Sequence record: MN871446.1
Direction: 5' to 3' (one strand)
Length of the DNA: 64,000 nt
DNA from: Klebsiella phage KpLz-2_45
A model generated the notes under the pieces. The model ran no database searches, was not told the DNA's origin, and worked only from the letters and a program-made list of their open reading frames with translations. How positions within the stretch are numbered: position 1 is the first letter of the stretch; every line of letters starts with the position of its first letter. Position numbers and translations under genes: made by a program. Positions 1-64,000 of the stretch are shown here, one piece after another.

Positions 1-283
1 TCTCAGCGAGCGCTTTGTCAACCGACGCTAATTCCTTCACAAGCGTTTTATCCGACCCTGCACTCACTGCGGCAGTGTGGCGGTCAAATTCGATCACTTT
101 CTCAACGTCCCCTACGGGACATTCTAAAACATGGGCTATTTCTTCATCAGAAAGCCCACGTGCCCTTAAGACTGTAGGAGAGAGCTCTGCACTGAATTCA
201 GGAAATAACCGCTCACGTTCGATCTGGCGACCTAAACGATACGTTTGGCGATCGAGGCTATTAAACTTCGTTTTGCGTGCCAT
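1..283 (-). CDS. Partial small HTH protein with a sigma-70 region-4-like helix-turn-helix. The N-terminus is at position 283 and the gene runs off the window start. It is a paralog of the 15425..15655 product.
   Basis: Hand translation of the minus strand from the ATG at 281-283 gives MARKTKFNSLDRQTYRLGRQIERERLFPEFSAELSPTVLRARGLSDEEIAHVLECPVGDVEKVIEFDR... The segment LSDEEIAHVLECPVGDVEKVI aligns with LNEEIAAFLEIPVGAVDNFL of the 15425..15655 ORF. The +strand ORF 15..314 is antisense to this gene. Confidence 0.45.
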   Translation of the reverse strand, partial: MARKTKFNSLDRQTYRLGRQIERERLFPEFSAELSPTVLRARGLSDEEIAHVLECPVGDVEKVIEFDRHTAAVSAGSDKTLVKELASVDKALAE

Positions 284-362
284 GTCATTTGGACTCCTTA
301 GGGTATCTACGTAAGTGATATATACGTAAATAGACATGGGGCGGGAATTACCGCCCATACGG

Positions 363-1631
363 TTAACGACCGATAAAGCCGCCTTGTTTGATCTCGCTTT
401 GCAGCGCCTGATACGCTTCCCAGTTTAATGCTTCCGCTAAGCTGAGTTTGGACACGTTACCGAAATCAATTGGAGGATGCCCTATCGCAGCGCGGGCGGC
501 ATTAGCTTGATCAGCTGTTAACGCTTTGAACGGGATGACGCGTAAAGTACGACCTGGACGATACAGGGCATGATCAACGTCTTTTAACGACGTGATGTTA
601 GTTGAGATAATGAATTTGACATTACCAGAGGTGATCCCTTCGGCAGCATTCAGTATCCCAGCCATCAGACTGTTACCCATATCACGTGCTTCGATCATTT
701 CATGGGCGTCTTCAGTCACCAACCAGCTGTTACTTGGCATGTCGTGAACGTAAGGTGTAAACCGCGGGGATTTAAATACCGGGTTATCGTCGCAAACAAA
801 TACGGTACCGTAAGAGTTCTCATCTTTCCACTTGATCATCTCGGCGATATATTGGCTCTTACCTAACCCTGGCTCGCCGTACAAAATCAGTACGTTCGAG
901 TCACTGGCTTCAAACTCGGCTGCCATCTCACGAGGTGACTTGGGTGCGAATGGCCAAAAGGCTTTTGGATCGGTAACTGTGCGCCGTTGTTTCAGTGTTT
1001 TATATTGACTTTGAACATCATTGTTACCTGTTAAACAGAGCCGACGAATGGTAATATTCTTCTCTTTATTCTGGAAGCTGTTGAAAATATCTTTGAGGAT
1101 TTTCCCGATCGAAAAGTCACCAACGTAAAAAAATCTTTGTTGGCTACCATTATCTTCTATTTGGCATGTCCCTACAATTTTATCATCACGAAAGATAAAG
1201 AAGCTCCTGTGGCTAAATGGTTCAGTATAGATTCCGTACTGATTCATTTTGTCCAAGAAAAGTTTCAGTACTTCCATTTCAAATTGAAAGGCCGTATCAC
1301 CAAAAGGACGTTCGTAGTTAATGAACGTTTGAATACTCACTGCTTCCCTTTCAAGCAGTTGAAAGAAACGCATTAGCAATACCTGACTATTTAAGTTTTC
1401 GCTAACTCGTTCTACCGTGGGGTAAAGTCCTTTAAAAATCAGACGGTGGAATTCTTTAATTTCTTCGTACTTTTTAGCGCGAGATGCTTCATTAAGCGGT
1501 GGGTAATTCAATAATATCTCATGGAAAATCGCAGTACGAGAAGATAATAGAGTATTAGTTTCTTCTTCAACTGCTTCTTCCCAAGGTGCTAGAAGTTCTA
1601 CTGATTCTTCGCGGAAAGCATGTAAGGACAT
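363..1631 (-). CDS. AAA+ ATPase with an unknown N-terminal domain
   Basis: Walker A is GEPGLGKS, Walker B is VFVCDDNP, sensor-1 is IISTN, and LYRPGR matches the sensor-2 / Arg-finger signature of AAA proteins. Confidence 0.7.
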   Translation of the reverse strand: MSLHAFREESVELLAPWEEAVEEETNTLLSSRTAIFHEILLNYPPLNEASRAKKYEEIKEFHRLIFKGLYPTVERVSENLNSQVLLMRFFQLLEREAVSIQTFINYERPFGDTAFQFEMEVLKLFLDKMNQYGIYTEPFSHRSFFIFRDDKIVGTCQIEDNGSQQRFFYVGDFSIGKILKDIFNSFQNKEKNITIRRLCLTGNNDVQSQYKTLKQRRTVTDPKAFWPFAPKSPREMAAEFEASDSNVLILYGEPGLGKSQYIAEMIKWKDENSYGTVFVCDDNPVFKSPRFTPYVHDMPSNSWLVTEDAHEMIEARDMGNSLMAGILNAAEGITSGNVKFIISTNITSLKDVDHALYRPGRTLRVIPFKALTADQANAARAAIGHPPIDFGNVSKLSLAEALNWEAYQALQSEIKQGGFIGR

Positions 1632-1657
1632 TGACTGTCTCCTTGAACAAAATGGAT

Positions 1658-2296
1658 TTAATTAATGGGAACTAAAACAGGATGATTCTCTGCTTTACTG
1701 ACTAATTGCGCCTTTGTCTTCTTGTCACCAATCATGGCGTTTCCTTTCCCTGAAACAAACTTCACAAAACCCTCGCCTTTACCCAATTGGTTGGCTATTA
1801 CCCTACCTTGTTTTTCAATAAAACGCCGATCTGTCCCTAAGGCTTTATTCGCCAATTCCCCGTCAACAAAAGCACTTCCGAAATAATTAACGCGAAACAC
1901 CTTTGTCTTGCCGCCCAACAAGTAAGGAACTTCTATTCCTTTTTCGGGTAACGCGTCAACGTACTTTAACGAAGAGAAAATAACGCGCGCACTTCTCCCT
2001 TTCTCAACCCCTTTGTGAATCAACATGACGATATCGTCCGCTAAGGTCTTCCAGCTATAGGGGTATAAGTTCCCGTGGAAATAAATCCCGATCAGTTGCG
2101 ACAATTCCCCTTGGGTATTTATTGCCATTAACCCGTCGAAGTCACGCACTTTGTGCATATCGCAGGTTAAGCTCACAATTGCGCGCTCACCAAAGAAGAT
2201 ACTGGCTTTTACCAACTCCCCGTGTTTACCTACTTCACCGATAATCGATTGTTTTTTATCCGTGTACCGAAAAGTTGTATTCAACACTCGACTCAT
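1658..2296 (-). CDS. Hypothetical protein
   Basis: Long ORF packed tightly in the minus-strand operon; no motif I can name. Confidence 0.45.
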   Translation of the reverse strand: MSRVLNTTFRYTDKKQSIIGEVGKHGELVKASIFFGERAIVSLTCDMHKVRDFDGLMAINTQGELSQLIGIYFHGNLYPYSWKTLADDIVMLIHKGVEKGRSARVIFSSLKYVDALPEKGIEVPYLLGGKTKVFRVNYFGSAFVDGELANKALGTDRRFIEKQGRVIANQLGKGEGFVKFVSGKGNAMIGDKKTKAQLVSKAENHPVLVPIN

Positions 2297-2308
2297 GTCG
2301 TCCCCTCT

Positions 2309-2656
2309 TTAAACCAATAACCCTAAAGCAATACCAAAAAGCGTACCGATGAAAATCCCTAAGACAACGGGTTTAAATGCACTACTCAGCGATCCATTAC
2401 GCTCTAAGAGACGTTCCCTTTCTTTGGCCAGTAATTCCTGTTCTTTCTCGTTTAACGCGTCAGCGTGGCGCTGAGCGTCTTCTGCGGTCTCATACACCGA
2501 GAAAGTCCGACAACCAAATTGATCAGTTTCATGCGTATAACGGTATTCGTCGTCGTAGCTCGTGACCTTTCTGTCCATGGGTAAGTCGTTAATCGACAAC
2601 TGATATTTATTGTACATCACGACGTAACCCTTTTTGTATCGATTGATTCCGTACAT
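2309..2656 (-). CDS. Small tail-anchored membrane protein
   Basis: C-terminal hydrophobic segment VVLGIFIGTLFGIALGLLV after a charged coiled region. Confidence 0.4.
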   Translation of the reverse strand: MYGINRYKKGYVVMYNKYQLSINDLPMDRKVTSYDDEYRYTHETDQFGCRTFSVYETAEDAQRHADALNEKEQELLAKERERLLERNGSLSSAFKPVVLGIFIGTLFGIALGLLV

Positions 2657-2700
2657 TTCATTTCCTCCGTTAAGTAATGAATTTTATCGAGGGGTATTTT

Positions 2701-3042
2701 TTATTTTTCCTGTATATCAAATTCCCGGTAGCGTCTAATAAATTCTAACACTCCTTTTGCCCACCGGGCGTTAAAAGTGGCTCTGTCCAGCGAATGGTAC
2801 AGGATGACAGTATCATCCTGCCAACCCTCTTTACTTTTCCGTAGCCAATCGATAAAGAGACGTAACCCTTCGGCTTTTTCAGATTCTTGAATAAAGCGTG
2901 TATACTGGTCGACGTCCTGAGGATCTTCTTTCTTTAAACGTAAGAGATCCTTTTGAAGCTGATTCACGATTAACTCAAAACGAGCAGTGTAACGATCCTC
3001 CTGAGTTAATCGGTTAAAATCCAAATAGGGTTCTTTGGTCAT
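2701..3042 (-). CDS. Hypothetical protein
   Basis: ORF within the operon spacing. Confidence 0.4.
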   Translation of the reverse strand: MTKEPYLDFNRLTQEDRYTARFELIVNQLQKDLLRLKKEDPQDVDQYTRFIQESEKAEGLRLFIDWLRKSKEGWQDDTVILYHSLDRATFNARWAKGVLEFIRRYREFDIQEK

Positions 3043-3066
3043 TTCTTTTCCCTTTCCCTTTAAAAC

Positions 3067-3465
3067 TCAATTGATTGCCGTAGACTTCTCTACACTGCCG
3101 TAACGGTTAATAACTAATTCAGTACCGTCTCGTTCAAAGTACGGCTGAAGAACCATTACCCCATTACTGTTATCAATGACCTTGTAAAAGACGGCTGAAA
3201 CACCGTACTCGTTGTAAACGACGGCTTTAATGCAATGTTCAAAGGTCTCCTCGTTTAACGTTTGGAAGGGGATCATCATGAAACCGTCGCCTTCTTTTTT
3301 GTTGATGTAAATAACATTGTCCCCTGGAACGAGTTCTTCTAACGTACTCGGGTTGTAGAAGTCAAAGTTACCTGCGGGGGTTCCCAGGGTGATATCTTTC
3401 GTTCTTACTTTGGTCATCTGTGGGGTATTCATTTTTCTTCCTTCAATGAAACATAAAACATCCAT
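3067..3465 (-). CDS. Hypothetical protein; the start may be the internal Met (MNTPQM)
   Basis: ORF; the 5' end overlaps the upstream gene, so the true start is probably internal. Confidence 0.4.
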   Translation of the reverse strand: MDVLCFIEGRKMNTPQMTKVRTKDITLGTPAGNFDFYNPSTLEELVPGDNVIYINKKEGDGFMMIPFQTLNEETFEHCIKAVVYNEYGVSAVFYKVIDNSNGVMVLQPYFERDGTELVINRYGSVEKSTAIN

Positions 3466-4163
3466 CTTTGAGTGTTGTGAGCAAAATCACCTTTAATCAC
3501 GACGCTCTCTGTAGGGTTGTTCTCGGACGAGAACAACCTTTCTGCTGCATCCCTGATAATCTGGATGTTATCACGGAAAAGGTCGCTCTGTTGTAGACGG
3601 TGAGTTTCCCTGAAACCAAATGCCTCAAACGGAATATTTTGGAACTCCTTTAAACCCCTTTCGACTAAGAAGTCTTGATCATCCGTATGAAAACCTCCCA
3701 GAGCCTTATAATTTTCTGGGGGAACTATGGCTATCTGCCAATTTCCGGCTGAATAACAAGGGAGTTCAGTCAGAATGAATTCTATCTCTTTGTGCTCAGA
3801 ATCGATAATGTTAGGGCCTTTTAACTCTTTAATAATCTGAGAAATCCTGGCCGAAGAGAGTTCGTACATCTCCGCTAATTTCCTTTGTGGGATACCGGAT
3901 AAAAACCCCACGCCAATATTCAGCTTTTTGATCTCTGCTAAGATCGCTTTTGTTTCCGCAAGCATCTTATCAATCTCAGGGTTAGCTTGACCCAGCTTAT
4001 GCTGATACTCTAACCTTTCAACAATAGTCTTTGTTAAAGTTAATAAGTCAGTCTGTGTATTTGTCCATTTCACTAACTCCTCAATACTCAACGATTTCTT
4101 CATCTTTTCCTCCTCAAGAGACATAATCCCAGAGGAGAGTTTTATACTCTCTCTCCAGGTCAA
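3429..4163 (-). CDS. Protein with a sigma-70 region-4.2-like HTH; putative transcription factor or sigma-like protein
   Basis: GIPQRKLAEMYELSSARISQIIKEL resembles the sigma region 4.2 recognition helix (S-x-R-I-x-Q-I). Confidence 0.45.
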   Translation of the reverse strand: MTWRESIKLSSGIMSLEEEKMKKSLSIEELVKWTNTQTDLLTLTKTIVERLEYQHKLGQANPEIDKMLAETKAILAEIKKLNIGVGFLSGIPQRKLAEMYELSSARISQIIKELKGPNIIDSEHKEIEFILTELPCYSAGNWQIAIVPPENYKALGGFHTDDQDFLVERGLKEFQNIPFEAFGFRETHRLQQSDLFRDNIQIIRDAAERLFSSENNPTESVVIKGDFAHNTQRWMFYVSLKEEK

Positions 4164-4439
4164 TTATTCGTATTGTTAACTACCAGCGTAATCTTCATTT
4201 CAATCAGATTACTTGAAGGAGTATTACTCCCTTCCGGTACCTCTTTACCTTAACCGAGAGTTCACTGTGTTCACTCTCTCTAAGGAAGGTACCTGCAGTA
4301 CGTAATAGCTAACTGTTTCGGATTGGTGCATTATTTAAAACCACCCCCTTTCCCCCAAAACTTTATTTTTACCATTACCCTCAAAGTGACCAGTAAAACG
4401 ACCTTTGATTCACATATAAAGAAAAAGCGTTAAAAAATA

Positions 4440-5411
4440 TTAATTACTTTTCTCAATAAACCGATAACGAAATAATTCAGTTTCAATAATCGGGAAATAG
4501 GATCTGTCACGGTATTCGTTTAAGATCAAATTGTGGTAAAAAATCGCCTTCTTAAACTCGCTATCTGATTTATGAACATCCCTATAACGATTGATAGAGG
4601 GTCTTTCATAATACGCGTAACCAAGAGAAACGATCAGGTTGATGAGTTTACTTTGAGTATCGATCCCATCTAAGGATTCGTAGTGATCGAAATAATCTTT
4701 GTAAACATTATCGGATGGATCTAAAACGAAACGATCAAAATTCCAGCCAGAGTGCCTGATGACCAACTGGTATTTTTCTGGATTGCGTAGAATAAGATCC
4801 AGTGGAACACCCAGTCCAAACTCATCTTCGTTATCGCCATGATAAAGAGAATTAACCTCTCGATCAATGAGTTCAATAACACGTTCCTCTGGTAAATTAA
4901 CCGAAAATTGAAGCTCCTTCATTCTGCGAATATTGGCAATGACCCCAGCTAACTCCGGATCTTTAGGTTTCCTTAATAACCCTACCCCAAAGTCGGTGTC
5001 AATTTGAAAGGTACATTTATCGGAAGTTAAATTTTCGATATACCGCCGGGCAGCCTCTTGAAAATATTCAGTTATTTGACTATCGTCAAGGGCTAAATCG
5101 GTAAAGCAATATTCGGCCTCAGCAAAACGCCGAAATAAATCAACCACGGTTTCTTTCCGTTTCTTCTTATCCCATGAAGGATTAAAATGAGTACTGGTAG
5201 CAACGTTGGATCGGAATAAAGAATCACCCGGTAGCCGTACCATAACCCCATTTCGCTGACTGAAAAATTGTACAGCAATGAGATCTTGTTGATCTATTCC
5301 AAAAAGATGATTGAACCGTTCAATTGAGTTCTCTAAATCTTTACCATCGAAATAAATGTCGAGATCATTATTTTCTTCTACTTGCTCCGTGCGATACAGT
5401 GTCTTTTTCAT
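4440..5411 (-). CDS. Hypothetical protein
   Basis: 323-aa ORF whose start overlaps the stop of the next gene (ATGA). Confidence 0.5.
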   Translation of the reverse strand: MKKTLYRTEQVEENNDLDIYFDGKDLENSIERFNHLFGIDQQDLIAVQFFSQRNGVMVRLPGDSLFRSNVATSTHFNPSWDKKKRKETVVDLFRRFAEAEYCFTDLALDDSQITEYFQEAARRYIENLTSDKCTFQIDTDFGVGLLRKPKDPELAGVIANIRRMKELQFSVNLPEERVIELIDREVNSLYHGDNEDEFGLGVPLDLILRNPEKYQLVIRHSGWNFDRFVLDPSDNVYKDYFDHYESLDGIDTQSKLINLIVSLGYAYYERPSINRYRDVHKSDSEFKKAIFYHNLILNEYRDRSYFPIIETELFRYRFIEKSN

Positions 5412-5650
5412 GCGACCTTCTCCCCGTACTTCAAATTGACGACAAACCCAACTTTCTCTAACCCGGAAAGATCTCTCTGACCTAACATGCGAAGGAAAGT
5501 TTGATTAATGACAATCTGGCTACGGATCCCGACAGGCAGTCGTTTTCTTTCACGTAACGCTTCACGAATACGTTTACGAAAATTCTTACAAGTTTCTTCA
5601 TCCAGCGTCGCCAGCTTTTTCAGATCGTGTTCAATCAGTGCTAAAGTCAT
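5408..5650 (-). CDS. Small hypothetical protein
   Basis: ORF with a 4-nt overlap to the downstream gene. Confidence 0.4.
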   Translation of the reverse strand: MTLALIEHDLKKLATLDEETCKNFRKRIREALRERKRLPVGIRSQIVINQTFLRMLGQRDLSGLEKVGFVVNLKYGEKVA

Positions 5651-5663
5651 GTTATTTTCCTTT

Positions 5664-6029
5664 TTAGTGTTTAATGAGTCTGTTGAAGTATTCGTCAGGG
5701 ATAGTAACTAAGGGTTGAGATTTCCCTTCGCTGATTAATCCGATCGGAAAACCCTGATCACTGTACCCGATGATTTTCACTAATCGGATATGTTTAAGGT
5801 GTCCCGATTGATAAACAACATTATTCCGTCGTTTCCATTCTTCGATCAACCGCTGTTCTTCGAAGAAGTCATTGGCGGTCGTTAAATAACCCTCAGGAAT
5901 CTCTGAGGGCGTTTTCACTGCAATAAGGTAGTACTTATCCAAAACTAACTGATCGATGCTCAGAGGCGCATTCAGGAACCCTGACATCGGTCGAGTTTGG
6001 TTAGCGGTAATATCGATCGTGACTTTCAT
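5664..6029 (-). CDS. Hypothetical protein
   Basis: ORF. Confidence 0.45.
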   Translation of the reverse strand: MKVTIDITANQTRPMSGFLNAPLSIDQLVLDKYYLIAVKTPSEIPEGYLTTANDFFEEQRLIEEWKRRNNVVYQSGHLKHIRLVKIIGYSDQGFPIGLISEGKSQPLVTIPDEYFNRLIKH

Positions 6030-6038
6030 CCTTCGTCC

Positions 6039-6482
6039 TTAAAAATACAAATGAACATCAACTAAGGCTGCACCCAATTCATCGTCTGTCATCCTCCTCA
6101 CGATGACCGGGTCTAACTTACCGTTACCACAGCCCAAATGCGTTAATGCAAGCGTGTTGACCTGTTCCCGTTCTACAAAGACTGCGATCCGTTTTAAACA
6201 GGCTTCTACCCACGGGTACCGAGAAGGGTAACGCCAATGGTCTTTAGTCGCCGCCAGTAACAGTCGCGTCCCGTCGTTCGCTTCCGTATACCAGACGTTC
6301 CCTGGTTTCCATTGGGCTTTATCGCACTGCGCTCTATACCGCGCGTAGACCTCAGGGTAGCGTTGCTTGCATGTCAAGGCGACTCCAGCACCCATTGCCC
6401 CTACGCAATTTACGGTTACGACCTTTACGACCTCAGCCTCTTCCTCAAACAAATCCCCTTTCCGCAAATATAAAATACCCAC
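6039..6482 (-). CDS. Macro-domain protein (ADP-ribose binding / ADP-ribosyl hydrolase fold)
   Basis: VVTVNCVGAMGAGVALTCKQ matches the macro-domain phosphate-binding signature (VNAAN...GGGV.GAI). The distal LALTHLGCGNGKLDP matches the second glycine-rich macro loop. At 147 aa it is a stand-alone macro domain. Confidence 0.6.
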   Translation of the reverse strand: MGILYLRKGDLFEEEAEVVKVVTVNCVGAMGAGVALTCKQRYPEVYARYRAQCDKAQWKPGNVWYTEANDGTRLLLAATKDHWRYPSRYPWVEACLKRIAVFVEREQVNTLALTHLGCGNGKLDPVIVRRMTDDELGAALVDVHLYF

Positions 6483-6584
6483 TTTCTTCTCCTGTTCTCA
6501 TTATCGTTAAATGCTTCACAGAATCCATCCTCAGCGGTTTTCTCTTCAAACCCGACCAAAGATATCTCTAAACAAAGAAAATGG

Positions 6585-7265
6585 TTAACGTTGCCAAATA
6601 GGGAGATTTCTTTTCTTCAGGTCTTTTACCCGTGACATCCAAAACCGATGACTCAGTCGATACGGATACGGTAACAATACCCGACCATTATCCACAGGTT
6701 CAATCGAGTCAGTAAAGTACGCGTTCGGACTGGAGATCGGATAGGTCGTCACGACGACATCGGTACCTGCCTTCTGTCTCTTTTCTAAACGCCTTTGAAA
6801 CCGCCGGAGCTTGTAACGGTTTGCTTTTCGTCTTTGAGGTTCTACCGCCAACCCGTAGTACTGCACAAACGCTTTGAGCGCTACAGTTAAACGAGCGTAG
6901 GGAGAGAGTGCCACTTTATCCCAATCCACTACGTGCCCTGAACCATCGTGTTCCACATCCATATTCGGGAACATCTCACCGACCAACCAATACTCGCTGA
7001 CACTGGTACTATAGCCCAGGGGTTGGAGCGAATCGAAGGCTTTCCCATCGACCTCAATCCACGCGTGCCAGCCGTGGTCATTCCAGACGGCGCTATAGCC
7101 TTTCTTCAGGAGCGCGACACTCAGCGCTTGTCGAACTTGATAACAGCACCCGTTACTGAGAATGAATCGACTCTCGTCGACTGTTTCGTATTTCGGTCCT
7201 GTCAGATGAAATAATGTAATCAACGTTTTTAAGCAATCTTGTACGTACAACTGAGCTTCGGTCAT
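6585..7265 (-). CDS. Transglutaminase-like cysteine protease-fold protein
   Basis: Cys-His-Asp arrangement: SNGCCYQVRQALSVALL, then HAWIEVDGKAFDS, which resembles the TGase-core G.C...A / HAW.E / D motifs. Confidence 0.45.
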   Translation of the reverse strand: MTEAQLYVQDCLKTLITLFHLTGPKYETVDESRFILSNGCCYQVRQALSVALLKKGYSAVWNDHGWHAWIEVDGKAFDSLQPLGYSTSVSEYWLVGEMFPNMDVEHDGSGHVVDWDKVALSPYARLTVALKAFVQYYGLAVEPQRRKANRYKLRRFQRRLEKRQKAGTDVVVTTYPISSPNAYFTDSIEPVDNGRVLLPYPYRLSHRFWMSRVKDLKKRNLPIWQR

Positions 7266-7717
7266 TTCTCCTCCGTTTGGTATTTTAAGAGCATAAAACG
7301 AAGTCCCTCACGGACTCCGATAAATAGTTAATCAAATAGTATTTAAAAAATGATTACCCTAAAAGAATAGGTCAACCCCAGTAACCGGCAAGGATGTCGT
7401 TCAGTCTACTCGATCTCGCTCCGTTCCGTATCCTCCCCCTCTACGAGTGTGAGTCTACTACACTACTCTCGCTCTCGTTCCCTTCACTCCTCTCTTCTTG
7501 CCGGTTTCAATTTTGTTCATAATAATAAAAGTAGTAAAATTTTAATTTCCTCTATTCGAACGTTAGAGAGAATAGATTAGGAATATTTATTTCTTAGTTT
7601 ATTTAATCCTTGAATTAACGATACTAAAGAATCTTTCGATAGAAAGAAATAAAACTCTCCCTCCTTCCGTCAGGAGAGAGATTGCCGTTCGGTATAAGTG
7701 AATAGGCGGCGGGGCGA
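7266..7717. other. 452-nt non-coding region holding a 10-bp inverted repeat that flanks a ~104-nt pyrimidine-rich tract, then an AT-rich segment
   Basis: No credible ORF. aaccggcaag (7383-7392) pairs with cttgccggtt (7497-7506). The tract between them is C/T-rich on the plus strand. A weak hairpin plus T-run near 7655-7680 would terminate the GNAT gene. Confidence 0.5.
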
Positions 7718-8200
7718 TCAGCAGCGGCGAACCAGGTTGGCGGCTTTGAACATGGCCCGCGCCTTGTCGTCGAAGTGCGTCTCGTTTAAAATTCCTTCTC
7801 GTTTTAATTTCGTAAAGAAGCCGCAGCTTTGCAAGTCCCATGGATGCCAATAGACTTCTTTATCCTCTGCCTCTGGCATAATCGCTTTTACCAATTCTAC
7901 TGCTAAGCCGGTTCCCCGATAACTAGACCTCACGTAAAGCATTCCTTCCCAGACTCGTTTGTTCCCGCGTTCCCCTGGTATTAATACCACAACAGCGTCT
8001 TCCCGGTAGAAAATCGCTCGGCATGGAATCTCTCCTTGCCGTTGGTCGTAGAGCGCCTCTAACATTTTCCCTTTGTACAAATAGAGTTCGTGTTCCAGAC
8101 ACAAACGATAAATCTCGCTGCTGTCGTTAATCTGTACGAAAGTCTCTTTAAAACGTTCCGTGATAGTCTCTACGCTTTTTATTAGTTTTGGACGAGTCAT
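7718..8200 (-). CDS. GNAT family N-acetyltransferase
   Basis: Motif A RGTGLAVELVKAI (R/Q-x-x-G-x-G/A); size is typical at 160 aa. Confidence 0.55.
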   Translation of the reverse strand: MTRPKLIKSVETITERFKETFVQINDSSEIYRLCLEHELYLYKGKMLEALYDQRQGEIPCRAIFYREDAVVVLIPGERGNKRVWEGMLYVRSSYRGTGLAVELVKAIMPEAEDKEVYWHPWDLQSCGFFTKLKREGILNETHFDDKARAMFKAANLVRRC

Positions 8201-8246
8201 TTTATTCCCCTGAAAATGAAATCGCTTACAGAGCTTCCTGTTAGCT

Positions 8247-8264
8247 CTATTAAGGTAATATATG
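8247..8264 (-). promoter_or_regulatory. Conserved intergenic motif copy (putative early promoter); reads ATATATTACC..TAATAG in the gene direction
   Basis: ctattaaggtaatatatg, ~50 nt upstream of the GNAT gene start. Confidence 0.45.
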
Positions 8265-8377
8265 TTTTAAACCAACTTCACTGGTTAATTAACTTCTTAC
8301 TATTTTAACGATAACAAAATAATTACACAGGCGCACGACTGAGAGAGGCAAAACCTCTCTCAGTCGATGTGTTTTAC

Positions 8378-10561
8378 TTAGATGATCTGATTCAAGTGTG
8401 CGGTACGTGTGCTCAATACCCTTCCCCGGAAGAGTACCTCTTTACTCCGCCAGTAGTCGAGATGTTTATCAATGTTCATGCAAACAAAGCAATGATAACT
8501 CTGTGGGAATTTCTTCTCCCCTTTGAGTTCACGCAAACGCCCTAACGCCTGAACGTTCGCGTTTGGTGAGTCAATCGCAACGGTCAGATAGGCTTGCGTC
8601 AAGTTAGGGATATCCACCGCGGTACCGGATTTACCAATCGTACTGAAAATGATATCCGAATCCAGTAACAATTGATAATCGTCTCCTGATGTAAAGGAGT
8701 TGATCACCAGTTCCGGGAGACGTTTCCTGAAGAACGTGGCCAGGCGCTGGCACATCTCAATAGTCGCCGAGAAGATTAACAGCTTATGTTCCCTTTTCCT
8801 CTTCTCTAACCAGTTATCCTTGGTGTAGTCAAAAAGCGATTCTTGCCACCGTTGCTCTCGTTGCCTGTCTGCCATGATCCAGGCTTCGTACGTCGTATGA
8901 CTGTACGACCCTTGACCTCCGACGACTTTCGCTTTCTGCCAATCCTTCAGATTATACTGGACTTTCACCAGATCGATATACCTACTTGGTTGCCCGCCAT
9001 TTCGCCGCAGTTTTTTCGGTAAGAAGGTTTCGTAGATGAAAAGTTGAAAATCCATCTTAGCCAATAACGTAGCGGTCAAATAAATCTTTTTCGGAACATG
9101 CGAATAGAGATCAGAGACAAAGTTCGCATGAATTTCTTTATGCGCTTCATCAATGATAACCAGACCTATCCCCAGAAACTCCCAGAGATCTCTCGGATTG
9201 ATATCTTCGCAATCAGTCCCAACCACTCTCCCGTTATTCCAGTTCTTGTAAAAGTCCCTCAACGTGGCTGTGGAAATGAAAATCGCCTTAACATTATCAA
9301 TACCGGTAGTCTTCGCTTCCCGTAATAAACGATAGAGCTTTACACAACCGCAGCACGAACGAACCTCTTCCGGCTTGAGATTGAGTTTAGCGTAAAACTC
9401 CGGTATCCATCGATCCTCGTAGCCGCCGAGTGTTACCACCGCAAAACGGGTTCCGTTATTCTTTGCCATCGCCAATGAACAAGCCGTGTTATGGGTCACG
9501 ATATAGTCATCGGTGATGTAGAGATGTTCAGGGTCATCAATCATGATGCACTGAGTGGCCTCAGGCTCGCGTTCTTCGATTGAAGTAATAGCTAACCGCT
9601 CTTGGGTGAAATCGACACGTAATGTGTCCCTTGCCTCATCTAAGTAGGCAAGGCCACCATAAGCCCGTGCGGTATATTGTATTGCCTCCAACAATTCAAG
9701 GCCCCCTAAACTAACCGTAAACTCCATTTCGTCCTGCGAGGTCTCTGTTACCATTCGGAAGTCGGCAGGTAAAGTCTGACCGAGAATGAGCGGCACAGAG
9801 AAAGAACTTTCCCCTAGCCGGTCTTTTATTTCGCGGGTCGTGATAACTTTATCTTGTTGTTCCTCGTTTTCTCGTACTGACCAGAGATGTTCCGGGTTAA
9901 CATCGGTATACCGCCCATCAGCAAAGTGGATACGCCAGACGTCAGTCACGCCCTGCGGGAAGACCCCTATGACAGAAGCGAGGCGCCTCTTAGGTGTCAC
10001 GACCTGTTGCCCGACTTTCATCTCGCCCATGGTTAACCAACCGTCAGGGACTCTGATCTTAGAAGAAAGCGTCTGAGCCTTACCGAACCCAGGCTCTGCG
10101 GTGATCGCTTTCTGGATACCGGGACCCGAACCGAATTCAATAATCGGCACCTGGTTATCCCACGGTGTGAAGTCCATCTCAAACTCAAACTTCACCGGTT
10201 CGTACATCGGAACAACATCGATTTCAAACGTGCAGCCATTCCATTGGTATTTTTCCGCTTCCTGTTTAAAGCGTTCCAGTGTGTTGATGTGGAAACACGT
10301 CTCTTCCGTTTCAAGGTCTCGGCGTGCGTAAACCTTGGTAGGTTCCATTCGGAATCGCCCACGTTTCTTCACTAAGTTTTTCTCAATAAAGTGCTCAGTG
10401 AATTGTCGACGGAATTGTCGGCCTTTGGCGGTATAGGCAAAAACGGAAAAGTAGTGGCTATATTGCGTGATACGTAGATCCAATGTCTTAGCCCTCACAG
10501 GTGATAATCGAATCTCGTAGATTCTTTTCTCTAGGTATAGGTCTCTATAGGAATTACTCAC
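8378..10561 (-). CDS. SF2 (DEAH-type) DNA helicase with an intein-like insertion in the Walker A P-loop
   Basis: EPGFGK and TACSLAM join to give a clean GxGKT Walker A. Motif II is VIIDEAH and motif VI is QALGRLRE. The ~197-aa insertion begins AQTLSS and ends IVTHN followed by Thr (HN then +1 Thr, as at intein C-termini). The start codon is GTG. Confidence 0.65.
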   Translation of the reverse strand: MSNSYRDLYLEKRIYEIRLSPVRAKTLDLRITQYSHYFSVFAYTAKGRQFRRQFTEHFIEKNLVKKRGRFRMEPTKVYARRDLETEETCFHINTLERFKQEAEKYQWNGCTFEIDVVPMYEPVKFEFEMDFTPWDNQVPIIEFGSGPGIQKAITAEPGFGKAQTLSSKIRVPDGWLTMGEMKVGQQVVTPKRRLASVIGVFPQGVTDVWRIHFADGRYTDVNPEHLWSVRENEEQQDKVITTREIKDRLGESSFSVPLILGQTLPADFRMVTETSQDEMEFTVSLGGLELLEAIQYTARAYGGLAYLDEARDTLRVDFTQERLAITSIEEREPEATQCIMIDDPEHLYITDDYIVTHNTACSLAMAKNNGTRFAVVTLGGYEDRWIPEFYAKLNLKPEEVRSCCGCVKLYRLLREAKTTGIDNVKAIFISTATLRDFYKNWNNGRVVGTDCEDINPRDLWEFLGIGLVIIDEAHKEIHANFVSDLYSHVPKKIYLTATLLAKMDFQLFIYETFLPKKLRRNGGQPSRYIDLVKVQYNLKDWQKAKVVGGQGSYSHTTYEAWIMADRQREQRWQESLFDYTKDNWLEKRKREHKLLIFSATIEMCQRLATFFRKRLPELVINSFTSGDDYQLLLDSDIIFSTIGKSGTAVDIPNLTQAYLTVAIDSPNANVQALGRLRELKGEKKFPQSYHCFVCMNIDKHLDYWRSKEVLFRGRVLSTRTAHLNQII
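9488..10077 (-). mobile_element. Putative mini-intein (~197 aa, no recognisable homing-endonuclease motif) inserted after the Walker A lysine of the helicase. Coordinates are ±2 nt.
   Basis: The extein junction restores GFGK|TACS = GxGKT. The C-terminal ...YIVTHN|T is a canonical His-Asn plus +1 Thr. The internal TDVNPEH is a possible block-B TxxH. Confidence 0.5.
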
Positions 10562-10585
10562 TTAGTGTAAAAATACCGTAGATAA

Positions 10586-10621
10586 AACAAAAAAAAGAAG
10601 GAGGGAATTACCCCTCCTTCT
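10586..10621 (-). terminator. Rho-independent terminator after the beta' C-terminal-like gene
   Basis: 9-bp GC stem gaaggaggg/ccctccttc followed on the minus strand by T8. Confidence 0.7.
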
Positions 10622-10627
10622 CTCACC

Positions 10628-12595
10628 TTAGATACGTTTTAAACGCATTTCCTTATCGACATCCAACAACAGATAGTCGAAGGGATGGTTCTCTTTAATC
10701 GGGTCATACGAGCCCGGAGAGAGCATGTTTTGATACTGCTTCTCGTAAGCACATTTCACCGAGAGACTCCGTCCAGACATGATATCGGATTTCGTAGCGA
10801 AGTAACGTCCCGTCCCTTTCTTCGGTAAACGGAAATCGCCATTCTTCGGATCACGCGACATCATGGCGTAAAGGACAATTTCCACAATCGCCAGGTTAAC
10901 CGAGAACTTACGGTTCGTCATTTCCGAAATGTCTTTCAACGCCATCGCCAGAATGTCAGGGTCGGTTAAGTCATACCGTAACCGCTCTTTCGATTCCTTA
11001 CTCGACATGAAGATATTGGATTTTAACTCCATCATCATCTCGAGCGTCGAGCTATGACGTTCCGGGAATTTCAGAATACTTTCTGAAGGGTCCCAGTTTT
11101 TCAGATCAACCCGAATCTTACGCCCTAAGTTCTGGAAACCGTAATCCTTCATGTGCTGAATAAAGGCAGCGGTTAAGAACGGTTTATAAGACGAATGACT
11201 TGTAGCGATCAATTCTTCCTTGATAGTCCCTTTGACATCGCCTTGGTGAACGATGATCATGACGTCTTCTACGCCTGAAATACGGCGGAGGTCATTTTGA
11301 CTGAACTCGGTCATCGCATGAATATCGGAAAGACGTGGCAGATACGCCATATCGATTTCGATTTCCACATGATGATTCCAGATCGCCTCAGACAGCATCA
11401 GCTCAGAAATATCCGACGCATTGACCATATAGTCCTTATAGAACGGATCGATTTCAAAACCTTCCGTCTCAGCAGAGCGCAGAAGGTGTTTCGTCGAGAT
11501 AACGTCCTGAGAGACCTTTTCGTTCTGGGTTACGGTTGCAGCATGTCCCAGGTTAGTGCCTCGTTGTACGGATCGCGCCAACTGGCCCATACAGGTGCTA
11601 CAGACTACGCCGTCATCGGGGTGCCAACAACACGCCACATTCCGCAGCTGGATCGTTTTCCCTACCAGGAAGACGTCTCCTGCCTTAATGGCTTTGAGTT
11701 GTCCTGTTTCAGTGAGATAAAACTTACCGGGTAAGATATTATCCAGTTCGTTTTTCTTCACCGTCCACGGGATCGTTTCCGTACTTCCGCAATCCCCCAT
11801 CCAAATGCTCTTCACAACGTACGTAAAGAGCTGCAGCTCACGGTTATAATACTCCGTCTGCTTAACAGGATCGTCCGTCGCCTGGAGCGCTTTAGAGGCG
11901 TCTCTGGAGATCATGGCGAAGAAACTGGCCCGATGTATCCCTTCGAAGAAACCCGCATTGACGACGTTAGGAAAGATGCTCTGATCAACTTCAGAACACC
12001 ACCCTCGTTTCCCGATGACCTGGTGGAACTGCGCCATCTTCGTCTGACCGATGTGACAGGCCAGCGCCATGCTGTTCCCTTGTAAGAAGGGGTCAGTGGC
12101 AATCACACGGGAAATCACCCCGTATGCACGGTTGACCCCGCCAGGGCTCGGTTCCATGTTATAGAGCGCATTCTGGATCTCAGGGCGGTCGTAGATATCC
12201 AATAACGTCAGAACATCAACGGTATCGATATACGCCTCGCCGCGCGTCGTGAAGGCATTGTGTAACCGGTTATTGCCGCGATAGATAGCAGCCTGTAGGT
12301 TTTCAATGTCTTCATGCGGATACGCTTCGAGAACAACCTCCTTCATGCGGTTGAGGATTTTTAATTCCAACCCCGGCGAATCAAAGTCATCCCAGAGATG
12401 ATGACGAATACTGATTTGTGCGTCAGGGTAGTCTCGAAATACCTCCCAGAAATACCAACTAACAATCGTCTGCGACCAATCTGTAATGATCTCGCCATCA
12501 CTGAAGACTAAACGAAATCGATCGTGGTCGTGTTCCTTTTTCCAGAGTTCTTCCTCGGTCCAGTGTACGATGTCTTCTGCCCACACAACTTGCAT
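10628..12595 (-). CDS. Multisubunit RNA polymerase beta' C-terminal-half-like subunit (phage split RNAP)
   Basis: CCWHPDDGVVCSTCMGQLARSVQRGTNLGHAATVTQ aligns with bacterial beta' [20 protein letters not shown]...GEAIGVIAAQSIGEPGTQ (the zinc / trigger-loop region). The start overlaps the stop of the beta-like gene by 1 nt, the same order as rpoB-rpoC. Confidence 0.55.
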   Translation of the reverse strand: MQVVWAEDIVHWTEEELWKKEHDHDRFRLVFSDGEIITDWSQTIVSWYFWEVFRDYPDAQISIRHHLWDDFDSPGLELKILNRMKEVVLEAYPHEDIENLQAAIYRGNNRLHNAFTTRGEAYIDTVDVLTLLDIYDRPEIQNALYNMEPSPGGVNRAYGVISRVIATDPFLQGNSMALACHIGQTKMAQFHQVIGKRGWCSEVDQSIFPNVVNAGFFEGIHRASFFAMISRDASKALQATDDPVKQTEYYNRELQLFTYVVKSIWMGDCGSTETIPWTVKKNELDNILPGKFYLTETGQLKAIKAGDVFLVGKTIQLRNVACCWHPDDGVVCSTCMGQLARSVQRGTNLGHAATVTQNEKVSQDVISTKHLLRSAETEGFEIDPFYKDYMVNASDISELMLSEAIWNHHVEIEIDMAYLPRLSDIHAMTEFSQNDLRRISGVEDVMIIVHQGDVKGTIKEELIATSHSSYKPFLTAAFIQHMKDYGFQNLGRKIRVDLKNWDPSESILKFPERHSSTLEMMMELKSNIFMSSKESKERLRYDLTDPDILAMALKDISEMTNRKFSVNLAIVEIVLYAMMSRDPKNGDFRLPKKGTGRYFATKSDIMSGRSLSVKCAYEKQYQNMLSPGSYDPIKENHPFDYLLLDVDKEMRLKRI

Positions 12596-14865
12596 TATTC
12601 ATCCTCTTCGAGCGCGTCGTTATCTTCTTCTGGAATTTCAAACTCATCTTCCAGTTCCGGGTCTTCATCGTAGTTGATTTCTATTTCAGGAATGTCGGAG
12701 AAATCGTCTCTGTAACCCGGCTTGGTTCGGGTTGCCGCTCGGATTTTCTCTTCTTCCACTGGGGTAATGTTATCCACGTTCATGTACGCCATTTTCACCC
12801 CTGAGCAATAGAGTGTATTGTTCAGATAGTTCAGCGCCATGCTGTTACCCAGCGGGATCTCGTTACGGTCAATACAGAAATCGAGATCAACAGGGTTTTC
12901 CGCAGAGATAATCTTACTCCATTGGTATTCCTGCGCTTTCGGGTTATTGGCACGATCCAGCATATCAGCCGCCCACTTCCCGCCAACGATACCAACATAG
13001 TTTCGAATCTCCGATTCACCGAAGAGACGGAACGGGATTTTACGGAAAGGTAAGTTGAAACGCTCACGACCGGAAGGCTTGGTAGGAACACCATGCACCT
13101 GTCGTTTAGCGATATCCACTGCACCCCAGTCATGGCCGGTTTTCTCAAGGACAATGACCTTGATTTCCCCGATCATCGTTGGCTTCGTACTGGTAACACG
13201 TTCGCCCAGATCATTGATCCAGGTAACATGCTCAACCGGTTCAGGAAATGCCTCACGTAACCGCCGACATTGTTCTGCCCCCAGGCCCGGTGTGTACGGC
13301 GGCATATAGGCGAAAATCGCATCTTCTGCCACGGCATCAACGTGTTGTTTAATCCGATCAAACGACCAATTTTGCTGATCAATCTTATCGAGATAAACAG
13401 GCGTCGCCGCCCGATAATAACGACGAAGTAATTCGTAACATTCGAGATACGTCTCCTTACTCTTACTCTCCTTCAGCATGGCACGAATCGGTTTCTCCAC
13501 CCGCTGTTCGGCGATGTAATTACAATACTGCTCGATGAACATACTGGGGTTCATTCGGTTTGCAATGCTGAAACCGTCAACGATCAGGTCAGCAGTCGTT
13601 CCGTCTTCATAACGCGGCATTTTAGCACGAGGTTTCTTCGCACAGATAACGCCTTTCATGCCATAGTCAGTCGAGAGCTTATAACCGATAGTGGGGGTGA
13701 TGTCGTACATGAAAGAGATCTTCACGTACAGCGTGGGGATGCTCTGTTTCTTTAAACGGAAACGTCGTTTTCCTTCTGGGGCCGAAGTGAAGACGATTGC
13801 ATCGGTGATAAGTCGATGAAGTTTCTTCGACAACGCGGGTTCCTTTCCTTGCCCTGCTTCACGACGCAGTTGACGATAGACTTTGACGATCGCATCCATG
13901 TAACGCAATTTCGCTTTCCACAGACGTGTGATAGCATCATCTTCACCGTATTCTTTCCCGGTGAACTCCGGCATGGCATCCAGTTTATCCCCATCAGACA
14001 TCCACAGGTCGATATCAACGACTCGCGCATTCTCAACGCCTGCTTCGATAAAATATTTCTCATCGAAATAGTAGTCGTAATCTTCCATGGCCTCCGCCGT
14101 CATTTCGACACAACCTAACATGTCGTCATATTCGCGCAGCGCCATTAAGAGTCCGTCTTTACGAATCTGCTCACCTGGTAACGGAAGAGGACGATAACGT
14201 TTACTGTTCCCGTAGGTATTGATCGGATACTTACCTTTAGGAACAATAATCGTGACCTCGCCAAAGCCCGTGGTCTGATTCTCCTTACACCATTCTTCTG
14301 ACACCAGAAAACCGTCTTCGGTCACAGCGTGATGACTTTGGAAGGTTGTTTTGGTACGGGTAGCATAAATGTAATCGCCGTCTGGCGTTACCCCCGGAGA
14401 ACGATTGAGTCGAACTCCTCGTTGAAGAATCTCGCCAGGTCGCATGAGTTTTTGATTCTCTATGACCGGGACGAATTCAAAGCCGAAGCTAGTGTGATGA
14501 GAACAATAGGTATCGTAGTCCAGGTAGTCGTATTCACGCGTTTCCATGTTACGTACGATAACAATCTTTTTCGGGTTACTTTTAAAACTCTCGGAACCTC
14601 GACCCACCTCAAACTTGTCGATTACCGCAATCACTTCCGCAGGGAACTGAACGCGACAACCGAAAGTATATTCGGCATACTCTTTCTCAACACCCACGAA
14701 AAAGCGGGGTCGATTGATCCCTTTTGTGATCAGTTTTTGCTGTATCTGCGATGCCAGCATAACCAAACGAGAAGGCGATGTACAAACTGCCCAGGGTCCG
14801 AGGTGAGTGGCTGTCCCTATCAGATCAACATCCATTTGATGTTCATTAGGTAACTTTTCTCTCAT
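12595..14865 (-). CDS. Multisubunit RNA polymerase beta C-terminal-half-like subunit (phage split RNAP)
   Basis: YGMKGVICAKKPRAKMPRYEDGTTADLIVDGFSIANRMNPSMFIEQ aligns with [46 protein letters not shown] of E. coli beta. SHHAVTEDGFLVSEEW aligns with GYNFEDSILVSERV. RLFGESEIRNYVGIVG aligns with RFGEMEVWALEAYGA. The tail is acidic. Confidence 0.75.
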   Translation of the reverse strand: MREKLPNEHQMDVDLIGTATHLGPWAVCTSPSRLVMLASQIQQKLITKGINRPRFFVGVEKEYAEYTFGCRVQFPAEVIAVIDKFEVGRGSESFKSNPKKIVIVRNMETREYDYLDYDTYCSHHTSFGFEFVPVIENQKLMRPGEILQRGVRLNRSPGVTPDGDYIYATRTKTTFQSHHAVTEDGFLVSEEWCKENQTTGFGEVTIIVPKGKYPINTYGNSKRYRPLPLPGEQIRKDGLLMALREYDDMLGCVEMTAEAMEDYDYYFDEKYFIEAGVENARVVDIDLWMSDGDKLDAMPEFTGKEYGEDDAITRLWKAKLRYMDAIVKVYRQLRREAGQGKEPALSKKLHRLITDAIVFTSAPEGKRRFRLKKQSIPTLYVKISFMYDITPTIGYKLSTDYGMKGVICAKKPRAKMPRYEDGTTADLIVDGFSIANRMNPSMFIEQYCNYIAEQRVEKPIRAMLKESKSKETYLECYELLRRYYRAATPVYLDKIDQQNWSFDRIKQHVDAVAEDAIFAYMPPYTPGLGAEQCRRLREAFPEPVEHVTWINDLGERVTSTKPTMIGEIKVIVLEKTGHDWGAVDIAKRQVHGVPTKPSGRERFNLPFRKIPFRLFGESEIRNYVGIVGGKWAADMLDRANNPKAQEYQWSKIISAENPVDLDFCIDRNEIPLGNSMALNYLNNTLYCSGVKMAYMNVDNITPVEEEKIRAATRTKPGYRDDFSDIPEIEINYDEDPELEDEFEIPEEDNDALEEDE

Positions 14866-14938
14866 GACAGACTAAACCCCTTTATGCTTCTTTCACGATA
14901 GTTAAAAATAGATTTAGACTCAGTGTCTAAACAGCCTT

Positions 14939-14956
14939 CAATAGAGTGATATATTC
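14939..14956. promoter_or_regulatory. Conserved intergenic motif copy in a divergent region
   Basis: caatagagtgatatattc, identical 18-mer to the copy near 49433. Confidence 0.45.
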
Positions 14957-14982
14957 TTTAAGTCAGTTGGAGAAACCTTGTT

Positions 14983-15333
14983 ATGGCAGAACCTTTAATA
15001 ACGAAATTGAGGAACCCAGGACAACCTCAATATTACACGGAAAGTTGGCTGAATTGTGTTGAAGATCATTTACTGTTCCTTCAAGACCCAGGGAACGGCG
15101 AAACTTACCGTCCCACGGGAATGGAGCGAGCACGGTATAAAGGAAGGTTCTACGCTTTCCTCCGTGACGTAGCGAAGGTAACACAACCACAATACTTTTA
15201 CCCTTATCTTCGTGCTAACAACATGACATCACCTGATCAATTCGGGGAAAAGTTTGATTTGCTCATCTTCCCTTCAATCAATAAAATCGAGCAGATATAC
15301 ACGCGGTATACGTCGTCTCTGCCGACGAATTAA
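14983..15333 (+). CDS. Hypothetical protein (plus strand)
   Basis: ORF with a conserved intergenic motif 25 nt upstream and a hairpin terminator downstream. Confidence 0.4.
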   Translation: MAEPLITKLRNPGQPQYYTESWLNCVEDHLLFLQDPGNGETYRPTGMERARYKGRFYAFLRDVAKVTQPQYFYPYLRANNMTSPDQFGEKFDLLIFPSINKIEQIYTRYTSSLPTN

Positions 15334-15371
15334 AAGGTTTTCTATATCATTAGACCCAGCCGTTGAAAATG

Positions 15372-15420
15372 AGAAAACAAAAAATAAAGAGAAGAGGCGA
15401 AAACCTCTTCTCGTTTATAA
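15372..15420. terminator. Bidirectional hairpin terminator between convergent genes
   Basis: Stem gagaagagg/cctcttctc with A-rich and T-rich flanks. Confidence 0.55.
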
Positions 15421-15424
15421 CGAA

Positions 15425-15655
15425 TTAATTGGGTTCGAAAACATCGGGCGAGTAGCTAAGAAAGTTGTCTACAGCACCGACCGGTATTTCCAGAAACGCA
15501 GCAATTTCTTCGTTGAGATAACCCCGTTCAGCCGCCGATACCACCAAACGATGTAAGTGATTATCGATCGTTGTCCGGTAGAGATTAACTTGTGCCTCGA
15601 CGTCGTCGAGGATAAGTTTCATCTGCGAATCTTCTTTTGATTGACGCATTTTCAT
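15425..15655 (-). CDS. Small HTH protein (sigma region-4-like), paralog of the partial ORF at 1..283
   Basis: AAERGYLNEEIAAFLEIPVGAVDNFL aligns with RARGLSDEEIAHVLECPVGDVEKVI of the first ORF. Confidence 0.45.
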   Translation of the reverse strand: MKMRQSKEDSQMKLILDDVEAQVNLYRTTIDNHLHRLVVSAAERGYLNEEIAAFLEIPVGAVDNFLSYSPDVFEPN

Positions 15656-15669
15656 CTCCTTAAAAGAAC

Positions 15670-15706
15670 AGATTGAGAGAGGGCAAATGCCCTCTCTCGG
15701 TTTTAT
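15670..15706. terminator. Hairpin terminator downstream of the RD-tail protein gene
   Basis: 10-bp stem gagagagggc/gccctctctc with a GGTTTTA flank. Confidence 0.5.
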
Positions 15707-15709
15707 GTC

Positions 15710-16963
15710 TTAACGATGGAAACGGTTGCGAGAACCAAACGCGCTTCGTTCTCCGAATCCGCTTCCGCGACGGTCGTAGTCACGATCATCATAACGGTCG
15801 AGCAAGGAGCGAGGACGTGAACCACGACGGTCATCGTCATAATCACGATCGTCCCGGTCGTCATGAGAAACACGACGCAATAAACCACCGCCACGGCGAT
15901 CGTCTTCGTAACGACGATCATTACGACTCCCGCCGATTAAACTCCGCGGTTCATCACGACGCTCATCTGTTGAACGAAGTACTTGCCGACGGCCAGAGGA
16001 AACTTCACGACGTTGTTCGCGTTCTTCACGAATACGTTCGCGGTTTTCCGCTTTAGCCTTAGGCTTCGCCAGCTCGTCTTCGTTCGCTTCGCCTTCGTTA
16101 CCTTCCAGCGGCGGAATGTCATTACGATACTCCGTCAGCTCCGCCATGTTCTTAACCCAGTTCGTTCCGATCAACAGACCTTTCATTTCTTCAAAGTCTT
16201 CCTGGAATACTTTCGTGACCTTATTCAGATCAAACGCCAGATTTGCAAACGCCATCATCAGCGAATGGAAATTTGGCGCGACCGATGAACGACTACCATA
16301 GCTGTATTCGTCAATCGATTTATCGAAGTTGGGGAAAATGTGACGGAGCAGGTTAAACAGCGCTGCACGGTCACGAACGCGGAAGGTGACATCGAAGATT
16401 TTCTTATCTTCGTTATTCTCCTGGTCCGCAATCGGGAAGGTGGTTACCGCCACGCGAGAATACTCCTCGCCTTTCCATACGCCGCCACGTTTGATGAAGA
16501 TGTTGATAAACGCGTTATCGCCTTTAAAGGTCAACTTCGACATCATCAATTTACGGGTATCTTCAACCGTACGTTTATCGGCTTCCGGTAAGAGGCGAAG
16601 ATAGTCGCGTTGCTCCGGCGTCAGTTTTGCATGGCGATCTGTGTCCGCGGCCAGTTCGGTCAGGAAACAGATCATCGTTGCCCCAACCTGATAGAGTCGG
16701 TTACAAACACAGAGCGTCAAACGTTCCAGTACTTCGGACTTTTTCCGTTGGGTGTTTTCGGATAGCGGGTGGAACGGGATAGTATTTTCCCAATCCGGAT
16801 TTTTCAGCCATTCGTCGGTCGGAATAACCAACTGACGTTTGTTCATGGTGAAAGGTGCTCTGACGCCCAATGCTTCAAAATAGACGCCGCCCTTCTCATC
16901 CACCTCAAAACCTAACGCGGTAAGAATCTCGCGATAGATTGTAGTCAACTTTTTCTTGTTCAT
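15710..16963 (-). CDS. Protein with a ~290-aa globular domain followed by a ~125-aa Arg/Asp/Glu/Gly-rich disordered tail (RD/RGG-like)
   Basis: The tail reads ...RRDEPRSLIGGSRNDRRYEDDRRGGGLLRRVSHDDRDDRDYDDDRRGSRPRSLLDRYDDRDYDRRGSGFGERSAFGSRNRFHR. The gene has its own upstream and downstream hairpins and E. coli-optimal codons. Confidence 0.55.
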   Translation of the reverse strand: MNKKKLTTIYREILTALGFEVDEKGGVYFEALGVRAPFTMNKRQLVIPTDEWLKNPDWENTIPFHPLSENTQRKKSEVLERLTLCVCNRLYQVGATMICFLTELAADTDRHAKLTPEQRDYLRLLPEADKRTVEDTRKLMMSKLTFKGDNAFINIFIKRGGVWKGEEYSRVAVTTFPIADQENNEDKKIFDVTFRVRDRAALFNLLRHIFPNFDKSIDEYSYGSRSSVAPNFHSLMMAFANLAFDLNKVTKVFQEDFEEMKGLLIGTNWVKNMAELTEYRNDIPPLEGNEGEANEDELAKPKAKAENRERIREEREQRREVSSGRRQVLRSTDERRDEPRSLIGGSRNDRRYEDDRRGGGLLRRVSHDDRDDRDYDDDRRGSRPRSLLDRYDDRDYDRRGSGFGERSAFGSRNRFHR

Positions 16964-16991
16964 TTCTTTTCCTCAAAGAGAATCTTATCGT

Positions 16992-18515
16992 TTAAAAACG
17001 GCCGTTCCCGCCCCAACTGAAACCAGTCAACGCGTCATCGATACGGTTTTCTTCCATGGAGAATTGACTGTCTGCCAATTCGGTGATCGTACTTTGCAAG
17101 TCAGTGACGATCTTAGATGCCAGATCGTAGTCATCGGTTTTCTGCGGTGAGATAAGACCATCGCAATACATCGGAATAACGTAAAGCTCTTCCGGTTGGC
17201 CGTCTAACGACAGATTGATTTTAATGTCCGTGATTGCAGAACAGTCGATCGTACAGGTAACGATCATCTGACCGTTATGGGAAACGGGTTTCGCTACTTG
17301 ATACTCAATCAACTGACGAACCGCGTTCACCGCGCCCGAGACGTTCGAACCCGGAATCAACGGACGTTCACCCCAGACCTCAACCTGCATTTCTCCGATA
17401 TCGTTATCATTACTGAAAGCGATCATGGCATCAGAGATGTGGTTGGTCATCAGGATAGAAGGTACGGCTTGAGAGATGATACGAACGGCTACTGCATCAA
17501 CACCTGCACCGCCGAGGTTGTTCCCACGTCCACGTTCGTAGCTTTTATAACCACGCTCTTCGACCTGTTTCGGATTGATAAACTGCGTGACGGGCTGACC
17601 ACGATAAGTCTCTGGCCAATCTACCATCCGCGCTAAGTCTTCGAGGCGAATGACGCCTTCTTGATAGAAGTCGCATTCTTGCAGGAACTGTGCAAAGAGT
17701 GGGTTATCTTCTGTTTTGCTCAGGTTAACTGCTCCTGCCGCCAGTTCCGATTTTGACATCTCTTCCCCTGCTAACGCAGAGTCGGGGTTCCAGCTCGGCT
17801 GCTCCATTGTCTCCGCCAGTACACCCGCCTTCAACACCGTCGAGATGTAGTCCGCCGCATTATTCTCACGACGAGAACCCATCTTGATATCGCCCACCAG
17901 ATCAGCACGGGTATCAATAATCTGATCGCCGCCGGAATGGTAACGCTGATAATCCTGGATACCTACGTCATTGAAGATATCGTGCGGACGAATTAAACGC
18001 TCGCCACGGTCACGGCGAAGACCACGCTGGCCTTCGTTACGACCCCGACCACGGATAACGTACTCAGAGGATTCAATTCGTGGACGCAGAATACGGCCAC
18101 GGCCCGTATCGAGAACGGTGTCACGGATGATGATGGAGTTATTGATGAAGAGATCCATTTGGTCATCCAGTTCACCGCTGACCATGCTGACGCCGTTATA
18201 ATCGGTGAACCCGGTCAGTACCTGACGTTGGGTAGATCCCGCATAGTCAGAGATCAGGAACGTGATAATGAAACTCAAACGTTTCTCACCCCAACCCCCG
18301 GGGATATCAATAATCGAACCGCGTTTTGCAGTCATGCTGATCGCATCGTTAACGGCTGTAGATAACGAAATCGAGTTGATGTTTCTGCCGCGATCAGTTG
18401 CTTTGACAAGACGGTCTTTCACGCCATTGTCGAAATGAGTCGTGAATGAGCTACCGTATTGGTCATCGTAATTAGAAGTGGTGAAGAAGAATGCACTAAT
18501 TACTGTCGGTTTCAT
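16992..18515 (-). CDS. Hypothetical protein (507 aa), possibly virion or nucleus associated
   Basis: Long ORF with an RG-rich internal patch (RGRGRNEGQRGLRRDRGER). Confidence 0.5.
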   Translation of the reverse strand: MKPTVISAFFFTTSNYDDQYGSSFTTHFDNGVKDRLVKATDRGRNINSISLSTAVNDAISMTAKRGSIIDIPGGWGEKRLSFIITFLISDYAGSTQRQVLTGFTDYNGVSMVSGELDDQMDLFINNSIIIRDTVLDTGRGRILRPRIESSEYVIRGRGRNEGQRGLRRDRGERLIRPHDIFNDVGIQDYQRYHSGGDQIIDTRADLVGDIKMGSRRENNAADYISTVLKAGVLAETMEQPSWNPDSALAGEEMSKSELAAGAVNLSKTEDNPLFAQFLQECDFYQEGVIRLEDLARMVDWPETYRGQPVTQFINPKQVEERGYKSYERGRGNNLGGAGVDAVAVRIISQAVPSILMTNHISDAMIAFSNDNDIGEMQVEVWGERPLIPGSNVSGAVNAVRQLIEYQVAKPVSHNGQMIVTCTIDCSAITDIKINLSLDGQPEELYVIPMYCDGLISPQKTDDYDLASKIVTDLQSTITELADSQFSMEENRIDDALTGFSWGGNGRF

Positions 18516-18543
18516 TTACAGGTTCCTTTTCGGTAGTTTGGTA

Positions 18544-20085
18544 TTAAGGTTTAGCAATGGTAGAACGCGTCTTAATGAAGATAATGAACTCAGCCAATAA
18601 CTGTTTAAAGTTAGGCGGTACCATTAATCCGCGATGATTATCTTCAATCATCGTACTTTCGTTTGCGATCTCAGCAACGACGTCGCGTTGCCAATAGTTG
18701 TTCGCAAATTCATTATAGAAGGCGTTAACGGCGATTTCGCCGGGAGTTTTTAGCATGGCTTTAGAGCGGGCAGACCCTAAAGTTGAATAGCGTCGATATG
18801 GATAAATTTCATTGAAGACATTCAGTTGCTCCTCTTTGATTTGTCCTGCATTGAAGATATTTTGGATTCTTTCTTTCTGCGTAGCACCAATCAAGTCCGC
18901 CAGCGCCGCGAACCCGTTTTGATAAAGATAGACCTGCGCAATAGAGATCAGATCAATCGCTCCGCTGCGCTCCGTATGCGGAATAGAACGCGTAACAACC
19001 TGTTGATGTAACGTCACCGCCACCAACTTCAGTTGCGCTTCGTTCGGGTTGAAAAACTTCCTGGACTTATTACGCGCAATCACCGAGAAAAGTAACGCTT
19101 GGTCGTAGTCATCACCGAGAATACGACTGGCTTTCGCCCGCAGTTCTTTCGCCCAATAGTCAAATGCGATACGTTCGCCGTCAGAAATACTTTCCCTGAC
19201 TTTATAACTTTCCGCCGTAGACAGGTTATCTTCTTCCCCGCCTGAGTCTTTGACCATGGTCTTTGGCCTGACGTCATCTTTGCCGCTCCGTCCGCCGTCA
19301 CTTGGAAGCTGCGTTTTGATCGCGCTCCACATCTTACTGATCAGGTTAACGGTTTCGACTTGATCATCGTCATCATCATGACTCAACTGAATCACTGACA
19401 GCCGACTCACCACGAGATACGCCAACATCCATTCGGGAATATCCGCTGAACCGATCCCAAAGATGATATTCTTCATCCCCGGTGTCGTCCCCGAAACCAC
19501 CGCATCTACGAATTCACGGAAACGTTCCATCGCCTGTGATTCATAGATTTCAGTTCGACGTAAAAGCTGTTGCGCGTAGATCTCTTTGTTGGATTCTGCC
19601 ATTGCGGATTCCAACGCCAAGAACTCACTCCAGATCGGCACCATTGCTTTCAGAGCAATCGACATCACGGTCAGTTGACGATAATCCGGTTCCAGATATG
19701 TTTGCTCTGGACGATCATCTTCCAGCAAAGACGTTTTCAAATCTGGGGGTAAACGGATATCGCTGTAGTGACGCATCCAGTGATCGATCAAGGCTAACGG
19801 CAAGAACTGATAAAGTTCAATGATGTCCTCGTTGACCATTTTACTCGTGGTATTGAATTCGTACGCATTGTCCAGTTTATCACGAATGTTACGATAAACT
19901 AAGAAGACCTTTTCCTGAATGTCTTCTTCGAGATAAGAGAAGAATCGATTAATGTCACGAAACGTTGTTTCGTTCCAGGTTAATTTCTTCATCTCCCAAA
20001 AGAGCGTGTCGTATTCCCCGTGACTCATGCAGAGTACACGTGTTTTTGCTCGACCACCTAAACTTTCATCAAAATAAAATTGCAT
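18544..20085 (-). CDS. Hypothetical protein (513 aa)
   Basis: Long ORF preceded by the conserved promoter-like motif; acidic DDDDD patch. Confidence 0.5.
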   Translation of the reverse strand: MQFYFDESLGGRAKTRVLCMSHGEYDTLFWEMKKLTWNETTFRDINRFFSYLEEDIQEKVFLVYRNIRDKLDNAYEFNTTSKMVNEDIIELYQFLPLALIDHWMRHYSDIRLPPDLKTSLLEDDRPEQTYLEPDYRQLTVMSIALKAMVPIWSEFLALESAMAESNKEIYAQQLLRRTEIYESQAMERFREFVDAVVSGTTPGMKNIIFGIGSADIPEWMLAYLVVSRLSVIQLSHDDDDDQVETVNLISKMWSAIKTQLPSDGGRSGKDDVRPKTMVKDSGGEEDNLSTAESYKVRESISDGERIAFDYWAKELRAKASRILGDDYDQALLFSVIARNKSRKFFNPNEAQLKLVAVTLHQQVVTRSIPHTERSGAIDLISIAQVYLYQNGFAALADLIGATQKERIQNIFNAGQIKEEQLNVFNEIYPYRRYSTLGSARSKAMLKTPGEIAVNAFYNEFANNYWQRDVVAEIANESTMIEDNHRGLMVPPNFKQLLAEFIIFIKTRSTIAKP

Positions 20086-20110
20086 GGTTTTTCCTCGGGT
20101 TTACGGCTAT

Positions 20111-20128
20111 CAATAGAGTAATATATGC
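20111..20128 (-). promoter_or_regulatory. Conserved intergenic motif copy
   Basis: caatagagtaatatatgc, ~27 nt upstream of the 18544..20085 gene start and after the upstream terminator. Confidence 0.5.
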
Positions 20129-20130
20129 AC

Positions 20131-20170
20131 GAAAACAAATGGAACCGAGCGAGTCTCACGACTCGCTCGG
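20131..20170 (-). terminator. Terminator after the SSB-like gene
   Basis: 11-bp stem ccgagcgagtc/gactcgctcgg, then a T-rich run on the minus strand. Confidence 0.6.
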
Positions 20171-20179
20171 GTATTCCTG

Positions 20180-20998
20180 TTACCAAGGAACGTCGTTATC
20201 AAAAGTGCCTTGCGGCGCCGCAGGTGCAGCAGGTTGAGAAGACGCTTGGTTGCCGCCACCCCAACTATTACCGCCGTTACCGCCACCGGAATTGTTGTTC
20301 CAGTTCCCGCCGCCGTTACCGCCTTGACGTTTAGCGAAGTTCTGCTGGTTCTGCTGACGGTTACGGTCTTTCGCTTCTTGAACTTCTTGGTCAGACATAT
20401 AACCCGCTTTCAGAATGCTGTTAACGTGATCCCACCAGATGTCTGCACGAGCACGGGCCGCCAGAGAAGAAACATAACCGTTAGTCAGGACTTCACCGGA
20501 AGAAAGACGCAGCTGTGTCATCTTCGGCGGAGTGAAGTAGAACTTCACGTTATCGCGCCCTTTCATCATCAGACCAATGAAAACGCCTTCCTGGTCTTTA
20601 CCTACAACAACCATGACTTCGGTTTCAGGGCGATCGAGCTTTTTGCCGAACATGAAAGTTGTCATACTTTCAAGTTTAACGATCGAAAGCGGCTGTCCGT
20701 TCTCATCCTGTGCGCGACCCGAAGCAATGTCTTCGATCGCTATTGTGATCATTCTGAACTGCGTCAACGAAGGGTAGAAATCGATTTTCCCGTCACGACC
20801 TTGTTTACGCAGGTTCACACCCATTTTGATATCACGGACTTTAACGTGATTACCATCAACTTTGTGATAACGGAAATCGACGAACAGAAACGGTTCTTTA
20901 CCGTCACTGCTTTGTGTTGCAGGTGCGCTCAAACGGCAGTCCCAAGCATCCATCGCGCGAAGAGGACGTCCGAGATCAAATGTACTGTTGTTAGCCAT
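20180..20998 (-). CDS. Putative ssDNA-binding protein with SSB-like architecture
   Basis: Globular N-domain, then a Gly/Asn/Gln-rich linker (QGGNGGGNWNNNSGGGNGGNSWGGGNQ), then a C-terminal tip FDNDVPW that resembles the SSB tip DDDIPF. AAGG sits 7 nt upstream of the second in-frame ATG, so the track start at 21016 is probably 18 nt too long. Confidence 0.4.
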   Translation of the reverse strand: MANNSTFDLGRPLRAMDAWDCRLSAPATQSSDGKEPFLFVDFRYHKVDGNHVKVRDIKMGVNLRKQGRDGKIDFYPSLTQFRMITIAIEDIASGRAQDENGQPLSIVKLESMTTFMFGKKLDRPETEVMVVVGKDQEGVFIGLMMKGRDNVKFYFTPPKMTQLRLSSGEVLTNGYVSSLAARARADIWWDHVNSILKAGYMSDQEVQEAKDRNRQQNQQNFAKRQGGNGGGNWNNNSGGGNGGNSWGGGNQASSQPAAPAAPQGTFDNDVPW

Positions 20999-21068
20999 AA
21001 CTAGCCTTAATTTCACGGTTAAGAAAAGGGTATCGTATTAACTCACCCTCGCGTAAAAACTGAGACTC

Positions 21069-21914
21069 TTAGAAAAGTCTTTTTAGCATCTCAGCAGTGT
21101 AGCGGTCGTTCATCCAGTTCAGGTTGAGCCTTATTTTGTCCATCGTTGTCATCGTTGTCCATTTGAAACGTTCTGACAATTCAAGAACAGCCTCCCTCAC
21201 CGGTTTGGGGTAACGCATAAAAAGAATATTTCGGTCACCGAAGACCTGAATCGTGAACGCGTTAAATGGAATCCTCGGGTAGAGCTTTCCATCCGTCAAT
21301 TTGGTGTTCCACTGACTCTTCGATTTGATCGCACCTGAATACGATTCAATCAAACGTAATTGCGTAAACTCAGTACGGGAAAGTAAGTCAATGGAGTAAT
21401 GAGTCATAATCAGAGCTTTGATCGGTTCCCCTTTTAACTGAGAGCCTTTATCAAAGTCGACATAGCGTCCGATGGGTCGACGTAAAACCTCATCGATAAC
21501 ATTGTCCATTAAATGACGAAACGTTTTCTGAAGCGGAGTCTTCGGGTTAAACAAAATCGCGTGACGATAATCCCGTAGCAAGTTGGCGTATTCACGGTGA
21601 TATAAGGTAACTTTGTCAAGTTTCCCTTGCCCGTACTGAAGAATTTGATGGAGCTCTTCTTCGAGGGTATCAGCAAATGCTGCAACCACCGCCTGATTAG
21701 TACGCTGGCTTTTATCCTGCATCAGAGACCCTACAAGCGCTTTTCTGTCTTCGCCGTCTAACGCATCGTAGATGTTACGATAAAGCGTCCGTGTGTTGAT
21801 CCAGAGCCCTCCGTAACGTTTGTTTGGTTCAAGGGTCTCCATAGCCAAACTGGTACCAATGCTGAGCGGTAGTTCCCCTACCGCTCTTCTCGCAAGGATG
21901 TCGTAGATATTCAT
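21069..21914 (-). CDS. Hypothetical protein
   Basis: ORF. Confidence 0.5.
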   Translation of the reverse strand: MNIYDILARRAVGELPLSIGTSLAMETLEPNKRYGGLWINTRTLYRNIYDALDGEDRKALVGSLMQDKSQRTNQAVVAAFADTLEEELHQILQYGQGKLDKVTLYHREYANLLRDYRHAILFNPKTPLQKTFRHLMDNVIDEVLRRPIGRYVDFDKGSQLKGEPIKALIMTHYSIDLLSRTEFTQLRLIESYSGAIKSKSQWNTKLTDGKLYPRIPFNAFTIQVFGDRNILFMRYPKPVREAVLELSERFKWTTMTTMDKIRLNLNWMNDRYTAEMLKRLF

Positions 21915-22147
21915 TCTGCTCCTTGGTCGACGTTCTTACTTTTGGTCACCGAGCTTAAAATCGCATAGATGACCCGGGCCAAAATCAATGCGAACAACGC
22001 TAATGTCGCATGAGCGGGAACGTTGTAGTCATTAGGGTGAAAGAGACTGGCGAAAGAGGACATAAACCAAAATAAAAACCAAAATCCTGATGCCGCAATA
22101 ATCTCCAGAATAATGTTCGTCGCCGGCTTATCCATCTTATTCCTCAA
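21911..22147 (-). CDS. Small membrane protein with two predicted TM helices
   Basis: Hydrophobic stretches ILEIIAASGFWFLFWFM and LALFALILARVIYAILS. Confidence 0.4.
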   Translation of the reverse strand: MRNKMDKPATNIILEIIAASGFWFLFWFMSSFASLFHPNDYNVPAHATLALFALILARVIYAILSSVTKSKNVDQGAE

Positions 22148-23258
22148 TTAATTCATTCAATAACGAAAGAGTCTTTTCAATTTTACTTGCCGGGATTTGT
22201 TCGTTCTCCCAGCGCTGTTTGAACAGAGGTTGAATACTTGACGGCGTGATAGGAGTAAACTCAAAACGTTTCTGAGTGAACGTGCTCCCCGCCACCGTTT
22301 GGGTTTTCTTTCCTCTTCTGATCTCACTGAGTTCATAATCAGGGAAAGTAGATTTAAGAATTTCCATCCACGCCGTCACCGGGTCATCGGACATAAACTC
22401 TAACCTTATCGCCGAGCCTTTCGGGAGATCACTCTGCCTGTCGATGAGATCGATAATTTCCGGGAAATCTAAACCGATAGTAGAAAGCGTACGGTATATT
22501 TTCGCCTGCTGATTAATCCGGCGTTTAAAGTCGACCTCTTTCCCGTTTAAGAACGTCAGTTCGATCACACCTTTAGGTTCTTCTTCCCCATGACCAAGTC
22601 GCTCCAATGAACCCACAGAGACCCATTTCAGATACCGACTGTGGTTATGGATATGCCCAGAGAGAATGACCAGGGAGACAAGATCACTCCATTTCACCGC
22701 ATCGTGTAACGCAGGGGAATGAATCCCAGGCAACTGATAAGTACAACCCCCATGAACAATAGCGATATCGACTTTTTCCAGCCCGCGAGAATGAATCAAA
22801 TCCTTAACCTGCTGGAGCGTTAGTTCCGCGTTATGAGTCCATTCATCGGGAAGGTAAAGTACGTTGATATCCCACGCCTCAAAATATTCGATACTCAACG
22901 TATCAACGTATTTCAGTTGCGCGTCAATCCCCTCGCCGTCGTTGATAAAATCGAAAATCTGATTCTGTCGACGGTCATGAGAGTTGGTCCCTTCTAATAC
23001 ACGGAGTAAAATGTTCCATTTTTTACAATAGCGCAAGAGGTGACGAACACCTTCAATTGCGTAGTAGATATCGGGTTCATTGAAACTGACCAAATGATCG
23101 AAGTAATCCCCTGACACCGTGAGGATGTCTAAATCGGGCTTTTCTTCCATCGGGTAAAGTCGCCTTAACCCCGCAAGCATTCGAGGGGATTTGGTTCGCT
23201 TATGGAAGAAGTGAATATCGCTGACAGCACCTATTGTGAGTTTTTTGTCAGAAATCAT
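22137..23258 (-). CDS. Calcineurin-like metallophosphoesterase (Mre11/SbcD-like nuclease)
   Basis: Phosphoesterase motifs in order: AVSDIHF (D-x-H), SGDYFDH (GD..D), GTNSHD (GNHD), IVHGG, SGHIHNH (GH.H). No Rad50/SbcC-like partner lies adjacent. Confidence 0.6.
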   Translation of the reverse strand: MISDKKLTIGAVSDIHFFHKRTKSPRMLAGLRRLYPMEEKPDLDILTVSGDYFDHLVSFNEPDIYYAIEGVRHLLRYCKKWNILLRVLEGTNSHDRRQNQIFDFINDGEGIDAQLKYVDTLSIEYFEAWDINVLYLPDEWTHNAELTLQQVKDLIHSRGLEKVDIAIVHGGCTYQLPGIHSPALHDAVKWSDLVSLVILSGHIHNHSRYLKWVSVGSLERLGHGEEEPKGVIELTFLNGKEVDFKRRINQQAKIYRTLSTIGLDFPEIIDLIDRQSDLPKGSAIRLEFMSDDPVTAWMEILKSTFPDYELSEIRRGKKTQTVAGSTFTQKRFEFTPITPSSIQPLFKQRWENEQIPASKIEKTLSLLNELIEE

Positions 23259-23805
23259 AATCGTCCGGTTGACTCAGTGAAGAGGGAGTTACAGGAGCAG
23301 CGTTCCCTTTACCTGTCGTTATTGTCGTTTGGCCAGGATAAGGGTAACCACAGTGCATCCTGATTTCGTGGAGGTGACGTTGCCACATTTCTTTATCGGC
23401 TGTTTCAAGCGCGAGTGAGGAGTAGATTTTCTCGCTCATGGCTTCGCCCTGTTTACGCATCCGATTCATAACCGTTTTTATCTCCATCCCGATGGAAAAT
23501 AACGAATTATGTTCGCCGGTGTAACGAGGTTGGAAATCGCCGAGAATAGGCGGGAAAACCCATTTAATCGTTCTATCCTCATCGAAGAGGAAAACCGGTT
23601 TATTCCGCCCAAACGCAATCAGGCGTTCCCACTCCTCTAACGCTTGTGTTTGGACAGCGGGTTCGGTATTAAAGAAACGTGGCGCCCAATTGGCTGCAAA
23701 ATCCCGCATACTGAGCTTACTGATCATCTCTGCGGAATATTGCATAACGTCGCTCAGATCCCGTTCCAGGTCTTCTCGTGTTAGCTTAGGCGTTGCATCA
23801 GTCAT
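23248..23805 (-). CDS. Hypothetical protein
   Basis: ORF. Confidence 0.45.
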   Translation of the reverse strand: MTDATPKLTREDLERDLSDVMQYSAEMISKLSMRDFAANWAPRFFNTEPAVQTQALEEWERLIAFGRNKPVFLFDEDRTIKWVFPPILGDFQPRYTGEHNSLFSIGMEIKTVMNRMRKQGEAMSEKIYSSLALETADKEMWQRHLHEIRMHCGYPYPGQTTITTGKGNAAPVTPSSLSQPDDYDF

Positions 23806-24196
23806 TGTTTAAAACCCCCAAAACATTTTTAATTACACCGTTGTAATACTCAATAATTCGTGAGAAGTCGTAACTCTTCCCTTCTCGCGTAAAACGCACT
23901 TTGAAGATTACACCGAAGGTATCTTTTGTCTCGTCGATTTCAGGCGTAACCAGGACTTTTACGTCGGAAAAATGCGTACTGAATAAAGTAGTGTATTGTT
24001 CCGTCATTTCCGTACAAAGGCTATTCGGGTCATCCGAGTACCTTTGTATCATCATGTCAAGGGAAATGATTTGACCGTGATACAGTTCAGACTGACTGTC
24101 CTTTGCCCAAATAGAGGAAGCGAATAATTCATCGGCAATCACAAAAGGATTTTTCGTATAACCGTGACCGTTTAAACTGGGGTGTACAGTGGCCAT
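23798..24196 (-). CDS. Hypothetical protein
   Basis: ORF. Confidence 0.45.
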   Translation of the reverse strand: MATVHPSLNGHGYTKNPFVIADELFASSIWAKDSQSELYHGQIISLDMMIQRYSDDPNSLCTEMTEQYTTLFSTHFSDVKVLVTPEIDETKDTFGVIFKVRFTREGKSYDFSRIIEYYNGVIKNVLGVLNND

Positions 24197-24243
24197 TTTT
24201 TACTCCTAGTTATTAAGTTTGGTCTACAGAAATACAGAACAGA

Positions 24244-24285
24244 AACAAAAAAGAAAGGGGCGAACCCCTTTCTTTTATTATTTTA
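24244..24285 (-). terminator. Terminator
   Basis: Stem agaaagggg/cccctttct with a cgaa loop; T-runs on both sides. Confidence 0.6.
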
Positions 24286-24903
24286 CAGTTTCTCACCTAA
24301 CGGACTGAAGGGGTCAATGCCTTCATCAATCGCGTTATTGATCACGTCAAAGGTCGCGCAAAGTTCCATCTGCTGTTCCAACGTCAGATGTTCTTCACCT
24401 TCAACATCACAAGCGCCATAGGTGTATTCCACCCACCACTCCCCTTTACTGTTTTTCTCTGCAACTCCATTGCGAATCGCTTTCCAGTAAGGGTCGTTTT
24501 CCGGCGTAGTCTCAAACACAAAGGCGTCGCGTTTAGAACCCCAGCCGTGCGTACTCTGGCGATCCCAAAGTGAACGGGTTCTCGGACTACTGAGTAACCA
24601 ACGTCGCATCTTCAGCGGTGCACTGGCCACTTCCTCAGGACTGTCCAAGAACTGAATAATGTTATCACGATAGAGACCGCGTTTACTGCTGTTCAAACGC
24701 TTGAGCTGACTTCTGACTGTGTCATCATAAAGCGATGAAATCATTGTCTTCGCCGAGTTCAGCATTCCTTTCGCCCGGTCAGACAGATTGGAACTAAAAC
24801 GCTCCAGTCTATCGTAAGAGCGCTGAATGTCCTCACGATCGGGAAGACCGAAGGCCGCTGCCCTAAAAACAGACTCACCGCCATCGATAATTGCAATTTT
24901 CAA
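24283..24903 (-). CDS. Hypothetical protein
   Basis: ORF followed by a hairpin terminator. Confidence 0.45.
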   Translation of the reverse strand: MKIAIIDGGESVFRAAAFGLPDREDIQRSYDRLERFSSNLSDRAKGMLNSAKTMISSLYDDTVRSQLKRLNSSKRGLYRDNIIQFLDSPEEVASAPLKMRRWLLSSPRTRSLWDRQSTHGWGSKRDAFVFETTPENDPYWKAIRNGVAEKNSKGEWWVEYTYGACDVEGEEHLTLEQQMELCATFDVINNAIDEGIDPFSPLGEKL

Positions 24904-26354
24904 AAGTGTCTCCCGTATAAGAAATTGTTGATTGTGGAACGCACAGGTTTCCCAATCTCCATGTTGCTATTCAAACTCAGAGGTTTATTGAGATCGAAAG
25001 TCCCCGTGTGCGGAGAAAGCTTCCGTATAGCAATAAAGTCCTCACGTGAAAGAATAGGCATTCCCGCGAGCTGGTCCCCATCGAAATCGCAGTTAGGGGC
25101 TCGGAGCACGAGTAAGCTTAGGCCGATGGTATTGTCGTGAGGGTCTGTCTTGAAGCGTGTAACGAACAGAGACTGTACTGAACGCAGGTTTAAGGTCGGG
25201 TTACGACCCAAGATCTGCGGTAAGCCACGTTTACCCTGAAGCGTTTCGTAAGGAGAACGATCAATCAGACGATTGAGAAGATCGTGCATGTACGGGTCGT
25301 ATTGCCCTACACAATCCAAAATGAACCGCTCACTCTGCGCCAAGGTTAATCCGTCACGCATTAACATCCCAAGAAGATGCGTATGATACAAGGTTATACC
25401 CATACCCCAAGGCATGTGCATTTCTTCGTAGTCATGTGCACCGGACAACGAACTCACCACGCCACGATAAGTCGGTCCTGTACGAGAACCGAAGATCTGT
25501 TTACGATACCAACCAGGTTTCGAACCCAAAACATTCTTATCGACAAACTCACGATACGCAATCAGCATTGTTAATGCTTTAAACGTATTATGCTCACGGG
25601 TGTTTTGATAACGGGGTTCCTCTTTCCCAACGAGTCCGTAAATGGCCCTTGCTGCGTCAACCACATTGACATAGCCCTCCGCGCAAAAGCGCGTTTTGTT
25701 TGAGAGTTCTGTAATGATACTACGCCGACTGGGTAACGGGATATATTGCGAAAAGAGGAGATGACGATTGTTGCGCATGAAGTCATAAACTTCGGTTCGC
25801 TTCTGGTCGGGTTTGAAGACAGGGGCCGTCATCAGTAATTCCAGAATTTCGTCGAAGTGATCAATGAAGTGGTTATACCCTCTTGGTATCCCTAACTTCT
25901 TGAATCGTTCATAGACTATGCTGTTGCGATTCTTAGGCTCATACCGCGTATTACAGAGCCATTCTATCGCACTAAAATCGTCTTGCTTAAAAGCCCGCAT
26001 TAACATATCGAGCGCATTAACGCGTATAAAGGCTCTAACGCCATGAGGGACTTTCATCCAAACACTGGACTCAAAACCTCGGTCAATCGGTGACATCACT
26101 TCAGTGTCACAATACGGACACACGGTATTGGCGGTGCCAGGTTTGGTTGAGGTATTATAACGACCAGTGGTCATCCCACATTCACACGAGGGTAACGTAT
26201 CGATCACGTCGCCTTCATACTCTGTCATGGTTAATTCACGGACAGGGTCAATGAGTTCATATTCGTCGGAACGAATTTCATTGAGAATAATAGGAGGACG
26301 TTTGAGCCGTTGTATGTCTTTGTCGTAGTCAGGTAACGCGTAATAAATGCCCAT
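24900..26354 (-). CDS. Multisubunit RNA polymerase beta' N-terminal-half-like subunit (phage split RNAP, non-virion type by synteny)
   Basis: Catalytic Mg-binding motif APNCDFDGDQLAGMP (= NADFDGD). N-terminal zinc ribbon LPSCECG...VCPYCDT. It lies immediately downstream of the chimallin-like gene, the same neighbourhood as phiKZ gp54-gp55. Confidence 0.8.
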   Translation of the reverse strand: MGIYYALPDYDKDIQRLKRPPIILNEIRSDEYELIDPVRELTMTEYEGDVIDTLPSCECGMTTGRYNTSTKPGTANTVCPYCDTEVMSPIDRGFESSVWMKVPHGVRAFIRVNALDMLMRAFKQDDFSAIEWLCNTRYEPKNRNSIVYERFKKLGIPRGYNHFIDHFDEILELLMTAPVFKPDQKRTEVYDFMRNNRHLLFSQYIPLPSRRSIITELSNKTRFCAEGYVNVVDAARAIYGLVGKEEPRYQNTREHNTFKALTMLIAYREFVDKNVLGSKPGWYRKQIFGSRTGPTYRGVVSSLSGAHDYEEMHMPWGMGITLYHTHLLGMLMRDGLTLAQSERFILDCVGQYDPYMHDLLNRLIDRSPYETLQGKRGLPQILGRNPTLNLRSVQSLFVTRFKTDPHDNTIGLSLLVLRAPNCDFDGDQLAGMPILSREDFIAIRKLSPHTGTFDLNKPLSLNSNMEIGKPVRSTINNFLYGRHF

Positions 26355-26382
26355 GATTCCCCTCTAAGCATTAAAAGTCAAG

Positions 26383-26418
26383 ACAAAAAAAGAAAGGACC
26401 GAAGTCCTTTCTTTTTAG
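26383..26418 (-). terminator. Terminator after the chimallin-like gene
   Basis: Stem agaaaggac/gtcctttct with a cgaa loop, then T7 on the minus strand. Confidence 0.65.
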
Positions 26419-26437
26419 AGTATTACCAAACTACGAA

Positions 26438-28339
26438 TTAACGACCGCCGAAACCGTAAGAAGAACGGGCACGAGAACGGAAACCTGCACCGTCATAGCC
26501 GTTGGATTCGTAACGAGAGGTATAACCACGACGGCTGGTACGGCCATCCTGAGTAATACCATCAGCGGTAACCACCATGCCTGCTGCAGACAGTGCGCGG
26601 GTCAGGCCGAACAGCCAGTTGGCGTTCACTTCGATGACGTCTGCACGGTCGGTGATCTGATACTGACCGCCGGTGTAGTCTTCGATGATTTTTTCCATCT
26701 GGTCCATACGGACTTGCAGATCGATCGAATCGTCGTTCAGGCAACGATCGTAATCGGCAACCACCTGCGGAGATTTCAGACCGAAGTTGGTCAGAATTTC
26801 GTAGTAACCGATTTCACGCAGGTCACGTTTATGACCCTGTTCGTCGATCCAGGTGCCCAGCAGTTGCGGCATGTCGCGGATGATACCCACGTCGTACAGA
26901 TCTGAGGTGTTCATGATGGTAGAGAAACGATCGCCGGAGATGTTGTCGGCGGCTTCGATCAGCACGTCAACAGCTTCTTTACGGTTCGGGTTCGTTTCGT
27001 CGCACGCATCAACCAGCAGCTGCAGCAGCGGGGTGTTGATGGAAGAACGCGGGATCTGGATCTGAACGATCTGGCTGTTCTCACGAACAACGTTAGCCAC
27101 CAGGCCAGCCCATTCGTCGTCGTTCAGAACTTCCGGGAGTTTTTCAAACTCGCCTTTCAGTTCATAGGTCAGAGCTTCAGCGGTACGCAGCGCGCCTTTG
27201 GTGTTCAGCGGACGCAGACCCTGAATCAGAGCCGGTTCAGTCATCAGTGCAGATACCTGTGCCAGAGAGAACATCAGGTATTCAGGAATCGCCACGCATT
27301 TCAGATCGCTGATCACCAGAGCGATACCGTAGATACGGGTATCGAAGTCTTCCGCTTTCTTTTTGCGCAGTGCAAAGAAACTGTTGGACTGCTCTTCTTC
27401 GCCTTTGTAATACAGGTCGACGTGGGAGATCAGACCGGCCAGCTGAGTGGACTCACGCTCGGACAATACGTTAACAATACCGCCACGACGTTCGTCACGC
27501 GGCGCCACCATCAGATCAACAACGATATCGGCGCGATGCGGCATTTCGGTGATGTCGTCAGCAACGTCACCTTGATGGAACGCGATGTTCGCCAGCAGAT
27601 CGTTATTTTTCAGGTCCAGCGCCGCAATGCTGAACTCGTTAGTGGTCAGGATCGCGTTAACGGAATAGATGATCTGGTTGATCACGGCAGAAGCGATACG
27701 CTCCAGTTCTGCGTCGGTCGGTTTGTCCAGGAAGATCGGGGACGCCGCCAGATGCTGAACCTGGCCGGTGAATGCCGGGTTGGACAGGGCAATCAGATCG
27801 TCCAGGGACTCTTTATAGCCGATCGCTTCGTACTGGTCGTTAGCGGTGGTGGTGAAACGCACGGTGTGGTCACGACCAACCTGCACGGCCTGTTTCGGCA
27901 TCACGGTGTTACCCACGAAGATCACGGTAGACGCGAAGATCATGCCGTTGTCTTTCAGACGGGCAGCGATGACCGCAGCGTCCAGTTTCATTTGGGTATC
28001 TTTGCCTGTTGCCGGCGTTACCGTCCATTCCAGGACACCGTTCAGGCTGATCGCGGCGCTGTGCTGTTTCTGGATTTCTTTGGTCAGTTCGACGAATTTG
28101 GCTACGTCGCCTGCCGCAGAGTTCAGGGACAGTACTGGCGCATCTTTACGGAAGTTATAGGATGAAGTCACTTTTTTCTCCTGACGGGAATCATTTTCGT
28201 TGGAACGGGTGTAAAAGGAACGGCGGCGTGCAGAGGATTCTTCCTGGCGACCTTCGTCGCGAGAAGTTTCCTGCGCACCAGTTTCTACTGCTGCTTCTTC
28301 TGCTTTGTTTTTGTTGTGATCGTCATCACGTAAGGCCAT
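26438..28339 (-). CDS. chmA: Probable chimallin (ChmA), the major phage-nucleus shell protein
   Basis: 633 aa with strongly optimal codon usage, its own promoter motif and terminator, and disordered charged N- and C-terminal extensions. It is adjacent to the beta' N-terminal RNAP gene (phiKZ gp54/gp55 synteny), and PhuZ is encoded nearby. I cannot verify the fold from sequence alone. Confidence 0.55.
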   Translation of the reverse strand: MALRDDDHNKNKAEEAAVETGAQETSRDEGRQEESSARRRSFYTRSNENDSRQEKKVTSSYNFRKDAPVLSLNSAAGDVAKFVELTKEIQKQHSAAISLNGVLEWTVTPATGKDTQMKLDAAVIAARLKDNGMIFASTVIFVGNTVMPKQAVQVGRDHTVRFTTTANDQYEAIGYKESLDDLIALSNPAFTGQVQHLAASPIFLDKPTDAELERIASAVINQIIYSVNAILTTNEFSIAALDLKNNDLLANIAFHQGDVADDITEMPHRADIVVDLMVAPRDERRGGIVNVLSERESTQLAGLISHVDLYYKGEEEQSNSFFALRKKKAEDFDTRIYGIALVISDLKCVAIPEYLMFSLAQVSALMTEPALIQGLRPLNTKGALRTAEALTYELKGEFEKLPEVLNDDEWAGLVANVVRENSQIVQIQIPRSSINTPLLQLLVDACDETNPNRKEAVDVLIEAADNISGDRFSTIMNTSDLYDVGIIRDMPQLLGTWIDEQGHKRDLREIGYYEILTNFGLKSPQVVADYDRCLNDDSIDLQVRMDQMEKIIEDYTGGQYQITDRADVIEVNANWLFGLTRALSAAGMVVTADGITQDGRTSRRGYTSRYESNGYDGAGFRSRARSSYGFGGR

Positions 28340-28405
28340 CTTTAAATCTCCTAGGAGTTAAAACAATTTTTATCGCGATTCTGAAGGTACTCATTACCTT
28401 CTTCA

Positions 28406-28420
28406 CTATTGTGATATAGA
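28406..28420 (-). promoter_or_regulatory. Variant motif copy upstream of the chimallin-like gene
   Basis: ctattgtgatataga, ~65 nt upstream of the start. Confidence 0.4.
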
Positions 28421-28623
28421 TGTGAAAAAAGTTTGAAATGGGTCTTTTATAGCGATGAGATATAATAGACCTCACTCAATAGAGAGTCAATCGGGTTTCC
28501 GATTAGAACTTTCTACATATAATAGTCATTATGCCCATTTAGGGCTAGTCCTTCGTTATGAAGGAGTTCTTTCATAATATAGCAGATGCACTTTAAAAAT
28601 GATTAGTCGCTCGGAGAAAACTA

Positions 28624-29718
28624 ATGATCTCAGCTTTCGAATTTCTAAACCGTCAATCCGTGAAGACGTTTTTTCCGGGACAACTCACCTTGCTGCGCAA
28701 CAATGCCGACATTAATTTAAAGAACATTAAACAACATTACCGTAATAGCATCCGTGCTGTTGAGAGTGATCATATACTGATTCAGATACTTCAACATTTA
28801 CCGTCACGGGTAGACATGAACGATGAACAGTATTATCGATTCTGCCACTCCGCCAGTAAACTGACACACAGGGCGTTGAACCTCAATACGGAAACCGTGC
28901 TTTCTGGTAAAGCCAGTAAACCATGGTTTTACGGTCAAGGTATGACCGAGTTCTACATCGTTGAGGAAAAAGATCTCCCTTATCGATTCGACGCAAAGAA
29001 CTACTGGCAAGAACTTATTCCAGTACGCCCAATTTCGCACAATCTGACAGGGCTTTCTTTTAACGCCCGTGACGGGCAGTACTTTAGTCACTATAAAGGA
29101 AACGCTTTCCTGTCTATCGACATCGGTCTTCTGGCAGTCCAGTATCGGCACTGGTCGCAGTTTAACGTCGGTACAGAAGCGAACCCGCATCCCGTTTCTA
29201 TCAACCAATTTGTTTATCAGTACCCTTTAGTCAACATGATCGAAGAGGACATGAATTTTTGTTTCTTCAATCGTCTTCGGTTGTCGACAGGGTATATCCC
29301 GGTTAACGATGACGCCGCACGACACGGCTTGGCAATCTACGATTTACGTCCACTGGTTGATAAAGTCTGGGAACAGTGGTTACAACGCGCCAGAAGCGCT
29401 CCGCGGCGCTTCATTGACCTTCCGGCACAAATCCCCGGGTTATTTACAGAAACACTTCTTGAAGCGATTACGATCCCGGATATCTTTTTCAACCGTCAGA
29501 ACCTCGGTCTTTACACATTGGCAAATTTACCGTACTTAAGTACCCTGTCCCGTCTTTCTGGTGAAACAGGGTCTAAAGACAACGGTAGTGTAAAAACTCA
29601 ACTGGAACGTTGGTACGCGCGTTTTGTTAACGGAGGTTACCTGACACCGATAACGGGGATTAATCCTCAAGATACTCTACAGGTTCTGTTGGACGAAGTG
29701 CTGATTCCACTTCGTTAA
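28624..29718 (+). CDS. Hypothetical protein (plus strand), divergently transcribed from the chimallin gene
   Basis: ORF downstream of a 285-nt AT-rich region with three TATAATAG-like elements. Its 3' end overlaps the convergent 738-aa gene by ~59 nt. Confidence 0.45.
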   Translation: MISAFEFLNRQSVKTFFPGQLTLLRNNADINLKNIKQHYRNSIRAVESDHILIQILQHLPSRVDMNDEQYYRFCHSASKLTHRALNLNTETVLSGKASKPWFYGQGMTEFYIVEEKDLPYRFDAKNYWQELIPVRPISHNLTGLSFNARDGQYFSHYKGNAFLSIDIGLLAVQYRHWSQFNVGTEANPHPVSINQFVYQYPLVNMIEEDMNFCFFNRLRLSTGYIPVNDDAARHGLAIYDLRPLVDKVWEQWLQRARSAPRRFIDLPAQIPGLFTETLLEAITIPDIFFNRQNLGLYTLANLPYLSTLSRLSGETGSKDNGSVKTQLERWYARFVNGGYLTPITGINPQDTLQVLLDEVLIPLR

Positions 29719-31876
29719 AGTCAGAGAAAGCATCCTCACGAGAAATTTGATCAAAGACCAGTTTAGATTGGTCTTTATCAAAGAGGTAGTATTCCAGTGA
29801 CTCAAGAACCAGGTAGAAAGGTGACATGGCGCTGCCGATAATTTTACGAATGTTTGTCGCCTCAAGGATATCCTCTGGAATCCCGATTGACATGACAATA
29901 CTTTCTGGCAGCAGGATACGACCCAAATAAGTCTTATTCTTCGCTGCCAGGAATTGTCGCATTCGTTTCGCCATTTCCTGATCTTTCCAGTTCGCTAACC
30001 ATTTCTCCGTTTTGGTTTTCGTATCGTGGATAATACTGAACGACAACGCTGAGTATGGCGGCGGTTCAATAAGACCAAACTTCGGCGCAAAGACTTCTTG
30101 CCACAGTTCGTAGTTCAGATACGGCGTATTCTGTTCTTCGGTCTTCTTAGTGTACCCTTCCTCTTCTTTAACACGTGCCGCTTTAAGGTACGTGGTCTCC
30201 CCTTTACGAATCGATTCGTAGATCGTATACTCCCACCGGGCTACCCACCGTAAGTAACGGCTCAGTTCCAACATTTTCCCTTCCGTAACACTGTCGACAA
30301 TCTCTTCGATCATCAAATCAAGATCTTTACGTACTCCGGCTGGTGAGTTGGAAGCAATGAGCTCTACGCCTTTCTTCTCTCGGTCTTCGATATAGACCCC
30401 TTCTTGTACGCGTTTGTTTGCCGCATAGTGCTTAGCACGACTGGTCAACATGAACACCGGGAAAAGGAATTCGTTCTTCATTGCCAGACGGAAGACTTCT
30501 TTCTCGTCCTGAACACCCATGTTTACGGTCATGGTAGCAAGGTTATGCGTGGTCGTCTGCGAGACAAGGAACGCAATCCCTTCAGCTAGAATGATGTTTT
30601 CTTTCGTTAGCAAATCATTATCAGAGTACCAACGAATCCAATCCTGAACCGTAAAGATAGCGGAGTCGGTATCAGACCCTACACCACTGCGTCTAACGGC
30701 ATGGGGGAAGTCAGAAATCAGGAACGGGATGTTTCTTGACATCAGGAACGTATCGATGATTTCTTTATATTTGTCCAGCGTCTGGTAAATGAGTGCACAG
30801 GTGGAACCTAAACGCCAGTAATCGGCTTTAGCAATAACTTCTTCGTGGAACGGGTTTTTATCGCCAATGATTTCCGGGAACATAACCGTGATCTGTGCGA
30901 TGGTGTCTTCATCGACAAACTTCATCCATCCTTCGTAGTCAGGTACCGGCGTTTCTGCTGGAGTGACTAAACCACGAATCAGATCCCTTACAATCGCCTC
31001 GTTGAACTGACGAATATGATAAAGGTCGCCCATGTAAACGAACGCTGCTCGTTCGTAATCGCTACAGCCTTTCAGGAAACGTTTTAAATTGCGGTCTCCC
31101 CCTTCTGATCGCCAGTAGAGGTCAGACGAATACGACAGTACCGCTAACGTTTCTTCAACCGACGGGATATGCAGATTAAACTTCTTAACGGTATTTTCTA
31201 CTTTTGCCCAATCGGTCAGTTCAAGAATACTGGTCAAGTTAGCGTAGACAACATCAGGTCGCCAATAGTGGCGAGAGCCAGACAATAAACGGTCATTGTT
31301 GGAGTTGGCAATACCGTTGGCAATACGACAGCAACTTGTCAATACCGGGTGCGTTGAGCGGTCGTAAAGCGGTGAGTGCTCAGAACGGTGGTTACCGGAG
31401 ATGGCGTTGTTCAGAATCTTTTTGTTGTTCTGATTGTTGTTGTGGAAGGTTGCCTTAATAAAGTTACCGACTTTCTTCGCTTCAAACATTTCATGTTTTT
31501 CGGCGGAGCGCTTTTTCAAGTTACCTTTGATATATTCAGAGAGTAACGATAACTTTTGGTGCGGCGGTAACACGGTCGTGAACGTAGGTGCCATTAACCA
31601 TTCGTTATCGAGAATGTCTTTGAGGTACTGTGAGAAAGGTACCATAATCGGTTTTTGATCCAGATTCTCATCGCGTTCCAACATGCAAAAAACAGGATCG
31701 GTCACGCCGTTATCCGGGTTTTTCAGTTCCTCGACAACAAAGTCACGACATTCTTCGAAAGGTCTTCCAGTGCTGCGTTGTATGAATAAAGCAGTTTGAA
31801 TAATGTACGACTCGTGCACGCCAAGGTCTCGATGGTAATCCTTAGCGGTGCGCGTAAATGGGTTAGAAACTTTCAC
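29660..31876 (-). CDS. Large hypothetical protein (738 aa)
   Basis: Long ORF containing GVGSDTDSAIF, which resembles polymerase family-B motif C. Other family-B motifs are not found in the right order. Confidence 0.5.
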   Translation of the reverse strand: MKVSNPFTRTAKDYHRDLGVHESYIIQTALFIQRSTGRPFEECRDFVVEELKNPDNGVTDPVFCMLERDENLDQKPIMVPFSQYLKDILDNEWLMAPTFTTVLPPHQKLSLLSEYIKGNLKKRSAEKHEMFEAKKVGNFIKATFHNNNQNNKKILNNAISGNHRSEHSPLYDRSTHPVLTSCCRIANGIANSNNDRLLSGSRHYWRPDVVYANLTSILELTDWAKVENTVKKFNLHIPSVEETLAVLSYSSDLYWRSEGGDRNLKRFLKGCSDYERAAFVYMGDLYHIRQFNEAIVRDLIRGLVTPAETPVPDYEGWMKFVDEDTIAQITVMFPEIIGDKNPFHEEVIAKADYWRLGSTCALIYQTLDKYKEIIDTFLMSRNIPFLISDFPHAVRRSGVGSDTDSAIFTVQDWIRWYSDNDLLTKENIILAEGIAFLVSQTTTHNLATMTVNMGVQDEKEVFRLAMKNEFLFPVFMLTSRAKHYAANKRVQEGVYIEDREKKGVELIASNSPAGVRKDLDLMIEEIVDSVTEGKMLELSRYLRWVARWEYTIYESIRKGETTYLKAARVKEEEGYTKKTEEQNTPYLNYELWQEVFAPKFGLIEPPPYSALSFSIIHDTKTKTEKWLANWKDQEMAKRMRQFLAAKNKTYLGRILLPESIVMSIGIPEDILEATNIRKIIGSAMSPFYLVLESLEYYLFDKDQSKLVFDQISREDAFSDFNEVESALRPTEPVEYLED

Positions 31877-31924
31877 GCTATCGTCCTATGTAATCGGTCT
31901 TCTACAGGAATAGTACGGTCACTG

Positions 31925-31983
31925 AAAAAAGAAAAAAAGAAAAGATAACCTTCTCCTGTAACCTTTCGGTTACAGGAGAAGAG
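31925..31983 (-). terminator. Strong terminator before the small-gene array
   Basis: 14-bp stem cttctcctgtaacc/ggttacaggagaag, then a long T-rich run on the minus strand. Confidence 0.65.
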
Positions 31984-31988
31984 AATAG

Positions 31989-32411
31989 TTAACTGGTGAC
32001 GATGGTGAAATTGTTGAAGCCTGCGCTGTTAATCGCCAGCCGGATCTTTTCAATATCGCCTGTACCAATCCCGGGAATAGTGACAAGGGCATTCACTGTC
32101 TCAACAACGTTGATCGTATCAACTTTGATCCAGGGTAATCCGATGACGCGTTCTGTGCCGTCTTCTAAGGCCAATACCAACCAGTTGTAAGAACGGGCAT
32201 TGTCTTCAACGCTACCCGATGGCAGAAGAGGATAAACCTTCGCGTGCTCTGCTTCCGGGTCAATACCGAATTTAGTAGCACCTCTGGCCGACACAATGTC
32301 AGTCGGAACCACGTTACGGAAAACATCCCCGTAAAGCGCAGACGGATAAACCTGAAAGGTCACCGTGGAGTTCAGTGTAAATTTACCGAGGATGAGGTCT
32401 GTAGACGTCAT
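31989..32411 (-). CDS. Small hypothetical protein (first of an 11-gene small-gene array)
   Basis: ORF preceded by a strong 14-bp hairpin terminator. Confidence 0.45.
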   Translation of the reverse strand: MTSTDLILGKFTLNSTVTFQVYPSALYGDVFRNVVPTDIVSARGATKFGIDPEAEHAKVYPLLPSGSVEDNARSYNWLVLALEDGTERVIGLPWIKVDTINVVETVNALVTIPGIGTGDIEKIRLAINSAGFNNFTIVTS

Positions 32412-32771
32412 TTAATTTTCTCCCGATTCGAAAAGCAACATTAACGTAGTAGAGTCGAAGTACTCGAGGTCTACATAACGAAAGGTTGTTTTACTGGTGA
32501 TTTCTTCCACTCGTTCTTTCAAGGTTTCGTGGGTGAGAAAAAGATGACCAGCAATCTCACCGTGTTCAATAGAAGGAACAGTAGTTTTCAATCCGCTGTC
32601 AATGACTTCCAATACGAGCTTCCTGGTCGAGTCCTTTAGGTATTCGATGTCAATAACCGTATCATCATCTTCATCGCATTGGACTTCGTCTAAAAGACCC
32701 TGATAAAAATAACTAAAGATTAAAGGGAGTCGTACAAGGGAAGTAAGAACTTTTATTTTCATGTTCTTCAA
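32412..32771 (-). CDS. Small hypothetical protein
   Basis: ORF. Confidence 0.4.
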   Translation of the reverse strand: MKNMKIKVLTSLVRLPLIFSYFYQGLLDEVQCDEDDDTVIDIEYLKDSTRKLVLEVIDSGLKTTVPSIEHGEIAGHLFLTHETLKERVEEITSKTTFRYVDLEYFDSTTLMLLFESGEN

Positions 32772-33141
32772 TCCTTAAACCAAGAGAATAACTTCCCGTG
32801 TACAGGAATAAGTTCTCAAGATGATAACGTTTCTCTAATAGGAAGGGATGGACTTTCTCCATCTCACGGTAAAGTCGAGTATGGAGACAATCGTAGTTTT
32901 CCAGAATGATTTCCATGCCGTACTCGAGTAAACCAGGATCACTCGCAATAAAGAATCCTTTTAAGACCTCGGGGTGCATCGCCATTTTTTCCGGTTCCAA
33001 AATATCTTCGACAAAAAGCGACGAAAGATCACGTGCTTTTATCCAGACATCTCTTGGCATATTATCTAGGAGCGTCGATAAACCAGAATAAAAAGACTGG
33101 CAGGGTAAAACAACCAACGTTGCATTTTTGTTTTTCACCAT
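32713..33141 (-). CDS. Small hypothetical protein (start probably internal)
   Basis: ORF overlapping its neighbour. Confidence 0.4.
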   Translation of the reverse strand: MVKNKNATLVVLPCQSFYSGLSTLLDNMPRDVWIKARDLSSLFVEDILEPEKMAMHPEVLKGFFIASDPGLLEYGMEIILENYDCLHTRLYREMEKVHPFLLEKRYHLENLFLYTGSYSLGLRIEEHENKSSYFPCTTPFNL

Positions 33142-33599
33142 ACCTCCCGGCTAAGGTCCTCCACTACAAATGAGATTGCGTTGTTTCGTAAGAGTACGTC
33201 GCCGATATCGATATCTTCGTGATATCGGAGTTGACTCCTCTCGAAGGACAACAGTAAATCGGTCGCAATCACTTCAGCCATATCTTCAATGTAACAAAGC
33301 AACCGGTGTCGAGTACCCCTATCTAACCGTAACTGATCGCTGGGATCATCTGCATCAGGGACAAAGAAAAGATCAATCGTGTCATCGAGTCTTTCCGATG
33401 CCTCCTGCTGACCGAAGTGCTTAACGTCCAATACATAAGCGATGGTACAGCCGATAAAGTCAGTCACTTCAAAACGAATTTTGTTTCGGGGGATATAACG
33501 ATTAAACCCATCGATATATCGACTGAAGAAAAGGTGAAAGTTTGACGTTGGCCAATCCTTCACCGTAAAGATTAAGATAGTACGAAAGAAACGGGACAT
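33135..33599 (-). CDS. Small hypothetical protein, member of the VIDIKHF paralog family
   Basis: Contains AYVLDVKHFGQ, shared with other array members. Confidence 0.45.
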   Translation of the reverse strand: MSRFFRTILIFTVKDWPTSNFHLFFSRYIDGFNRYIPRNKIRFEVTDFIGCTIAYVLDVKHFGQQEASERLDDTIDLFFVPDADDPSDQLRLDRGTRHRLLCYIEDMAEVIATDLLLSFERSQLRYHEDIDIGDVLLRNNAISFVVEDLSREVW

Positions 33600-34009
33600 T
33601 AAGATCCTCTGCGAACAGTCAGTTGGAAGGCGATGCCGTGGTGGCGTAATTCTACAAAATCAATACGGGGGGAACGTGAAAAGTTACTTCGTATCTCCCG
33701 TCGATAATCACGATAAAACGAGACGAAGAGTTCTTCTGCTGTCTCTATCAACTCTTGCGTCGTAACATCCGGCATCTTAGCGTGCGGATACGAACGTAAG
33801 AAATTCTCGATTTCAACTCTGATACGCCGCGTACCCGATAACGATAGATTTTCTTCGTCGGTGCCGATAATGAAGTCGAATATCATTTGCAGAACAAGTC
33901 GGCGATAGAGTAAATCGCAATACATCAGTTCGTGCAGTATGGCAGCGGTCTCTCTTCGATAAGGCAAAACAAAAAGACGTGTCGTAGTTTCAGTCACTGA
34001 CGGTAACAT
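33599..34009 (-). CDS. Small hypothetical protein
   Basis: ORF. Confidence 0.4.
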   Translation of the reverse strand: MLPSVTETTTRLFVLPYRRETAAILHELMYCDLLYRRLVLQMIFDFIIGTDEENLSLSGTRRIRVEIENFLRSYPHAKMPDVTTQELIETAEELFVSFYRDYRREIRSNFSRSPRIDFVELRHHGIAFQLTVRRGS

Positions 34010-34457
34010 AGAGGTCTCCTCTAACGAATCTTACGTTTCTGATTTGATCAGGACTCAAAACGATATCTTTCATGGCTAAAGTCTTCCTTGATATCTTCGA
34101 GCCTAATAATTGAATATCGATGTAGAAATTTCGCTTGAATTCTTCTTTGAGCTTCTCGTCCAGATGTTCCATTCCGTCGGAGCACAATAAGTTATCTAAG
34201 ACCTTTTCCGCTTCTTCGTTAGCCTTGAAAAAGAAGGGCATGAAGAAGGTTCTTTGGTAACGTGATAAAGAAAATAGAAAAGCCGGGAGAATAATCTCCC
34301 GGCTGTGTATTGAGTATAGGTTTTCTATTTTCTTTATTTCTGACGCGTCCCAATGCAGGTCATAGATGAAGGTTTGTGAATAATCTAATCGACCGTTGGT
34401 CACGTGAGATCTCCCATCCATAATAGTCAATGATACGTTCTTCGCTTGTTTTCTCAA
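33990..34457 (-). CDS. Small hypothetical protein
   Basis: ORF. Confidence 0.4.
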   Translation of the reverse strand: MRKQAKNVSLTIMDGRSHVTNGRLDYSQTFIYDLHWDASEIKKIENLYSIHSREIILPAFLFSLSRYQRTFFMPFFFKANEEAEKVLDNLLCSDGMEHLDEKLKEEFKRNFYIDIQLLGSKISRKTLAMKDIVLSPDQIRNVRFVRGDLYVTVSD

Positions 34458-34782
34458 GAAACGTTTTGATTTCTTGTAGCGACAATTCCAGAAGTGCGTC
34501 AGTATCAGATAAATTTAGTTCAGGCGTAGAAAAAACGGAAAGTAACCGCTGTTCCATCGTAGAGTAACCATAAATCAGTTTCTCCAGACTAAAGAGCAAA
34601 AGTAAACCATACGCCTCGCCAAACGTCACCGGCTCTAAAGTGTCAGAGAAAAAGCAACGGTAGATCTTCTCGAGGCGAGGTCGTAATAACGCGATGTCAA
34701 TAATCTCTATTTTGTTCTTCACGTTTTTCTCGTTGTATCCTTTCCCAATCCCGAATTCGCCAATCGCCAAGGTTCTCGACAA
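34360..34782 (-). CDS. Small hypothetical protein, paralog family member
   Basis: KIEIIDIALLRPRLEKIY aligns with RYVIDIDYLARRLSSILY of the next ORF. Confidence 0.45.
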   Translation of the reverse strand: MSRTLAIGEFGIGKGYNEKNVKNKIEIIDIALLRPRLEKIYRCFFSDTLEPVTFGEAYGLLLLFSLEKLIYGYSTMEQRLLSVFSTPELNLSDTDALLELSLQEIKTFLEKTSEERIIDYYGWEISRDQRSIRLFTNLHL

Positions 34783-35224
34783 TCAATGCGTTGTTTCTGA
34801 CTTCGACCACCACAATTTCATCCCAGAACCTATTTTTTCGTATCCCCATGTCACGAAAATACTCTACCGCGAACACGATAAAGATATCGATAACTTCGCG
34901 GTAGAGTTCTTGGGACGGCTCATCCACGATCTCTTCGTTGTACGGATTAAAACCAATAGGCTCTAACGTGTAACCTTTAAACCAACCACGAATAGCAGCA
35001 TCGTCGTCCCAACATTCCCAAGGATATTTAGCGTCTTTATTGATGGCATTCCAAAAGAGACGGAGGGCGGTTTCCTTAAGATCTTCTACACGAAGGTTCT
35101 TGTCAGCGTACCGGTCGATAACACTGTGTTGGCGACGGACTGAATAGAGAATGGACGATAGTCGTCTGGCGAGATAATCAATATCAATAACATAACGCAT
35201 AATAGAGACCTTATCGATAAACAA
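34697..35224 (-). CDS. Small hypothetical protein, paralog family member
   Basis: Contains YVIDIDYLARRLSSILY. Confidence 0.45.
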   Translation of the reverse strand: MFIDKVSIMRYVIDIDYLARRLSSILYSVRRQHSVIDRYADKNLRVEDLKETALRLFWNAINKDAKYPWECWDDDAAIRGWFKGYTLEPIGFNPYNEEIVDEPSQELYREVIDIFIVFAVEYFRDMGIRKNRFWDEIVVVEVRNNALIVENLGDWRIRDWERIQREKREEQNRDY

Positions 35225-35615
35225 GATAGGTACGTGAGTTCATCCGTTCCGTGTAACATTCACCGTAAATACCGTATCGATCCCATTGAGAACGAAGATC
35301 GCTAAGGATTTTTTCTAATACGCCTGTATTTTTCATTTTTTCAATTTCTTCCTGAAGAGACATGTAAAACGATAACTGGTCCCGATAATAAGGATCATCG
35401 GGAATCGTTTCAAAATCGCTTTCCAGCGGGTCAATGTTGTTCGAGTAATAAATCTCAATGAACAGTTTGTTATAATCTTTAGCTTTTCCTTTTTCCCAGT
35501 GGTACGCGGTAGAAAGGAAAGCGTCTATAATCTGATCCCGCCAGAGACCCTTATAGCCGTCGGTGAAGACCTTAAGCGCCGGGGGGATTTCGAAGAGATA
35601 TTTTTGCACTGCCAT
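35211..35615 (-). CDS. Small hypothetical protein
   Basis: ORF. Confidence 0.4.
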   Translation of the reverse strand: MAVQKYLFEIPPALKVFTDGYKGLWRDQIIDAFLSTAYHWEKGKAKDYNKLFIEIYYSNNIDPLESDFETIPDDPYYRDQLSFYMSLQEEIEKMKNTGVLEKILSDLRSQWDRYGIYGECYTERMNSRTYLVYR

Positions 35616-36049
35616 AAATCAGGATTCCTCTGACGAAACTCTTCATCATCTACCCAAACCATTAATGCGTTCCGTTGTATATCGAGCGATTCGATATGAA
35701 GCAGATTAACCGGAAGTTTCAATGGTACGCCACCGTACTCTTTTTCCAATACCCTGGCTACTTGCCATATCTTCTCTGTCTCCCAATGGTCATTATCAAT
35801 AATTAAATACTCAGGCGGAATCGTGTTATACGTCCGGTCTAACCAGTGGGCTAAAATCCTTAACCGATAGAACCGATCCATTGTCGGTGTCATATCGAGA
35901 AAATGCTTAATATCGATGACAATCAACATGGTCTTCAGTTCCCAGTGTAATTTCAAAATGATTGTGTTGGAAAGAAAAGTCGAGGACACGATAATGACGC
36001 GGGACACCCTCCAATTGAAAGAGCGTAGTGAGTTCCTTTTCTTTTTCAT
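35525..36049 (-). CDS. Small hypothetical protein, paralog family member (true start probably the internal Met near 35929)
   Basis: Contains MLIVIDIKHFLDMT; the upstream part overlaps the next gene. Confidence 0.4.
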   Translation of the reverse strand: MKKKRNSLRSFNWRVSRVIIVSSTFLSNTIILKLHWELKTMLIVIDIKHFLDMTPTMDRFYRLRILAHWLDRTYNTIPPEYLIIDNDHWETEKIWQVARVLEKEYGGVPLKLPVNLLHIESLDIQRNALMVWVDDEEFRQRNPDLWQCKNISSKSPRRLRSSPTAIRVSGGIRL

Positions 36050-36356
36050 TAACTCGATTGAAGATCGCTTCGATCATTGCGTTAAAATCACGTTTATCTC
36101 TACCCGGTAGCATTTTGCTGGGTTCTACCTTATCGGTTAACAAATAGATCCCTTGCGCCCAATGCTTTCTTTCCCGGAAATGAAACCACGTCATCCAGGT
36201 CGCGTAGAAAATTTCTTTCACGGTGAAAATACCGTGATAAGGTGAATTAATCCAGTAAAAGATCTTTGGGATCTCGCCTTTAACAATCATGACGTCACCA
36301 GACTTCCTGTAAGTCATTCTAAGCCTCTTTTTACTGTCAGTAGTACTATCTATCAA
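35907..36356 (-). CDS. Small hypothetical protein
   Basis: ORF preceded by the conserved promoter-like motif. Confidence 0.4.
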   Translation of the reverse strand: MIDSTTDSKKRLRMTYRKSGDVMIVKGEIPKIFYWINSPYHGIFTVKEIFYATWMTWFHFRERKHWAQGIYLLTDKVEPSKMLPGRDKRDFNAMIEAIFNRVNEKEKELTTLFQLEGVPRHYRVLDFSFQHNHFEITLGTEDHVDCHRY

Positions 36357-36396
36357 ATAAATTGATAAACCCGTACAAAGCGATTACAACTATGTT

Positions 36397-36413
36397 CAAT
36401 AGGGTAATATATG
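36397..36413 (-). promoter_or_regulatory. Conserved intergenic motif copy
   Basis: caatagggtaatatatg, between the phuZ terminator and the next gene start. Confidence 0.5.
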
Positions 36414-36427
36414 TCCTATTTCTTTTC

Positions 36428-36474
36428 CAACAAAACAAAATAAAAAAGACGGAGCGGGAAAACCCCGCTCCGTT
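36428..36474 (-). terminator. Terminator after phuZ
   Basis: 10-bp stem acggagcggg/cccgctccgt, then T-rich. Confidence 0.65.
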
Positions 36475-36521
36475 GATGATCTTAAATGATTGAAGCAGAT
36501 AAAAGTCCTACATACTAACGA

Positions 36522-37490
36522 CTAGAGTTCCATCCCGTCGCCCTGAACATCGCCACGGATAAAGTTCTGCGCAGCCTTGGACTTCTTATCGCGTGCAGCG
36601 CGACGTTGTTCGTAGTCGTCAAACGTTTGGCGAAGTTCCATTAAGATCTCATTCAGTCCATCTGTATGAATGACAAAATAAAGCGAATCTTCCCCTGTAC
36701 GTTTACGGGTACCGAACGTGTTATAGTCCGCTGGGATAGTACCGGCTACCGGCTTGTTGTCGCCGTAGAGTTCCGCAACTGAAATAGGTGCGTTAACGCT
36801 CACTGCATCATCACGGTCCTGGAAGACGTCAAGGAGACCGAGCTCCGGGCTTACGCCTGCACCAAGAACGGGTTTCGCCCAGGTCAGTACGTCCGCAGAA
36901 TCCAGTCCATGATGTTTCCCGGAATAAAGATCCAGAACGGCGCGGATGGTAGCGATCATGATCGCATCGACTTCGGCGTTGCGCAGGTTGTTCTCATTGC
37001 TCTCGTAACAGACGTTACAGAACTGATTGTTCTTGATCGCAATGTTACGCAGCGACGAAATAGTCTTCATGGTGTTTTCGGTGGTATTACCCGATTCTGT
37101 CGAACCGACTAAAAAGACCAGCACCGCTTTATTCTGCGCATAAAGCGCTTCGATCAGTTTCGGACCAATGACCGAACCGCTGCCGCCGGAGGCGGAGAAG
37201 ATCAGAATGTTGAGATCGGACGGCTTCAACTTAAAGAGAATGTCGCTGATGCTTCGGTTCGTGACGTCGTAGTTGGTTTTACGGATTTTCCCTGCGCCGT
37301 CTACGCCCTCGAGGAAATACCATTTGTCAGGGTCTTGAACAGACCGCTCGGAAACGTTGGAACGACTACCGTCAACATACGCTTCTTTGACGTTAGCAAG
37401 TTCAGAAAGATCGGTGCGCATGAGTTTAGTGAGGATGTCGATACCCGCACCACCTGCGCCGTAAATAGTTACTGTGTTATTCGATGACAT
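36522..37490 (-). CDS. phuZ: PhuZ, phage tubulin/FtsZ-like GTPase
   Basis: N-terminal GAGGAG and the tubulin signature loop SASGGSGSVIGPKL (GGGTGSG-like); 322 aa with an acidic C-terminal tail. Confidence 0.8.
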   Translation of the reverse strand: MSSNNTVTIYGAGGAGIDILTKLMRTDLSELANVKEAYVDGSRSNVSERSVQDPDKWYFLEGVDGAGKIRKTNYDVTNRSISDILFKLKPSDLNILIFSASGGSGSVIGPKLIEALYAQNKAVLVFLVGSTESGNTTENTMKTISSLRNIAIKNNQFCNVCYESNENNLRNAEVDAIMIATIRAVLDLYSGKHHGLDSADVLTWAKPVLGAGVSPELGLLDVFQDRDDAVSVNAPISVAELYGDNKPVAGTIPADYNTFGTRKRTGEDSLYFVIHTDGLNEILMELRQTFDDYEQRRAARDKKSKAAQNFIRGDVQGDGMEL

Positions 37491-37576
37491 AATACGGTCG
37501 CTCCTTATGTTGGACCAAAAGTCGTATCATAGTACTTTATAACAAGACGTAAAATAATCGATGGAGGATCTCAAAG

Positions 37577-38407
37577 ATGGTGTTACAGAAAGTGATTTCT
37601 GATATTCGTTTTATCATTCCTAAAGAGGTACTCGAAGTTGCCTTTTTAGGTGACGTCGGGTTGGAAAGAAAACGACCCGGTTCATTGGATTGGGAAATTC
37701 GTAACAAAGTGATCGACGCGAAAGTCAGACCCGATTGTAATTTACTGGGTGCGCTGGAAATGAACATTCCGCTGGCAAACGCAGAAGTAACTTACGATAC
37801 CAGCGGTCTTTACCGCAACACGGTAAGAATCCCTAAGTCATTAACCGGCGGACGTTCTATCGTGCTCCCCACTTACTTTAACTATTACTACTACACCGGG
37901 GCGATCGGTCAAGTTGGTGGCTACATGGCCAATAACTACTCGAGCAACACGTGTGGTAACTCACCGTTAATGGCACAGGCCAGTCGAATCCTACAATCCT
38001 CCGCGAACTCCGATGCTACCGGTACCGCGGCAGTAAGATTGATCGGTGAAAACACGGTAACGATTAACGACTATATCGGCTCGATTACACAAGGTTCATT
38101 GGTTTGTTTAGTGAGCCACGATTCCGAGATGAATTCTATCGGTCCCCGTGCAGTTCCACAGTTCTCCAAACTCTGTCAACTGGCTTGTAAAGCGTACATC
38201 TACAACACGTTAAAAGTTAAGTTGAACGGCGGGTATCTTTCAGGTGGTACCGAGCTGGGAGAGATCCAAAATGTCGTGGACAGCTACTCTGATGCTGCTG
38301 AACAGTATTCTGAGTATTACGAGAACGAATGGCAGATGGTTCAGTTCAGTAACGATGATACACGTAACTCGTGGTATCTCCGTAATTTGATTGGCGGTGG
38401 CGCATAA
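37577..38407 (+). CDS. Hypothetical protein (plus strand)
   Basis: ORF with a hairpin terminator immediately after the stop. Confidence 0.45.
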   Translation: MVLQKVISDIRFIIPKEVLEVAFLGDVGLERKRPGSLDWEIRNKVIDAKVRPDCNLLGALEMNIPLANAEVTYDTSGLYRNTVRIPKSLTGGRSIVLPTYFNYYYYTGAIGQVGGYMANNYSSNTCGNSPLMAQASRILQSSANSDATGTAAVRLIGENTVTINDYIGSITQGSLVCLVSHDSEMNSIGPRAVPQFSKLCQLACKAYIYNTLKVKLNGGYLSGGTELGEIQNVVDSYSDAAEQYSEYYENEWQMVQFSNDDTRNSWYLRNLIGGGA

Positions 38408-38409
38408 CG

Positions 38410-38440
38410 GGTAGGAGGGGTAAACCCTCCTACCTCTATG
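38410..38440 (+). terminator. Hairpin after the plus-strand gene 37577..38407
   Basis: 10-bp stem ggtaggaggg/ccctcctacc; weak T-tract. Confidence 0.45.
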
Positions 38441-38441
38441 T

Positions 38442-39263
38442 TTAGTGTAGTCGTAATACGACGCAACTAGCGTCGAGATCAATCGCAGTGACCCCTTCGT
38501 TTTCTTTATCGGAGATAGCAAGGCGGTAAAAGTTGACCTCGTTCACTGCGCCCATTAATCGATCGCTGTAAACGGTTTCTTCAATCTCGGTTTTTCCGCT
38601 GGCAAACGTATAACCTTCGACCGTCCCGTAGCACATCGCAAGCATGGAACCGATAACGTAGTTCCATTCTGATTCCTGCCACGTTTCTCCCTGAAAGACA
38701 GAGAACAGGATTCTGGCGTTGGTTCTCTCTTCGATGAGTAAGAGCGCATCTTTACCAATGAAGTGCGGGTTATTCTGGTCAGCGTATTGATAGACCAACA
38801 AAGTTTTGCTGGTCTTGCTGTCCTTTATTTCAAAACCTTCTTCGATATTCCAAAAGATGAAATAATCTTCATTGTTCTTCGCCATCAGTTCGTAGAAATC
38901 TAAAATACCGTCAGCGTCAAAGGTGGGCCTGGCGTACACTCCACCATTGACGTAAGGGAACGGTGAGCCTTCGTTAAGTTCCTTTATCTGGAACACTGCA
39001 GCGACTACCGCGTCGTCCGGTATCGCATCGACATCCGACAGCAACAAAGAAACTTCTAGTAACGATAGCGAAGGTGTCTCGGTTTCAGGGACGCCGGTAA
39101 ACGATATCGCCCAAACCGTGTGACCACCGGTAGGGAACGTCATCGTGACGAGAATCGTCCCAATACCGATGTCACTCTTTTTAGGAAGCGGATGTATACT
39201 GACAGTACCCTTCGATTTCTCTGATGTAGACAAGCCCACTGCATTTTCAACTACCGTCTCCAT
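38442..39263 (-). CDS. Hypothetical protein
   Basis: ORF. Confidence 0.45.
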   Translation of the reverse strand: METVVENAVGLSTSEKSKGTVSIHPLPKKSDIGIGTILVTMTFPTGGHTVWAISFTGVPETETPSLSLLEVSLLLSDVDAIPDDAVVAAVFQIKELNEGSPFPYVNGGVYARPTFDADGILDFYELMAKNNEDYFIFWNIEEGFEIKDSKTSKTLLVYQYADQNNPHFIGKDALLLIEERTNARILFSVFQGETWQESEWNYVIGSMLAMCYGTVEGYTFASGKTEIEETVYSDRLMGAVNEVNFYRLAISDKENEGVTAIDLDASCVVLRLH

Positions 39264-39283
39264 TCCTACCCCCAGGTATAAAC

Positions 39284-39745
39284 TCAGTTTGTTTCTAATC
39301 TTTTAAACACAGCCGTATTTCTAACGCTATTAAAATATTGGAGCAACTGCGTCTTATCGGTAACAACAATGTTATACTTGTCTAAAATTTCCTGGAATAA
39401 AGCAGATAAGTTACCCAACTCATCAATGATTGGGATTTCGTTTAAGAGCCACCACCATCGCCCTTTGATCCGGGTGATTGCAGGCTGCCCCCAGACTAAC
39501 CCTTTCATCTCGAAATGATAATGCGAAGAAAGGTTCTCTTCTACCTGATTTAACAGGCTTCTAATCGGACCAGCTTCTTTACTCTTCCTGAGAATACGGT
39601 AAACAACGAGTGTTCCGTCAATGGCAACTACCACGCTATGTCGAATTGTCTTCGAGGAAAGCGAAAGGGTTAAAAGACAATCCGTGTCGTTCATTAAAGT
39701 GAGATCAAGAAGATGGCCATCGGTAAAACGAACTGTAGTACTCAT
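39284..39745 (-). CDS. Hypothetical protein
   Basis: ORF. Confidence 0.45.
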   Translation of the reverse strand: MSTTVRFTDGHLLDLTLMNDTDCLLTLSLSSKTIRHSVVVAIDGTLVVYRILRKSKEAGPIRSLLNQVEENLSSHYHFEMKGLVWGQPAITRIKGRWWWLLNEIPIIDELGNLSALFQEILDKYNIVVTDKTQLLQYFNSVRNTAVFKRLETN

Positions 39746-39775
39746 TCAACGCCTCCCGTGGCCAGTGTGTATTTA

Positions 39776-40462
39776 TTAGAGTAAATTCCAACGTTTTTCC
39801 ATTAATTCGCTAATGCGATCTTTGATTCGCGGACTGGCGATCCATGGCGGGTTGATCAGTTCAGAAATGACAATCCCGAGATCAGGGAGTTTTTTCAACA
39901 GCGCCGTAATCTGTCCGGTAGTGAATCCCTCTGGTGGTGTATTGATGTCGAGTTTACAATAGCGGCCAAAGTCATTCTCTTCTTTATCGAAGTACCAGTC
40001 CAGTTCCCCAATTATCCCGTTACCCAGATCAATCAGTGAGCGTCTTTTTTGGTAAAGACGTTCGCCGAACGGTAATGCCATTTCATACTCTTCTGGTGTA
40101 ATGACCTTTTCAAGTTCAATGCACCGAGATGTCTGAGTTTTAGCATCGTAAGGTAAACGATACTTCGTCGCCGCTTCATAAACCACTTGACCAGCAACGT
40201 CTTTGCTTTCGGAGAAAACTTCAGTTCGTCTAACCCGAACGGTAATGCGGGTATTGTTTGTTGTTAACGCATTCGTTTCTGATTGCGTTATTTGGTAATA
40301 GTCGCCTGTACTTTCTTTTAGTCTTCGGAAACTCGCCTCATCGACCTTAAAGAAAATGGCTACTTCATTTTCGTTACTCTTTTTATTACCCATGAAGAAG
40401 CTCGTTATTCTGTAGTTAATTTGGACGGTAGGGAACCACTGGTCATTTCGCCTACCTTGCAT
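39776..40462 (-). CDS. Hypothetical protein
   Basis: ORF. Confidence 0.45.
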   Translation of the reverse strand: MQGRRNDQWFPTVQINYRITSFFMGNKKSNENEVAIFFKVDEASFRRLKESTGDYYQITQSETNALTTNNTRITVRVRRTEVFSESKDVAGQVVYEAATKYRLPYDAKTQTSRCIELEKVITPEEYEMALPFGERLYQKRRSLIDLGNGIIGELDWYFDKEENDFGRYCKLDINTPPEGFTTGQITALLKKLPDLGIVISELINPPWIASPRIKDRISELMEKRWNLL

Positions 40463-40489
40463 AAGTAACGTCCGAAGGCCAAAAAAGAA

Positions 40490-40528
40490 ACAGAAAAAAT
40501 AAAAAAAGAAGGTGTGAAAACACCTTCT
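40490..40528 (-). terminator. Terminator
   Basis: Stem gaaggtgt/acaccttc, then a T-run on the minus strand. Confidence 0.55.
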
Positions 40529-40566
40529 TTCGTGACAGATGCACTATAAATAGCAAGAGGAATAAA

Positions 40567-41121
40567 TTATGAAAACCCGGCCAAAAGACGTTGGAAAGAA
40601 TTCAACTCTTTAATGTATTTAGCGAGCACCGCAGCCTTCAGTTGGATATCTAATCCAGGCGGGAGTTGTTCCTTCAGCCTGATCTGTCCGAACTGACTTT
40701 CGAACGTTGCGTAGAGAAAAACTTTACCAAGCTCTAACCGTAACCCTGCGTTGATCGCTCTTAACGGTAACGGATGTTTCTCGGTGAGAATGTCCCACTG
40801 CTCGGTGAACCCGCGAACGTTAAGGCAATACCCTCCTTCTGACGCGAGACGATTGATGTCGTCACCGGTCATGGAAAGATAGAGGTCTGCTATGTCAACC
40901 CCCAACTGGGTAACTGGGAATCGTTTGTTCGGTTCTTTCAGCGCGTATTTAAGTACCAGCGTACTGTAGTGTTCTTTGACGATGTTCTGAATATCAGTTT
41001 TCGCCTCTTTCGTTTTAAACGACGTCACTAACGAGCCGTAGTGTCGTAATTCATGGATGACGTTCCCTTGTGTCACGTAACTCTTCGCTCTAATTTTGCC
41101 CAGATCAAAATTATAGTACAT
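40567..41121 (-). CDS. Hypothetical protein
   Basis: ORF followed by a terminator hairpin. Confidence 0.45.
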   Translation of the reverse strand: MYYNFDLGKIRAKSYVTQGNVIHELRHYGSLVTSFKTKEAKTDIQNIVKEHYSTLVLKYALKEPNKRFPVTQLGVDIADLYLSMTGDDINRLASEGGYCLNVRGFTEQWDILTEKHPLPLRAINAGLRLELGKVFLYATFESQFGQIRLKEQLPPGLDIQLKAAVLAKYIKELNSFQRLLAGFS

Positions 41122-41155
41122 TACTCGCTCCTTATTTACTGGCGTGGCGGTACGG

Positions 41156-41608
41156 TTATTGACCAGCGATTAACGCGTTCTCTAACACCAAACGAAGAAT
41201 CTTATCGTTCAGGTCGTCACGGTTAGTGGGCGAAGTAATCCGCTTTTTACGCAGTCCTTCTGCGACCGTTCCCGTATTGAACTCGAGTGTAAGGTAGCCC
41301 ACGTCTTCTTTCTTGTCTTCCAGCCAACGATATTCATACTCGAATTTTCTGTCATCATACGCGACAGGGTGGCGAGAAACAATACGGTAGGTGCGGCACA
41401 TCACTTTATTTTGAAGATCACTGTAGAGCTTGTAGATCTCCATTTTAGTGACTTGACCTTTGACTTCCCGGTAATTCTCTGCCGAGAGTTCCGCGATCAG
41501 TTTACCGTCCTTTGCCAAGAGCAGGTTTCCGTGATGGATAGTCGCAACCATCCCGTCTTCACGGCGCTCTTGTAGACCGGCGCAGCCTGTTAGTTCAAAT
41601 GTAATCAC
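41156..41608 (-). CDS. Hypothetical protein
   Basis: ORF. Confidence 0.45.
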   Translation of the reverse strand: MITFELTGCAGLQERREDGMVATIHHGNLLLAKDGKLIAELSAENYREVKGQVTKMEIYKLYSDLQNKVMCRTYRIVSRHPVAYDDRKFEYEYRWLEDKKEDVGYLTLEFNTGTVAEGLRKKRITSPTNRDDLNDKILRLVLENALIAGQ

Positions 41609-42251
41609 TGAGTAATCCTTTAAAAAGTTTGAAAGCTTCTGGTTGGTAACCGATTTGTTCTGGGGCTTCCGAAGGACTGAGAAGGTAAAACCGATTCTCC
41701 TCGTCTTCTTGCCAAAGGAAATGATCCCGATAATCTAATAACCCATCAGGGTATAAAAGATCGTAATAATAATCCCCTACTTTCAATAACGAATGACCAA
41801 AACAAAAATCAGTCGGCGTATTGTCGTCGTAAGAAATCTCTTGGTAATAAAATAAAAATTCTTCCGGGTGATCGGTACACAGTTCTTTACCTAAATCACT
41901 GATGGCTAAGCAACACCCTGAATAGACTTCGCCAGGGCCTTGATCCGCTGAACCGTATAACCAGATATCAAAATCATCGCCTGGAACAAAACCGATTTCT
42001 TTCGCCCGCACTATCCCCCAGTCCCAACAATGTTGACCGAGATTTAGGTTGTTAGTCAGAAAGAACTCCTTGTAGACTTTCCTCAACAAATGCAGGTATT
42101 CACTTGTCGTCATCTTATTCGATCCTGTCGGTGTAATTTCCGTACCACCATCCATCCGGCGCCAACGTGACAACGATCCGACTTCCGCCTTCCAATGGAA
42201 TCCATTCCTTATCAAAAACGTATTTAACAGGCCATGATGTCTCGTTGGCAC
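41595..42251 (-). CDS. Hypothetical protein with a possible Cys/His peptidase arrangement (NlpC/P60- or CHAP-like, weak)
   Basis: YSGCCLAISD, then ~45 aa later FGHSLLKVG; resemblance is weak. Confidence 0.35.
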   Translation of the reverse strand: MPTRHHGLLNTFLIRNGFHWKAEVGSLSRWRRMDGGTEITPTGSNKMTTSEYLHLLRKVYKEFFLTNNLNLGQHCWDWGIVRAKEIGFVPGDDFDIWLYGSADQGPGEVYSGCCLAISDLGKELCTDHPEEFLFYYQEISYDDNTPTDFCFGHSLLKVGDYYYDLLYPDGLLDYRDHFLWQEDEENRFYLLSPSEAPEQIGYQPEAFKLFKGLLSDYI

Positions 42252-42459
42252 GGACGCGTCTTCCCACGTTACTCTCTAAAGGAAGAAACCGGAATCGAAA
42301 CATTTCTTTATTTTCCAGGGTTCCAATTTCTACCTTGACGTCAGGTATTCGACAACTTCTACGAACCGCCCGGGAAAAGGTAGCGATGATTCTTTTTTCA
42401 TTGCGATAAAATTTAACACAAGGTGTAGTTTTAATTATACTCATAGGCAATTTCATCAA
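42115..42459 (-). CDS. Small hypothetical protein (overlaps its neighbour; start uncertain)
   Basis: ORF. Confidence 0.3.
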   Translation of the reverse strand: MMKLPMSIIKTTPCVKFYRNEKRIIATFSRAVRRSCRIPDVKVEIGTLENKEMFRFRFLPLESNVGRRVRANETSWPVKYVFDKEWIPLEGGSRIVVTLAPDGWWYGNYTDRIE

Positions 42460-42524
42460 AAAAACCCTCTTAACGATTATAGAACCTCTAGAGACGGAAA
42501 CGTCTCTAGAGGGGAGTATTTTAT

Positions 42525-43205
42525 TCAGCGAGGTGAATGGTTATCTGCAAGGGCTATAGGTAACTGGTTCTGAAACGCGTAAAGCGTGACTTCCTGTTTA
42601 TACGCCTTGCGGTGATTTGAAACGACGGAGTTGACGTATTGCTTGAATCCGGCAACTGTGCGGGGTTTACCTTTATCAGTGTAGAAGTACGCGCGATTAC
42701 CTGCTGCGCCTCCTGCCACCCTTACCGCTAACCGATCATTTCGTGCCTTCAATATTTTCACTGCACCGCCGGGTCCTAACAGATGGGCCATGTAGATTTC
42801 ATTGATCCCGACCTGACGCTGGAGTGAACGCTCTAAAAACTCTTTGTTCTCCTTCATGTACGCTACCGCCATAAGCGTGTTCGCACGTGAGTTTTTTACA
42901 CTGGTTCCGGGTTTGACCCCGTACTGTTTACCGTACTTCTTTACCGTGGCTCGCCACGTTCGATCTGTAAAACCAAATAGTCCTTTTGCTGAAGAGTGTT
43001 TATTGTGCATACCGGCGCCCATCGTACTTTCAATGGAAGCCATGGTAACCAAGTCAATCATTTTAACGTCGGTTTTTTGAGATACTCGATATAAGGTATC
43101 GCTATGCTTTGCAAAGCCTACGCTATTAGTCGAGACAGATGCGGTTGCTGGGGTAGCAATAATGCTTACCAGGCAAAGGACAAGCGCCCAGAAATAGTTT
43201 GGCAT
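42525..43205 (-). CDS. Secreted lytic transglycosylase (SLT domain) with a cleavable signal peptide
   Basis: N-terminal MPNYFWALVLCLVSIIATPATA|SV signal with an AxA site. Catalytic ES motif plus ESTMGAGMHNKHSSAKGLFGF (ES...S.AxGLxQ type). Confidence 0.6.
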   Translation of the reverse strand: MPNYFWALVLCLVSIIATPATASVSTNSVGFAKHSDTLYRVSQKTDVKMIDLVTMASIESTMGAGMHNKHSSAKGLFGFTDRTWRATVKKYGKQYGVKPGTSVKNSRANTLMAVAYMKENKEFLERSLQRQVGINEIYMAHLLGPGGAVKILKARNDRLAVRVAGGAAGNRAYFYTDKGKPRTVAGFKQYVNSVVSNHRKAYKQEVTLYAFQNQLPIALADNHSPR

Positions 43206-43301
43206 TTCTCATATTTCCTATTCAAATCAAAAGAAAGCCAAGGTAACCCTTGGTTACGTATCTCAACGTAACCGGGCATACCCTGACTATAGAAAGGCGA
43301 A

Positions 43302-43949
43302 CTATTGTACCGAAATCACCCGCTCTTTCATCAAAGGGAAATCAAGATTCGTCCGGAAATCGACAATCTCGTGATCAAAGAAGCTGATATAGACGCGTTC
43401 ACGGTCAACCAGATTACCAATAACAAAACGCGTAGTACCGAGTCGGATATGTTCCGCGACGACACTGAATGCGTACAGCAGCTCACCCGGATTAAACGGT
43501 ATACTGTTCCCCTCGACGTTATCGACAGGCAATGACAATACTTCTGCCGCCACGAAGATGTGTGTTGTTCCTCGATGCCACCATGCGTATTTGTGCACGC
43601 CTTCTTTCACCTTCAACATCACCGCAGGAATATCCGGGCGAGTGAGATCAAGAGCAATCTGCTGCACTGTTGGGAAAGTCGCACAGAGTTCAAAGAGTAC
43701 CCAGAAGAGATCTTTGTGATCCTCTCCTACCGCTGCATTCAGTTCCTCAATAGCGGTTGCGCTACCGTACTGACCGATAACACTACTGAAGACAACGGGT
43801 TCGTCCAATAACTTGCTCCCTGGGTGTGGCACGTTCTCGAAGTTTTGAGTTTCTTCCGCACTGATTGGAACGGTCAGGGTCAAAGTTTCCGTAGCGTTAT
43901 CCAACGTGAAGTTACCGGTCTGGAAGATTTTAAGTTCTGGTTTACTCAT
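43302..43949 (-). CDS. Hypothetical protein
   Basis: ORF. Confidence 0.45.
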   Translation of the reverse strand: MSKPELKIFQTGNFTLDNATETLTLTVPISAEETQNFENVPHPGSKLLDEPVVFSSVIGQYGSATAIEELNAAVGEDHKDLFWVLFELCATFPTVQQIALDLTRPDIPAVMLKVKEGVHKYAWWHRGTTHIFVAAEVLSLPVDNVEGNSIPFNPGELLYAFSVVAEHIRLGTTRFVIGNLVDRERVYISFFDHEIVDFRTNLDFPLMKERVISVQ

Positions 43950-44148
43950 TTTCTTTTCCGTATTAAGGTTAGTCTAACAAATCAAGAGAAGGTAACGTGA
44001 CTTTGCAAATCGAAGTCAAGGTCAACTACTTAACCGTTATGACTTTTAGAGTCATAACTCTAAGGATGGACCTACGGTCTAATTAACGCACAGGCTTCGC
44101 CGTGCGAAGGTCAACAGATAAATATAAATAAATTTATTTTTCGATGAA

Positions 44149-44556
44149 TCAACTTTTGTACAACGCGATTACCTTCAAAATCTCACTGACCATCGAATCG
44201 GGAAGTTTGAAATCGTTCCGTTCCATTTGTTCCTTAAAGAGACGAATCTCTTTCAATGACCGATCCACTCGTAAACCGAAACGATCTCCTAACCAGAACA
44301 ACATCGGGTTTTTCATAAAACGTTTCAGTAGGCGTTGCTCGGGTTCCGTCAGTTCGTCAAACGTCCGTAAGACTTTAATGCGTAAGAGCAGCGGACGGCG
44401 TTTCGGGGATTCTAAGTAACGAGAGAGACGTTCAAAGAGTTCATTGTCAGAAATCTCTGGATTTTTCTCAGAAGGGATTAACCGATCGATATAGTCATCA
44501 CTGAATCCAAAAGAGCGAAGGAAACGTTCCGCAACGTCATAGTGGCGAATGGCCAT
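44149..44556 (-). CDS. Hypothetical protein
   Basis: ORF preceded by the conserved promoter-like motif. Confidence 0.45.
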   Translation of the reverse strand: MAIRHYDVAERFLRSFGFSDDYIDRLIPSEKNPEISDNELFERLSRYLESPKRRPLLLRIKVLRTFDELTEPEQRLLKRFMKNPMLFWLGDRFGLRVDRSLKEIRLFKEQMERNDFKLPDSMVSEILKVIALYKS

Positions 44557-44582
44557 GGTAATACTCCTCTAGTTAGTACATT

Positions 44583-44598
44583 CAATAACGTGATATAG
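44583..44598 (-). promoter_or_regulatory. Conserved intergenic motif copy
   Basis: caataacgtgatatag, 25 nt upstream of the 44149..44556 gene start. Confidence 0.45.
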
Positions 44599-44650
44599 TT
44601 TTTAATTCAATTTGAAACAAAAAAAAAGAAAGGGGCGAACCCCTCTCTTT

Positions 44651-45016
44651 TCAGCTGATCGGAACGATCTCGAGAAACCGTTTACTGACAGTAATACGGC
44701 TCCGTTTTCGTTTCGCCAACGCACGTTCCAGCACCGCCCGCAGTTTGATTGCTTGTAGCCGGGTTAAGTCCCAGACAATCTCTTTGCGCGTGACACATTT
44801 CCAGAACCCCCAGTAAGCGCCCGTGGAGATACGGATGATATTGTTCTCAGAAGCGATGAGACGCTCTCTCAGCGTCGGTAATTCCAACGTCAGTAAATGA
44901 CCAGGGGTTTTGATAGAGTCGGTTAGCTTGTCATTCAGCGCGTTATAGAGCGCTTTCATTTCACGGGGCTCGATAACCATATCTCGATACCCGTAAACTT
45001 GAATCTCAACGGCCAT
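44651..45016 (-). CDS. Small hypothetical protein, tandem paralog A
   Basis: WDLTRLQAIKLRAVLERALAKRKRSRI aligns with WKLTRSQAFRLMLRCEAFLAKRQSDRL of the next gene. Confidence 0.45.
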   Translation of the reverse strand: MAVEIQVYGYRDMVIEPREMKALYNALNDKLTDSIKTPGHLLTLELPTLRERLIASENNIIRISTGAYWGFWKCVTRKEIVWDLTRLQAIKLRAVLERALAKRKRSRITVSKRFLEIVPIS

Positions 45017-45371
45017 TTTTATTTACCGCCATCAGCTGAATTTGAGAAAAACGCACTTGGTTAAAAGACATCACCAGTCGATCAGATTGACGTTTCGCTA
45101 AGAAAGCTTCGCAACGTAACATCAAACGAAACGCCTGACTGCGAGTTAGCTTCCAGTAGTGACGATTGCCTAACCAGATCTGAAGAAGACCGTCGTCAAT
45201 ATCGATGACACGGACCAGAATATCTTCGCCCTGATTTTCTTCAAGGTCAGCGGCGATAGTCGCCCGGAGCTTTTTGGCGTAGTGACGACTAAGAACCATC
45301 TTAGGGACAATAGTATTTTCTTTTTCTTTCGCTGAGTCCCATTGTTTGGCAACGTTCTGAGTAAAGTTCAT
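45006..45371 (-). CDS. Small hypothetical protein, tandem paralog B
   Basis: Same 121-aa length and a shared C-terminal motif with the preceding gene. Confidence 0.45.
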   Translation of the reverse strand: MNFTQNVAKQWDSAKEKENTIVPKMVLSRHYAKKLRATIAADLEENQGEDILVRVIDIDDGLLQIWLGNRHYWKLTRSQAFRLMLRCEAFLAKRQSDRLVMSFNQVRFSQIQLMAVNKNGR

Positions 45372-45439
45372 TTTGAATTCCTTATTGGTTTAGTTAGCAT
45401 AGTCCTTCGGTCAAACGACCGAAGGAAGTGTAAATAGGA

Positions 45440-45829
45440 TTAAGCGGCTTCAGCCATTTTGATACGAATTTCTGAAGGGAAATCGAAACCAACTTCTTTC
45501 CCTGGGCGCAATGCTTCCTGACGAGAAGCAACTTCGATGCGAACGTTTTTACGAATCTGAATACCAAAGCCCAGATCGGTTTTGTAACATTCGATGTCAC
45601 GGTATTTATCGTTGGTGTTTTCAATGGCGTTCAGTAACAGCCATTTGATATCACCTTTACGGTCGAAGGCAATGTCTTGCAGCTGCGCATAAAGCGGGTA
45701 GTATTCGGTTTCGAAAAGAATCTGTGCCGGAGTATCGACGAATTCAGTTTCGTGGTAAAGCGCTCTCAGTAAACCGGCGATGCGAGCAGCGGTGATAGCG
45801 AGGGTTTGTTTATCAGTGAAAGTGATCAT
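45440..45829 (-). CDS. Hypothetical protein
   Basis: ORF. Confidence 0.45.
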   Translation of the reverse strand: MITFTDKQTLAITAARIAGLLRALYHETEFVDTPAQILFETEYYPLYAQLQDIAFDRKGDIKWLLLNAIENTNDKYRDIECYKTDLGFGIQIRKNVRIEVASRQEALRPGKEVGFDFPSEIRIKMAEAA

Positions 45830-45870
45830 TTTTGGATACTCCGGTAGAATTGTTGAGGTAAAAGAATGTC

Positions 45871-46191
45871 TTAGGAAATGTTTTTAACTAACCGTTTGAA
45901 GACGCCCGCATCGATAGTGAAGCAAACGATGCTCGCGGGTTCGACGTAATGATTGGTCAGCGTGAAGATGTAGTCGTCGTAGGTTTGCAGTATCTTCAAT
46001 GCCGCCTCGTAGACGCTATGGTCTGCTTTACGAACTAATACAACGGTGTTGTACGAATCCCCGGGCAGGAGAAGGCGATCGCCCAGCGCGTTGGCGTCAT
46101 CGTGGGAAAAGATCAGCTCGATACTGCGGACGTCGTTTGATTCGATATCGTTCTCGAGAAAGACCACGGAGTTCATTTTTGAAAAGCGCAT
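45871..46191 (-). CDS. Hypothetical protein
   Basis: ORF. Confidence 0.4.
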   Translation of the reverse strand: MRFSKMNSVVFLENDIESNDVRSIELIFSHDDANALGDRLLLPGDSYNTVVLVRKADHSVYEAALKILQTYDDYIFTLTNHYVEPASIVCFTIDAGVFKRLVKNIS

Positions 46192-46200
46192 GTTTAACCT

Positions 46201-46878
46201 CTATTGGTTGAAAACGGAAATGAAGCGACTTACAACGCGAATACGACCTTTACCCGGACCACGTTTAATTGGGCTCGACAGCGTGAGACGATATGCTTTT
46301 ATTACATCGCCATCAAAATCTACAAAGCCAGGGGCGCTAGGTCCTTTATTTGCATAAAGACCAATGACCGGACTACCAGAAATACCATAACCATTACTTG
46401 GCTCCGTAGAAAACATAGAGTGGTTGGTGGTTTGCTCCGAAAGTCGGAGTAATGCTGCGACATCTTTATCGTTGATTGTGTCAGCGTCTTCAAAAACAAC
46501 GACTTTAGAATTATCGGGTGTGCCGTAGATATCTACCTGAGGAGTATCTTCGAGACGAACTACTTCAAACGGTTCTTCTGAAAGCGTAATAATTTCTTTC
46601 AATCCATCAATGATCGAAGACGCCGCAATAAGGGTTAACTCTTCCCCAGATGGTGTTGAATCACGAATAGAACCTCGCGTTGTTGATACAGAAATTAGCA
46701 TCCTTCTCACTGCGCTATTCATTATAAACACTTCGGTTAACGGTAGGTTGTAGAACACCTCTGCGCGCTGAATCAACTGGTAAGCAATTTCAATCCGGGA
46801 AATTTCCGTGTCCTTTACAGTGTCAAACCATGCCAGAATATCTTTAGCCGTTTCTACGGTTGTTTTTAAGTCAGTCAT
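46201..46878 (-). CDS. Hypothetical protein
   Basis: ORF. Confidence 0.45.
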   Translation of the reverse strand: MTDLKTTVETAKDILAWFDTVKDTEISRIEIAYQLIQRAEVFYNLPLTEVFIMNSAVRRMLISVSTTRGSIRDSTPSGEELTLIAASSIIDGLKEIITLSEEPFEVVRLEDTPQVDIYGTPDNSKVVVFEDADTINDKDVAALLRLSEQTTNHSMFSTEPSNGYGISGSPVIGLYANKGPSAPGFVDFDGDVIKAYRLTLSSPIKRGPGKGRIRVVSRFISVFNQ

Positions 46879-46985
46879 TTTCTTTTCCTCTAAGCTTAGT
46901 TATTCAGAAAGGTCTTTCCTTTCCTTCTTCACCTTGGCTATATATACATCAAAAAAACTGCATTTCATTCTCTTAGAAAGTTTTT

Positions 46986-48272
46986 ATGTTACCCATTCTA
47001 ATTTTGAAGGACACTGTTGTGGAAATCAAAAACCTTTTTGACGATCGTTTTAAGAACGTCGTTTACGATAGTCGCTTTGCCAGGGATGTCGCTGTTTTCA
47101 CGAAGACCTTCGAAAACAAAGGCGAACATGCAAACTTCTTTGGTAGCGGTCTACTCGGCACCGTCAGGATTCGTTGGACAAACACCGAAACCAACGGGTT
47201 CTTTGATGACATTTTAAAAATCGACCCCGATGACCTGAAAGCTGACATCGACGAACTGGATTGCATCGATCCAAGTCATATCGTGACTACGGACGCCTTT
47301 AACTTGATGATCGTCTACTGCGTCCATCGTGCGATGACCAGTGGTAAACTCTCAGCGGTACAACGAAAAGAAACCGCGATTAACCTGTTAAGAATTCTCC
47401 ACTTTAAATTCATCTGCGGGATCATCACCCGTTACTTCCCGCATGGAACAGACGTACAGATCGCACTGCGGACGTATGAGGCCATGACTAACCGCTTCGA
47501 CCTCAAGATCTACAAGACTTGGGGCAAACTCATTACGGCCCGCGCACAGTCAATTATTGAGCCTCACGGCATCCACGCGAAAACGATCCAGACCTTCACT
47601 GACGACGACGCTGTCAAGTACATGCTCTCGGATATCCAGACCCGTATTCGAACCGTGATCAAAACGTTAACGGCGCTCTATTACCAGGTCAGAGAAAACG
47701 ATGGTCGAGTTATCTCGGTCTCCAGTATGGTTGAGGTCGAGGGTAACCTCGAGCTGCGAGACGTTAAACGTGCCTTCCCGAAATACCGGCGTTACCTCTT
47801 TGAACAAATGACTGACCCGGCTAGTTTTATACGTTTGGAGTTAGTGGATATTCTGACAAAGAATGCCCCTTCGCAGAAAAAAGCGTTAATTGCCACGTTG
47901 CAATATACCAGCTTGCATGTCATTAACCCGGAAACGTTATTTAACACCAACCGTGGGAAAGAAGTTAAGCAGAGTAAAGAAACGCGTCAATTGGTTGAGT
48001 TTACGGAAAGAACGCTCGAATATACTTTCGACTTTATTCACGGTAAGGGAATCAACCCACGCAACCTCGTCGAGTTAATCGGCAGCATCAAAGCGGTATT
48101 GAACGCCTCCCGTAACAAAGAACCGGAGGTCATGTACCTCAGAACCGAAGGCGATAAGATTGTGCGTGCAGCCACCGGTAAACGCGAACCTACGCCAGTC
48201 TCTGCGGAACGAACATCGTTTATTCTGTATTTGATTCTGCGTACCCTGACAATGAACTACTACCAAAATTAA
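46986..48272 (+). CDS. Hypothetical protein (plus strand, 428 aa)
   Basis: ORF followed by a bidirectional terminator. Confidence 0.5.
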   Translation: MLPILILKDTVVEIKNLFDDRFKNVVYDSRFARDVAVFTKTFENKGEHANFFGSGLLGTVRIRWTNTETNGFFDDILKIDPDDLKADIDELDCIDPSHIVTTDAFNLMIVYCVHRAMTSGKLSAVQRKETAINLLRILHFKFICGIITRYFPHGTDVQIALRTYEAMTNRFDLKIYKTWGKLITARAQSIIEPHGIHAKTIQTFTDDDAVKYMLSDIQTRIRTVIKTLTALYYQVRENDGRVISVSSMVEVEGNLELRDVKRAFPKYRRYLFEQMTDPASFIRLELVDILTKNAPSQKKALIATLQYTSLHVINPETLFNTNRGKEVKQSKETRQLVEFTERTLEYTFDFIHGKGINPRNLVELIGSIKAVLNASRNKEPEVMYLRTEGDKIVRAATGKREPTPVSAERTSFILYLILRTLTMNYYQN

Positions 48273-48313
48273 ACCAAAAAAAAAGAGAGGGGTAACCCTC
48301 TCTTTTTATATTT
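48272..48313. terminator. Bidirectional terminator between convergent genes
   Basis: Stem aagagaggg/ccctctctt flanked by A9 and T5. Confidence 0.7.
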
Positions 48314-48316
48314 TCG

Positions 48317-49363
48317 TTATAACCCGATTTGTTTCGCCAGTCGGCAATAACCACGATAGAATGCGTCGATCAGAAGATTCTCCAGAAGCGGAATGGAAGC
48401 GATACTCTGTCCAAAGACGTTGTAGTTCCAGGTGACGTGTTTGCGTACCGCACAGGTGTTCTCGGGTCGTGGGCCTTTCACCATATAGGCAATATCACCT
48501 ACGCTGGAAGTTAACACCCAACGCCCCTGATCTTCCCGGTATTCGACGTCCGTGATAAAGCGATCGGTTTTAAACTCTTCTTCGCTCAACGGTGAACCGA
48601 TGATATCTTCCACTGCTTTTCGCATGTAAGAATCAATCAGCGGGATTTTCTCGACGTTTCCGTCGATATGGTAACCAAACCCCTTACCGAGTATTGACCC
48701 TACGTAGAAGCCTTCACAGGTGTCTTTATCGTTGGATCGATTAATCAGCTTTAGAACAAGGTCGGTTGTGCTGTCAAAGAACAGGGCAACGTTCGGGAGA
48801 AACTGGTATTCACCGCGGCGTTGACAAACCACTTTGTGCGCCCAGCTTAATTCGAAGTGTTCCCGCATGTACAGGATAAAATCTTCACCCAGTTGTTTCT
48901 GCCAGGTACGGCCGTAAAAGTCACCGGTCCACGTACTCTTGTCGTCGGCCATGGTTCCGACTGCGATCGGGCGACCATTCATCAACAACGTCCGCTGCAT
49001 GACATGAATTTTAAAACGACAGTTGAGCATAAACCGTGCTCGCGCTTTCTGACCAATAAACCCTTGGAAAGCGTGTTGGATCGCCAGGAAACTAAACGGG
49101 CTTTTCGTTTCCTGAGTGAAATGATACCGCGTAGTATCGCCGCCTTCGGTAACGAAGACAAGGTGTTTCATTTCTAAGGTAGGGTTAGTGCTAAACCGTA
49201 AAACAATATTGTCGTCCTTGTCCGTAAAGATAAATCCGTTTTCGTTACGATAACCAAAAAGACGATCTTTTTTACTGATCTCCAAAACCCCTTCGTAGTG
49301 AAAATCAGTCCCTGTTTTCTTATCGTAAACGGTACTGTAAACAAACGTTTCTATCGTTGCCAT
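48317..49363 (-). CDS. Hypothetical protein (348 aa), located downstream of the terminase
   Basis: ORF with an AAGGAG RBS. Confidence 0.5.
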   Translation of the reverse strand: MATIETFVYSTVYDKKTGTDFHYEGVLEISKKDRLFGYRNENGFIFTDKDDNIVLRFSTNPTLEMKHLVFVTEGGDTTRYHFTQETKSPFSFLAIQHAFQGFIGQKARARFMLNCRFKIHVMQRTLLMNGRPIAVGTMADDKSTWTGDFYGRTWQKQLGEDFILYMREHFELSWAHKVVCQRRGEYQFLPNVALFFDSTTDLVLKLINRSNDKDTCEGFYVGSILGKGFGYHIDGNVEKIPLIDSYMRKAVEDIIGSPLSEEEFKTDRFITDVEYREDQGRWVLTSSVGDIAYMVKGPRPENTCAVRKHVTWNYNVFGQSIASIPLLENLLIDAFYRGYCRLAKQIGL

Positions 49364-49382
49364 GTCGATCTCCTTTTAGTGT

Positions 49383-49421
49383 GGATAATAAAAAGAATGT
49401 CAGCAATAACGCCGACATTCT
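49383..49421 (-). terminator. Hairpin with T-tract downstream of terL
   Basis: Stem agaatgtc/gacattct with an extended loop, then a T-rich run on the minus strand. Confidence 0.45.
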
Positions 49422-49432
49422 GTTGCGTATTT

Positions 49433-49450
49433 CAATAGAGTGATATATTC
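49433..49450 (-). promoter_or_regulatory. Conserved intergenic motif copy
   Basis: caatagagtgatatattc, between the terL stop and the downstream hairpin. Confidence 0.45.
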
Positions 49451-49465
49451 GTCTATTGTTTTCGA

Positions 49466-51658
49466 TTACCTATAGAAATTCGTCCCCATGTATTTTTGGA
49501 AGTCAGCGTGACGATTAGCGTTCATCTCCTCGATCTTACCTGCCACGTTAATCGGCTCTGCACCCGCCTCTTGTAAACACTCGTTAAGGTAATTGAGACG
49601 TCGTTCAAGCTTCATACTGATAATTGGATTATCGGCATTTTCGATGGCTGACAATGTCTTTTCAATTTCACGGTGGAGGAAATCAATCTCTTCCTGCTGC
49701 TCGTCAATTTCCTGCGCATTCCCTGCCAACGCATCTACTGCCCCCGTCAATACCCTTCTGGAATCTAACCCGTAATAGTCTAAGTTCGACCCGTACAATA
49801 ACAGATAGACGGTCAGAAGGTAGGCGATAACGGTATCGTCATGTCCACCCGGTGGATGGTCAATTCTTCCGTTCTTCTCGACCAACCCGGTCAATTCCGC
49901 AATGAGAATTTTATCATGAAGTCGTGTAGCCCCTTTCTGCATGGCGATCTTCAAAACGGTTTCGTAAAGCTGACGTCGGGTGGTGGTTCCCGTGCAGAAA
50001 CCAAACTTCGTTTTACGACGAATATAGAATGCGTCATCACGACGGTTCATGTCACCCTGCAGCTCAAGGAACGCCGCGGTGTCCACTGACTTATTATCGA
50101 CAATTAAGTTAAAGATTCGTTTGAACGGATCAATTCCCTTGCTGTGCAATATCAGACAGAGGTAATCAATAAACGTTTGTCCGGTGGATTTACGTTCTGG
50201 GATGAAGACAGCCTTAGGATAAGAAATTAACAGATCACCTAAGAACTCAGCGTATTTAGGAATCAGTGCTTCGTTGATTACTGAAATCCCGATAACGTCC
50301 GCAGTATAAGGATCAAGGAACACCAACGACAGCGCATCTCGTCCACCGCCTTCTGAGGTATCGGCCCCAATGACAAAGGTCATTGTCTTACGATTTGCAT
50401 CCAGATATTCTTTGGAGACATACCAGTGGACAATGTAACCGTTCCTGAAGATTTCGGAATAATCGGAATAACGCTGTGAGGCAATGGCTTTCGCTAACAA
50501 CTCTTTATCAATTGGGTTGTTCGTCCCTGCTGCGGTCCAGATGTTAAAGAAGTCACGGTCTGCTTCTGGACCACGTGCCATAGCACGACGCATGTTCTCG
50601 TAATGCTGTTCGTCAGAGACCCCAACCTGGTTGTGACTCCACGTTCCGTTGATTAAGAGTTTCGCATCAGAGGATTTCAGATTGCGCTGAACGATCTCAC
50701 GAAGTTCTTCTTGACTCCCTGCGTCGTAAAAGTGCTCAGACCACCGAGCAGCTTCGTTCCACATTTTGAAAACAAAGCGACCATCACGAGACGTTTGGTC
50801 ACCCGCGGTAGTGGTCATGATACTGCCCCAGGGCATGTTTCTCGCTTTCGCTTTTTGAATCGCGGCGTTCATACCGGGCATTGCTGCTTTAAACGCAATT
50901 TCGATATAGTTGATGAAGGGGGTTTCATCCCAGCCTACCGTAGGCGAGGTGTTACCACGGCCAACTTTATTCGCACCACCTGGGTCAGAACGAGATACTG
51001 CTACCGCAAACAAGTTACCACGGGTGTTATAGGTCACCTTCTCGTTAGCAATCGTGTCTGAACGGTCTGTTACTGTCAGATAAGGTGGTAAGTATTCACG
51101 GATACGACGTATCATCGTGGTTGTTTCAGAACGTAATTCGTCTGATTTGGTCACGAGTGAGATACGGGCCTTTGTATATCGCATATACAGCAGCCAGGAG
51201 TAAAGACAATAAGAGATAAGTGACTTACCAGTCTGACGGGGTTGTATCAACAGGTAATCGATATGGTTCATGTACGACCAGATCAAAGACATGTTCGCGC
51301 GGTTTGCTCTTAAAAGATCACCTTCTTCACCGACAACCGGCGGAACGCGAAGACACTCTCTGAGATAATACCAGATGTTATATTCCGCTTCGATCTTAAT
51401 TGCGATCATCTGTTCTTCAGTCAGATCGGGACTGAAAGGATCGACACCGACAAGGTCCGGGTTTAAAAGTGCAATCGGCCAGTGGTGGTTTTTAATTCCC
51501 ATGTTTTGTAAGACACCGACAAAACGTAGGAATTCTTTGTTTGGTGTATCCCAATCCGGGATAGCAGAGGGATGATAATCCCAATCGCTAAGGTGGAGAA
51601 TAGGACGCGAATCATTCTCTAGAATAATGGAGGAGGTCATAGAGTTTCCCTCTGACAA
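49466..51658 (-). CDS. terL: Terminase large subunit
   Basis: ATPase P-loop LIQPRQTGKSL. C-terminal RNaseH-like nuclease region VIGADTSEGGGRDALSLVFLD ... PGGHDDTVIA. The 730-aa size is typical of jumbo-phage TerL. Confidence 0.8.
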   Translation of the reverse strand: MSEGNSMTSSIILENDSRPILHLSDWDYHPSAIPDWDTPNKEFLRFVGVLQNMGIKNHHWPIALLNPDLVGVDPFSPDLTEEQMIAIKIEAEYNIWYYLRECLRVPPVVGEEGDLLRANRANMSLIWSYMNHIDYLLIQPRQTGKSLISYCLYSWLLYMRYTKARISLVTKSDELRSETTTMIRRIREYLPPYLTVTDRSDTIANEKVTYNTRGNLFAVAVSRSDPGGANKVGRGNTSPTVGWDETPFINYIEIAFKAAMPGMNAAIQKAKARNMPWGSIMTTTAGDQTSRDGRFVFKMWNEAARWSEHFYDAGSQEELREIVQRNLKSSDAKLLINGTWSHNQVGVSDEQHYENMRRAMARGPEADRDFFNIWTAAGTNNPIDKELLAKAIASQRYSDYSEIFRNGYIVHWYVSKEYLDANRKTMTFVIGADTSEGGGRDALSLVFLDPYTADVIGISVINEALIPKYAEFLGDLLISYPKAVFIPERKSTGQTFIDYLCLILHSKGIDPFKRIFNLIVDNKSVDTAAFLELQGDMNRRDDAFYIRRKTKFGFCTGTTTRRQLYETVLKIAMQKGATRLHDKILIAELTGLVEKNGRIDHPPGGHDDTVIAYLLTVYLLLYGSNLDYYGLDSRRVLTGAVDALAGNAQEIDEQQEEIDFLHREIEKTLSAIENADNPIISMKLERRLNYLNECLQEAGAEPINVAGKIEEMNANRHADFQKYMGTNFYR

Positions 51659-51731
51659 CGAAAAGACAATATCATAGGGAATATAGCGGTACAGGAGGCC
51701 ATTAAGCCTCCTGTACCAAGGGTTTGTACTT

Positions 51732-53441
51732 TTAACTCAGTGTTTGACGTATGATCAAACCGGAAGACGCGAGTTGTAAATCCACCCCGTTCACTGAACG
51801 TACCCAATGAACGAGCGCCAATTCACCTACGTGCCCACCAGTTGCAATGGTAAACGTCGTGTTCCAGGCAGAGATCGGTTGTCTGACTCGAATGTTATCC
51901 ACCTGAAGAATGAAGTGCGTCGGCATCGGCGCTTCCGTTTCTGTCTCAGTGTCAAACAACGGGTGAAGACGGTAGTATAACCGATCCAACCATTCGTTCT
52001 GTGTCTGGGCTCCCATGGTAAGGTCAGTCGACCAAACCTGAGACGAAATGTATTTCAGACGACATTCTAACGATCCGCCGTAGTCTTCGTCACCCAGTTC
52101 GTAGTTGACGTACCACGGACTATCAACGCCCGATTCACCATTGGCCATCAGGGTGATGTCGTTGCTCTGTACATGTCGATAGGAGCCAAACGAAGCAGAG
52201 ACTTTGGAAATATCAAGCGCAAAGATCATGTGCTGTTTGGTGTTGTAAAGCGTAGGGTCCCAAACCGCCGAACCCGGCGACGCTTCGATGATATCGGTCA
52301 CTTCGTACATCGCCAGACGATCGAGCGAATACATAAAGTGACGGAGCTTAAACCCGTTACCGTTCCGCTGCCATTCCGGGAACATGAAGAGCTTAACCGC
52401 ATAGGCATTCGGTAAAGTTACAGTTTCGATCGTATAGGGAACCGTGATCGTTCCAGAAGCTGTCGTTGTCCCTTTAAAGCTCTCTGTCGTGTCGAGCTGA
52501 TAGAAAAGCGTCAGTGGGCTGTTTTGACCCGATTGCGTCGGGATAAACTCCGCTAAACCAGACAGGTAGATCTTACTGCCGTCCACCGGTTTAATGACCG
52601 AGCTGCCATCAGTGTACGTTACCTTCGCGCTGACATCGATGGAGGTCATCAGAAGATTGACCGGAACATTCAGGCGGTTAGGGTCGGTTGCCGACAGGTA
52701 ACTGCTGACCAAGGCGACCGAGTCAATAGAACGTTTCGCTGAATTCGATTGACGAATAATACCAGAGTCAACAACGGTCATTGTGAAACGGGACGTCGGC
52801 AACCCCGCAGCGTCGTAGAACACCACCAGGACTGTCTCACCGTTGGTGATTTTACGCGTAGCGTTGGCAGTCACGGGAATACGGTAATTACCGGTTCCAT
52901 CCCCTTCGATTGTCATCAGAGGGATTTTATCGCTTTCGAGTTCACCGGACTGATTGTAATACGCTGAAAGCACTTCGAGGTTACCAGTACTGGACATGTT
53001 AGAGAAAACTCGCACGTAAGTCGCAGTAGGTTGATAGGCTCTCATTAAACTGTCGAATGCCATCTCCGGTGGTGAAACGGTATTGTCGACATAAACGAAA
53101 TAGCCAGGTTGCGGGTAACGGCTACCGACTCCCAGCAGAATATCGATGGAGTTATCAATCGTAGTAGGAACGTTGTACGCAATCCACTTAGAAAGTAATG
53201 TTGAGGTATCGACTTCGGTAACAATATAGAGACCTGAAGTTTTGTCGAAGATACGGTTACCAACATTCGGCACAAACCGGCCTTTGTTACCGCTACCAAT
53301 CCCTGCTGGTCCGACATAGATCTCGGACATGTCCCATTCTTTCCATAATCCATTCGGGTTCCAAATGGGGACGTCAGACGGCGTACTGTCCGTTAACGCT
53401 AATGCGTAACGCACCCCACTACTCGTGGTCGATGTGGTCAT
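51732..53441 (-). CDS. Probable virion structural protein (569 aa)
   Basis: Large Ser/Thr/Gly-rich ORF between terminase and sheath; function not assignable. Confidence 0.4.
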   Translation of the reverse strand: MTTSTTSSGVRYALALTDSTPSDVPIWNPNGLWKEWDMSEIYVGPAGIGSGNKGRFVPNVGNRIFDKTSGLYIVTEVDTSTLLSKWIAYNVPTTIDNSIDILLGVGSRYPQPGYFVYVDNTVSPPEMAFDSLMRAYQPTATYVRVFSNMSSTGNLEVLSAYYNQSGELESDKIPLMTIEGDGTGNYRIPVTANATRKITNGETVLVVFYDAAGLPTSRFTMTVVDSGIIRQSNSAKRSIDSVALVSSYLSATDPNRLNVPVNLLMTSIDVSAKVTYTDGSSVIKPVDGSKIYLSGLAEFIPTQSGQNSPLTLFYQLDTTESFKGTTTASGTITVPYTIETVTLPNAYAVKLFMFPEWQRNGNGFKLRHFMYSLDRLAMYEVTDIIEASPGSAVWDPTLYNTKQHMIFALDISKVSASFGSYRHVQSNDITLMANGESGVDSPWYVNYELGDEDYGGSLECRLKYISSQVWSTDLTMGAQTQNEWLDRLYYRLHPLFDTETETEAPMPTHFILQVDNIRVRQPISAWNTTFTIATGGHVGELALVHWVRSVNGVDLQLASSGLIIRQTLS

Positions 53442-53442
53442 T

Positions 53443-56001
53443 TCAGGATTCCTTTATAAAGAAATAATTATTAAGCGACAGACGATTATTCAGGTAATAC
53501 TGATTGACGTTCTGAAGGAACTTCCAGCGCTTTGTGGTTACCGCGACGGCGGAGCTAAACGGATGTGCGTCAATGAAAATGTAGTTTGTATTCCAGACGC
53601 TTCGGCACGGGTCAATATCGAGGTACTCGCTGTAGTTCTTCATGACACGGTCAAGCGAGACTTTGTCATTAACGTTCAGCGGCTCAGTGATGGTTCCGTT
53701 ATCAAGATCGAAGATCAGTCGTGTGATCACCACCGAGAACATCCGATAACGTTCGCTGATTGGGTTAGGGCCGGTTAAGACCTTCTCCGGGTACTTCAAC
53801 GTCATGTAGTCACTGACACGTTTATCGCTCTCGGCGCCCATCTGAATCAACTCAGCGTTCGCATTCGTCGATATCCCGTACAGCGGAACGAAAACCGTCT
53901 CTTCGCAGTAAGGTAAGCCGTTAGGGAGCAACGGGATTTGTTTTTCGTCAGCGTCTTCAATAAACGGTACTGTTGAAGGGTCAACCACTTTCCCGTCAAT
54001 AATCGTACGTATAACCTTGTCGTCACGAATATCAAACGTACCGTTCACACTGACATAACCGTGATCCACGAATCCGATATTCAGCGGTCTTTTGTACTTC
54101 GCGCTTGGCGTTTCCCAACCTAAACAGGCAAAGGTAAAGTTTTGACTGTTACCTAACGTTTCATCGTAGTAACGATTGGTGATGACCGTTCCTTTATTTC
54201 CGTCCAGGATATAGTCGAGCCCTTCAATCAACGGATGGCCATTCATCCACACGCGCAGTTGTTGTGGCCGAATAGGAAGAATCGTCCCGAGCGTCTTACC
54301 GTAGGTCAGTGTAAAGCGGAAGATCCCGTCCGAACTCCCTACAACCTGATCGTATACAAGCGCCTCAGAGCTACTGAGGATCAGGCCCATGTTTCTGGCC
54401 TTGACGTGAATCCACGTGACGACATTATTTAAGACCGTGTAATCCGTCCCTTCTACGGCAGGTACCCAGACGTCGGAGACAACTCCTTTGTTGATCGCCG
54501 CTTTAAAGAAGTAGTATTGGTACTTATCGTCCAGCGTGTAGTTGTTGTTACTGGGCGCCCAGGTAATGGCTTTCTTACCCCACCCCATGAACCCCTCTAC
54601 CAGCGCAGCCCGCTCATTCTTCACGAAGTAGCGTTCCGAGTAACCGTGCTGATTCCAGCCCAACAACACCCCGTCTTCGTCGTACTCAAAGAGCGTAGAA
54701 CAGAGCGAGAGTCCAAAGGGTAGATCGACAAAACCGCCGTTCGAGGAAGGTGTCACCTTCGTTGGGTTTAACGCAAAGAGTTTTGCTAATGCGTTGTAGC
54801 CGTAAGCGTTGATGACATCCGTCGCTGTAAACGAGCCCCAGAAGTTTCGCATGATCGCCGTATAAAGAGAGTTTTCCAGGTTCTCTACACGCCACTCAGC
54901 CAACGTGGAATCGAGTCCAATCATTGCTCTGAGAATGTCAGTGTCGCTTAAACGGTAAAGTGTTTCAATCCGATTCACCTCGTCGATGAGAGGGCGTTTA
55001 AAACCGGACTCACGAAGATGAAGACGAATATAAAGGTTGTCGTACGTTGTCCAGCCATCATTCAGATAAGCCGAAACATAACCCGTCGGAATACTGTAAT
55101 CAGCATGAGTTACGTTACGCAGACTGTTCTCTTTATTGCGGTGATAATAGCGACCTGAAACCGAATCATTCGCGCCGACTTTGTACATGAACAAATCGAT
55201 ATCGTCGACGTAATAGATTTCGTTATCGTGCGTATTTTTACTCGGGTGCAGCAGATACTTCTTCAGGTTGTCTAACGTCGACGTATAGTCGTACAGCGAC
55301 GAGACTTTGAAGTCCACTACGTGACTCACCGCGGCGTCGTAAACTGCCTCAACCAGGTCACCAATGGAAATATCAGTCGATTTGATTTCCGGCTTCCACA
55401 CGCCATTATGGTAAATATTGGTTACACCGGTTAAGGTTTGCAGCGGCCGCAACCCATTAATAAACGCAGCGATATCAGTTTGCTTAGTAATCTCTCTGCC
55501 GATATAAGCCACTTTCTGACCGATGTTATTACTTCGCTCTGAACGGAAAAAGGCGTTGTTGTAAATTCTGAGATACGCTTTCTTTTCACTTAACTCGCCA
55601 AAGATAGCGTGCTCTTTAATCGCAATGATCAAATTGTCGTCGTAGGTACGAAGAACGTAACTGCTAAAGAGCGGGAGTTTAACGCCCGTTTCCAGATAGA
55701 GGTCAATGATCAGCGCAGTCGCTTCGCTGTAAGGTCCCAGCGCCATCCATTTTCCGCGAACGTCAGGGAGACCTGTACGCCAACGACTGTTTGCCCCGAT
55801 CTGATAAAGATGATAAACGTCGCCTTCGGTAGGTAATGGGGTATCAACCCAGAGAATGGTACTGGAAACTTTCGCACCACTGTCTCGACTGATTCGCGTC
55901 AGATCGAGAATGACCTGACGATCCTGAATAGGTGCACACCACAAATTCGTGCGTGCATGATCGAGAAGGAAACTTTCGGTTACGGAATTCATTACACGCA
56001 C
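53443..56001 (-). CDS. Probable virion structural protein (852 aa); could be portal or a tail component
   Basis: Large ORF within the structural neighbourhood. Confidence 0.4.
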   Translation of the reverse strand: MRVMNSVTESFLLDHARTNLWCAPIQDRQVILDLTRISRDSGAKVSSTILWVDTPLPTEGDVYHLYQIGANSRWRTGLPDVRGKWMALGPYSEATALIIDLYLETGVKLPLFSSYVLRTYDDNLIIAIKEHAIFGELSEKKAYLRIYNNAFFRSERSNNIGQKVAYIGREITKQTDIAAFINGLRPLQTLTGVTNIYHNGVWKPEIKSTDISIGDLVEAVYDAAVSHVVDFKVSSLYDYTSTLDNLKKYLLHPSKNTHDNEIYYVDDIDLFMYKVGANDSVSGRYYHRNKENSLRNVTHADYSIPTGYVSAYLNDGWTTYDNLYIRLHLRESGFKRPLIDEVNRIETLYRLSDTDILRAMIGLDSTLAEWRVENLENSLYTAIMRNFWGSFTATDVINAYGYNALAKLFALNPTKVTPSSNGGFVDLPFGLSLCSTLFEYDEDGVLLGWNQHGYSERYFVKNERAALVEGFMGWGKKAITWAPSNNNYTLDDKYQYYFFKAAINKGVVSDVWVPAVEGTDYTVLNNVVTWIHVKARNMGLILSSSEALVYDQVVGSSDGIFRFTLTYGKTLGTILPIRPQQLRVWMNGHPLIEGLDYILDGNKGTVITNRYYDETLGNSQNFTFACLGWETPSAKYKRPLNIGFVDHGYVSVNGTFDIRDDKVIRTIIDGKVVDPSTVPFIEDADEKQIPLLPNGLPYCEETVFVPLYGISTNANAELIQMGAESDKRVSDYMTLKYPEKVLTGPNPISERYRMFSVVITRLIFDLDNGTITEPLNVNDKVSLDRVMKNYSEYLDIDPCRSVWNTNYIFIDAHPFSSAVAVTTKRWKFLQNVNQYYLNNRLSLNNYFFIKES

Positions 56002-56009
56002 CTTCTACT

Positions 56010-56948
56010 TTAATAAGTTTTCTCGTGATGATTCGCCGTCAATGCGATCAGGTCGTTAACACGAGCAACGAAATCGTCGGTTTTCAGATTACGACCTTCA
56101 CGGTCAATCAACTGCGTTAACCATGCTTTACGGTATTGCTTTTCACCTGCACACGCTGAATAAATCATGGCAATAAACATCGGTGGGTATTCGAGCGCCA
56201 CGGCCAATTGCTCACGGACTTCTGAACTACCAAACCAGCTAGTTGATGTCAACGTCCAGAGAATGCGTTTGTCAATTCGTTTCAGTGATAAGCTCTCACC
56301 GAATTCAGCTAACGCTTTGCAATAGTCATCGAGGTTCGCCATGTAGCCAACCGGACGCAACCACAGATCCAGTTTCTGGTAAGGGATATTCAGGATGCGA
56401 CTGATCTTCACGCAGAAGACCTCGTGACGACGATCGTTAAAGTCTTTCGCATCGCAGTGTAAGCAGTAGTAATAATAAGCAGTGATTGCTTTGAGTTTCT
56501 CTGCAACCAGCTCATTCAGGTTCAGTTTGTTTTTGAGCAGCCCAGTTAACCACTTAGCAAAGATTGCCAACGGGACATCGACGTTGAAATAGAACGCATC
56601 GATATTCCCTTCCGACCAAGCCATCTCCAGAACAGCACGGCGGAAAATGATCCCGACAGAACCTTCATTAACAAAGTCTGTGGTACCGTCTGCATTTAAT
56701 TTTAACGTCCCGCGGTAAGGGCGAAGATCAATATATGTATACGGTATACTTTGAACTTCTTGAGAAAGGGGATGACGAAAGACAGGGATGGCTTCCAATT
56801 CTGGGGTTTTCTCCAGTACCGCGAACAGCCCTTTAAAGTGGTTAATTGGGGTTAATGCACCTTCTGCGTTCGCCACCAACATCTTCCCGGGTAGACTCGC
56901 AGGAAAAATAGAACTGCCGGCTGAGGTGTCAAAACTGTGTTTAAACAT
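56010..56948 (-). CDS. Hypothetical protein (312 aa)
   Basis: ORF. Confidence 0.45.
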   Translation of the reverse strand: MFKHSFDTSAGSSIFPASLPGKMLVANAEGALTPINHFKGLFAVLEKTPELEAIPVFRHPLSQEVQSIPYTYIDLRPYRGTLKLNADGTTDFVNEGSVGIIFRRAVLEMAWSEGNIDAFYFNVDVPLAIFAKWLTGLLKNKLNLNELVAEKLKAITAYYYYCLHCDAKDFNDRRHEVFCVKISRILNIPYQKLDLWLRPVGYMANLDDYCKALAEFGESLSLKRIDKRILWTLTSTSWFGSSEVREQLAVALEYPPMFIAMIYSACAGEKQYRKAWLTQLIDREGRNLKTDDFVARVNDLIALTANHHEKTY

Positions 56949-57111
56949 TGCTTAATTCTCCGATAATGACCGTGACCTATAGAATGTTAATATGACGACG
57001 TTTCCGTATTACCGGTAAACTATGGTTTAAAAACCACCCAAGCTTGGATTTAGCGTCATCAAGTAGCTACATAATTTATGCGGTACCCACTCTTTTTAAG
57101 AGGCAAAAGAC

Positions 57112-59181
57112 ATGTCAGAACAAATTACGGGATCAACACCCAGAATTTATTACCGCGGTACGAAGGATATTTCGTTCACCCGTTCTACGGGTTCAACGAC
57201 GACCCTGGCTCTTCATCGACCGCTCATCATGTTCTTCGGCCAGAAAGGTCCAACTGTCCCTACCTGGATCGATCCGGTAAAATTCGAAGACATTTACGGT
57301 AGCGAAACTACCAACCTTTCCGGCGTTTATGCGACCCACAGTACTCCTTTTATTAAGGAAGCGATTGCAGCGGGTAACCAGTTCCTGGCCTTGCGTCTGG
57401 AACCGGCAGATATCCCTGACGTCGCCACGCTGGGTCTCTCCGTCGATTGGGTAAAAACCAAAATCGACGACTATGAGCGTAACGACGACGGAACTTATAA
57501 AACCGATACCAACGGTGACAAAATTCCGCTGGCCACGCAAGTAGACGGGATCAAGTTCCGCTTTGTTCTCTCTAAAATCGAGACGGACGAGTCGGGCGTT
57601 TCCCAGTACAAAAAACGTACCGCTTCTGCGGGGACAATCGGTACCGCTGAGAACCCGTCAACGATCACGCCACTGGCCGATTTCCGTTGCCGTTATAAAT
57701 CGTCTCTCGGCGCGAATACAGCGATCCGTATTTGGGCACCGACTGTCAATTCGACTCAGGCCGCTGATGCCGATCTGCAAGAACGTATCAAATCGTTCCT
57801 GTACCGCTTCCAGCTCCTGACCCGTACCGATAAAAACAGTTCACCAACTATTTTTGAGACGATCTATAATGAAGCGTCTCTGTCGGTCGGTTTCGGTGAG
57901 AACTTAGTCGATCCGCAGACCGAAGTGGTTTACGATTTCGCGGAACGTATCGAAAGTCGTTACAACGACGAAGATCCATCGACTTACCTGATGTCGCCGA
58001 TCGATGCGCCGTACCTGTATCAGTCCAACATTGATACCGTCCTGAAAGCAGTACAGTCGGTGGAATCCACCTTCGGTACGGTTTCTGACGATGAAGCGGA
58101 TCTCTACACAATTAACCTGTTCGGCGCGCAGACGGTAGAGGGTGTACCGTATCACGCTGTTCAGATTATGGGCGTACTGGATGGCGGCGTCACGCTGACA
58201 GAAACCTCCACCAACTACCTGCAAGGCGGTGGTGACGGTACGCTGGGTAACGCCAGTTTCAACGCTGCCGCTAACCTGGTGCTGTCCAACATGTCCAGCG
58301 GCGCATCTTTCAATATCGGTAACTACGCGCGTTATCCGTTCAATGCGTTCTGGGACTCCGGTTTCGACCTGAAGACCAAACAACTGATTCCGCAACTGAT
58401 CGGTCTGCGTGCAGACACCTGGATCGCCCTGTCGACTCAGGACATCAGTCTCGACTTCAACAGCAATGAAGAAGAAGAATCGATCGCGCTGTCCCTGATG
58501 TCTCGCGTAAACGCTTTCCCGGACTCTTCTGATTTCGGTACCCCGGCGTTCCGTGGTATGATCGTAGGTGGTGCAGGTTATTACACGGAAACTACGCGTA
58601 AGCTGGCGGTCCCGCTGACCCTCGACCGTTTCCGTGCTTACTGCCAGTATGCCGGCGCTTCTGACGGTGTGCTCAAACCGGAATACGCGGTGGATGAAGG
58701 TGAGAACCGGAAAGTCCAGGTGGTTAAAAATATTAACAACCTCGACAAATCCTGGCGCGTTCGTCGTGCACAGTGGAACAACAACCTGGTTTACGTAGAA
58801 GACTACGATACCGGTTCGCAGTTCTACCCGGGCCAGCAGTCGTTCTACAGCGAACAAGGTTCCGTACTGAAGGCGGCTATCGTGGGTCTGTGCGTGGCTA
58901 ACCTGAACCGCTTCGCTTTCGAAGCGTGGCGTGACCTGAGCGGTACTCAGAAACTCACCGACGATCAGTTGATTGAGCGCTCTGACGAAATCGTGAGCAC
59001 CCGCGGTGCCGGTGCCTTCGATAACCGCCTGATCTTCACGCCGCATTCTGAGATTACCCAGGCCGATAAAGAACGTGGTTATTCTTGGTCTATGCGCATT
59101 GACTTCGGTGCTAACGCGTTCCGTACCGTAATGGATATGTCTTCTGTCGCATACACCAGAGAGGAATTAGCAAATGGCTAA
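57112..59181 (+). CDS. Tail sheath protein
   Basis: 689 aa with strong codon optimisation, immediately followed by a ~290-aa tube-like gene. Size and arrangement match phiKZ-like gp29/gp30. Confidence 0.65.
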   Translation: MSEQITGSTPRIYYRGTKDISFTRSTGSTTTLALHRPLIMFFGQKGPTVPTWIDPVKFEDIYGSETTNLSGVYATHSTPFIKEAIAAGNQFLALRLEPADIPDVATLGLSVDWVKTKIDDYERNDDGTYKTDTNGDKIPLATQVDGIKFRFVLSKIETDESGVSQYKKRTASAGTIGTAENPSTITPLADFRCRYKSSLGANTAIRIWAPTVNSTQAADADLQERIKSFLYRFQLLTRTDKNSSPTIFETIYNEASLSVGFGENLVDPQTEVVYDFAERIESRYNDEDPSTYLMSPIDAPYLYQSNIDTVLKAVQSVESTFGTVSDDEADLYTINLFGAQTVEGVPYHAVQIMGVLDGGVTLTETSTNYLQGGGDGTLGNASFNAAANLVLSNMSSGASFNIGNYARYPFNAFWDSGFDLKTKQLIPQLIGLRADTWIALSTQDISLDFNSNEEEESIALSLMSRVNAFPDSSDFGTPAFRGMIVGGAGYYTETTRKLAVPLTLDRFRAYCQYAGASDGVLKPEYAVDEGENRKVQVVKNINNLDKSWRVRRAQWNNNLVYVEDYDTGSQFYPGQQSFYSEQGSVLKAAIVGLCVANLNRFAFEAWRDLSGTQKLTDDQLIERSDEIVSTRGAGAFDNRLIFTPHSEITQADKERGYSWSMRIDFGANAFRTVMDMSSVAYTREELANG

Positions 59182-60049
59182 GAAAGATCCGAACACAGTC
59201 ATGAGTGCTAATAGTTCGTACGCTAACGGGGCCAATGGCCCCGTGACGAACTTGGAAATCCCAGCACCCTATGGCTATACCCCTGACTTCCGTTATTACC
59301 ACGCTGCGGCCGATTATACTCGTCGCCCGACCATCGCGTTTCTGATGGAGTTGCCTAACTGCTTCAAAGACACCGATGATCCGGAAAAATGGGGCGGTTC
59401 ACTGAAAGCGCTAATCGAGATGCACGCTCGTACGATCGACGGTATCGATTACACGCTGGAAGTAGAACACGTTGAAACCCCGTTCGGTGGCGGCGGCGAA
59501 ATGATGCAAACGCTGTCCAAGGTTCGTCGCGCTCGTTCTGTCCCGGTCTTTACCTGGGTAGAAAAAGTAGGGATGCCGGTTTCCCGTTACTGGAACAACT
59601 ACATCCTGTACTTCATGGGCGAACCGAACTCCAACGTCGCAGGGATTATTGGTAAAGGTGGTATTACCCCGGCTGCAACTTACCCGGATTACAACACCTT
59701 CTCCATCCTGTTTGTGGAACCGGATCCGACCGAACGTTACGCGTTGCGTTCTACGCTGATCACTAACATGCAACCGACCGGCCAAGGTCCAGAAATGCGC
59801 ATGTCAAAAGATCAGACCTCTTCACCGGAACAGCTCCAGGTATCCTTGACGATGACCGGTCTGCAGATGGTAGGTCGCGGCGTTGATAAACTCGGTCAGA
59901 TGATGCTGGACCGCGCGTCCCAGACGGGTATCGATCTTAACGCCCAACCTGCCTTCCTGAGCGATCGTGAAGCAGACGTGGCGGCAAGAGACGACGGGTA
60001 TATCGAACAATTAGTTTCGAGCCTGTCTAAACCTGGTGTGGCGATCTAA
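59174..60049 (+). CDS. Probable tail tube protein
   Basis: Highly expressed-looking gene directly downstream of, and overlapping, the sheath gene, followed by a strong terminator. Confidence 0.5.
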   Translation: MAKKDPNTVMSANSSYANGANGPVTNLEIPAPYGYTPDFRYYHAAADYTRRPTIAFLMELPNCFKDTDDPEKWGGSLKALIEMHARTIDGIDYTLEVEHVETPFGGGGEMMQTLSKVRRARSVPVFTWVEKVGMPVSRYWNNYILYFMGEPNSNVAGIIGKGGITPAATYPDYNTFSILFVEPDPTERYALRSTLITNMQPTGQGPEMRMSKDQTSSPEQLQVSLTMTGLQMVGRGVDKLGQMMLDRASQTGIDLNAQPAFLSDREADVAARDDGYIEQLVSSLSKPGVAI

Positions 60050-60075
60050 GTTATCAACACCTTAGTAAATAGATT

Positions 60076-60110
60076 CCTCAAGGAACCTTCGGGTTCCTTG
60101 AGGTTTATTC
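60076..60110 (+). terminator. Terminator after the sheath/tube operon
   Basis: 12-bp stem cctcaaggaacc/ggttccttgagg with a ttcg loop, then TTTATT. Confidence 0.7.
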
Positions 60111-60176
60111 TCTTAAGTTTTTTATTTTACCGACCTGCAATAATCATCCTATGAAAGAATAGTTGAGAGGTGAATT

Positions 60177-60821
60177 ATGTTTGATAAAAACGCAGCATTA
60201 AAATTACAGCAGTCGTTAAAGAACGCAGGTTTCGATCCGAAAGGCGTTGATGGTTTATGGGGTAAGAACTCGCAAGCGGCACTTGATGCTTCTTTCGAGA
60301 AGTATGACATCGCGTGGAGTGCAATCCCCTCACTGGAGTTCGTCAACAAGACGAAAGACATCGTGGCAAAATTAGGCGGTGATCCGAGTCATTTGATGTC
60401 GTGCATGGCGTTTGAAACCGGCCGTACCTTTAGCCCCACAATTAAAAACGGTGCAGGTGCGCCTTACTGGGGAATCATTCAGGGCGGTGCCGCATTCTGC
60501 AAAGACGTCGGGATCACACTTGATCAGTGGAAGTCCATGACCAACGTACAACAGCTAGACTACGTCTATAAATGGTATATCCCTTATAAAGGGAAACTGA
60601 ACGATCTGCCGTCTTGGTATTTAAGAATTCTCTGGCCCGTTGCCGTGACCAAACCGGATTCTTACGTCATGTGGGACAGTAAAACGCGTCCGACGACCTA
60701 TATCCAGAACAAGGGTCTCGACGTGAACAAAGATGGGTTGATTACGCGTGGGGAAGTGGCTAAAGTTATTTACAACATGTATGCGGAAGGTTGTTTAATC
60801 GAAAAACGCCGACCGCTTTAA
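60177..60821 (+). CDS. Endolysin: N-terminal peptidoglycan-binding domain plus a C-terminal lysozyme-like catalytic domain
   Basis: ALKLQQSLKNAGFDPKGVDGLWGKNSQAALDASF matches the PG_binding_1 repeat, and MAFETGRTF is a candidate catalytic Glu region. The architecture resembles phiKZ gp144-type endolysins. Confidence 0.6.
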   Translation: MFDKNAALKLQQSLKNAGFDPKGVDGLWGKNSQAALDASFEKYDIAWSAIPSLEFVNKTKDIVAKLGGDPSHLMSCMAFETGRTFSPTIKNGAGAPYWGIIQGGAAFCKDVGITLDQWKSMTNVQQLDYVYKWYIPYKGKLNDLPSWYLRILWPVAVTKPDSYVMWDSKTRPTTYIQNKGLDVNKDGLITRGEVAKVIYNMYAEGCLIEKRRPL

Positions 60822-60831
60822 GCGAGGCGAT

Positions 60832-60957
60832 ATGGGTGTGAGTACTCTTACCGGTGTTGACGTTATAATTATTTGCACCGGTATTCTTGTCACCATGGCT
60901 ACAACAGCGTTTGTTATTTCTATCCTGTTTGATGACAAAAATAAAAAAGATGAATAA
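60832..60957 (+). CDS. 41-aa single-TM membrane peptide downstream of the endolysin (holin- or antiholin-like candidate)
   Basis: Not in the ORF track. GAGG RBS, then MGVSTLTGVDVIIICTGILVTMATTAFVISILFDDKNKKDE. Hydrophobic core with a charged C-terminus, followed by a bidirectional terminator. Confidence 0.4.
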   Translation: MGVSTLTGVDVIIICTGILVTMATTAFVISILFDDKNKKDE

Positions 60958-60961
60958 ATAA

Positions 60962-60998
60962 AAGAGAGAGTCCATTTGGACTCTCTCTTTGTGTTTTA
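60962..60998. terminator. Bidirectional terminator between the lysis cassette and the convergent HAD gene
   Basis: 12-bp stem agagagagtcca/tggactctctct, T-rich on both sides. Confidence 0.65.
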
Positions 60999-61595
60999 CC
61001 CTAAATGCTTCACCGCGAGATCGAAAACTTTTTGCTTCACGTCATCGAAGGTGAACAGACGTTCGTAAGCGGTTTCTTTCTGGTTCCACAACTTGTCCAT
61101 CAAAAAGACGTTACTGACTTCGTTGCGATCAGTACCATTCCAGTGCGGGTTATCGTCAAAGAGGTAATACTGATACCCCTTAAGGTTCTGGTCTAACCAC
61201 GTCTTTTTACACGGCACAATGGCAGGGTCAAGGAAAACCCCTTCCATCTCAATACCCAGACGATCAAACTGTTTCTGCGTAAACTCTGCTGCGCGAGGAT
61301 GATACCCGCGGTGCGTGGCGAACATCGTTTGAATGCGAGAACCAAAGACCGTTTGCATTTCTTTAATGAGCGAAGGGAGTTGCTCAAAACCCGAAACCCA
61401 TTCTGCTTCTTCCATGAAATGACCGTCTTCTAAAACCGCCTTGAGGTAAGGTGCTTCAAACGGATCGGTTCTCGAGAGACGGTTCTTCCAAACCAGACCA
61501 CAGTTGAAGGTCCGATTGATCCAATTAGTCATCGCCACTTCAGTTTCGAATTTAGTGTCATCTAAATCGAAAACGAACATCAACTTTTCCATCAT
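60996..61595 (-). CDS. HAD-superfamily phosphatase (5'-nucleotidase-like)
   Basis: Motif I FVFDLDDTK (DxDxT) and a distal YLFDDNPHW (DD motif). Confidence 0.55.
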   Translation of the reverse strand: MMEKLMFVFDLDDTKFETEVAMTNWINRTFNCGLVWKNRLSRTDPFEAPYLKAVLEDGHFMEEAEWVSGFEQLPSLIKEMQTVFGSRIQTMFATHRGYHPRAAEFTQKQFDRLGIEMEGVFLDPAIVPCKKTWLDQNLKGYQYYLFDDNPHWNGTDRNEVSNVFLMDKLWNQKETAYERLFTFDDVKQKVFDLAVKHLG

Positions 61596-62092
61596 TTACC
61601 TTTACGTTGAATGTAGAGTTCAAGCGACTCTTTGAGATTCTCAAGGAAGCTTTGGTTTTGACTGGTCAATTTCAAAGTTCCACCGCTCCCGGAAATGACC
61701 AGAGTTTGCCAGAATAAAGAAATGGCGTTAAACTTCCTCAGATCGATGTGGAGCGTATGAGGTCCCCAATAGACCATTATCTCAAGGTCTTGAATAAAAC
61801 GCGTTCTAGGGTGTTCTGAGGAGTTCTCAAAGACCCCTTCGTGAAGAAGATAGTCCGACCACTGCGAGATGATATATTTAAAGACGGTTTCCGCCTCTAC
61901 AAGGTCAAGCGTTTGGATGTTAGTGATGTTGTTATCCTGGTCGATAACCGAGACAAAAGTTTTCGGATAGAGCGTACCTAAACTCTGCGCTTTATCAACG
62001 TTTTTGATTCGGTTAAGGTCAACGTAGTAAACACCCTTGGTCGTCGAGATGAACAGTTTATCCGACTGTATCCGTTGTAAAAGAGTTTCCAT
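61592..62092 (-). CDS. Hypothetical protein
   Basis: ORF with a 4-nt overlap. Confidence 0.45.
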   Translation of the reverse strand: METLLQRIQSDKLFISTTKGVYYVDLNRIKNVDKAQSLGTLYPKTFVSVIDQDNNITNIQTLDLVEAETVFKYIISQWSDYLLHEGVFENSSEHPRTRFIQDLEIMVYWGPHTLHIDLRKFNAISLFWQTLVISGSGGTLKLTSQNQSFLENLKESLELYIQRKGK

Positions 62093-62097
62093 CGATA

Positions 62098-63060
62098 TTA
62101 CCCTTTGTTATTTGTACCCAGTTCACTGTATTGATCGAGTAAAAAGTTAAGATACGCCTCATGGGGATCAGTGCGGAAAATCATCTCATGAAGCACGGTA
62201 AAAGGCACAGGATGGTCAAAGACCCCGCCAGCAGCCTCAGCGTGCCCACCACCGTTAAATCGCACCGCGGCTTGTTGTGCCAAACCTGTCCCTTTGCGTG
62301 ATCGGAACGACAAACCGAGACCGTTCCGGTTTAACGTTACGTTCACGACCAGATTAACTTTGTCGTCTTGGGCCATGATTGTACTGGCCGCTTCAGAAGC
62401 GTAATAATACGGAGCAGAAATATACGCCACTGAGAAAGGACTTTCTGCCGCCTCTTCAATAATGACTGCTTTATTCAGGTGAAACGCAATATTTTTATCC
62501 CGACCTTTTACTAACAGTTCGGCCTGCGGGCGGAGAATTTCTTCAACTTGTTCTTTGCTGTATTTAAACAACCCAATGAAAGGTGGGAAAATTTCATCCT
62601 TATCCCCCTTCCTCAAATACTGAACAAAGAGCTCGTGGTAATTCCGTTCGCTCTCTTCTGCAATCCAGAGGTCGCGGTTATTGATTAAACGAATCACTTC
62701 TGGCATAGGGGTAGAATTAACATATTTCCATGCTAAACCCGCCCCTGAAAGTTCTGTGTCGAAATAAACAACCGTCGCCCCGAAGAATTTTTGGATCTTA
62801 TCACATTCTTCTTTTTTGTCTGCATGATGATCGAGGATCACAATAGACCGTATACGTGCCGCGTTCTTCTCAACCCATTCAAACGGCGGAGTGAAATCGA
62901 CAAAAACAATATGCACCGGCTCCTCATTTTCTAAGTCCGGCATAGCACGGTAGTTTACCGGGATGAAAGTCTGCAGCCTTGTATATTGATACATGATTGC
63001 CGCCGCCGCAAAACCGTCCATGCAAAGGTCGTGGTAATAAACGATTATTTCATTATTCAT
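62098..63060 (-). CDS. DHH/DHHA1 family phosphoesterase (NrnA/RecJ-like nanoRNase or pAp phosphatase fold)
   Basis: Motif I YYHDLCMDGFAAAAI (H-x-D-x-DG), motif III ILDHHA (DHH), and the DHHA1 motif NGGGHAEAAG. Confidence 0.65.
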   Translation of the reverse strand: MNNEIIVYYHDLCMDGFAAAAIMYQYTRLQTFIPVNYRAMPDLENEEPVHIVFVDFTPPFEWVEKNAARIRSIVILDHHADKKEECDKIQKFFGATVVYFDTELSGAGLAWKYVNSTPMPEVIRLINNRDLWIAEESERNYHELFVQYLRKGDKDEIFPPFIGLFKYSKEQVEEILRPQAELLVKGRDKNIAFHLNKAVIIEEAAESPFSVAYISAPYYYASEAASTIMAQDDKVNLVVNVTLNRNGLGLSFRSRKGTGLAQQAAVRFNGGGHAEAAGGVFDHPVPFTVLHEMIFRTDPHEAYLNFLLDQYSELGTNNKG

Positions 63061-63107
63061 AAATTCTCCAAAAAAATAAAAGAGGGGAAAATTCCCCTCT
63101 GTGATAG

Positions 63108-63359
63108 TTAGGCCAGGATTTTTAAAATCTGACGACCGTAGAACGTTTGGGTTAAGACGTTCAATTTAAACTCGGCCTTTTCAGGATAAACAATGAATTG
63201 TTCGCAGATATTTTTCGTCTCGTCAAAACGAAGACGTTTAAAAATCCGTTCCGCGACCCGTTTCATGATTTTTGCTTTTCCGTTGTGTTCGCGAAAGGCT
63301 ATGGCTAATGTAACGAGAAGATCGATCATCTCGTGATCAATTAAACGTCTATCACTCAT
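63108..63359 (-). CDS. Small hypothetical protein
   Basis: ORF. Confidence 0.4.
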   Translation of the reverse strand: MSDRRLIDHEMIDLLVTLAIAFREHNGKAKIMKRVAERIFKRLRFDETKNICEQFIVYPEKAEFKLNVLTQTFYGRQILKILA

Positions 63360-63703
63360 CCCGCGACATCCAGATTAGTGTAAAGTACAGAACAAGTGTC
63401 ATCTCCGTCAAAAACAACACCGCTTTCATTCAACCAACGAACGGTTTCTTTTTTCTGCGTGAAAGAGACCGTACTGTAAACTTTATACCCTGGCGTCTGC
63501 GCCTCACCTTCCATGGCAGAAAGCGAAGAAGGCTTAGCACGCATAAAGGTGACATGAACGGTTTTAGGGTTAACGCCAGGGAACAACGTCACCGCGTTTT
63601 TAACCTCAGTGTTGACGCGATCGATACAAGCGCTATTCGGCGCAGCTTGGGCGGTCGTAGCAGTGAACAGTAGAGCGATGGCCATCAAAGTAATCTTTTT
63701 CAT
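63356..63703 (-). CDS. Small secreted protein (signal peptide)
   Basis: MKKITLMAIALLFTATTAQA|AP signal sequence. Confidence 0.45.
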   Translation of the reverse strand: MKKITLMAIALLFTATTAQAAPNSACIDRVNTEVKNAVTLFPGVNPKTVHVTFMRAKPSSLSAMEGEAQTPGYKVYSTVSFTQKKETVRWLNESGVVFDGDDTCSVLYTNLDVAG

Positions 63704-63890
63704 TTTCTTCTCCTTCTAAAACGCGGTTCTTTTGTTCGTTGTCTAAGTGAATCCCGATTTCGCTCATAGCGGCAAAGAAATCGTCGTCGGTGAAATTTTT
63801 CATTCTGTTACGATAAAACCAAAATTGTTTAACGGTCGGAAAGACCCGTGATCGATAAAACGAGAATAGTCGGAAAGCGTTTCGTACCAT
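63633..63890 (-). CDS. Small hypothetical protein (overlapping; uncertain)
   Basis: ORF. Confidence 0.3.
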   Translation of the reverse strand: MVRNAFRLFSFYRSRVFPTVKQFWFYRNRMKNFTDDDFFAAMSEIGIHLDNEQKNRVLEGEENEKDYFDGHRSTVHCYDRPSCAE

Positions 63891-64000
63891 CTCAAAATTG
63901 AGGGCGTGAGATTGTAGTACTCAATTCCCTCAATGATAGTTAACCAACTGGTCTCAGTTTGAATATCCAGTAAATATCCTTCATAATCGCAATTTAAAAT

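What the first reader, a model, noticed from the sequence alone, without database searches (positions are those of the whole stretch)
6039..6482. Stand-alone macro domain gene in the accessory gene cluster (candidate ADP-ribosylation counter-defense)
The protein carries the macro-domain glycine-rich phosphate-binding signature VNCVGAMGAGVA and the distal GCGNGK loop, at the size of a single macro domain (147 aa). Macro domains bind ADP-ribose or remove ADP-ribose modifications. In a phage this suggests reversal of host ADP-ribosylation-based immunity (for example DarT-type DNA ADP-ribosylation) or processing of NAD-derived signals. It sits among small accessory genes that include a transglutaminase-like protease, a GNAT and an AAA+ ATPase.
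Basis: partly seen in the sequence, partly recalled or inferred. Interest (0 to 1): 0.6.

Follow-up and report, generated by a model that had tools for sequence, protein, structure and literature searches.

The report
Phage anti-DarT macrodomain (AdfM-type)
This gene of a nucleus-forming Klebsiella jumbo phage encodes a stand-alone copy of the enzymatic half of the bacterial DarG antitoxin, which most likely strips ADP-ribose off phage DNA to defeat the host DarTG2 defence; that trick was already shown experimentally in 2026 for the related phage PhiKZ.

Summary
ORF 6039..6482 (minus strand, GTG start, AGGAG 6 nt upstream) encodes a 147-aa macrodomain carrying both quoted motifs. It is specifically a DarG2-type macrodomain: PADLOC DarG E=1e-37, NCBIfam antitoxin_DarG N-terminal half only. 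The AlphaFold model (pLDDT 95) matches the Thermus and M. tuberculosis DarG macrodomains best (TM 0.90-0.92), ahead of TARG1. DarG's catalytic Lys (K80), Asn (N25), W83 and the G-x-G-N-G loop are all conserved, and TARG1's catalytic Asp is absent. The protein lacks DarG's C-terminal DarT-binding domain, and no DarT was found in the window or the phage record, so it is an orphan antitoxin-like enzyme. The window is a ~305-kb Klebsiella jumbo phage that encodes chimallin and PhuZ, so it is nucleus-forming. PhiKZ gp104 (AdfM, Cell Rep 2026) is a homologue (35% identity) shown to remove DarT2 ADP-ribose from DNA and protect the phage. DarTG2 occurs on a clinical K. pneumoniae plasmid. Verdict: a new, divergent member of a known kind, of modest interest.

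The parts
6039..6482 (-). CDS of the 147-aa stand-alone DarG2-type macrodomain (AdfM-like), stop codon included
   Evidence: ORF list and translation. Pfam Macro. PADLOC DarG E=1e-37. NCBIfam antitoxin_DarG positions 3-146 of 338, 127.6 bits. AF2 pLDDT 95.1. Foldseek top hits 5m3e/5m3i/5m31.
6489..6493 (-). Shine-Dalgarno AGGAG, 6 nt upstream of the GTG start
   Evidence: Read directly from the sequence.
6378..6410 (-). Codons for N25 and the first glycine-rich loop G28-A-M-G31-A-G33-V-A35. N25 is equivalent to Taq DarG N22 and PhiKZ AdfM N23.
   Evidence: N25, G28, G31, G33 and A35 are invariant in 96 homologues. N22A in Taq DarG and N23A in PhiKZ AdfM reduce activity.
6234..6248 (-). Codons for T79-K80-D81-H82-W83. 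K80 is equivalent to the catalytic Lys80 of Taq DarG; W83 is the proposed thymine-stacking Trp.
   Evidence: T79 and K80 are invariant and W83 is >=90% conserved. Alignment to 5m31. K80A inactivates Taq DarG.
6120..6134 (-). Codons for the distal loop G117-C-G119-N120-G121. It matches the ADP-ribose-gripping loop of DarG, with G121 where TARG1 has its catalytic Asp125.
   Evidence: G117 and G121 invariant. Taq DarG G117/G119/N120/G121 hydrogen-bond ADP-ribose. Alignment to a TARG1 sequence recalled from memory puts G121 opposite D125.
6585..7265 (-). Upstream neighbour, 226 aa, unknown function. Context only, not shown to be functionally linked.
   Evidence: A 47%-identical homologue lies directly upstream of the macro gene in a distant jumbo-phage contig (L003). 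It is absent in FBKp24. No Pfam or PDB family found.
5664..6029 (-). Downstream neighbour, 121 aa, starting 9 nt after the macro stop. Unknown function, context only.
   Evidence: 51% identical to FBKp24 gp349, in the same position. No family hit.
7718..8200 (-). GNAT acetyltransferase, a conserved neighbour of the macro gene in Kp24-like and Moabite-like phages. Context only.
   Evidence: Pfam Acetyltransf_1, 29 bits. Same adjacency in FBKp24 and Moabite.
26438..28339 (-). Chimallin (phage nuclear shell protein). It defines the phage as nucleus-forming, the setting in which AdfM acts.
   Evidence: Pfam Chimallin_Phikzvirus 75.8 bits against cutoff 27. PDB chimallin/PhuN hits.
36522..37490 (-). 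PhuZ-like phage tubulin (context)
   Evidence: Pfam TubZ_C_2 27.6 bits against cutoff 27, and Tubulin 27.2 bits.

Best explanation
The gene encodes an orphan, stand-alone DarG2-type macrodomain, an AdfM-type 'anti-DarT factor macro' of a nucleus-forming Klebsiella jumbo phage. Proposed mechanism: when the phage infects a cell carrying a DarTG2 toxin-antitoxin defence, the DarT2 toxin ADP-ribosylates thymidines in single-stranded phage DNA (TNTC-type motifs), which blocks replication and packaging. The phage enzyme binds the ADP-ribose through its two glycine-rich loops, stacks the modified thymine on W83, and uses K80, assisted by N25, to cleave the thymidine-ribose bond. This restores unmodified DNA. 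Because it lacks DarG's C-terminal DarT-binding domain, it should act purely catalytically and independently of the exact DarT2 variant. Shown here: the fold, the family, conservation of the active site, orphan status, the chimallivirus context, and the presence of DarTG2 in the host species. Inferred by homology to Taq/Mtb DarG and PhiKZ AdfM: the enzymatic activity, the DNA substrate, the protective role and possible nuclear localisation.
For: (1) Family: PADLOC DarG E=1.1e-37. NCBIfam antitoxin_DarG covers only profile positions 3-146 of 338. PhiKZ AdfM hits the same half with a similar score, 137.8 against 127.6 bits.
(2) Fold: AF2 pLDDT 95.1. The best PDB matches are the Taq and Mtb DarG macrodomains (TM 0.90-0.92, rmsd 1.6-2.2 A), then the Thermosipho DarTG fusion, then TARG1.
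(3) Active site: N25, T79, K80, G117 and G121 are invariant, and W83 and other sites (T23, C118) are >=90% conserved, in 96 homologues; G119 and N120 were >=90% conserved in the first 30-sequence alignment. These align with Taq DarG N22, T79, K80, W83 and G117-G121, whose mutation reduces or abolishes DNA de-ADP-ribosylation. The Taq macrodomain alone suffices as an antitoxin (PMC5179494).
(4) Direct precedent: PhiKZ gp104/AdfM is 35% identical (E=4e-26). It removes DarT2 ADP-ribose from ssDNA, rescues DarT2 toxicity and is needed for infection of DarTG2+ hosts (PMC13309987).
(5) Same biological setting: chimallin and PhuZ are in the window. The relative phiKp24 was described as encoding shell and tubulin proteins (PMC8386662).
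(6) Orphan status: none of 70 window ORFs hits a DarT or other PADLOC model, or an ART Pfam domain. tblastn with a DarT2 finds nothing in this phage's record.
(7) The target exists in the host: K. pneumoniae plasmid p4-KP21300 carries an annotated DarT thymidine ADP-ribosyltransferase overlapping a 371-aa macro gene.
(8) The gene is retained in all 11 related phage genomes and at a syntenic locus in the more distant Moabite and metagenomic jumbo phages.
Against: There is no experiment on this protein.
- It is only 34-35% identical to PhiKZ AdfM. It falls in a separate well-supported clade whose relationship to the AdfM clade is unresolved (bootstrap ~0 at deep nodes).
- Taq K29, whose K29E mutation is inhibitory, is Ala32 here. 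PhiKZ AdfM also has Ala at this position and is active.
- Macrodomains of the DarG/TARG1 group can act on other substrates.
- The prevalence of DarTG2 in Klebsiella was only sampled (2 plasmid records).
- The DarT search of the full 305-kb genome used a single-sequence tblastn, which could miss a very divergent DarT.
Confidence: 0.75

Rival explanations
1. It is a hydrolase for a different ADP-ribosylated substrate. Candidates are protein ADP-ribosylation (TARG1/MacroD-like), RNA ADP-ribosylation by other defence toxins, or modifications made by the phage's own ADP-ribosyltransferases. Under this reading DarT2-modified DNA is not its physiological target.
For: TARG1 is the next-best structural match (TM 0.84-0.86), and TARG1 and DarG share the catalytic Lys. 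The window clade is separate from the experimentally tested PhiKZ AdfM clade. DarG-like macro hits in Streptomyces phages lie under genes annotated as ADP-ribosyltransferase, which shows that macro/ART pairings exist in phages.
Against: Every sequence and structure measure ranks DarG above TARG1, MacroD, Poa1p and viral macros. TARG1's catalytic Asp is replaced by the DarG-type Gly121 (using a remembered TARG1 sequence; DarG lacks the dyad according to PMC9411070). The thymine-stacking W83 is conserved. No ART domain was found among the 70 window ORFs.
Confidence: 0.12
2. It processes free NAD-derived metabolites or signals: ADP-ribose-1''-phosphate phosphatase (hence the 'phosphatase' annotations), O-acetyl-ADP-ribose deacetylase, or degradation of ADPR-based immune signals.
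For: Database names for homologues include 'phosphatase', 'ADP-ribose 1-phosphate phosphatase', 'Appr-1-p processing' and 'O-acetyl-ADP-ribose deacetylase'. Weak PDB sequence hits to Poa1p.
Against: Those names are generic macro-domain labels transferred automatically. Poa1p and MacroD-type structures match clearly worse (TM 0.80-0.82 at 14-16% identity, E~1e-7, against 1e-14 for DarG). The NCBIfam ADP-ribose-binding (YmdB-type) model does not hit the window protein at E<=0.01. The nearest characterised enzymes act on DNA.
Confidence: 0.05
3. It is the antitoxin half of a phage-borne DarTG-like toxin-antitoxin or superinfection-exclusion module, with a divergent toxin encoded nearby or elsewhere in the 305-kb genome.
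For: It matches DarG models strongly. Two flanking small genes have no recognisable family. A Thermus phage does carry a DarT homologue.
Against: It lacks the C-terminal DarT-binding half and scores 127.6 bits against the 250-bit equivalog cutoff. No DarT/DUF4433 hit was found in any of 70 window ORFs, and tblastn found none in the whole phage record. The flanking genes are not consistently linked to it: the 226-aa gene is absent in FBKp24, and the 121-aa gene is replaced in L003.
Confidence: 0.03
4. It is a non-catalytic ADP-ribose reader (binding module) or a decaying gene.
For: Some macrodomains only bind ADP-ribose. The Pfam Macro score is modest (33 bits).
Against: All residues known to be needed for DarG catalysis are intact and invariant across the family. 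The gene is intact and >=98.6% identical at the protein level in the close relatives listed, and it has a good SD.
Confidence: 0.03

Closest known systems
AdfM (anti-DarT factor macro), PhiKZ gp104 and its homologues PhiPA3 gp108, Goslar gp83 and Asesino gp217 (Morgan et al., Cell Rep 2026, PMC13309987)
   Same: Both are stand-alone ~150-160-aa DarG2-like macrodomains encoded by a chimallin-encoding jumbo phage. They show significant homology (35% identity, E=4e-26) and hit the same half of the DarG model. The catalytic Asn and Lys are conserved (N25/K80 against N23/K78), and both have Ala at the Taq K29 position. Both are orphans with no DarT.
   Different: The window protein belongs to a separate, well-supported clade (bootstrap 80-82, against 99 for the PhiKZ clade), and no supported node joins the two. 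The genomic locus differs: here the gene lies downstream of split RNAP beta, helicase and GNAT, and this order is shared with Moabite, whereas in phiKZ the gene follows head-protein genes. It lacks the ~10-residue acidic insertion of PhiKZ AdfM. The host is Klebsiella rather than Pseudomonas. Activity, nuclear import and protection are untested.
DarG2 antitoxin of the DarTG2 toxin-antitoxin system (Thermus aquaticus and M. tuberculosis DarG; PDB 5M31, 5M3E, 5M3I)
   Same: The macrodomain fold is the best structural match (TM 0.90-0.92). Identity to validated full-length DarG equivalogs is 40-45%. The catalytic K80, N22-equivalent, W83 and G117-G121 loop are shared.
   Different: It has only the N-terminal enzymatic half. 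It has no C-terminal DarT-interacting domain and no adjacent DarT gene, and it is encoded by a lytic jumbo phage rather than a bacterial TA operon. It is only 34% identical to the macro domain of the Klebsiella plasmid DarG, so it is not a recent capture from the current host.
TARG1/OARD1 (human terminal ADP-ribose glycohydrolase; PDB 4J5Q/R/S)
   Same: Same macro subclass, and the second-best group of structural matches (TM 0.84-0.86). The catalytic Lys is at the equivalent position.
   Different: About 22% identity. TARG1's Asp125 of the Lys/Asp dyad corresponds to Gly121 here, and TARG1 has Ala where the window protein has W83.
AdfN (phage NADAR orphan antitoxins against DarTG1), and AdfA/AdfB
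   Same: The strategy is the same as AdfN: the phage carries an orphan copy of the antitoxin's enzymatic domain to erase DarT-made DNA ADP-ribosylation (PMC11825919).
   Different: The fold is unrelated (NADAR against macro) and the target base differs (guanine for DarT1, thymine for DarT2). AdfB is proposed to neutralise DarT likely through direct interaction rather than by hydrolysis (PMC11481870).

Membership tests
DarG2-type macrodomain (DNA thymidine ADP-ribosyl glycohydrolase domain) | Macro fold closest to the DarG structures | tested here: met
   AF2 pLDDT 95.1. Foldseek PDB ranks 1-3 are 5m3e, 5m3i and 5m31 at TM 0.90-0.92. phmmer against the PDB gives E~1e-19.
DarG2-type macrodomain (DNA thymidine ADP-ribosyl glycohydrolase domain) | Catalytic lysine equivalent to Taq DarG K80 | tested here: met
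   K80 lies in T79-K80-D-H82-W83, aligns to Taq TKKHW and is invariant in 96 homologues. Its role comes from PMC5179494.
DarG2-type macrodomain (DNA thymidine ADP-ribosyl glycohydrolase domain) | Asn equivalent to Taq N22 / PhiKZ N23, and the ADP-ribose-binding loops (G-x-x-G-x-G and G117-x-G-N-G121) | tested here: met
   N25, G28, G31, G33, G117 and G121 are invariant in 96 homologues; G119 and N120 were >=90% conserved in the first 30-sequence alignment. K29 of Taq is Ala32 here, as in the active PhiKZ AdfM.
DarG2-type macrodomain (DNA thymidine ADP-ribosyl glycohydrolase domain) | Hydrolysis of thymidine-linked ADP-ribose on ssDNA | not testable with these tools
   Needs a biochemical assay. 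Inferred from homology only.
Full-length DarG antitoxin (NCBIfam NF048014 equivalog; type II/IV TA partner of DarT) | C-terminal DarT-binding domain; score above the equivalog cutoff | tested here: not met
   147 aa; matches profile positions 3-146 of 338 only; 127.6 bits against a cutoff of 250. True DarGs P0154 and P0222 score 318 and 360 bits over the full length.
Full-length DarG antitoxin (NCBIfam NF048014 equivalog; type II/IV TA partner of DarT) | Adjacent DarT (DUF4433) toxin gene | tested here: not met
   No DarT hit among 70 window ORFs in PADLOC or Pfam. A DarT2 tblastn finds no hit in this phage's record. Compare the Klebsiella plasmid locus, where DarT and macro overlap.
AdfM (phage anti-DarT factor macro) | Stand-alone DarG2-like macrodomain encoded by a chimallivirus | tested here: met
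   147 aa and orphan. Chimallin and PhuZ are in the same window.
AdfM (phage anti-DarT factor macro) | Homology to PhiKZ gp104 | tested here: met
   BLASTP 35% identity over 139 aa, E=4e-26. PhiKZ104 (P0036) and PhiPA3 gp108 (P0058) are recovered by the family profile.
AdfM (phage anti-DarT factor macro) | Common descent with PhiKZ-type AdfM (same clade / same locus) | tested here: inconclusive
   The two form separate clades (bootstrap 80-82 and 99) and the deep nodes are unsupported. The locus is syntenic with Moabite but not with phiKZ.
AdfM (phage anti-DarT factor macro) | Import into the phage nucleus and protection against DarTG2 | not testable with these tools
   Needs microscopy and phage genetics.
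TARG1-type protein ADP-ribosyl glycohydrolase | Lys/Asp catalytic dyad (K84/D125) | tested here: not met
   The Lys is present, but Gly121 aligns with D125 (TARG1 sequence from memory). DarG lacks the dyad according to PMC9411070.

The most novel reading that the evidence does not exclude
The Kp24/Moabite-type macrodomain may not be a vertical orthologue of PhiKZ AdfM. It may instead be an independent capture of a DarG2-like macrodomain by enterobacterial chimalliviruses, fixed at a different conserved locus next to a GNAT. If so, its substrate range could differ from that of AdfM, for example other DarT families or another nucleic-acid ADP-ribosylating defence in Klebsiella. This would mean nucleus-forming phages acquired this counter-defence more than once.
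Probability: 0.2. Interest if true: 0.45.

Novelty: new member of a known kind. Interest (0 to 1): 0.3.

Why it matters
Kp24-like jumbo phages are candidates for therapy against multidrug-resistant Klebsiella pneumoniae, and DarTG2 is carried on a clinical K. pneumoniae plasmid. A functional AdfM-type enzyme would predict that these phages are insensitive to DarTG2, and that hosts restrict phages lacking it. The finding also extends the AdfM idea from Pseudomonas and Erwinia chimalliviruses to a divergent enterobacterial clade. It supports the view that the phage nucleus is routinely backed up by a DNA-repairing counter-defence enzyme. It does not open a new mechanism.

Tried and rejected
- Single-sequence AlphaFold gave an unusable model (pLDDT 42.5). 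It was replaced by the alignment-based model.
- The supplementary files of the AdfM paper, which would list which chimalliviruses carry AdfM, are not held. Whether Kp24-like phages were already listed could therefore not be checked; they are not named in the main text.
- NJ phylogeny of 270 macrodomains: shallow clades are well supported, but every deep node has ~0 bootstrap. The question 'same origin as PhiKZ AdfM, or independent capture?' stays open.
- My local jackhmmer for the DarG C-terminal domain recognised only 11 of 80 long homologues and missed the Klebsiella plasmid DarG. It is too insensitive to classify the long proteins.
- The sigma-70 promoter scan around the gene found no more sites than in shuffled sequence (4 against 4.1 expected). 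It is also not appropriate for a phage with its own RNA polymerases. The only useful point is that terminator-like hairpins lie upstream of the 226-aa gene (7299..7319 and 7656..7681), and none lies between that gene and the macro gene.
- 'Transglutaminase-like protease' for the upstream neighbour: no Pfam or PDB support.
- A recent capture from the host's DarG was rejected: only 34% identity to the Klebsiella plasmid DarG macrodomain.
- The idea that the phage is outside the Chimalliviridae (the NCBI taxonomy gives no family for Maaswegvirus) was rejected on gene content.

Full report
**1. The observation**

The ORF is real and lies exactly at 6039..6482, on the minus strand. It is 147 aa and starts with GTG, and an AGGAG Shine-Dalgarno lies 6 nt upstream at 6489..6493. 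Orthologues begin at the same residue. The translation contains both quoted motifs: VNCVGAMGAGVA at residues 24-35 and GCGNGK at residues 117-122. Pfam Macro is above its gathering score (33 bits against 22, E=6.5e-8), so chance is excluded.

**2. Which macro domain it is**

The protein is not a generic macro domain.
- The best solved-structure relatives by sequence are 5m3i and 5m31 (E~1e-19). These are the macrodomains of M. tuberculosis and Thermus aquaticus DarG (PMC5179494). Next come the Thermosipho DarTG fusion 7omu and, weakly, TARG1.
- PADLOC gives DarG at E=1.1e-37.
- NCBIfam's antitoxin_DarG equivalog matches at 127.6 bits, but only over profile positions 3-146 of 338 and below the 250-bit cutoff. 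The window protein therefore corresponds to the N-terminal enzymatic half alone.
- PHROG 335 ('phosphatase') matches at E=7e-33.
- A single-sequence AlphaFold run was useless (pLDDT 42.5). With a 96-sequence alignment the model reached pLDDT 95.1 and pTM 0.90.
- Foldseek against the PDB ranks the three DarG macrodomain entries first (TM 0.90-0.92, rmsd 1.6-2.2 A). The DarTG fusion follows, then TARG1 (TM 0.84-0.86). MacroD, Poa1p, alphavirus and coronavirus macros are clearly worse.

Both were tested and neither holds.

**3. Active site**

In Taq DarG, K80 is the catalytic lysine and K80A is inactive. N22A, K29E and G119E are strongly inhibitory. W83 is proposed to stack on the modified thymine. 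N8, L9, T20, N22, V31, Q34, T79, G117, G119, N120 and G121 hydrogen-bond ADP-ribose. The macrodomain alone is sufficient to neutralise DarT.

Using the HMMER alignment to 5m31, these residues map to window D10, L11, T23, N25, V34, T37, T79, K80, H82, W83, G117, G119, N120 and G121. Across 96 homologues N25, G28, G31, G33, A35, T79, K80, G117 and G121 are invariant and W83 is at least 90% conserved; G119 and N120 were at least 90% conserved in the first 30-sequence alignment.

The only notable difference is Ala32 at the Taq K29 position, together with D10 for N8. The experimentally active PhiKZ AdfM has the same residues at both positions.

An alignment with human TARG1 puts window K80 opposite K84 and Gly121 opposite the second catalytic residue D125. 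It agrees with the statement that DarG retains only the Lys of the TARG1 dyad (PMC9411070).

**4. Which phage, and the direct precedent**

- The window is 100% identical to 'Serratia phage KpLz_1_41' (MN871447.1, 305 kb, host K. pneumoniae). It is ~77% identical at the DNA level to Klebsiella phage vB_KpM_FBKp24, genus Maaswegvirus. Relatives annotate the gene only as 'macro domain containing protein' or 'phosphatase'.
- The window itself encodes chimallin (26438..28339; Pfam Chimallin_Phikzvirus 75.8 bits against cutoff 27; PDB chimallin/PhuN hits). It also encodes a PhuZ-like tubulin (36522..37490), a divergent family-B DNA polymerase, a split RNAP beta and PhiKZ-type virion proteins. phiKp24 was already described as encoding shell and tubulin proteins (PMC8386662). 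The phage is therefore a nucleus-forming chimallivirus by gene content.
- Morgan et al. (Cell Rep 2026, PMC13309987) studied the stand-alone macrodomain PhiKZ gp104, which they named AdfM. It is a DarG2-like enzyme that removes DarT2-made ADP-ribose from a TNTC oligonucleotide, and N23A reduces that activity. It rescues DarT2 toxicity, localises to the phage nucleus, and is required for infection of DarTG2+ P. aeruginosa.
- The same paper reports macrodomain homologues in about half of chimalliviruses.
- The window protein is 35% identical to PhiKZ AdfM (E=4e-26). PhiKZ104 and PhiPA3 gp108 are recovered by the family profile.
- The analogous orphan-antitoxin strategy is also known for DarTG1, using NADAR-fold AdfN (PMC11825919).

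**5. Orphan status and target**

- None of 70 ORFs in the 64-kb window matches any PADLOC model other than DarG itself. None matches a DarT or ART Pfam domain.
- tblastn with P. aeruginosa DarT2 finds only a Thermus phage among 50,697 phage records. It finds nothing in this phage's own record.
- DarT2 homologues occur on 80 plasmids, 2 of them from Klebsiella. K. pneumoniae plasmid p4-KP21300 (IncF/IncR, from sputum) carries an annotated DarT thymidine ADP-ribosyltransferase overlapping a 371-aa macro gene. The proposed target system therefore exists in the host species.
- That plasmid's macro domain is only 34% identical to the phage protein, so the phage gene is not a recent capture from the present host.

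**6. Evolution and locus**

- The exhaustive HMMER search finds 5,796 relatives. The top 150 are a mix of stand-alone 140-180-aa proteins and 320-440-aa proteins with an N-terminal macro. Of these, P0154 and P0222 are bona fide full-length DarG (318 and 360 bits) at 40-45% identity to the window protein.
- In an NJ tree of 270 domains, the window protein sits in a clade of stand-alone proteins (bootstrap 82; 80 with three further members). PhiKZ-type AdfM forms its own clade (bootstrap 99). No deep node is supported. The data neither show nor exclude common descent of the two phage clades.
- The locus is conserved in FBKp24, in two metagenomic jumbo-phage lineages and in Serratia phage Moabite: split RNAP beta, then helicase, then a few variable small genes including a GNAT, then the macro gene. 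The Moabite macro is 42% identical to the window protein and 33% to PhiKZ AdfM. phiKZ gp104 lies in a different neighbourhood.
- DarG-like macros occur in 203 phage records, including SPN3US, 201phi2-1, Erwinia jumbo phages and the non-jumbo phiEco32-like phages.

**7. Mechanism and rivals**

The best-supported reading (about 0.75) is a purely catalytic anti-DarT2 factor that erases thymidine-linked ADP-ribose from phage DNA. The fold, the family, the active site, the orphan status and the biological setting are shown. The activity, substrate, protective role and localisation are inferred.

The rivals are less likely, for the reasons listed under each rival explanation:
- another ADP-ribosylated substrate (0.12);
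- NAD-metabolite processing (0.05);
- a phage-borne TA module (0.03);
- a non-catalytic reader (0.03).

**8. Verdict**

The gene is a new, divergent member of a family whose function was established experimentally in 2026, so novelty and interest are modest. The one open point of some interest is whether the enterobacterial chimallivirus clade represents a second, independent capture, possibly with a different substrate range.

Noticed in passing
window 9488..10078 (-), inside the helicase ORF 8378..10561: There is a 197-aa insertion (helicase residues 162-358) exactly between GFGK and T of the Walker A motif, relative to the intein-free 504-aa FBKp24 helicase. The flanks are 81-86% identical. 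The insertion begins with Ala, ends with THN and is followed by Thr, so it looks like a mini-intein, possibly class 3 with a block-F Cys (from my own knowledge). Related contigs carry helicase versions of 504, 700 and 859 aa, and the 859-aa version has a LAGLIDADG hit, so the intein is variable in this lineage.
   Followed up: partly
window 4440..5411 (-): This 323-aa ORF has no family hit and is missing from the MJ359, LPKP23 and KpSz-type relatives (85% query coverage in two pieces). It is present in KpLz_1_41, KpYy_2_45 and KpXa_1, so it is a variable insertion about 600 bp downstream of the macro operon.
   Followed up: partly
window 26438..28339 (-), 36522..37490 (-), 29660..31876 (-): Chimallin (nuclear shell), a PhuZ-like tubulin and a divergent family-B DNA polymerase all lie in the same window. 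NCBI taxonomy places the related genus Maaswegvirus in no family, although the gene content is that of a chimallivirus.
   Followed up: yes
window 6585..7265 (-): This 226-aa protein contains a visible Cys...His...Asp pattern (NGCCYQ ... HAWIEVDGKAFD). It is conserved at 47% identity directly upstream of the macro gene in a distant jumbo-phage contig (L003) but absent in FBKp24.
   Followed up: partly
Thermus phage phiMa MH673674.1 26364..26957 (hit H37): This is the only DarT2 homologue found in 50,697 phage records (39.7% identity to P. aeruginosa DarT2, E=1e-33) and is annotated as hypothetical. It may be a phage-borne DarT.
   Followed up: no
Streptomyces phages Quantum PQ412544.1 152704..153018 and Kela MT310898.1 150955..151311: The DarG-like macro matches fall under genes annotated 'ADP-ribosyltransferase'. 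This suggests macro-ART fusions or mis-annotation in these actinophages.
   Followed up: no
proteins P0133 (441 aa) and P0125 (435 aa): P0133 is a DarG-type macrodomain fused to a DprA DNA-processing domain (TIGR00732, 147.6 bits, below that model's 191-bit cutoff). P0125 contains two tandem DarG-like macro domains. Both are unusual architectures among the closest relatives.
   Followed up: no
L007 (K. pneumoniae plasmid p4-KP21300, NZ_CP124697.1) 2098..4544: This DarTG2-type operon has an unusually long DarT (444 aa) overlapping a 371-aa macro protein by 4 nt. The macro protein's C-terminal part was not recognised by my crude DarG C-terminal profile.
   Followed up: partly

Follow-up and report, generated by a model that had tools for sequence, protein, structure and literature searches.

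Between the genes of a ~300 kb nucleus-forming Klebsiella jumbo phage, of which a stretch of 64,000 nt (the window) was analysed, lies a repeated short motif that a sequence-only reading had proposed as a candidate phiKZ-like early promoter used by the virion RNA polymerase. The locus thus raises the question of whether this motif is a genuine signal and, if so, which enzyme would read it. We consider it, with a probability of about 85%, to be the core of a phage-specific early promoter set like that of phiKZ and related phages; the consensus match, the gene context and the positional orthology support that earlier proposal, promoter function being assigned here by homology of sequence and position.

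Number, strand and placement of the motif

The phages KpYy_2_45 and vB_kp_MJ359 (MJ359 below) are 98-99% identical to the phage studied, and the complete genome of the latter was used as a stand-in for genome-wide motif counts. Phage FBKp24, 77% identical, served as the more diverged relative for the comparison of orthologous sites.

The degenerate 16-mer CAATAGRGTRATATAT, which had been placed at six sites, is found exactly at four of them (14939, 20111, 36397 and 49433; 0.00 matches expected in the window), but the sites at 8247 (TATATTACCTTAATAG in gene sense) and 44583 (CTATATCACGTTATTG) are outside the pattern, as is the site at 28406 (CTATATCACAATAGTG), even when two mismatches are allowed. 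Common to all seven listed sites is the 8-mer core TATATYAC, which has nine copies in the window, where 2.9 +/- 1.5 are expected and no shuffle gave more than 6. An identical 18-mer had been reported at two sites, and those at 14939 and 49433 indeed have the 20-mer GAATATATCACTCTATTGAA in common. All nine window copies of the core are carried by the minus strand, in gene sense, and eight of them are intergenic in a window only 8.7% of which is intergenic (binomial p=2.6e-8), as expected from the claim that the motif is intergenic and keeps one orientation. The genome-wide scan that had been suggested as a check agrees: in MJ359, 22 of 32 cores are intergenic in a genome only 7.3% non-coding (p=3e-18), and these 22, together with one core at a gene 3' end, are all on the + strand of the record, which is the sense strand of the next gene downstream. 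The repeated motif is genuine.

Two statements on its placement were right in part. The distance to the start codon, given as 25-75 nt, spans ~20-79 nt when measured from the conserved G described below. The motif was also said to lie usually just after a terminator, which holds for four of eight sites (315, 20111, 36397 and 44583), where a terminator-like hairpin is found at most ~60 nt upstream, but not for the others; the 14939 and 28406 sites are located in divergent intergenic regions, and the 49433 site is upstream of a terminator-like hairpin and not 3' of one. Absent from the sequence-only reading were the intergenic core at 315-322(-), a weak variant at 46937-46944(-), an intragenic core at 21597-21604(-) and the conserved upstream blocks. 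The intragenic copy was rejected as a promoter, as it lies inside an ORF (21069-21914) and has a flank-only PWM score of -57.6, under the random mean.

Architecture of the element and comparison with mapped early promoters

The full element covers ~47 bp and consists of three blocks, T-C-n-A, TT-n-A-n-R and TATATYAC-nnTAnT-G, the last of which ends in the conserved G. With this G numbered +1, its sequence is T(-32) C(-31) n A(-29) in the first block, TT(-22,-21) n A(-19) n R(-17) in the second and TATATYAC(-14 to -7) nnTAnT(-6 to -1) G(+1) in the third, followed by a conserved AA at +2 and +3. Across 23 MJ359 sites, the -30 block has A(-29) in 23, T(-32) in 20 and C(-31) in 18, the -20 block has TT(-22,-21) in 22, A(-19) in 21 and R(-17) in 23, and the start region has T(-1) in 22 and G(+1) in 21. 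The core is TATATCAC in 18 of these sites and TATATTAC in five, and in the window TATATTAC at three of eight sites and TATATCAC at the rest; a G six nt past the core is present at 6/8 window sites, with A instead at 315 and 8247. An independent PWM, for which the training set was limited to the 15 sites of MJ359 that lie outside the region of the window, recovered all seven sites listed earlier; they score 13.5-42, whereas shuffled sequence reached at most 12 (Table 1).

Table 1. Predicted promoters in the window and genes downstream of them
Feature	Position	Strand	Core	Predicted start	PWM score	Remarks
Predicted early promoter	14939..14970	(-)	TATATCAC, 14946-14953	G, 14939	37.2	Exact 16-mer; 5' of the nvRNAP gp71/73-gp74 orthologue operon; 5' leader ~73 nt; core kept in FBKp24
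Predicted early promoter	20111..20142	(-)	TATATTAC, 20118-20125	G, 20111	27.7	Exact 16-mer; core end 32 nt before start codon of phiKZ gp68 orthologue; terminator-like hairpin 20170-20145 just upstream
Predicted early promoter	28404..28435	(-)	TATATCAC, 28411-28418	G, 28404	42.0	Core end 71 nt before chimallin start codon; gp55 orthologue next, same direction
Predicted early promoter	36397..36428	(-)	TATATTAC, 36404-36411	G, 36397	13.5	Exact 16-mer; upstream blocks weaker (flank-only score 1.5 vs random mean -34.9); 5' of 136-aa gene 35907-36317; terminator-like hairpin 36473-36449 upstream; core kept in FBKp24
Predicted early promoter	44583..44614	(-)	TATATCAC, 44590-44597	G, 44583	37.9	5' of 135-aa gene 44149-44556; terminator-like hairpin 44652-44623 upstream; core kept in FBKp24
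Predicted early promoter	49433..49464	(-)	TATATCAC, 49440-49447	G, 49433	26.8	Exact 16-mer; begins 2 nt past terminase stop codon; 5' of 348-aa gene 48317-49363; core kept in FBKp24
Predicted early promoter, variant	8247..8279	(-)	TATATTAC, 8255-8262		21.3	A replaces usual G, next base G; 5' of acetyltransferase gene 7718-8200; orthologous FBKp24 site canonical, TATATCACtctattG
Possible eighth promoter	308..339	(-)	TATATCAC, 315-322	A		Weak upstream blocks; flank-only score -10.1, under PWM threshold but over random mean -34.9; 5' of small gene running off window start; terminator-like hairpin 356-339 upstream; orthologous FBKp24 site TATATCACaacagtG
Weak candidate ninth promoter	46930..46961	(-)	Variant TATATAGC, 46937-46944		14.5-14.6	5' of gene 46201-46878; FBKp24 orthologous position TATATTGC with conserved flanks
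nvRNAP subunit, phiKZ gp71/73 orthologue	12595-14865	(-)				phmmer match to PDB 7OGP chain C, E=4e-77
nvRNAP subunit, phiKZ gp74 orthologue	10628-12595	(-)				phmmer match to PDB 7OGP chain D, E=4.6e-67
phiKZ gp68 orthologue, nvRNAP fifth subunit	18544..20085	(-)				Match to 7OGP chain B, E=2.6e-31
Chimallin	26438-28339	(-)				Nuclear shell protein annotation in relative; tblastn matches to nuclear shell proteins
phiKZ gp55 orthologue, nvRNAP beta' N-terminal subunit	24900-26354	(-)				Match to 7OGP chain A, E=1.4e-64

The motif agrees position by position with the published early architecture, an AT-rich core near -10 with blocks near -20 and -30. Primer extension, dRNA-seq and ONT-cappable-seq have mapped 28-32 early promoters in phiKZ. 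These show conservation at -10, -20 and -30, as do those of 201phi2-1 (PMC11512511), and the phiKZ consensus named in the sequence-only reading was correct, since TATATTAC is listed as the phiKZ core in the published table (PMC7058600). The elements of the window are like those of phiKZ in the core, its spacing to the conserved G, the TT-n-A-n-R block just upstream and the A at -29; they differ in that this lineage favours C at -9 (TATATCAC in 18/23) where phiKZ has T, has C at -31 in place of A, and has mixed sequence where phiKZ has an A-rich run upstream. The phiKZ promoters are moreover experimentally mapped, whereas the sites described here are predicted from sequence.

The early consensus of 201phi2-1, TTAWTAVAA_HYWTTTRARR_BTATATTACDWHDGTG (PMC7058600), the promoters of which were mapped with ONT-cappable-seq, likewise has blocks near -10, -20 and -30, a core followed by N5-T-G and a conserved -31. 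When the consensus predicted for OBP and the Klebsiella aerogenes phage N1M2, TBYAWWWWWTTTCARRYAKATATTATYWAAGTG (PMC7058600), is aligned on the core, its T-B-Y-A, TTT-C-A-R-R and G coincide with T(-32) C(-31) n A(-29), with TT(-22,-21) n A(-19) n R(-17) and with G(+1), respectively; the core itself is ATATTAT in these two phages, both only distant relatives, and ATATYAC here. A start site 6 nt 3' of the consensus element is conserved in phiKZ and phiR1-37 (PMC5312081), and the early promoter of AR9, AAATATATATTAT-(6N)-G+1 (PMC5312081), resembles the motif of the window in having its AT-rich core near -10 and a G after a further 6 nt. AR9 is a Bacillus jumbo phage with uracil DNA, not a chimallivirus; its promoters are read by an injected multisubunit polymerase that initiates at G, but its AT-rich core is longer, and upstream blocks like those of the window are not reported for it. 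As a single mismatch can inactivate a predicted early promoter in AR9 (PMC5312081), some of the sites listed here may be inactive.

The core could also be read as the -10 hexamer (TATATY) of a host sigma-70 promoter, used by the Klebsiella RNA polymerase right after injection: TATATT agrees with TATAAT at five of six positions, and the sites are intergenic and face genes. This is highly improbable, given that none of the sites is overlapped in gene sense by a sigma-70-like pair of -35 and -10 hexamers, that sigma-70-like matches were rarer than expected in three 20 kb scans (19 vs 27.4, 22 vs 26.4 and 16 vs 24.2), and that at 18 of the 23 sites the -10 hexamer would end in C and not in the conserved T that it requires. 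Sigma-70 promoters have nothing that corresponds to the conserved AC, to the A at -29 or to the nnTAnTG tail, and transcription of phiKZ-like phages is independent of the host polymerase (PMC8244752, PMC13282480).

Promoters and other oriented intergenic signals are inseparable by sequence alone, and hairpins follow several of the sites, as they might if the motif were the operator of a phage regulator, another factor's binding site or an RNA-level signal such as an RNase processing site in a polycistronic RNA, and not a transcription start. We nevertheless regard this as very unlikely in view of the block-by-block match to promoters with mapped start sites in phiKZ, 201phi2-1 and AR9. The conserved blocks reach ~30 nt beyond the core on its upstream side, as polymerase contacts typically do, and the position of four sites just 3' of terminator-like hairpins suits a restart of transcription better than RNA processing.

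Downstream genes and conservation in relatives

The motif is found directly upstream of the gp68 orthologue, of the gp71/73-gp74 orthologues and of chimallin with the gp55 orthologue, and one copy had already been noticed upstream of the chimallin-like gene, where 71 nt separate the end of its core from the start codon. In phiKZ, the expression of the subunits of the non-virion RNA polymerase (nvRNAP) is driven from early promoters of the virion enzyme (vRNAP), and gp68 is the fifth, promoter-recognition subunit of the nvRNAP (PMC13282480). With chimallin and four nvRNAP subunit orthologues downstream of the predicted sites, the gene context fits early expression. In 201phi2-1, by contrast, an early promoter is adjacent to some nvRNAP subunit genes and not to all (PMC11512511), so that gene context alone is not decisive, whereas here gp68, gp71/73-gp74 and chimallin-gp55 are each directly preceded by the motif.

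The same genes bear on the possibility that the sites are middle or late promoters for the nvRNAP instead of the virion enzyme. The sites precede four nvRNAP subunit genes, and genes of this kind cannot depend solely on the nvRNAP. In phiKZ, middle promoters are marked by no more than a weak motif, AT-rich or TACT, around -22 to -24, and late promoters by a TATG that overlaps the start site and of which every base is needed, but the motif of the window fits the early consensus and ends in ATTG; none of the sites has TATG at the predicted start, the ends being (T/G)TG after TA, for example CTATTG. Within the window, no core copy precedes any of the structural and terminase genes, at 49466-56948 on the minus strand and at 28624-29718, 37577-38407, 46986-48272 and 57112-60821 on the plus strand, which also argues against nvRNAP promoters and leaves this explanation little credit.

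In FBKp24, the core is retained at 8/8 orthologous sites and the flanks have diverged: identity to the window is 95% for the core, 53-63% for the flanks and 32% for the sequence farther downstream. The promoter of chmA can be recognised in FBKp24, Moabite, PhiEaH1, PCH45 and phiKZ. In phiKZ, its own motif ends 72 nt before gp54 (chimallin; 71 nt in the window) and 33 nt before gp68 (32 nt in the window), a location that agrees within 1 nt; the core before gp68 is TATATTAC, a variant, TATATCAT, lies upstream of gp70.1-gp71, and the mapped primary start site of gp54 carries the early motif (PMC8244752).

The vRNAP genes are located outside the window and were looked at solely in MJ359, 98-99% identical. 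The gp209 of this phage is 35% identical (E=7e-101) to phiKZ gp180, annotated in its record as RNA polymerase beta subunit and structural head protein, and is followed by a gene for a 1495-aa subunit resembling gp178, beside a giant tail-fibre gene, with the same synteny as in phiKZ. To judge from these MJ359 genes, a virion-type multisubunit RNA polymerase appears to be encoded in the lineage.

Proposed early transcription and its significance

If the preferred reading of a phage-specific early promoter is correct, a virion-packaged multisubunit RNA polymerase would enter the cell along with the DNA, recognise these sites without host sigma factors and start transcription at the G, 6 nt past the core. 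The first genes expressed would be those for chimallin, which forms the nucleus shell, and for subunits of the second, non-virion polymerase, which would then take over middle and late transcription. The start of the RNA at the G, the virion polymerase as the enzyme and the early timing are all three what we infer.

One site is awkward for a productive promoter: at 49433 a strong terminator-like hairpin (49421-49394) starts 12 nt past the predicted start, and this arrangement is conserved in FBKp24. Conserved 5' hairpins are also found directly after several other sites. That such promoter-proximal structures form a regulatory layer is a speculative and rather unlikely idea, of which one version would have the virion polymerase ignore intrinsic terminators that halt the non-virion polymerase, and another would have the hairpins attenuate or stabilise early transcripts. 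Either version, if true, would give two outcomes from one intergenic region at different times of infection.

According to reviews, a motif of this kind can be identified in all jumbo phages with RNA polymerase genes of their own, and the present finding, sound but ordinary, brings no new principle. It does provide a specific predicted early-transcription map for a group of Klebsiella pneumoniae jumbo phages considered as therapy candidates, with a predicted early regulon of ~23 sites genome-wide in a close relative and 8-9 in the window. The three-block promoter and its place before chimallin and the nvRNAP subunit genes are conserved from the Pseudomonas phage phiKZ to enterobacterial phages, and this deep conservation is useful for annotating and engineering these phages.

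Distribution of the core motif in the window and in MJ359

The sequence-only reading had placed the 16-mer CAATAGRGTRATATAT at six intergenic sites, but an exact match exists at four (14939, 20111, 36397 and 49433); 8247, 44583 and the seventh listed site, 28406 (28404 by its predicted start), are variants that do not fit the 16-mer even with two mismatches, and what is common to all seven is the 8-mer core TATATYAC, in gene direction. The window contains nine copies of this core, all on the minus strand, against 2.9 +/- 1.5 expected and a shuffle maximum of 6. They include one copy that had been overlooked (site 315) and one within a gene, so that the motif, described as always intergenic, is so in eight of nine copies. 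As intergenic sequence makes up 8.7% of the window (binomial p=2.6e-8), the core is not as frequent in coding sequence as between genes. The identical sequence noticed at two sites extends to a 20-mer common to 14939 and 49433. The observation is real, with mis-stated details.

The window is 98-99% identical to Klebsiella pneumoniae jumbo phages of ~300 kb, among them KpYy_2_45 (99.3% over window 1-8000), vB_kp_MJ359 (MJ359) and LPKP23, and about 77-80% identical to FBKp24 (genus Maaswegvirus). The MJ359 annotation and our searches show a nucleus-forming, phiKZ-like phage with chimallin (the nucleus-shell protein), PhuZ tubulin and several split RNA polymerase genes. IMG/VR queried with chimallin alone, a single protein, gave no relatives; chimallin relatives were found by tblastn against GenBank phages. 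Promoters are not discussed in the genome papers of this phage group. Insertions/deletions of about 880 bp separate window ~300-5400 from MJ359, whose annotation has no counterpart of a 323-aa ORF there; KpYy_2_45 matches the window throughout, this region included. A suppressor tRNA (tRNA-Sup-TTA) is annotated at 46041-46120 of the FBKp24 record, near the region homologous to the left flank of the window, and about 13 tRNA genes cluster in MJ359 just past the left end of the window.

The complete MJ359 genome, which we assembled from seven fetched pieces, holds 32 copies of the core, 22 of them intergenic, for a non-coding share of 7.3% (p=3e-18); one more sits within the final 15 nt of a gene and precedes the next gene by 38 nt. 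All 23 sites are on the + strand of the record, in sense with the gene that directly follows. These genes are mostly small hypotheticals, nucleotide metabolism genes, ATPases, non-virion RNA polymerase (nvRNAP) genes and chimallin, and no virion structural protein is annotated among them. It is unlikely that the motif marks middle or late promoters: within the window, structural and terminase genes have no copy ahead of them, and the middle and late signals of phiKZ differ from it.

Extent of the element and grading of the sites

Alignment of the 23 MJ359 sites, numbered with the conserved G as +1, revealed three conserved blocks and this G: T at -32 (20/23), C at -31 (18/23), A at -29 (23/23), TT at -22, -21 (22/23), A at -19 (21/23), R at -17 (23/23), TATATYAC at -14 to -7 (23/23 by selection), T at -4 (18/23), A at -3 (20/23), T at -1 (22/23), G at +1 (21/23), and A at +2 (16/23) and +3 (20/23). 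The 16-mer therefore spans only -15 to +1 and lacks the upstream two-thirds.

A PWM built from the 15 MJ359 sites that lie outside the region of the window, and from no others, recovered all seven sites of the sequence-only reading (scores 13.5-42; highest score in 10 shuffles, 12). When the core was masked, their flanks scored +1.5 to +27.3 (random mean -34.9, sd 10.7); the score was -57.6 for the intragenic copy and only -10.1 for site 315. The scan also yielded a weak variant at 46937, TATATAGC, the FBKp24 counterpart of which is TATATTGC, with flanks kept. The predicted start base is A at 315 and 8247, the upstream blocks are weak at 315 and 36397, and in AR9 one mismatch can inactivate a predicted early-promoter site (PMC5312081); for these reasons, and as function is read from sequence, the sites are graded in the table.

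Features of the window, with the grade of each predicted promoter
Position	Strand	Feature	Grade or match
315-322 (core)	-	predicted early promoter	possible
8247	-	predicted early promoter	probable
14939	-	predicted early promoter	strong
20111	-	predicted early promoter	strong
28404	-	predicted early promoter	strong
36397	-	predicted early promoter	strong, somewhat weaker
44583	-	predicted early promoter	strong
46937-46944 (core)		variant, predicted early promoter	possible
49433	-	predicted early promoter	strong
21597-21604	-	intragenic core copy	
28505-28530	-	second element upstream of chimallin	
14912-14931	-	hairpin	
28380-28401	-	hairpin	
49394-49421	-	terminator-like hairpin	
10593-10624		terminator	
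24249-24276		terminator	
26387-26416		terminator	
40504-40531		terminator	
44623-44652		terminator	
48280-48307		terminator	
4440-5411		323-aa ORF	
10628-12595		phiKZ gp74 orthologue	E=4.6e-67
12595-14865		phiKZ gp71/73 orthologue	E=4e-77
18544-20085		phiKZ gp68 orthologue	E=2.6e-31
24900-26354		phiKZ gp55 orthologue	E=1.4e-64
26438-28339		chimallin	
36522-37490		PhuZ tubulin	

Host sigma-70 promoters, an unlikely explanation of the motif, would require T in the -10 hexamer where most sites have C. Three 20 kb scans (window 1-60000) gave no consensus match overlapping a motif site in gene sense, with totals below shuffled expectation in all three (19, 22 and 16 versus 27.4, 26.4 and 24.2), and on these consensus scans the sigma-70 reading was rejected. 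Such scarcity is in keeping with a phage independent of the host polymerase. The promoter features in the FBKp24 record are sigma-70-style predictions, the positions of which do not coincide with the motif.

Conservation in FBKp24 and hairpins near the sites

In FBKp24, all eight orthologous sites have retained TATATCAC. Ungapped comparison gave 95% identity for the core, 62-63% both for the 20 nt upstream and for -6 to +1, 53% for the next 20 nt and 32% farther downstream. Promoter 49433 has, from 12 nt past its predicted start, a strong hairpin of terminator type (-17 kcal/mol, z=-4.8, then TTTTTATTAT). The promoter thus stands between the terminase stop codon (49466) and the apparent terminase terminator, an arrangement conserved in FBKp24.

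The chimallin and gp71/73 promoters each have a hairpin that starts a few nt past the predicted +1; these two are possibly stabilising 5' stem-loops, and such hairpins are present at some sites, not all. The chimallin-leader stem, GAAGGTA/TACCTTC here, reads GAAGATA/TATCTTC in FBKp24, both sides being changed and pairing kept. Many terminators in intergenic regions of the window are alike (examples in the table), with a stem of AAAGAGAGGGG / CCCCTCTCTTT type and then a T run, several being symmetric and scored on both strands; phiKZ terminators are likewise reported to have a conserved motif in common.

Relation to phiKZ-type early promoters

According to secondary sources for the phiKZ consensus (PMC5312081, PMC7058600), the predicted early promoter of phiKZ is TATATTAC (PMC7058600, table), so the phiKZ core given in the sequence-only reading was correct. 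The same table gives TTAWTAVAA_HYWTTTRARR_BTATATTACDWHDGTG for 201phi2-1 and TBYAWWWWWTTTCARRYAKATATTATYWAAGTG for OBP and N1M2; anchored on the core, T-B-Y-A, TTT-C-A-R-R and the trailing G of the latter coincide with positions conserved here. The AR9 early promoter is AAATATATATTAT-(6N)-G+1, and for phiKZ and phiR1-37 the same study states a start site conserved 6 nt 3' of the consensus element (PMC5312081). ONT-cappable-seq of 201phi2-1 found -10, -20 and -30 conserved as in phiKZ, and -31 too (PMC11512511); wherever such a motif was tested, transcript profiling is reported to have borne it out as the early promoter (PMC7598289). An operator or RNA-processing signal, which would leave this block-by-block match to mapped promoters unexplained, is unlikely.

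Gene order here is that of phiKZ gp39-gp74, and spacing is similar: 72 nt from the end of TATATTAC to gp54 (chimallin) in phiKZ and 71 nt from core to chimallin here, 33 nt to gp68 in phiKZ and 32 nt to its orthologue here. A primary start site of phiKZ gp54 has been mapped, with the early motif (PMC8244752). A homologous promoter is discernible upstream of chimallin in FBKp24, Moabite (TATATTCC), PhiEaH1 (TACATTAC), PCH45 (TATATCAT) and phiKZ, followed in each by N5-T-G-AA; phiKZ also has a TATATCAT variant ahead of gp70.1-gp71.

A second element, CTATTATATGTAGAAAGTT, precedes the chimallin early promoter by about 110 nt. It is kept ahead of chimallin in FBKp24, Moabite, PCH45 and phiKZ (AATAATATGTAGTGAAC) and includes TATG, the start-site consensus of phiKZ nvRNAP. 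It has a single copy in the window and is probably an additional chimallin promoter, middle or late; for phiKZ gp54, an early start site and a middle one have both been reported (PMC8244752). The TATTATATGTAG element upstream of chimallin was rejected as a second repeated promoter class, being unique in the window.

The window does not include the virion polymerase genes, which were examined in MJ359. As PHROGs do not distinguish virion from non-virion subunits, we used direct BLASTP to phiKZ gp180, recorded as RNA polymerase beta subunit and structural head protein, together with synteny. MJ359 gp209 (543 aa) matches gp180 with 35% identity (E=7e-101). After it comes a gene for a 1495-aa subunit that is similar to gp178, and the two adjoin the giant tail-fibre gene as in phiKZ. 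A PDB search with MJ359 gp209 and gp140 returned no phiKZ-type virion polymerase match.

Comparative evidence supports the early-promoter interpretation and the assignment of this predicted element to a well-known class, the phiKZ-type early promoters. Comparison of the downstream proteins with the solved phiKZ non-virion polymerase (PDB 7OGP) identified the orthologues listed in the table, so that 14939, 20111 and 28404 directly precede the gp71/73-gp74 pair, gp68 and chimallin-gp55, respectively. In phiKZ, the injected virion polymerase initiates at about 28 early promoters, so that the nvRNAP subunits are expressed (PMC13282480).

Follow-up and report, generated by a model that had tools for sequence, protein, structure and literature searches.

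A probable class 3 intein in the P-loop of an SF2 helicase from a chimallivirus

The class 3 inteins are distinguished by a Trp at B:12, a Cys at F:4, a Thr at G:5 and a Ser or Thr at +1, and they have no N-terminal nucleophile (PMC5222942, PMC5050341, PMC3196547). Their prototypes are the MP-Be DnaB, Dra Snf2 and MP-Catera gp206 inteins, and a phage origin has been proposed for them (PMC5050341, PMC3196547). Two members with solved structures, Msm DnaBi1 (6bs8) and the M. chimaera DnaB-1 intein (6rix, 6riy), are class 3 mini-inteins that interrupt a replicative helicase at its P-loop. Mutation of His65, Trp67 or Cys118 blocks splicing of Msm DnaBi1 (PMC5222942, PMC6195587) and, in proven class 3 inteins, replacement of Cys F:4 by Ala abolishes all splicing and cleavage (PMC5222942). 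The "classic" P-loop site lies between Lys and Thr of Walker A, and it is here that inteins of the mycobacteriophage terminase TerL1-a and of other ATPases separate the invariant Lys from the nucleophilic Thr (Kelley et al. 2016, PMC5050341), in line with the description of P-loops as favored insertion sites in an earlier note on the DNA studied here. Loss of activity also has a precedent within the class, as Arthrobacter Arth_1007 is a class 3 intein pseudogene that does not splice (PMC3196547).

The DNA we analyzed (the window) is a stretch of 64,000 nucleotides from Klebsiella phage KpLz-2_45 (MN871446.1). That its source is a chimallivirus, and thereby a nucleus-forming jumbo phage, is borne out by the chimallin encoded in the window and by the related genera Maaswegvirus and Moabitevirus, which belong to the Chimalliviridae. 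The gene of interest encodes a helicase precursor of 701 aa on the minus strand (8378..10483) that begins with TTG at 10483, the position that matches the annotated helicase start in MJ359, a 99.5% identical phage, and in FBKp24; the longest ORF on that strand extends over 8378..10561 and has 727 codons when counted from its first GTG (10561). Related GenBank records label the gene simply as "DNA helicase" or "hypothetical protein". Its product belongs to SF2 and has a split motif I (GFGK|T), motif II (DEAH), LTAT and QALGRLRE. Pfam matches to DEAD/ResIII are weak. The spliced sequence matches phrog_16 "DNA helicase" (E 1.2e-29), and a phmmer search of PDB sequences returned nothing significant for it. 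The best matches to an AF2 model of the full precursor (pLDDT 79 overall) are XPB, Chd1 and SNF2-type SF2 ATPases. As its pLDDT falls below 50 at both junctions (residues 129-135 and 318-331), this model is uninformative on how the active site is arranged in the precursor, and we used it to assign the helicase fold class only and not for junction geometry.

The segment that splits motif I, AQTLSS...YIVTHN, comprises residues 162-358 of the 727-codon ORF and occupies 9488..10078 on the minus strand (591 nt, 197 aa, 22.4 kDa, from Ala1 to His196-Asn197), one base more than in the earlier note, where its end had been placed at 10077. It is flanked by ...AITAEPGFGK and TACSLAMAK..., with the Gly-Phe-Gly-Lys codons of the first half of Walker A at 10079..10090 (Lys-1 at 10079-10081) and the Walker A Thr, an ACG codon at 9485..9487 and the predicted second nucleophile, as the +1 residue. 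Both the translation and an alignment to the helicase of Klebsiella phage FBKp24 (504 aa, 85% identical) confirmed the proposal that an in-frame insertion of ~197 aa divides the P-loop: FBKp24 shows a clean gap of 197 columns between GFGK and TACSLAM, exactly at the site, and at least eight intein-free orthologs align across the gap. Excision of the segment in silico restores GFGKT, the sequence of the intact FBKp24 helicase, as had been anticipated. This exact gap, together with the sequence and fold matches to solved inteins described below, indicates that the pattern did not come about by chance. A group I intron or other insertion acting at the DNA level was ruled out by the continuous reading frame and by the Hint fold. 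No second copy of the family and no further THN|T junction was found within the window.

The AF2 model of the insert has a Hint fold (pLDDT 93.3, pTM 0.88). In a Foldseek search of the PDB the top nine matches were the class 3 DnaB inteins (6bs8, 6riy, 6rix) and gp41-1, with TM(target) of 0.81-0.85 for the class 3 inteins; there were 53 matches at E ≤ 0.001, of which the best 50 were inteins, Hedgehog or BIL domains, and all listed matches had a probability of 1.00. Structure prediction, one of the checks that had been proposed for the insert, thus gave the expected fold and also pointed to a specific class. At the sequence level, the insert alone matched 6bs8 among PDB sequences at E 2.2e-7. 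In Pfam and NCBIfam no intein, Hint or LAGLIDADG model matched the insert at E ≤ 1, which is a blind spot of those models and not evidence against an intein. Taken with the empty allele and the conserved His-Asn and +1 residues, the Hint fold upholds the intein reading as a whole, and we conclude that the insert is very probably a class 3 intein within the Walker A loop of the helicase.

The class assignment rests on the residues of the two splicing regions. The N-terminal region (intein residues 1-100; 9779..10078, minus strand) contains block A (AQTLSSKIRVPDGW) and block B (DVNPEHLW), in which His64 (9887-9889) and Trp66 (9881-9883) align to His65 and Trp67 of 6bs8. The C-terminal region (residues 159-197; 9488..9604, minus strand) contains block F (TQCIMIDDPEHLY) and block G (YIVTHN), and here Cys177 (9548-9550), Thr195 (9494-9496) and Asn197 (9488-9490) align to Cys118, Thr137 and Asn139 of Msm DnaBi1, with His196 at 9491-9493. 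All five features of the class 3 signature are present (Ala1, Trp66, Cys177, Thr195 and Thr+1), as are the generic intein features His B:10 (His64), His196-Asn197 and Thr+1. In a family alignment A1, L4, P11, G13, H64, L65 and W66 are invariant on the N-terminal side and Q176, C177, I178, T195, H196 and N197 on the C-terminal side. In a set of 73 related inteins, position 1 is Ala in 70 and Ser in three, Thr occurs 70 times and Ser three times at +1, and HxW is found in block B of every one. The His-Asn terminus followed by a hydroxyl residue, which had been taken for a splice junction, is likewise retained in 73/73. The description "Ala1-type" was right about the first residue but not about the type, as the Trp/Cys/Thr triplet makes this a class 3 intein and not a KlbA-type class 2 intein. 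Consequently, the initiator of splicing should be Cys177 of block F, the only Cys in the intein, and not residue 1. A point against the assignment is block B position 7, which is Asn61 here and Asp62 in Msm DnaBi1. Family members differ there (Cys 29, Asn 23, Asp 12).

In several respects the window intein closely resembles the DnaB-1 inteins. It shares with them Ala1, His B:10, the Trp/Cys/Thr triplet, the His-Asn end and the hydroxyl +1 nucleophile, and also an insertion in the Walker A motif of a helicase and an endonuclease reduced to a linker or remnant (PMC6195587). However, its host is an SF2 (XPB/SNF2-like) phage helicase and not the RecA-fold hexameric DnaB, identity across the structural alignment is only ~15-18%, and it has 197 aa with a folded remnant of ~58 aa whereas the DnaB-1 inteins have 139-145 aa with a disordered linker. 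Relative to Msm DnaBi1 it also has Asn in place of Asp at block B position 7, and the second Cys needed for a disulfide switch is absent. Like the TerL1-a inteins it is inserted between Lys and Thr of Walker A, but it differs from them and from the class 3 prototypes in host gene and virus family.

Full-length class 3 inteins are also known from orthologs of this gene. We identified 13 orthologous helicases that an intein interrupts at this GxGK|T site, and the majority of these inteins have ~350 aa and a LAGLIDADG_3 domain (PF14528). Examples come from Serratia phage Haymo (HAYMO_291, 853 aa) and several metagenomic contigs. A form close in length to the window copy, with 198 aa, is P0006. 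Relative to the closest nuclease-bearing copies, designated P0004 and P0007, the splicing regions are 58-59% (N-terminal) and 72-74% (C-terminal) identical, and the catalytic residues are identical to those of the P0004/P0007/Haymo-type inteins. These inteins have an intact LAGLIDADG_3 domain of ~160 residues with both helices, whereas in the window copy the two LAGLIDADG helices (blocks C and E) are missing when it is aligned with the ~350-aa orthologs. What is left is a decayed remnant of ~58 residues (intein residues ~101-158; 9605..9778, minus strand), modeled as helix-strand-helix-strand-strand (AF2, pLDDT 77-93), in which the helix LLEAIQYTARAYGGLAYL matches helix 385-402 of the P0004 endonuclease domain (E 0.001). 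No match to PF14528 or any other Pfam model was found in the remnant, and the statement that the insert has no LAGLIDADG or HNH signature holds in that there is no Pfam or NCBIfam match and the helices are gone, but it overlooks a recognizable remnant. Similarly, "mini-intein" is apt for an element without functional endonuclease motifs but obscures its derivation by nuclease decay from a ~350-aa intein; at 197 aa it is still ~55 aa longer than the minimal members of the family (138-147 aa). By itself the window copy can probably no longer move.

The distribution of these inteins is sporadic, as shown by presence and absence among near-identical helicases. Spliced P0007 is 100.0% identical to the intein-free P0013, and at the DNA level the two contigs are ~98.4% identical apart from an exact insertion of 1065 bp; spliced P0010 is 99.8% identical to the intein-free Moabite helicase P0017, and spliced P0004 and P0009 are 96.6% and 97.0% identical to their closest intein-free alleles. 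Indeed, for several intein-bearing helicases the closest relative is an intein-free allele. This very recent polymorphism contrasts with the situation in the window phage's own group, as the intein was found in all eight genomes of that group in the collection, with an intact frame in 8/8. The wider family is very large. A word-indexed protein search with the insert alone gave two matches, and the family was recovered with the whole precursor and an exhaustive search of representatives, which gave 3,972 representative clusters at E ≤ 1e-10. Its members occupy GK|T in many ATPases, among them PhoH, AAA/ClpB, DnaB, RecA, SMC-type and TerL proteins. The insert is, then, a member of a very large and well-understood intein family, and the element itself is real and unannotated.

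Selection on the host gene provides a further line of evidence. In three allele comparisons the exteins of intein-bearing alleles differ by 63 synonymous and three non-synonymous changes, and the catalytic residues of the intein show zero changes among the compared alleles. Purifying selection this strong on the exteins would make no sense unless splicing restored the P-loop. From residue conservation and this selection we infer splicing, and for its chemical steps we follow the tested class 3 pathway. A precursor of ~81 kDa (calculated mass 81.3 kDa) would be translated with GFGK and T held 197 residues apart, so that the ATP-binding loop would be unformed. Cys177, at position 4 of block F, would use its thiol, with assistance from His64 and Trp66 of block B, to attack the Lys(-1)-Ala1 peptide bond and would take up the N-extein as a branched thioester. 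The hydroxyl of Thr+1 would then receive the N-extein, Asn197 would cyclize with the help of His196 to free an intein of 22 kDa, and an O-to-N acyl shift would create a Lys-Thr peptide bond. The predicted end product is a 59 kDa helicase (calculated mass 58.9 kDa) in which GFGKT is whole and which contains the junction peptide AITAEPGFGKTACSLAMAK. As to how this copy arose, it descends from an intein of ~350 residues with a LAGLIDADG homing endonuclease, of a kind that spreads among chimallivirus helicase genes, and in the window lineage deletion has cut the endonuclease down to the ~58-residue remnant. The intein probably persists because any deletion that is not precise would damage the helicase.

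Could the insert instead be a relic that no longer splices, leaving the helicase non-functional or working without a canonical P-loop? Several observations would fit such a scenario: the homing endonuclease has already decayed, a non-splicing class 3 pseudogene is on record (PMC3196547), and amino acid change in the intein outpaces that in the exteins, with 10 non-synonymous changes in 197 codons relative to KpSz_1 compared to 0/504 in the exteins. In addition, the window allele carries two derived substitutions, G12D and G31R; Gly is found at both positions in all three of the other Klebsiella-phage alleles compared and predominates at intein positions 12 and 31 across the wider family, and Asp12 and Arg31 could slow splicing. 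Yet every catalytic residue is retained, unlike in Arth_1007, which is without Cys F:4 and His B:10 (PMC3196547), none of these residues varies among alleles, the excess of synonymous extein changes indicates that the helicase is still selected, and the frame is intact in all eight related genomes, so we consider a dead relic very unlikely. A similar and slightly stronger doubt attaches to a class 2-like route in which Thr+1 would attack the N-terminal junction directly and Cys177 would not be the initiator. Ala1 is also a hallmark of class 2 inteins (PMC5222942), but these, which do not require a block F Cys, have been reported only in KlbA (PMC3196547), and the window intein shares the Ala start with them but has an invariant block F Cys, the full triplet and an SF2 helicase as its host. 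As its closest sequence and structure matches are proven class 3 inteins, in which the change of Cys F:4 to Ala kills splicing and cleavage, we rejected the class 2 mechanism as highly improbable. The possibility that the insert is an ordinary helicase domain, or a BIL or other Hint domain capable of cleavage but not of ligation, could draw on the unmatched Pfam and NCBIfam intein models and on the BIL and Hedgehog domains among the fold matches. It is effectively refuted by the empty-allele alignments, in which the insert is exactly absent from orthologs of 85-100% identity; moreover, the insert splits an invariant catalytic motif, the His-Asn terminus, +1 Thr/Ser and block F Cys are kept family-wide, and the best matches are bona fide inteins rather than BILs, leaving this reading scarcely any probability.

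A class 3 intein that splices might additionally do so conditionally, with redox or metal chemistry at Cys177 gating activation of the helicase after translation. Oxidants and zinc reversibly inhibit Msm DnaBi1, the nearest solved relative and an occupant of the same P-loop position, via its catalytic Cys (PMC6195587), and the window intein has been kept in 8/8 genomes of its group despite lacking a nuclease. However, the DnaBi1 switch is a Cys48-Cys118 disulfide (PMC6195587) and the window intein has a single Cys; close relatives such as FBKp24 do without the intein altogether, and the need for precise deletion is a simpler account of its persistence. We therefore regard this addition as rather unlikely.

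In our examination of the literature on FBKp24, Maaswegvirus, MJ359, inteins with Chimalliviridae/phiKZ and nucleus-forming phages we found no description of such inteins. The impression in the earlier note that an intein in a chimallivirus helicase would be unfamiliar is accordingly correct for the literature examined, but not for the databases, where same-site inteins are common in these helicases though unannotated, and their apparent rarity is an effect of annotation rather than biology. The element goes unnoticed in annotation, and by the Pfam and NCBIfam models when its LAGLIDADG domain is gone. The real helicase would have 504 residues and not 701, and structural or functional work on it must reckon with splicing.

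Over very short timescales the family comes and goes at a conserved helicase of chimalliviruses, and these inteins offer a system for studying homing when the target DNA sits in a protein-walled phage nucleus. Nucleus-forming phages are translated in the cytoplasm while their genome is sealed within the chimallin shell, and an intein-encoded nuclease would consequently meet its DNA target only if imported. It is conceivable, though distinctly unlikely in our estimation, that the family has specialized on ATPases imported into the nucleus (helicases, an RNA polymerase subunit) and rides into it inside host proteins, that nuclease-bearing copies drive homing or interference between co-infecting chimalliviruses there (cf. 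the PhiPA3 intron endonuclease), and that a nuclease-less copy such as ours serves as a post-translational gate in which Cys177 delays helicase activation until import is over. Knowledge of inteins in general is unchanged by the window intein; as a compact scaffold of class 3 that has a single Cys and a Thr at +1, it may be of interest to protein engineers.

We conclude that the 197-residue segment AQTLSS...YIVTHN, which splits the Walker A motif of the SF2 helicase, is an intein, on four independent lines of evidence: an empty allele, the fold, the sequence and the family to which it belongs. The segment occupies window positions 9488..10078 on the minus strand (591 nt, 197 aa; residues 162-358 of the maximal ORF), where the earlier note had placed it, although its upper coordinate of 10077 was one base short. 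The flanks read ...AITAEPGFGK and TACSLAMAK..., and GFGKT is restored once the insert is deleted. The intein-free helicase of Klebsiella phage FBKp24 (504 aa, 85% identical) aligns with one clean gap of 197 columns, which falls precisely at the GFGK/TACSLAM junction. An AlphaFold model of the insert, made from an alignment of 18 sequences (mean pLDDT 93.3, pTM 0.88), has an intein-type fold: the first nine Foldseek matches in the PDB were the class 3 DnaB inteins 6bs8, 6riy and 6rix (target-normalised TM 0.81-0.85) and gp41-1, and the later ones were the Prp8, DnaE, RecA, GyrA and PI-SceI inteins and Hedgehog and BIL domains, all with a probability of 1.00. Both comparisons had been proposed as checks in the earlier note, and both came out in favor of an intein. 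In a phmmer search of PDB sequences the insert also matched 6bs8 (E 2.2e-7) in two stretches spanning blocks A-B and F-G. Pfam and NCBIfam scans of the insert did not recognize the splicing domain, and the Pfam matches inside the intein region of longer relatives were to endonuclease or homing-endonuclease-intein models (PF14528, PF05204 and PF05203); this failure is an annotation blind spot. The insert also matches several PHROG families (terminase, primase and helicase loader), but only through inteins included in the profiles of those families.

What kind of intein is it? Class 3 inteins lack a nucleophile at position 1 and have Trp B:12, Cys F:4 and Thr G:5, with a +1 residue that is usually Ser or Thr (PMC5222942, PMC5050341, PMC3196547). 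[quoted passage not shown] Judged by its sequence, then, the insert has every class 3 feature, along with Ala1 and Thr+1, so that the earlier description of it as Ala1-type, right as to the first residue, can be sharpened to class 3. Class 2, the other class with Ala1, has been reported only in KlbA and does not require the block F cysteine (PMC5222942, PMC3196547); with the full class 3 residue set present, we rejected a class 2 mechanism. By analogy with relatives in which splicing has been tested, we infer a route in which Cys177 would attack the Lys(-1)-Ala1 bond to form the block F branched thioester, Thr+1 would receive the N-extein, Asn197 would cyclise, and an O-to-N acyl shift would restore the Lys-Thr bond. 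The 81.3 kDa precursor, its P-loop interrupted, would thus yield a 58.9 kDa helicase and a 22.4 kDa intein.

The insert has abundant relatives. Among 73 related inserts from the helicase search, all have block B H-x-W, block F (Q/K)-C-I with its central Cys, and a C-terminal (T/S)HN; the first residue is Ala in 70 and Ser in three, and the +1 residue is Thr in 70 and Ser in three, which upholds the earlier view of His-Asn followed by Thr as a splice junction. When 1.84 billion representatives were searched exhaustively, 8,643 clusters matched at E ≤ 1e-3 (3,972 at E ≤ 1e-10), and GK|T insertions of the same family also occur in PhoH, AAA/ClpB, DnaB, RecA, SMC-type and TerL proteins. The orthologous helicases fall into three sizes: ~504 aa, with no intein; ~700 aa, comprising the window's protein and ortholog P0006; and ~850-860 aa, with a ~350-aa intein containing LAGLIDADG_3. 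Aligned with these longer relatives, the window's intein retains the splicing regions at both ends (N-terminal, ~1-100; C-terminal, ~159-197) and lacks both LAGLIDADG helices. Residues ~101-158, modeled by AlphaFold as a small helix-strand unit (pLDDT 77-93), are a leftover of the nuclease domain, and the helix LLEAIQYTARAYGGLAYL aligns with its counterpart in the ortholog P0004 (pairwise E 0.001). The element had been taken for a mini-intein without LAGLIDADG; the absence of both helices agrees with this, but at 197 aa and with a nuclease remnant it is not minimal, since minimal members of the family have 138-147 aa. It is best described as a nuclease-decayed intein, one that is probably no longer mobile by itself.

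Signs of mobility are found among its nuclease-bearing relatives. For several intein-bearing helicases the nearest relative is an intein-free allele: with inteins removed in silico, extein identity was 100.0% for P0007 (intein) and P0013 (intein-free), 99.8% for P0010 of phage Haymo (intein) and P0017 of phage Moabite (intein-free), 97.0% for P0009 (intein) and P0015 (intein-free), and 96.6% for P0004 (intein) and P0011 (intein-free). The metagenomic contigs encoding P0007 and P0013 (L007 3001-5580 and L008 3001-4515) differ by an exact 1065-bp insertion, and their flanking genes are ~98.4% identical. Their N-extein coding sequences have no differences in 405 nt; their C-exteins have 21, all synonymous. 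Of these, 16 fall in the first 435 nt 3' of the site, starting at the Thr+1 codon itself (ACG vs ACT). This pattern is that expected of homing co-conversion and looks like a co-conversion tract. The mobility pattern of the window's nuclease-less copy is unlike that of these relatives: the nuclease-less intein occurs in each of the eight genomes compared from its phage group, and the closest empty allele shares only 85% identity.

Comparison of the window with three alleles of related Klebsiella phages (L003-L005) revealed 63 synonymous and three non-synonymous differences in the exteins and 34 and 15, respectively, in the intein. All three reading frames are intact, and no allele has a change at Ala1, His64, Trp66, Cys177, Thr195, His196 or Asn197. 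Because the helicase is strongly constrained although its Walker A motif is interrupted, these sequences indirectly imply that the insert is spliced out. At positions 12 and 31 the window allele has Asp and Arg; the three others have Gly, which is also the prevailing residue at both sites in the wider family. G12D and G31R are unique to it among the Klebsiella-phage alleles compared. [quoted passage not shown] Divergence among these alleles is greater in the intein than in the exteins, synonymous sites included: compared with KpSz_1, the window has 20 synonymous changes in the 197 intein codons and 16 in the 504 extein codons. GC content is 50.4% in the intein, 46.5% in the exteins and 46.0% in the window. 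The intein may have a recombination history of its own, apart from the exteins.

Could the intein do more than excise itself? Oxidants and zinc reversibly block splicing of Msm DnaBi1 through its catalytic Cys (PMC6195587), making conditional splicing of the window's intein conceivable by analogy. However, the Msm DnaBi1 switch needs a second cysteine whereas the window's intein has only one, and FBKp24 dispenses with the intein, so that we regard such regulation as a minor possibility. More speculatively, inteins in nucleus-imported proteins might bring their own nucleases to DNA inside the chimallin shell. The window derives from a nucleus-forming phage, because a 633-aa ORF (26438..28339, minus strand) has a hit to PF25677, the Phikzvirus chimallin family (E 2.8e-21); its neighborhood also includes a divergent family B DNA polymerase (29660..31876), DUF7193 (53443..56001) and a phiKZ gp29PR-like protein (57112..59181). 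With the related genera Maaswegvirus (FBKp24) and Moabitevirus included in Chimalliviridae, the earlier label of chimallivirus was apt.

The maximal helicase ORF (8378..10561, minus strand) has 727 codons counted from the first GTG, at 10561. In FBKp24, MJ359 and LPKP23 the annotated start is the equivalent of TTG 10483, from which point all orthologs align and which in MJ359 (99.5% identical) gives a 701-aa product; the 26 extra codons (10483..10561, minus strand) are probably untranslated. The gene is 100% identical to those of jumbo phages infecting Klebsiella, deposited under the names "Serratia phage KpLz_1_41" and "KpYy_2_45", and 97.8-99.5% identical to those of six further ~300-kb phages. 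The spliced sequence matches PHROG 16 "DNA helicase" (E 1.2e-29), with DEAH, LTAT and QALGRLRE motifs and weak Pfam matches to DEAD and ResIII, and the helicase part of the AlphaFold precursor model is closest to XPB, Chd1 and SNF2-type SF2 ATPases. Two RNA polymerase beta-type genes adjoin it, as in FBKp24 and metagenomic relatives.

The Walker A Lys/Thr junction is a "classic" P-loop insertion site (PMC5050341), and a phage origin has been proposed for class 3 inteins (PMC5050341, PMC3196547). Msm DnaBi1 is likewise a class 3 intein without a nuclease in a helicase P-loop (PMC6195587), and the window's intein resembles it in its class 3 residues, loss of nuclease function and site. The earlier reading of the insert as an intein is therefore supported, refined to a class 3, nuclease-decayed member of a common family, and only the host gene, the virus family and the element's unannotated state are new. 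The chimallivirus literature examined does not mention inteins, save for one line in a jumbo-phage review.

Two further cases were observed. In helicase alignment A2, the exteins of P0020 and P0022 are 98% identical and carry different inteins at one site, one with Ala1 (AQSLNS...) and the other with Ser1 (SLALDS...), yet with the block F Cys and THN kept. This points to replacement of one intein by another and to a variant having a nucleophile at position 1 within a class 3-type family. ORF039 of Pseudomonas phage EL (AJ697969 44708..47818; L006 1763-4873) also has an intein of the window intein's family, full-length at ~364 aa, inserted as ...ERNAAGK|AGVLSSKIKIPGGW...FIVTHN|SLTNNGK with Ser at +1. 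GenBank labels it "putative ATP-dependent DNA helicase" and the RefSeq copy, at the same place, "RNA polymerase beta subunit"; we saw no helicase motifs on inspecting its exteins, and the intein may be the source of the helicase label. Four places in the EL genome match the intein.
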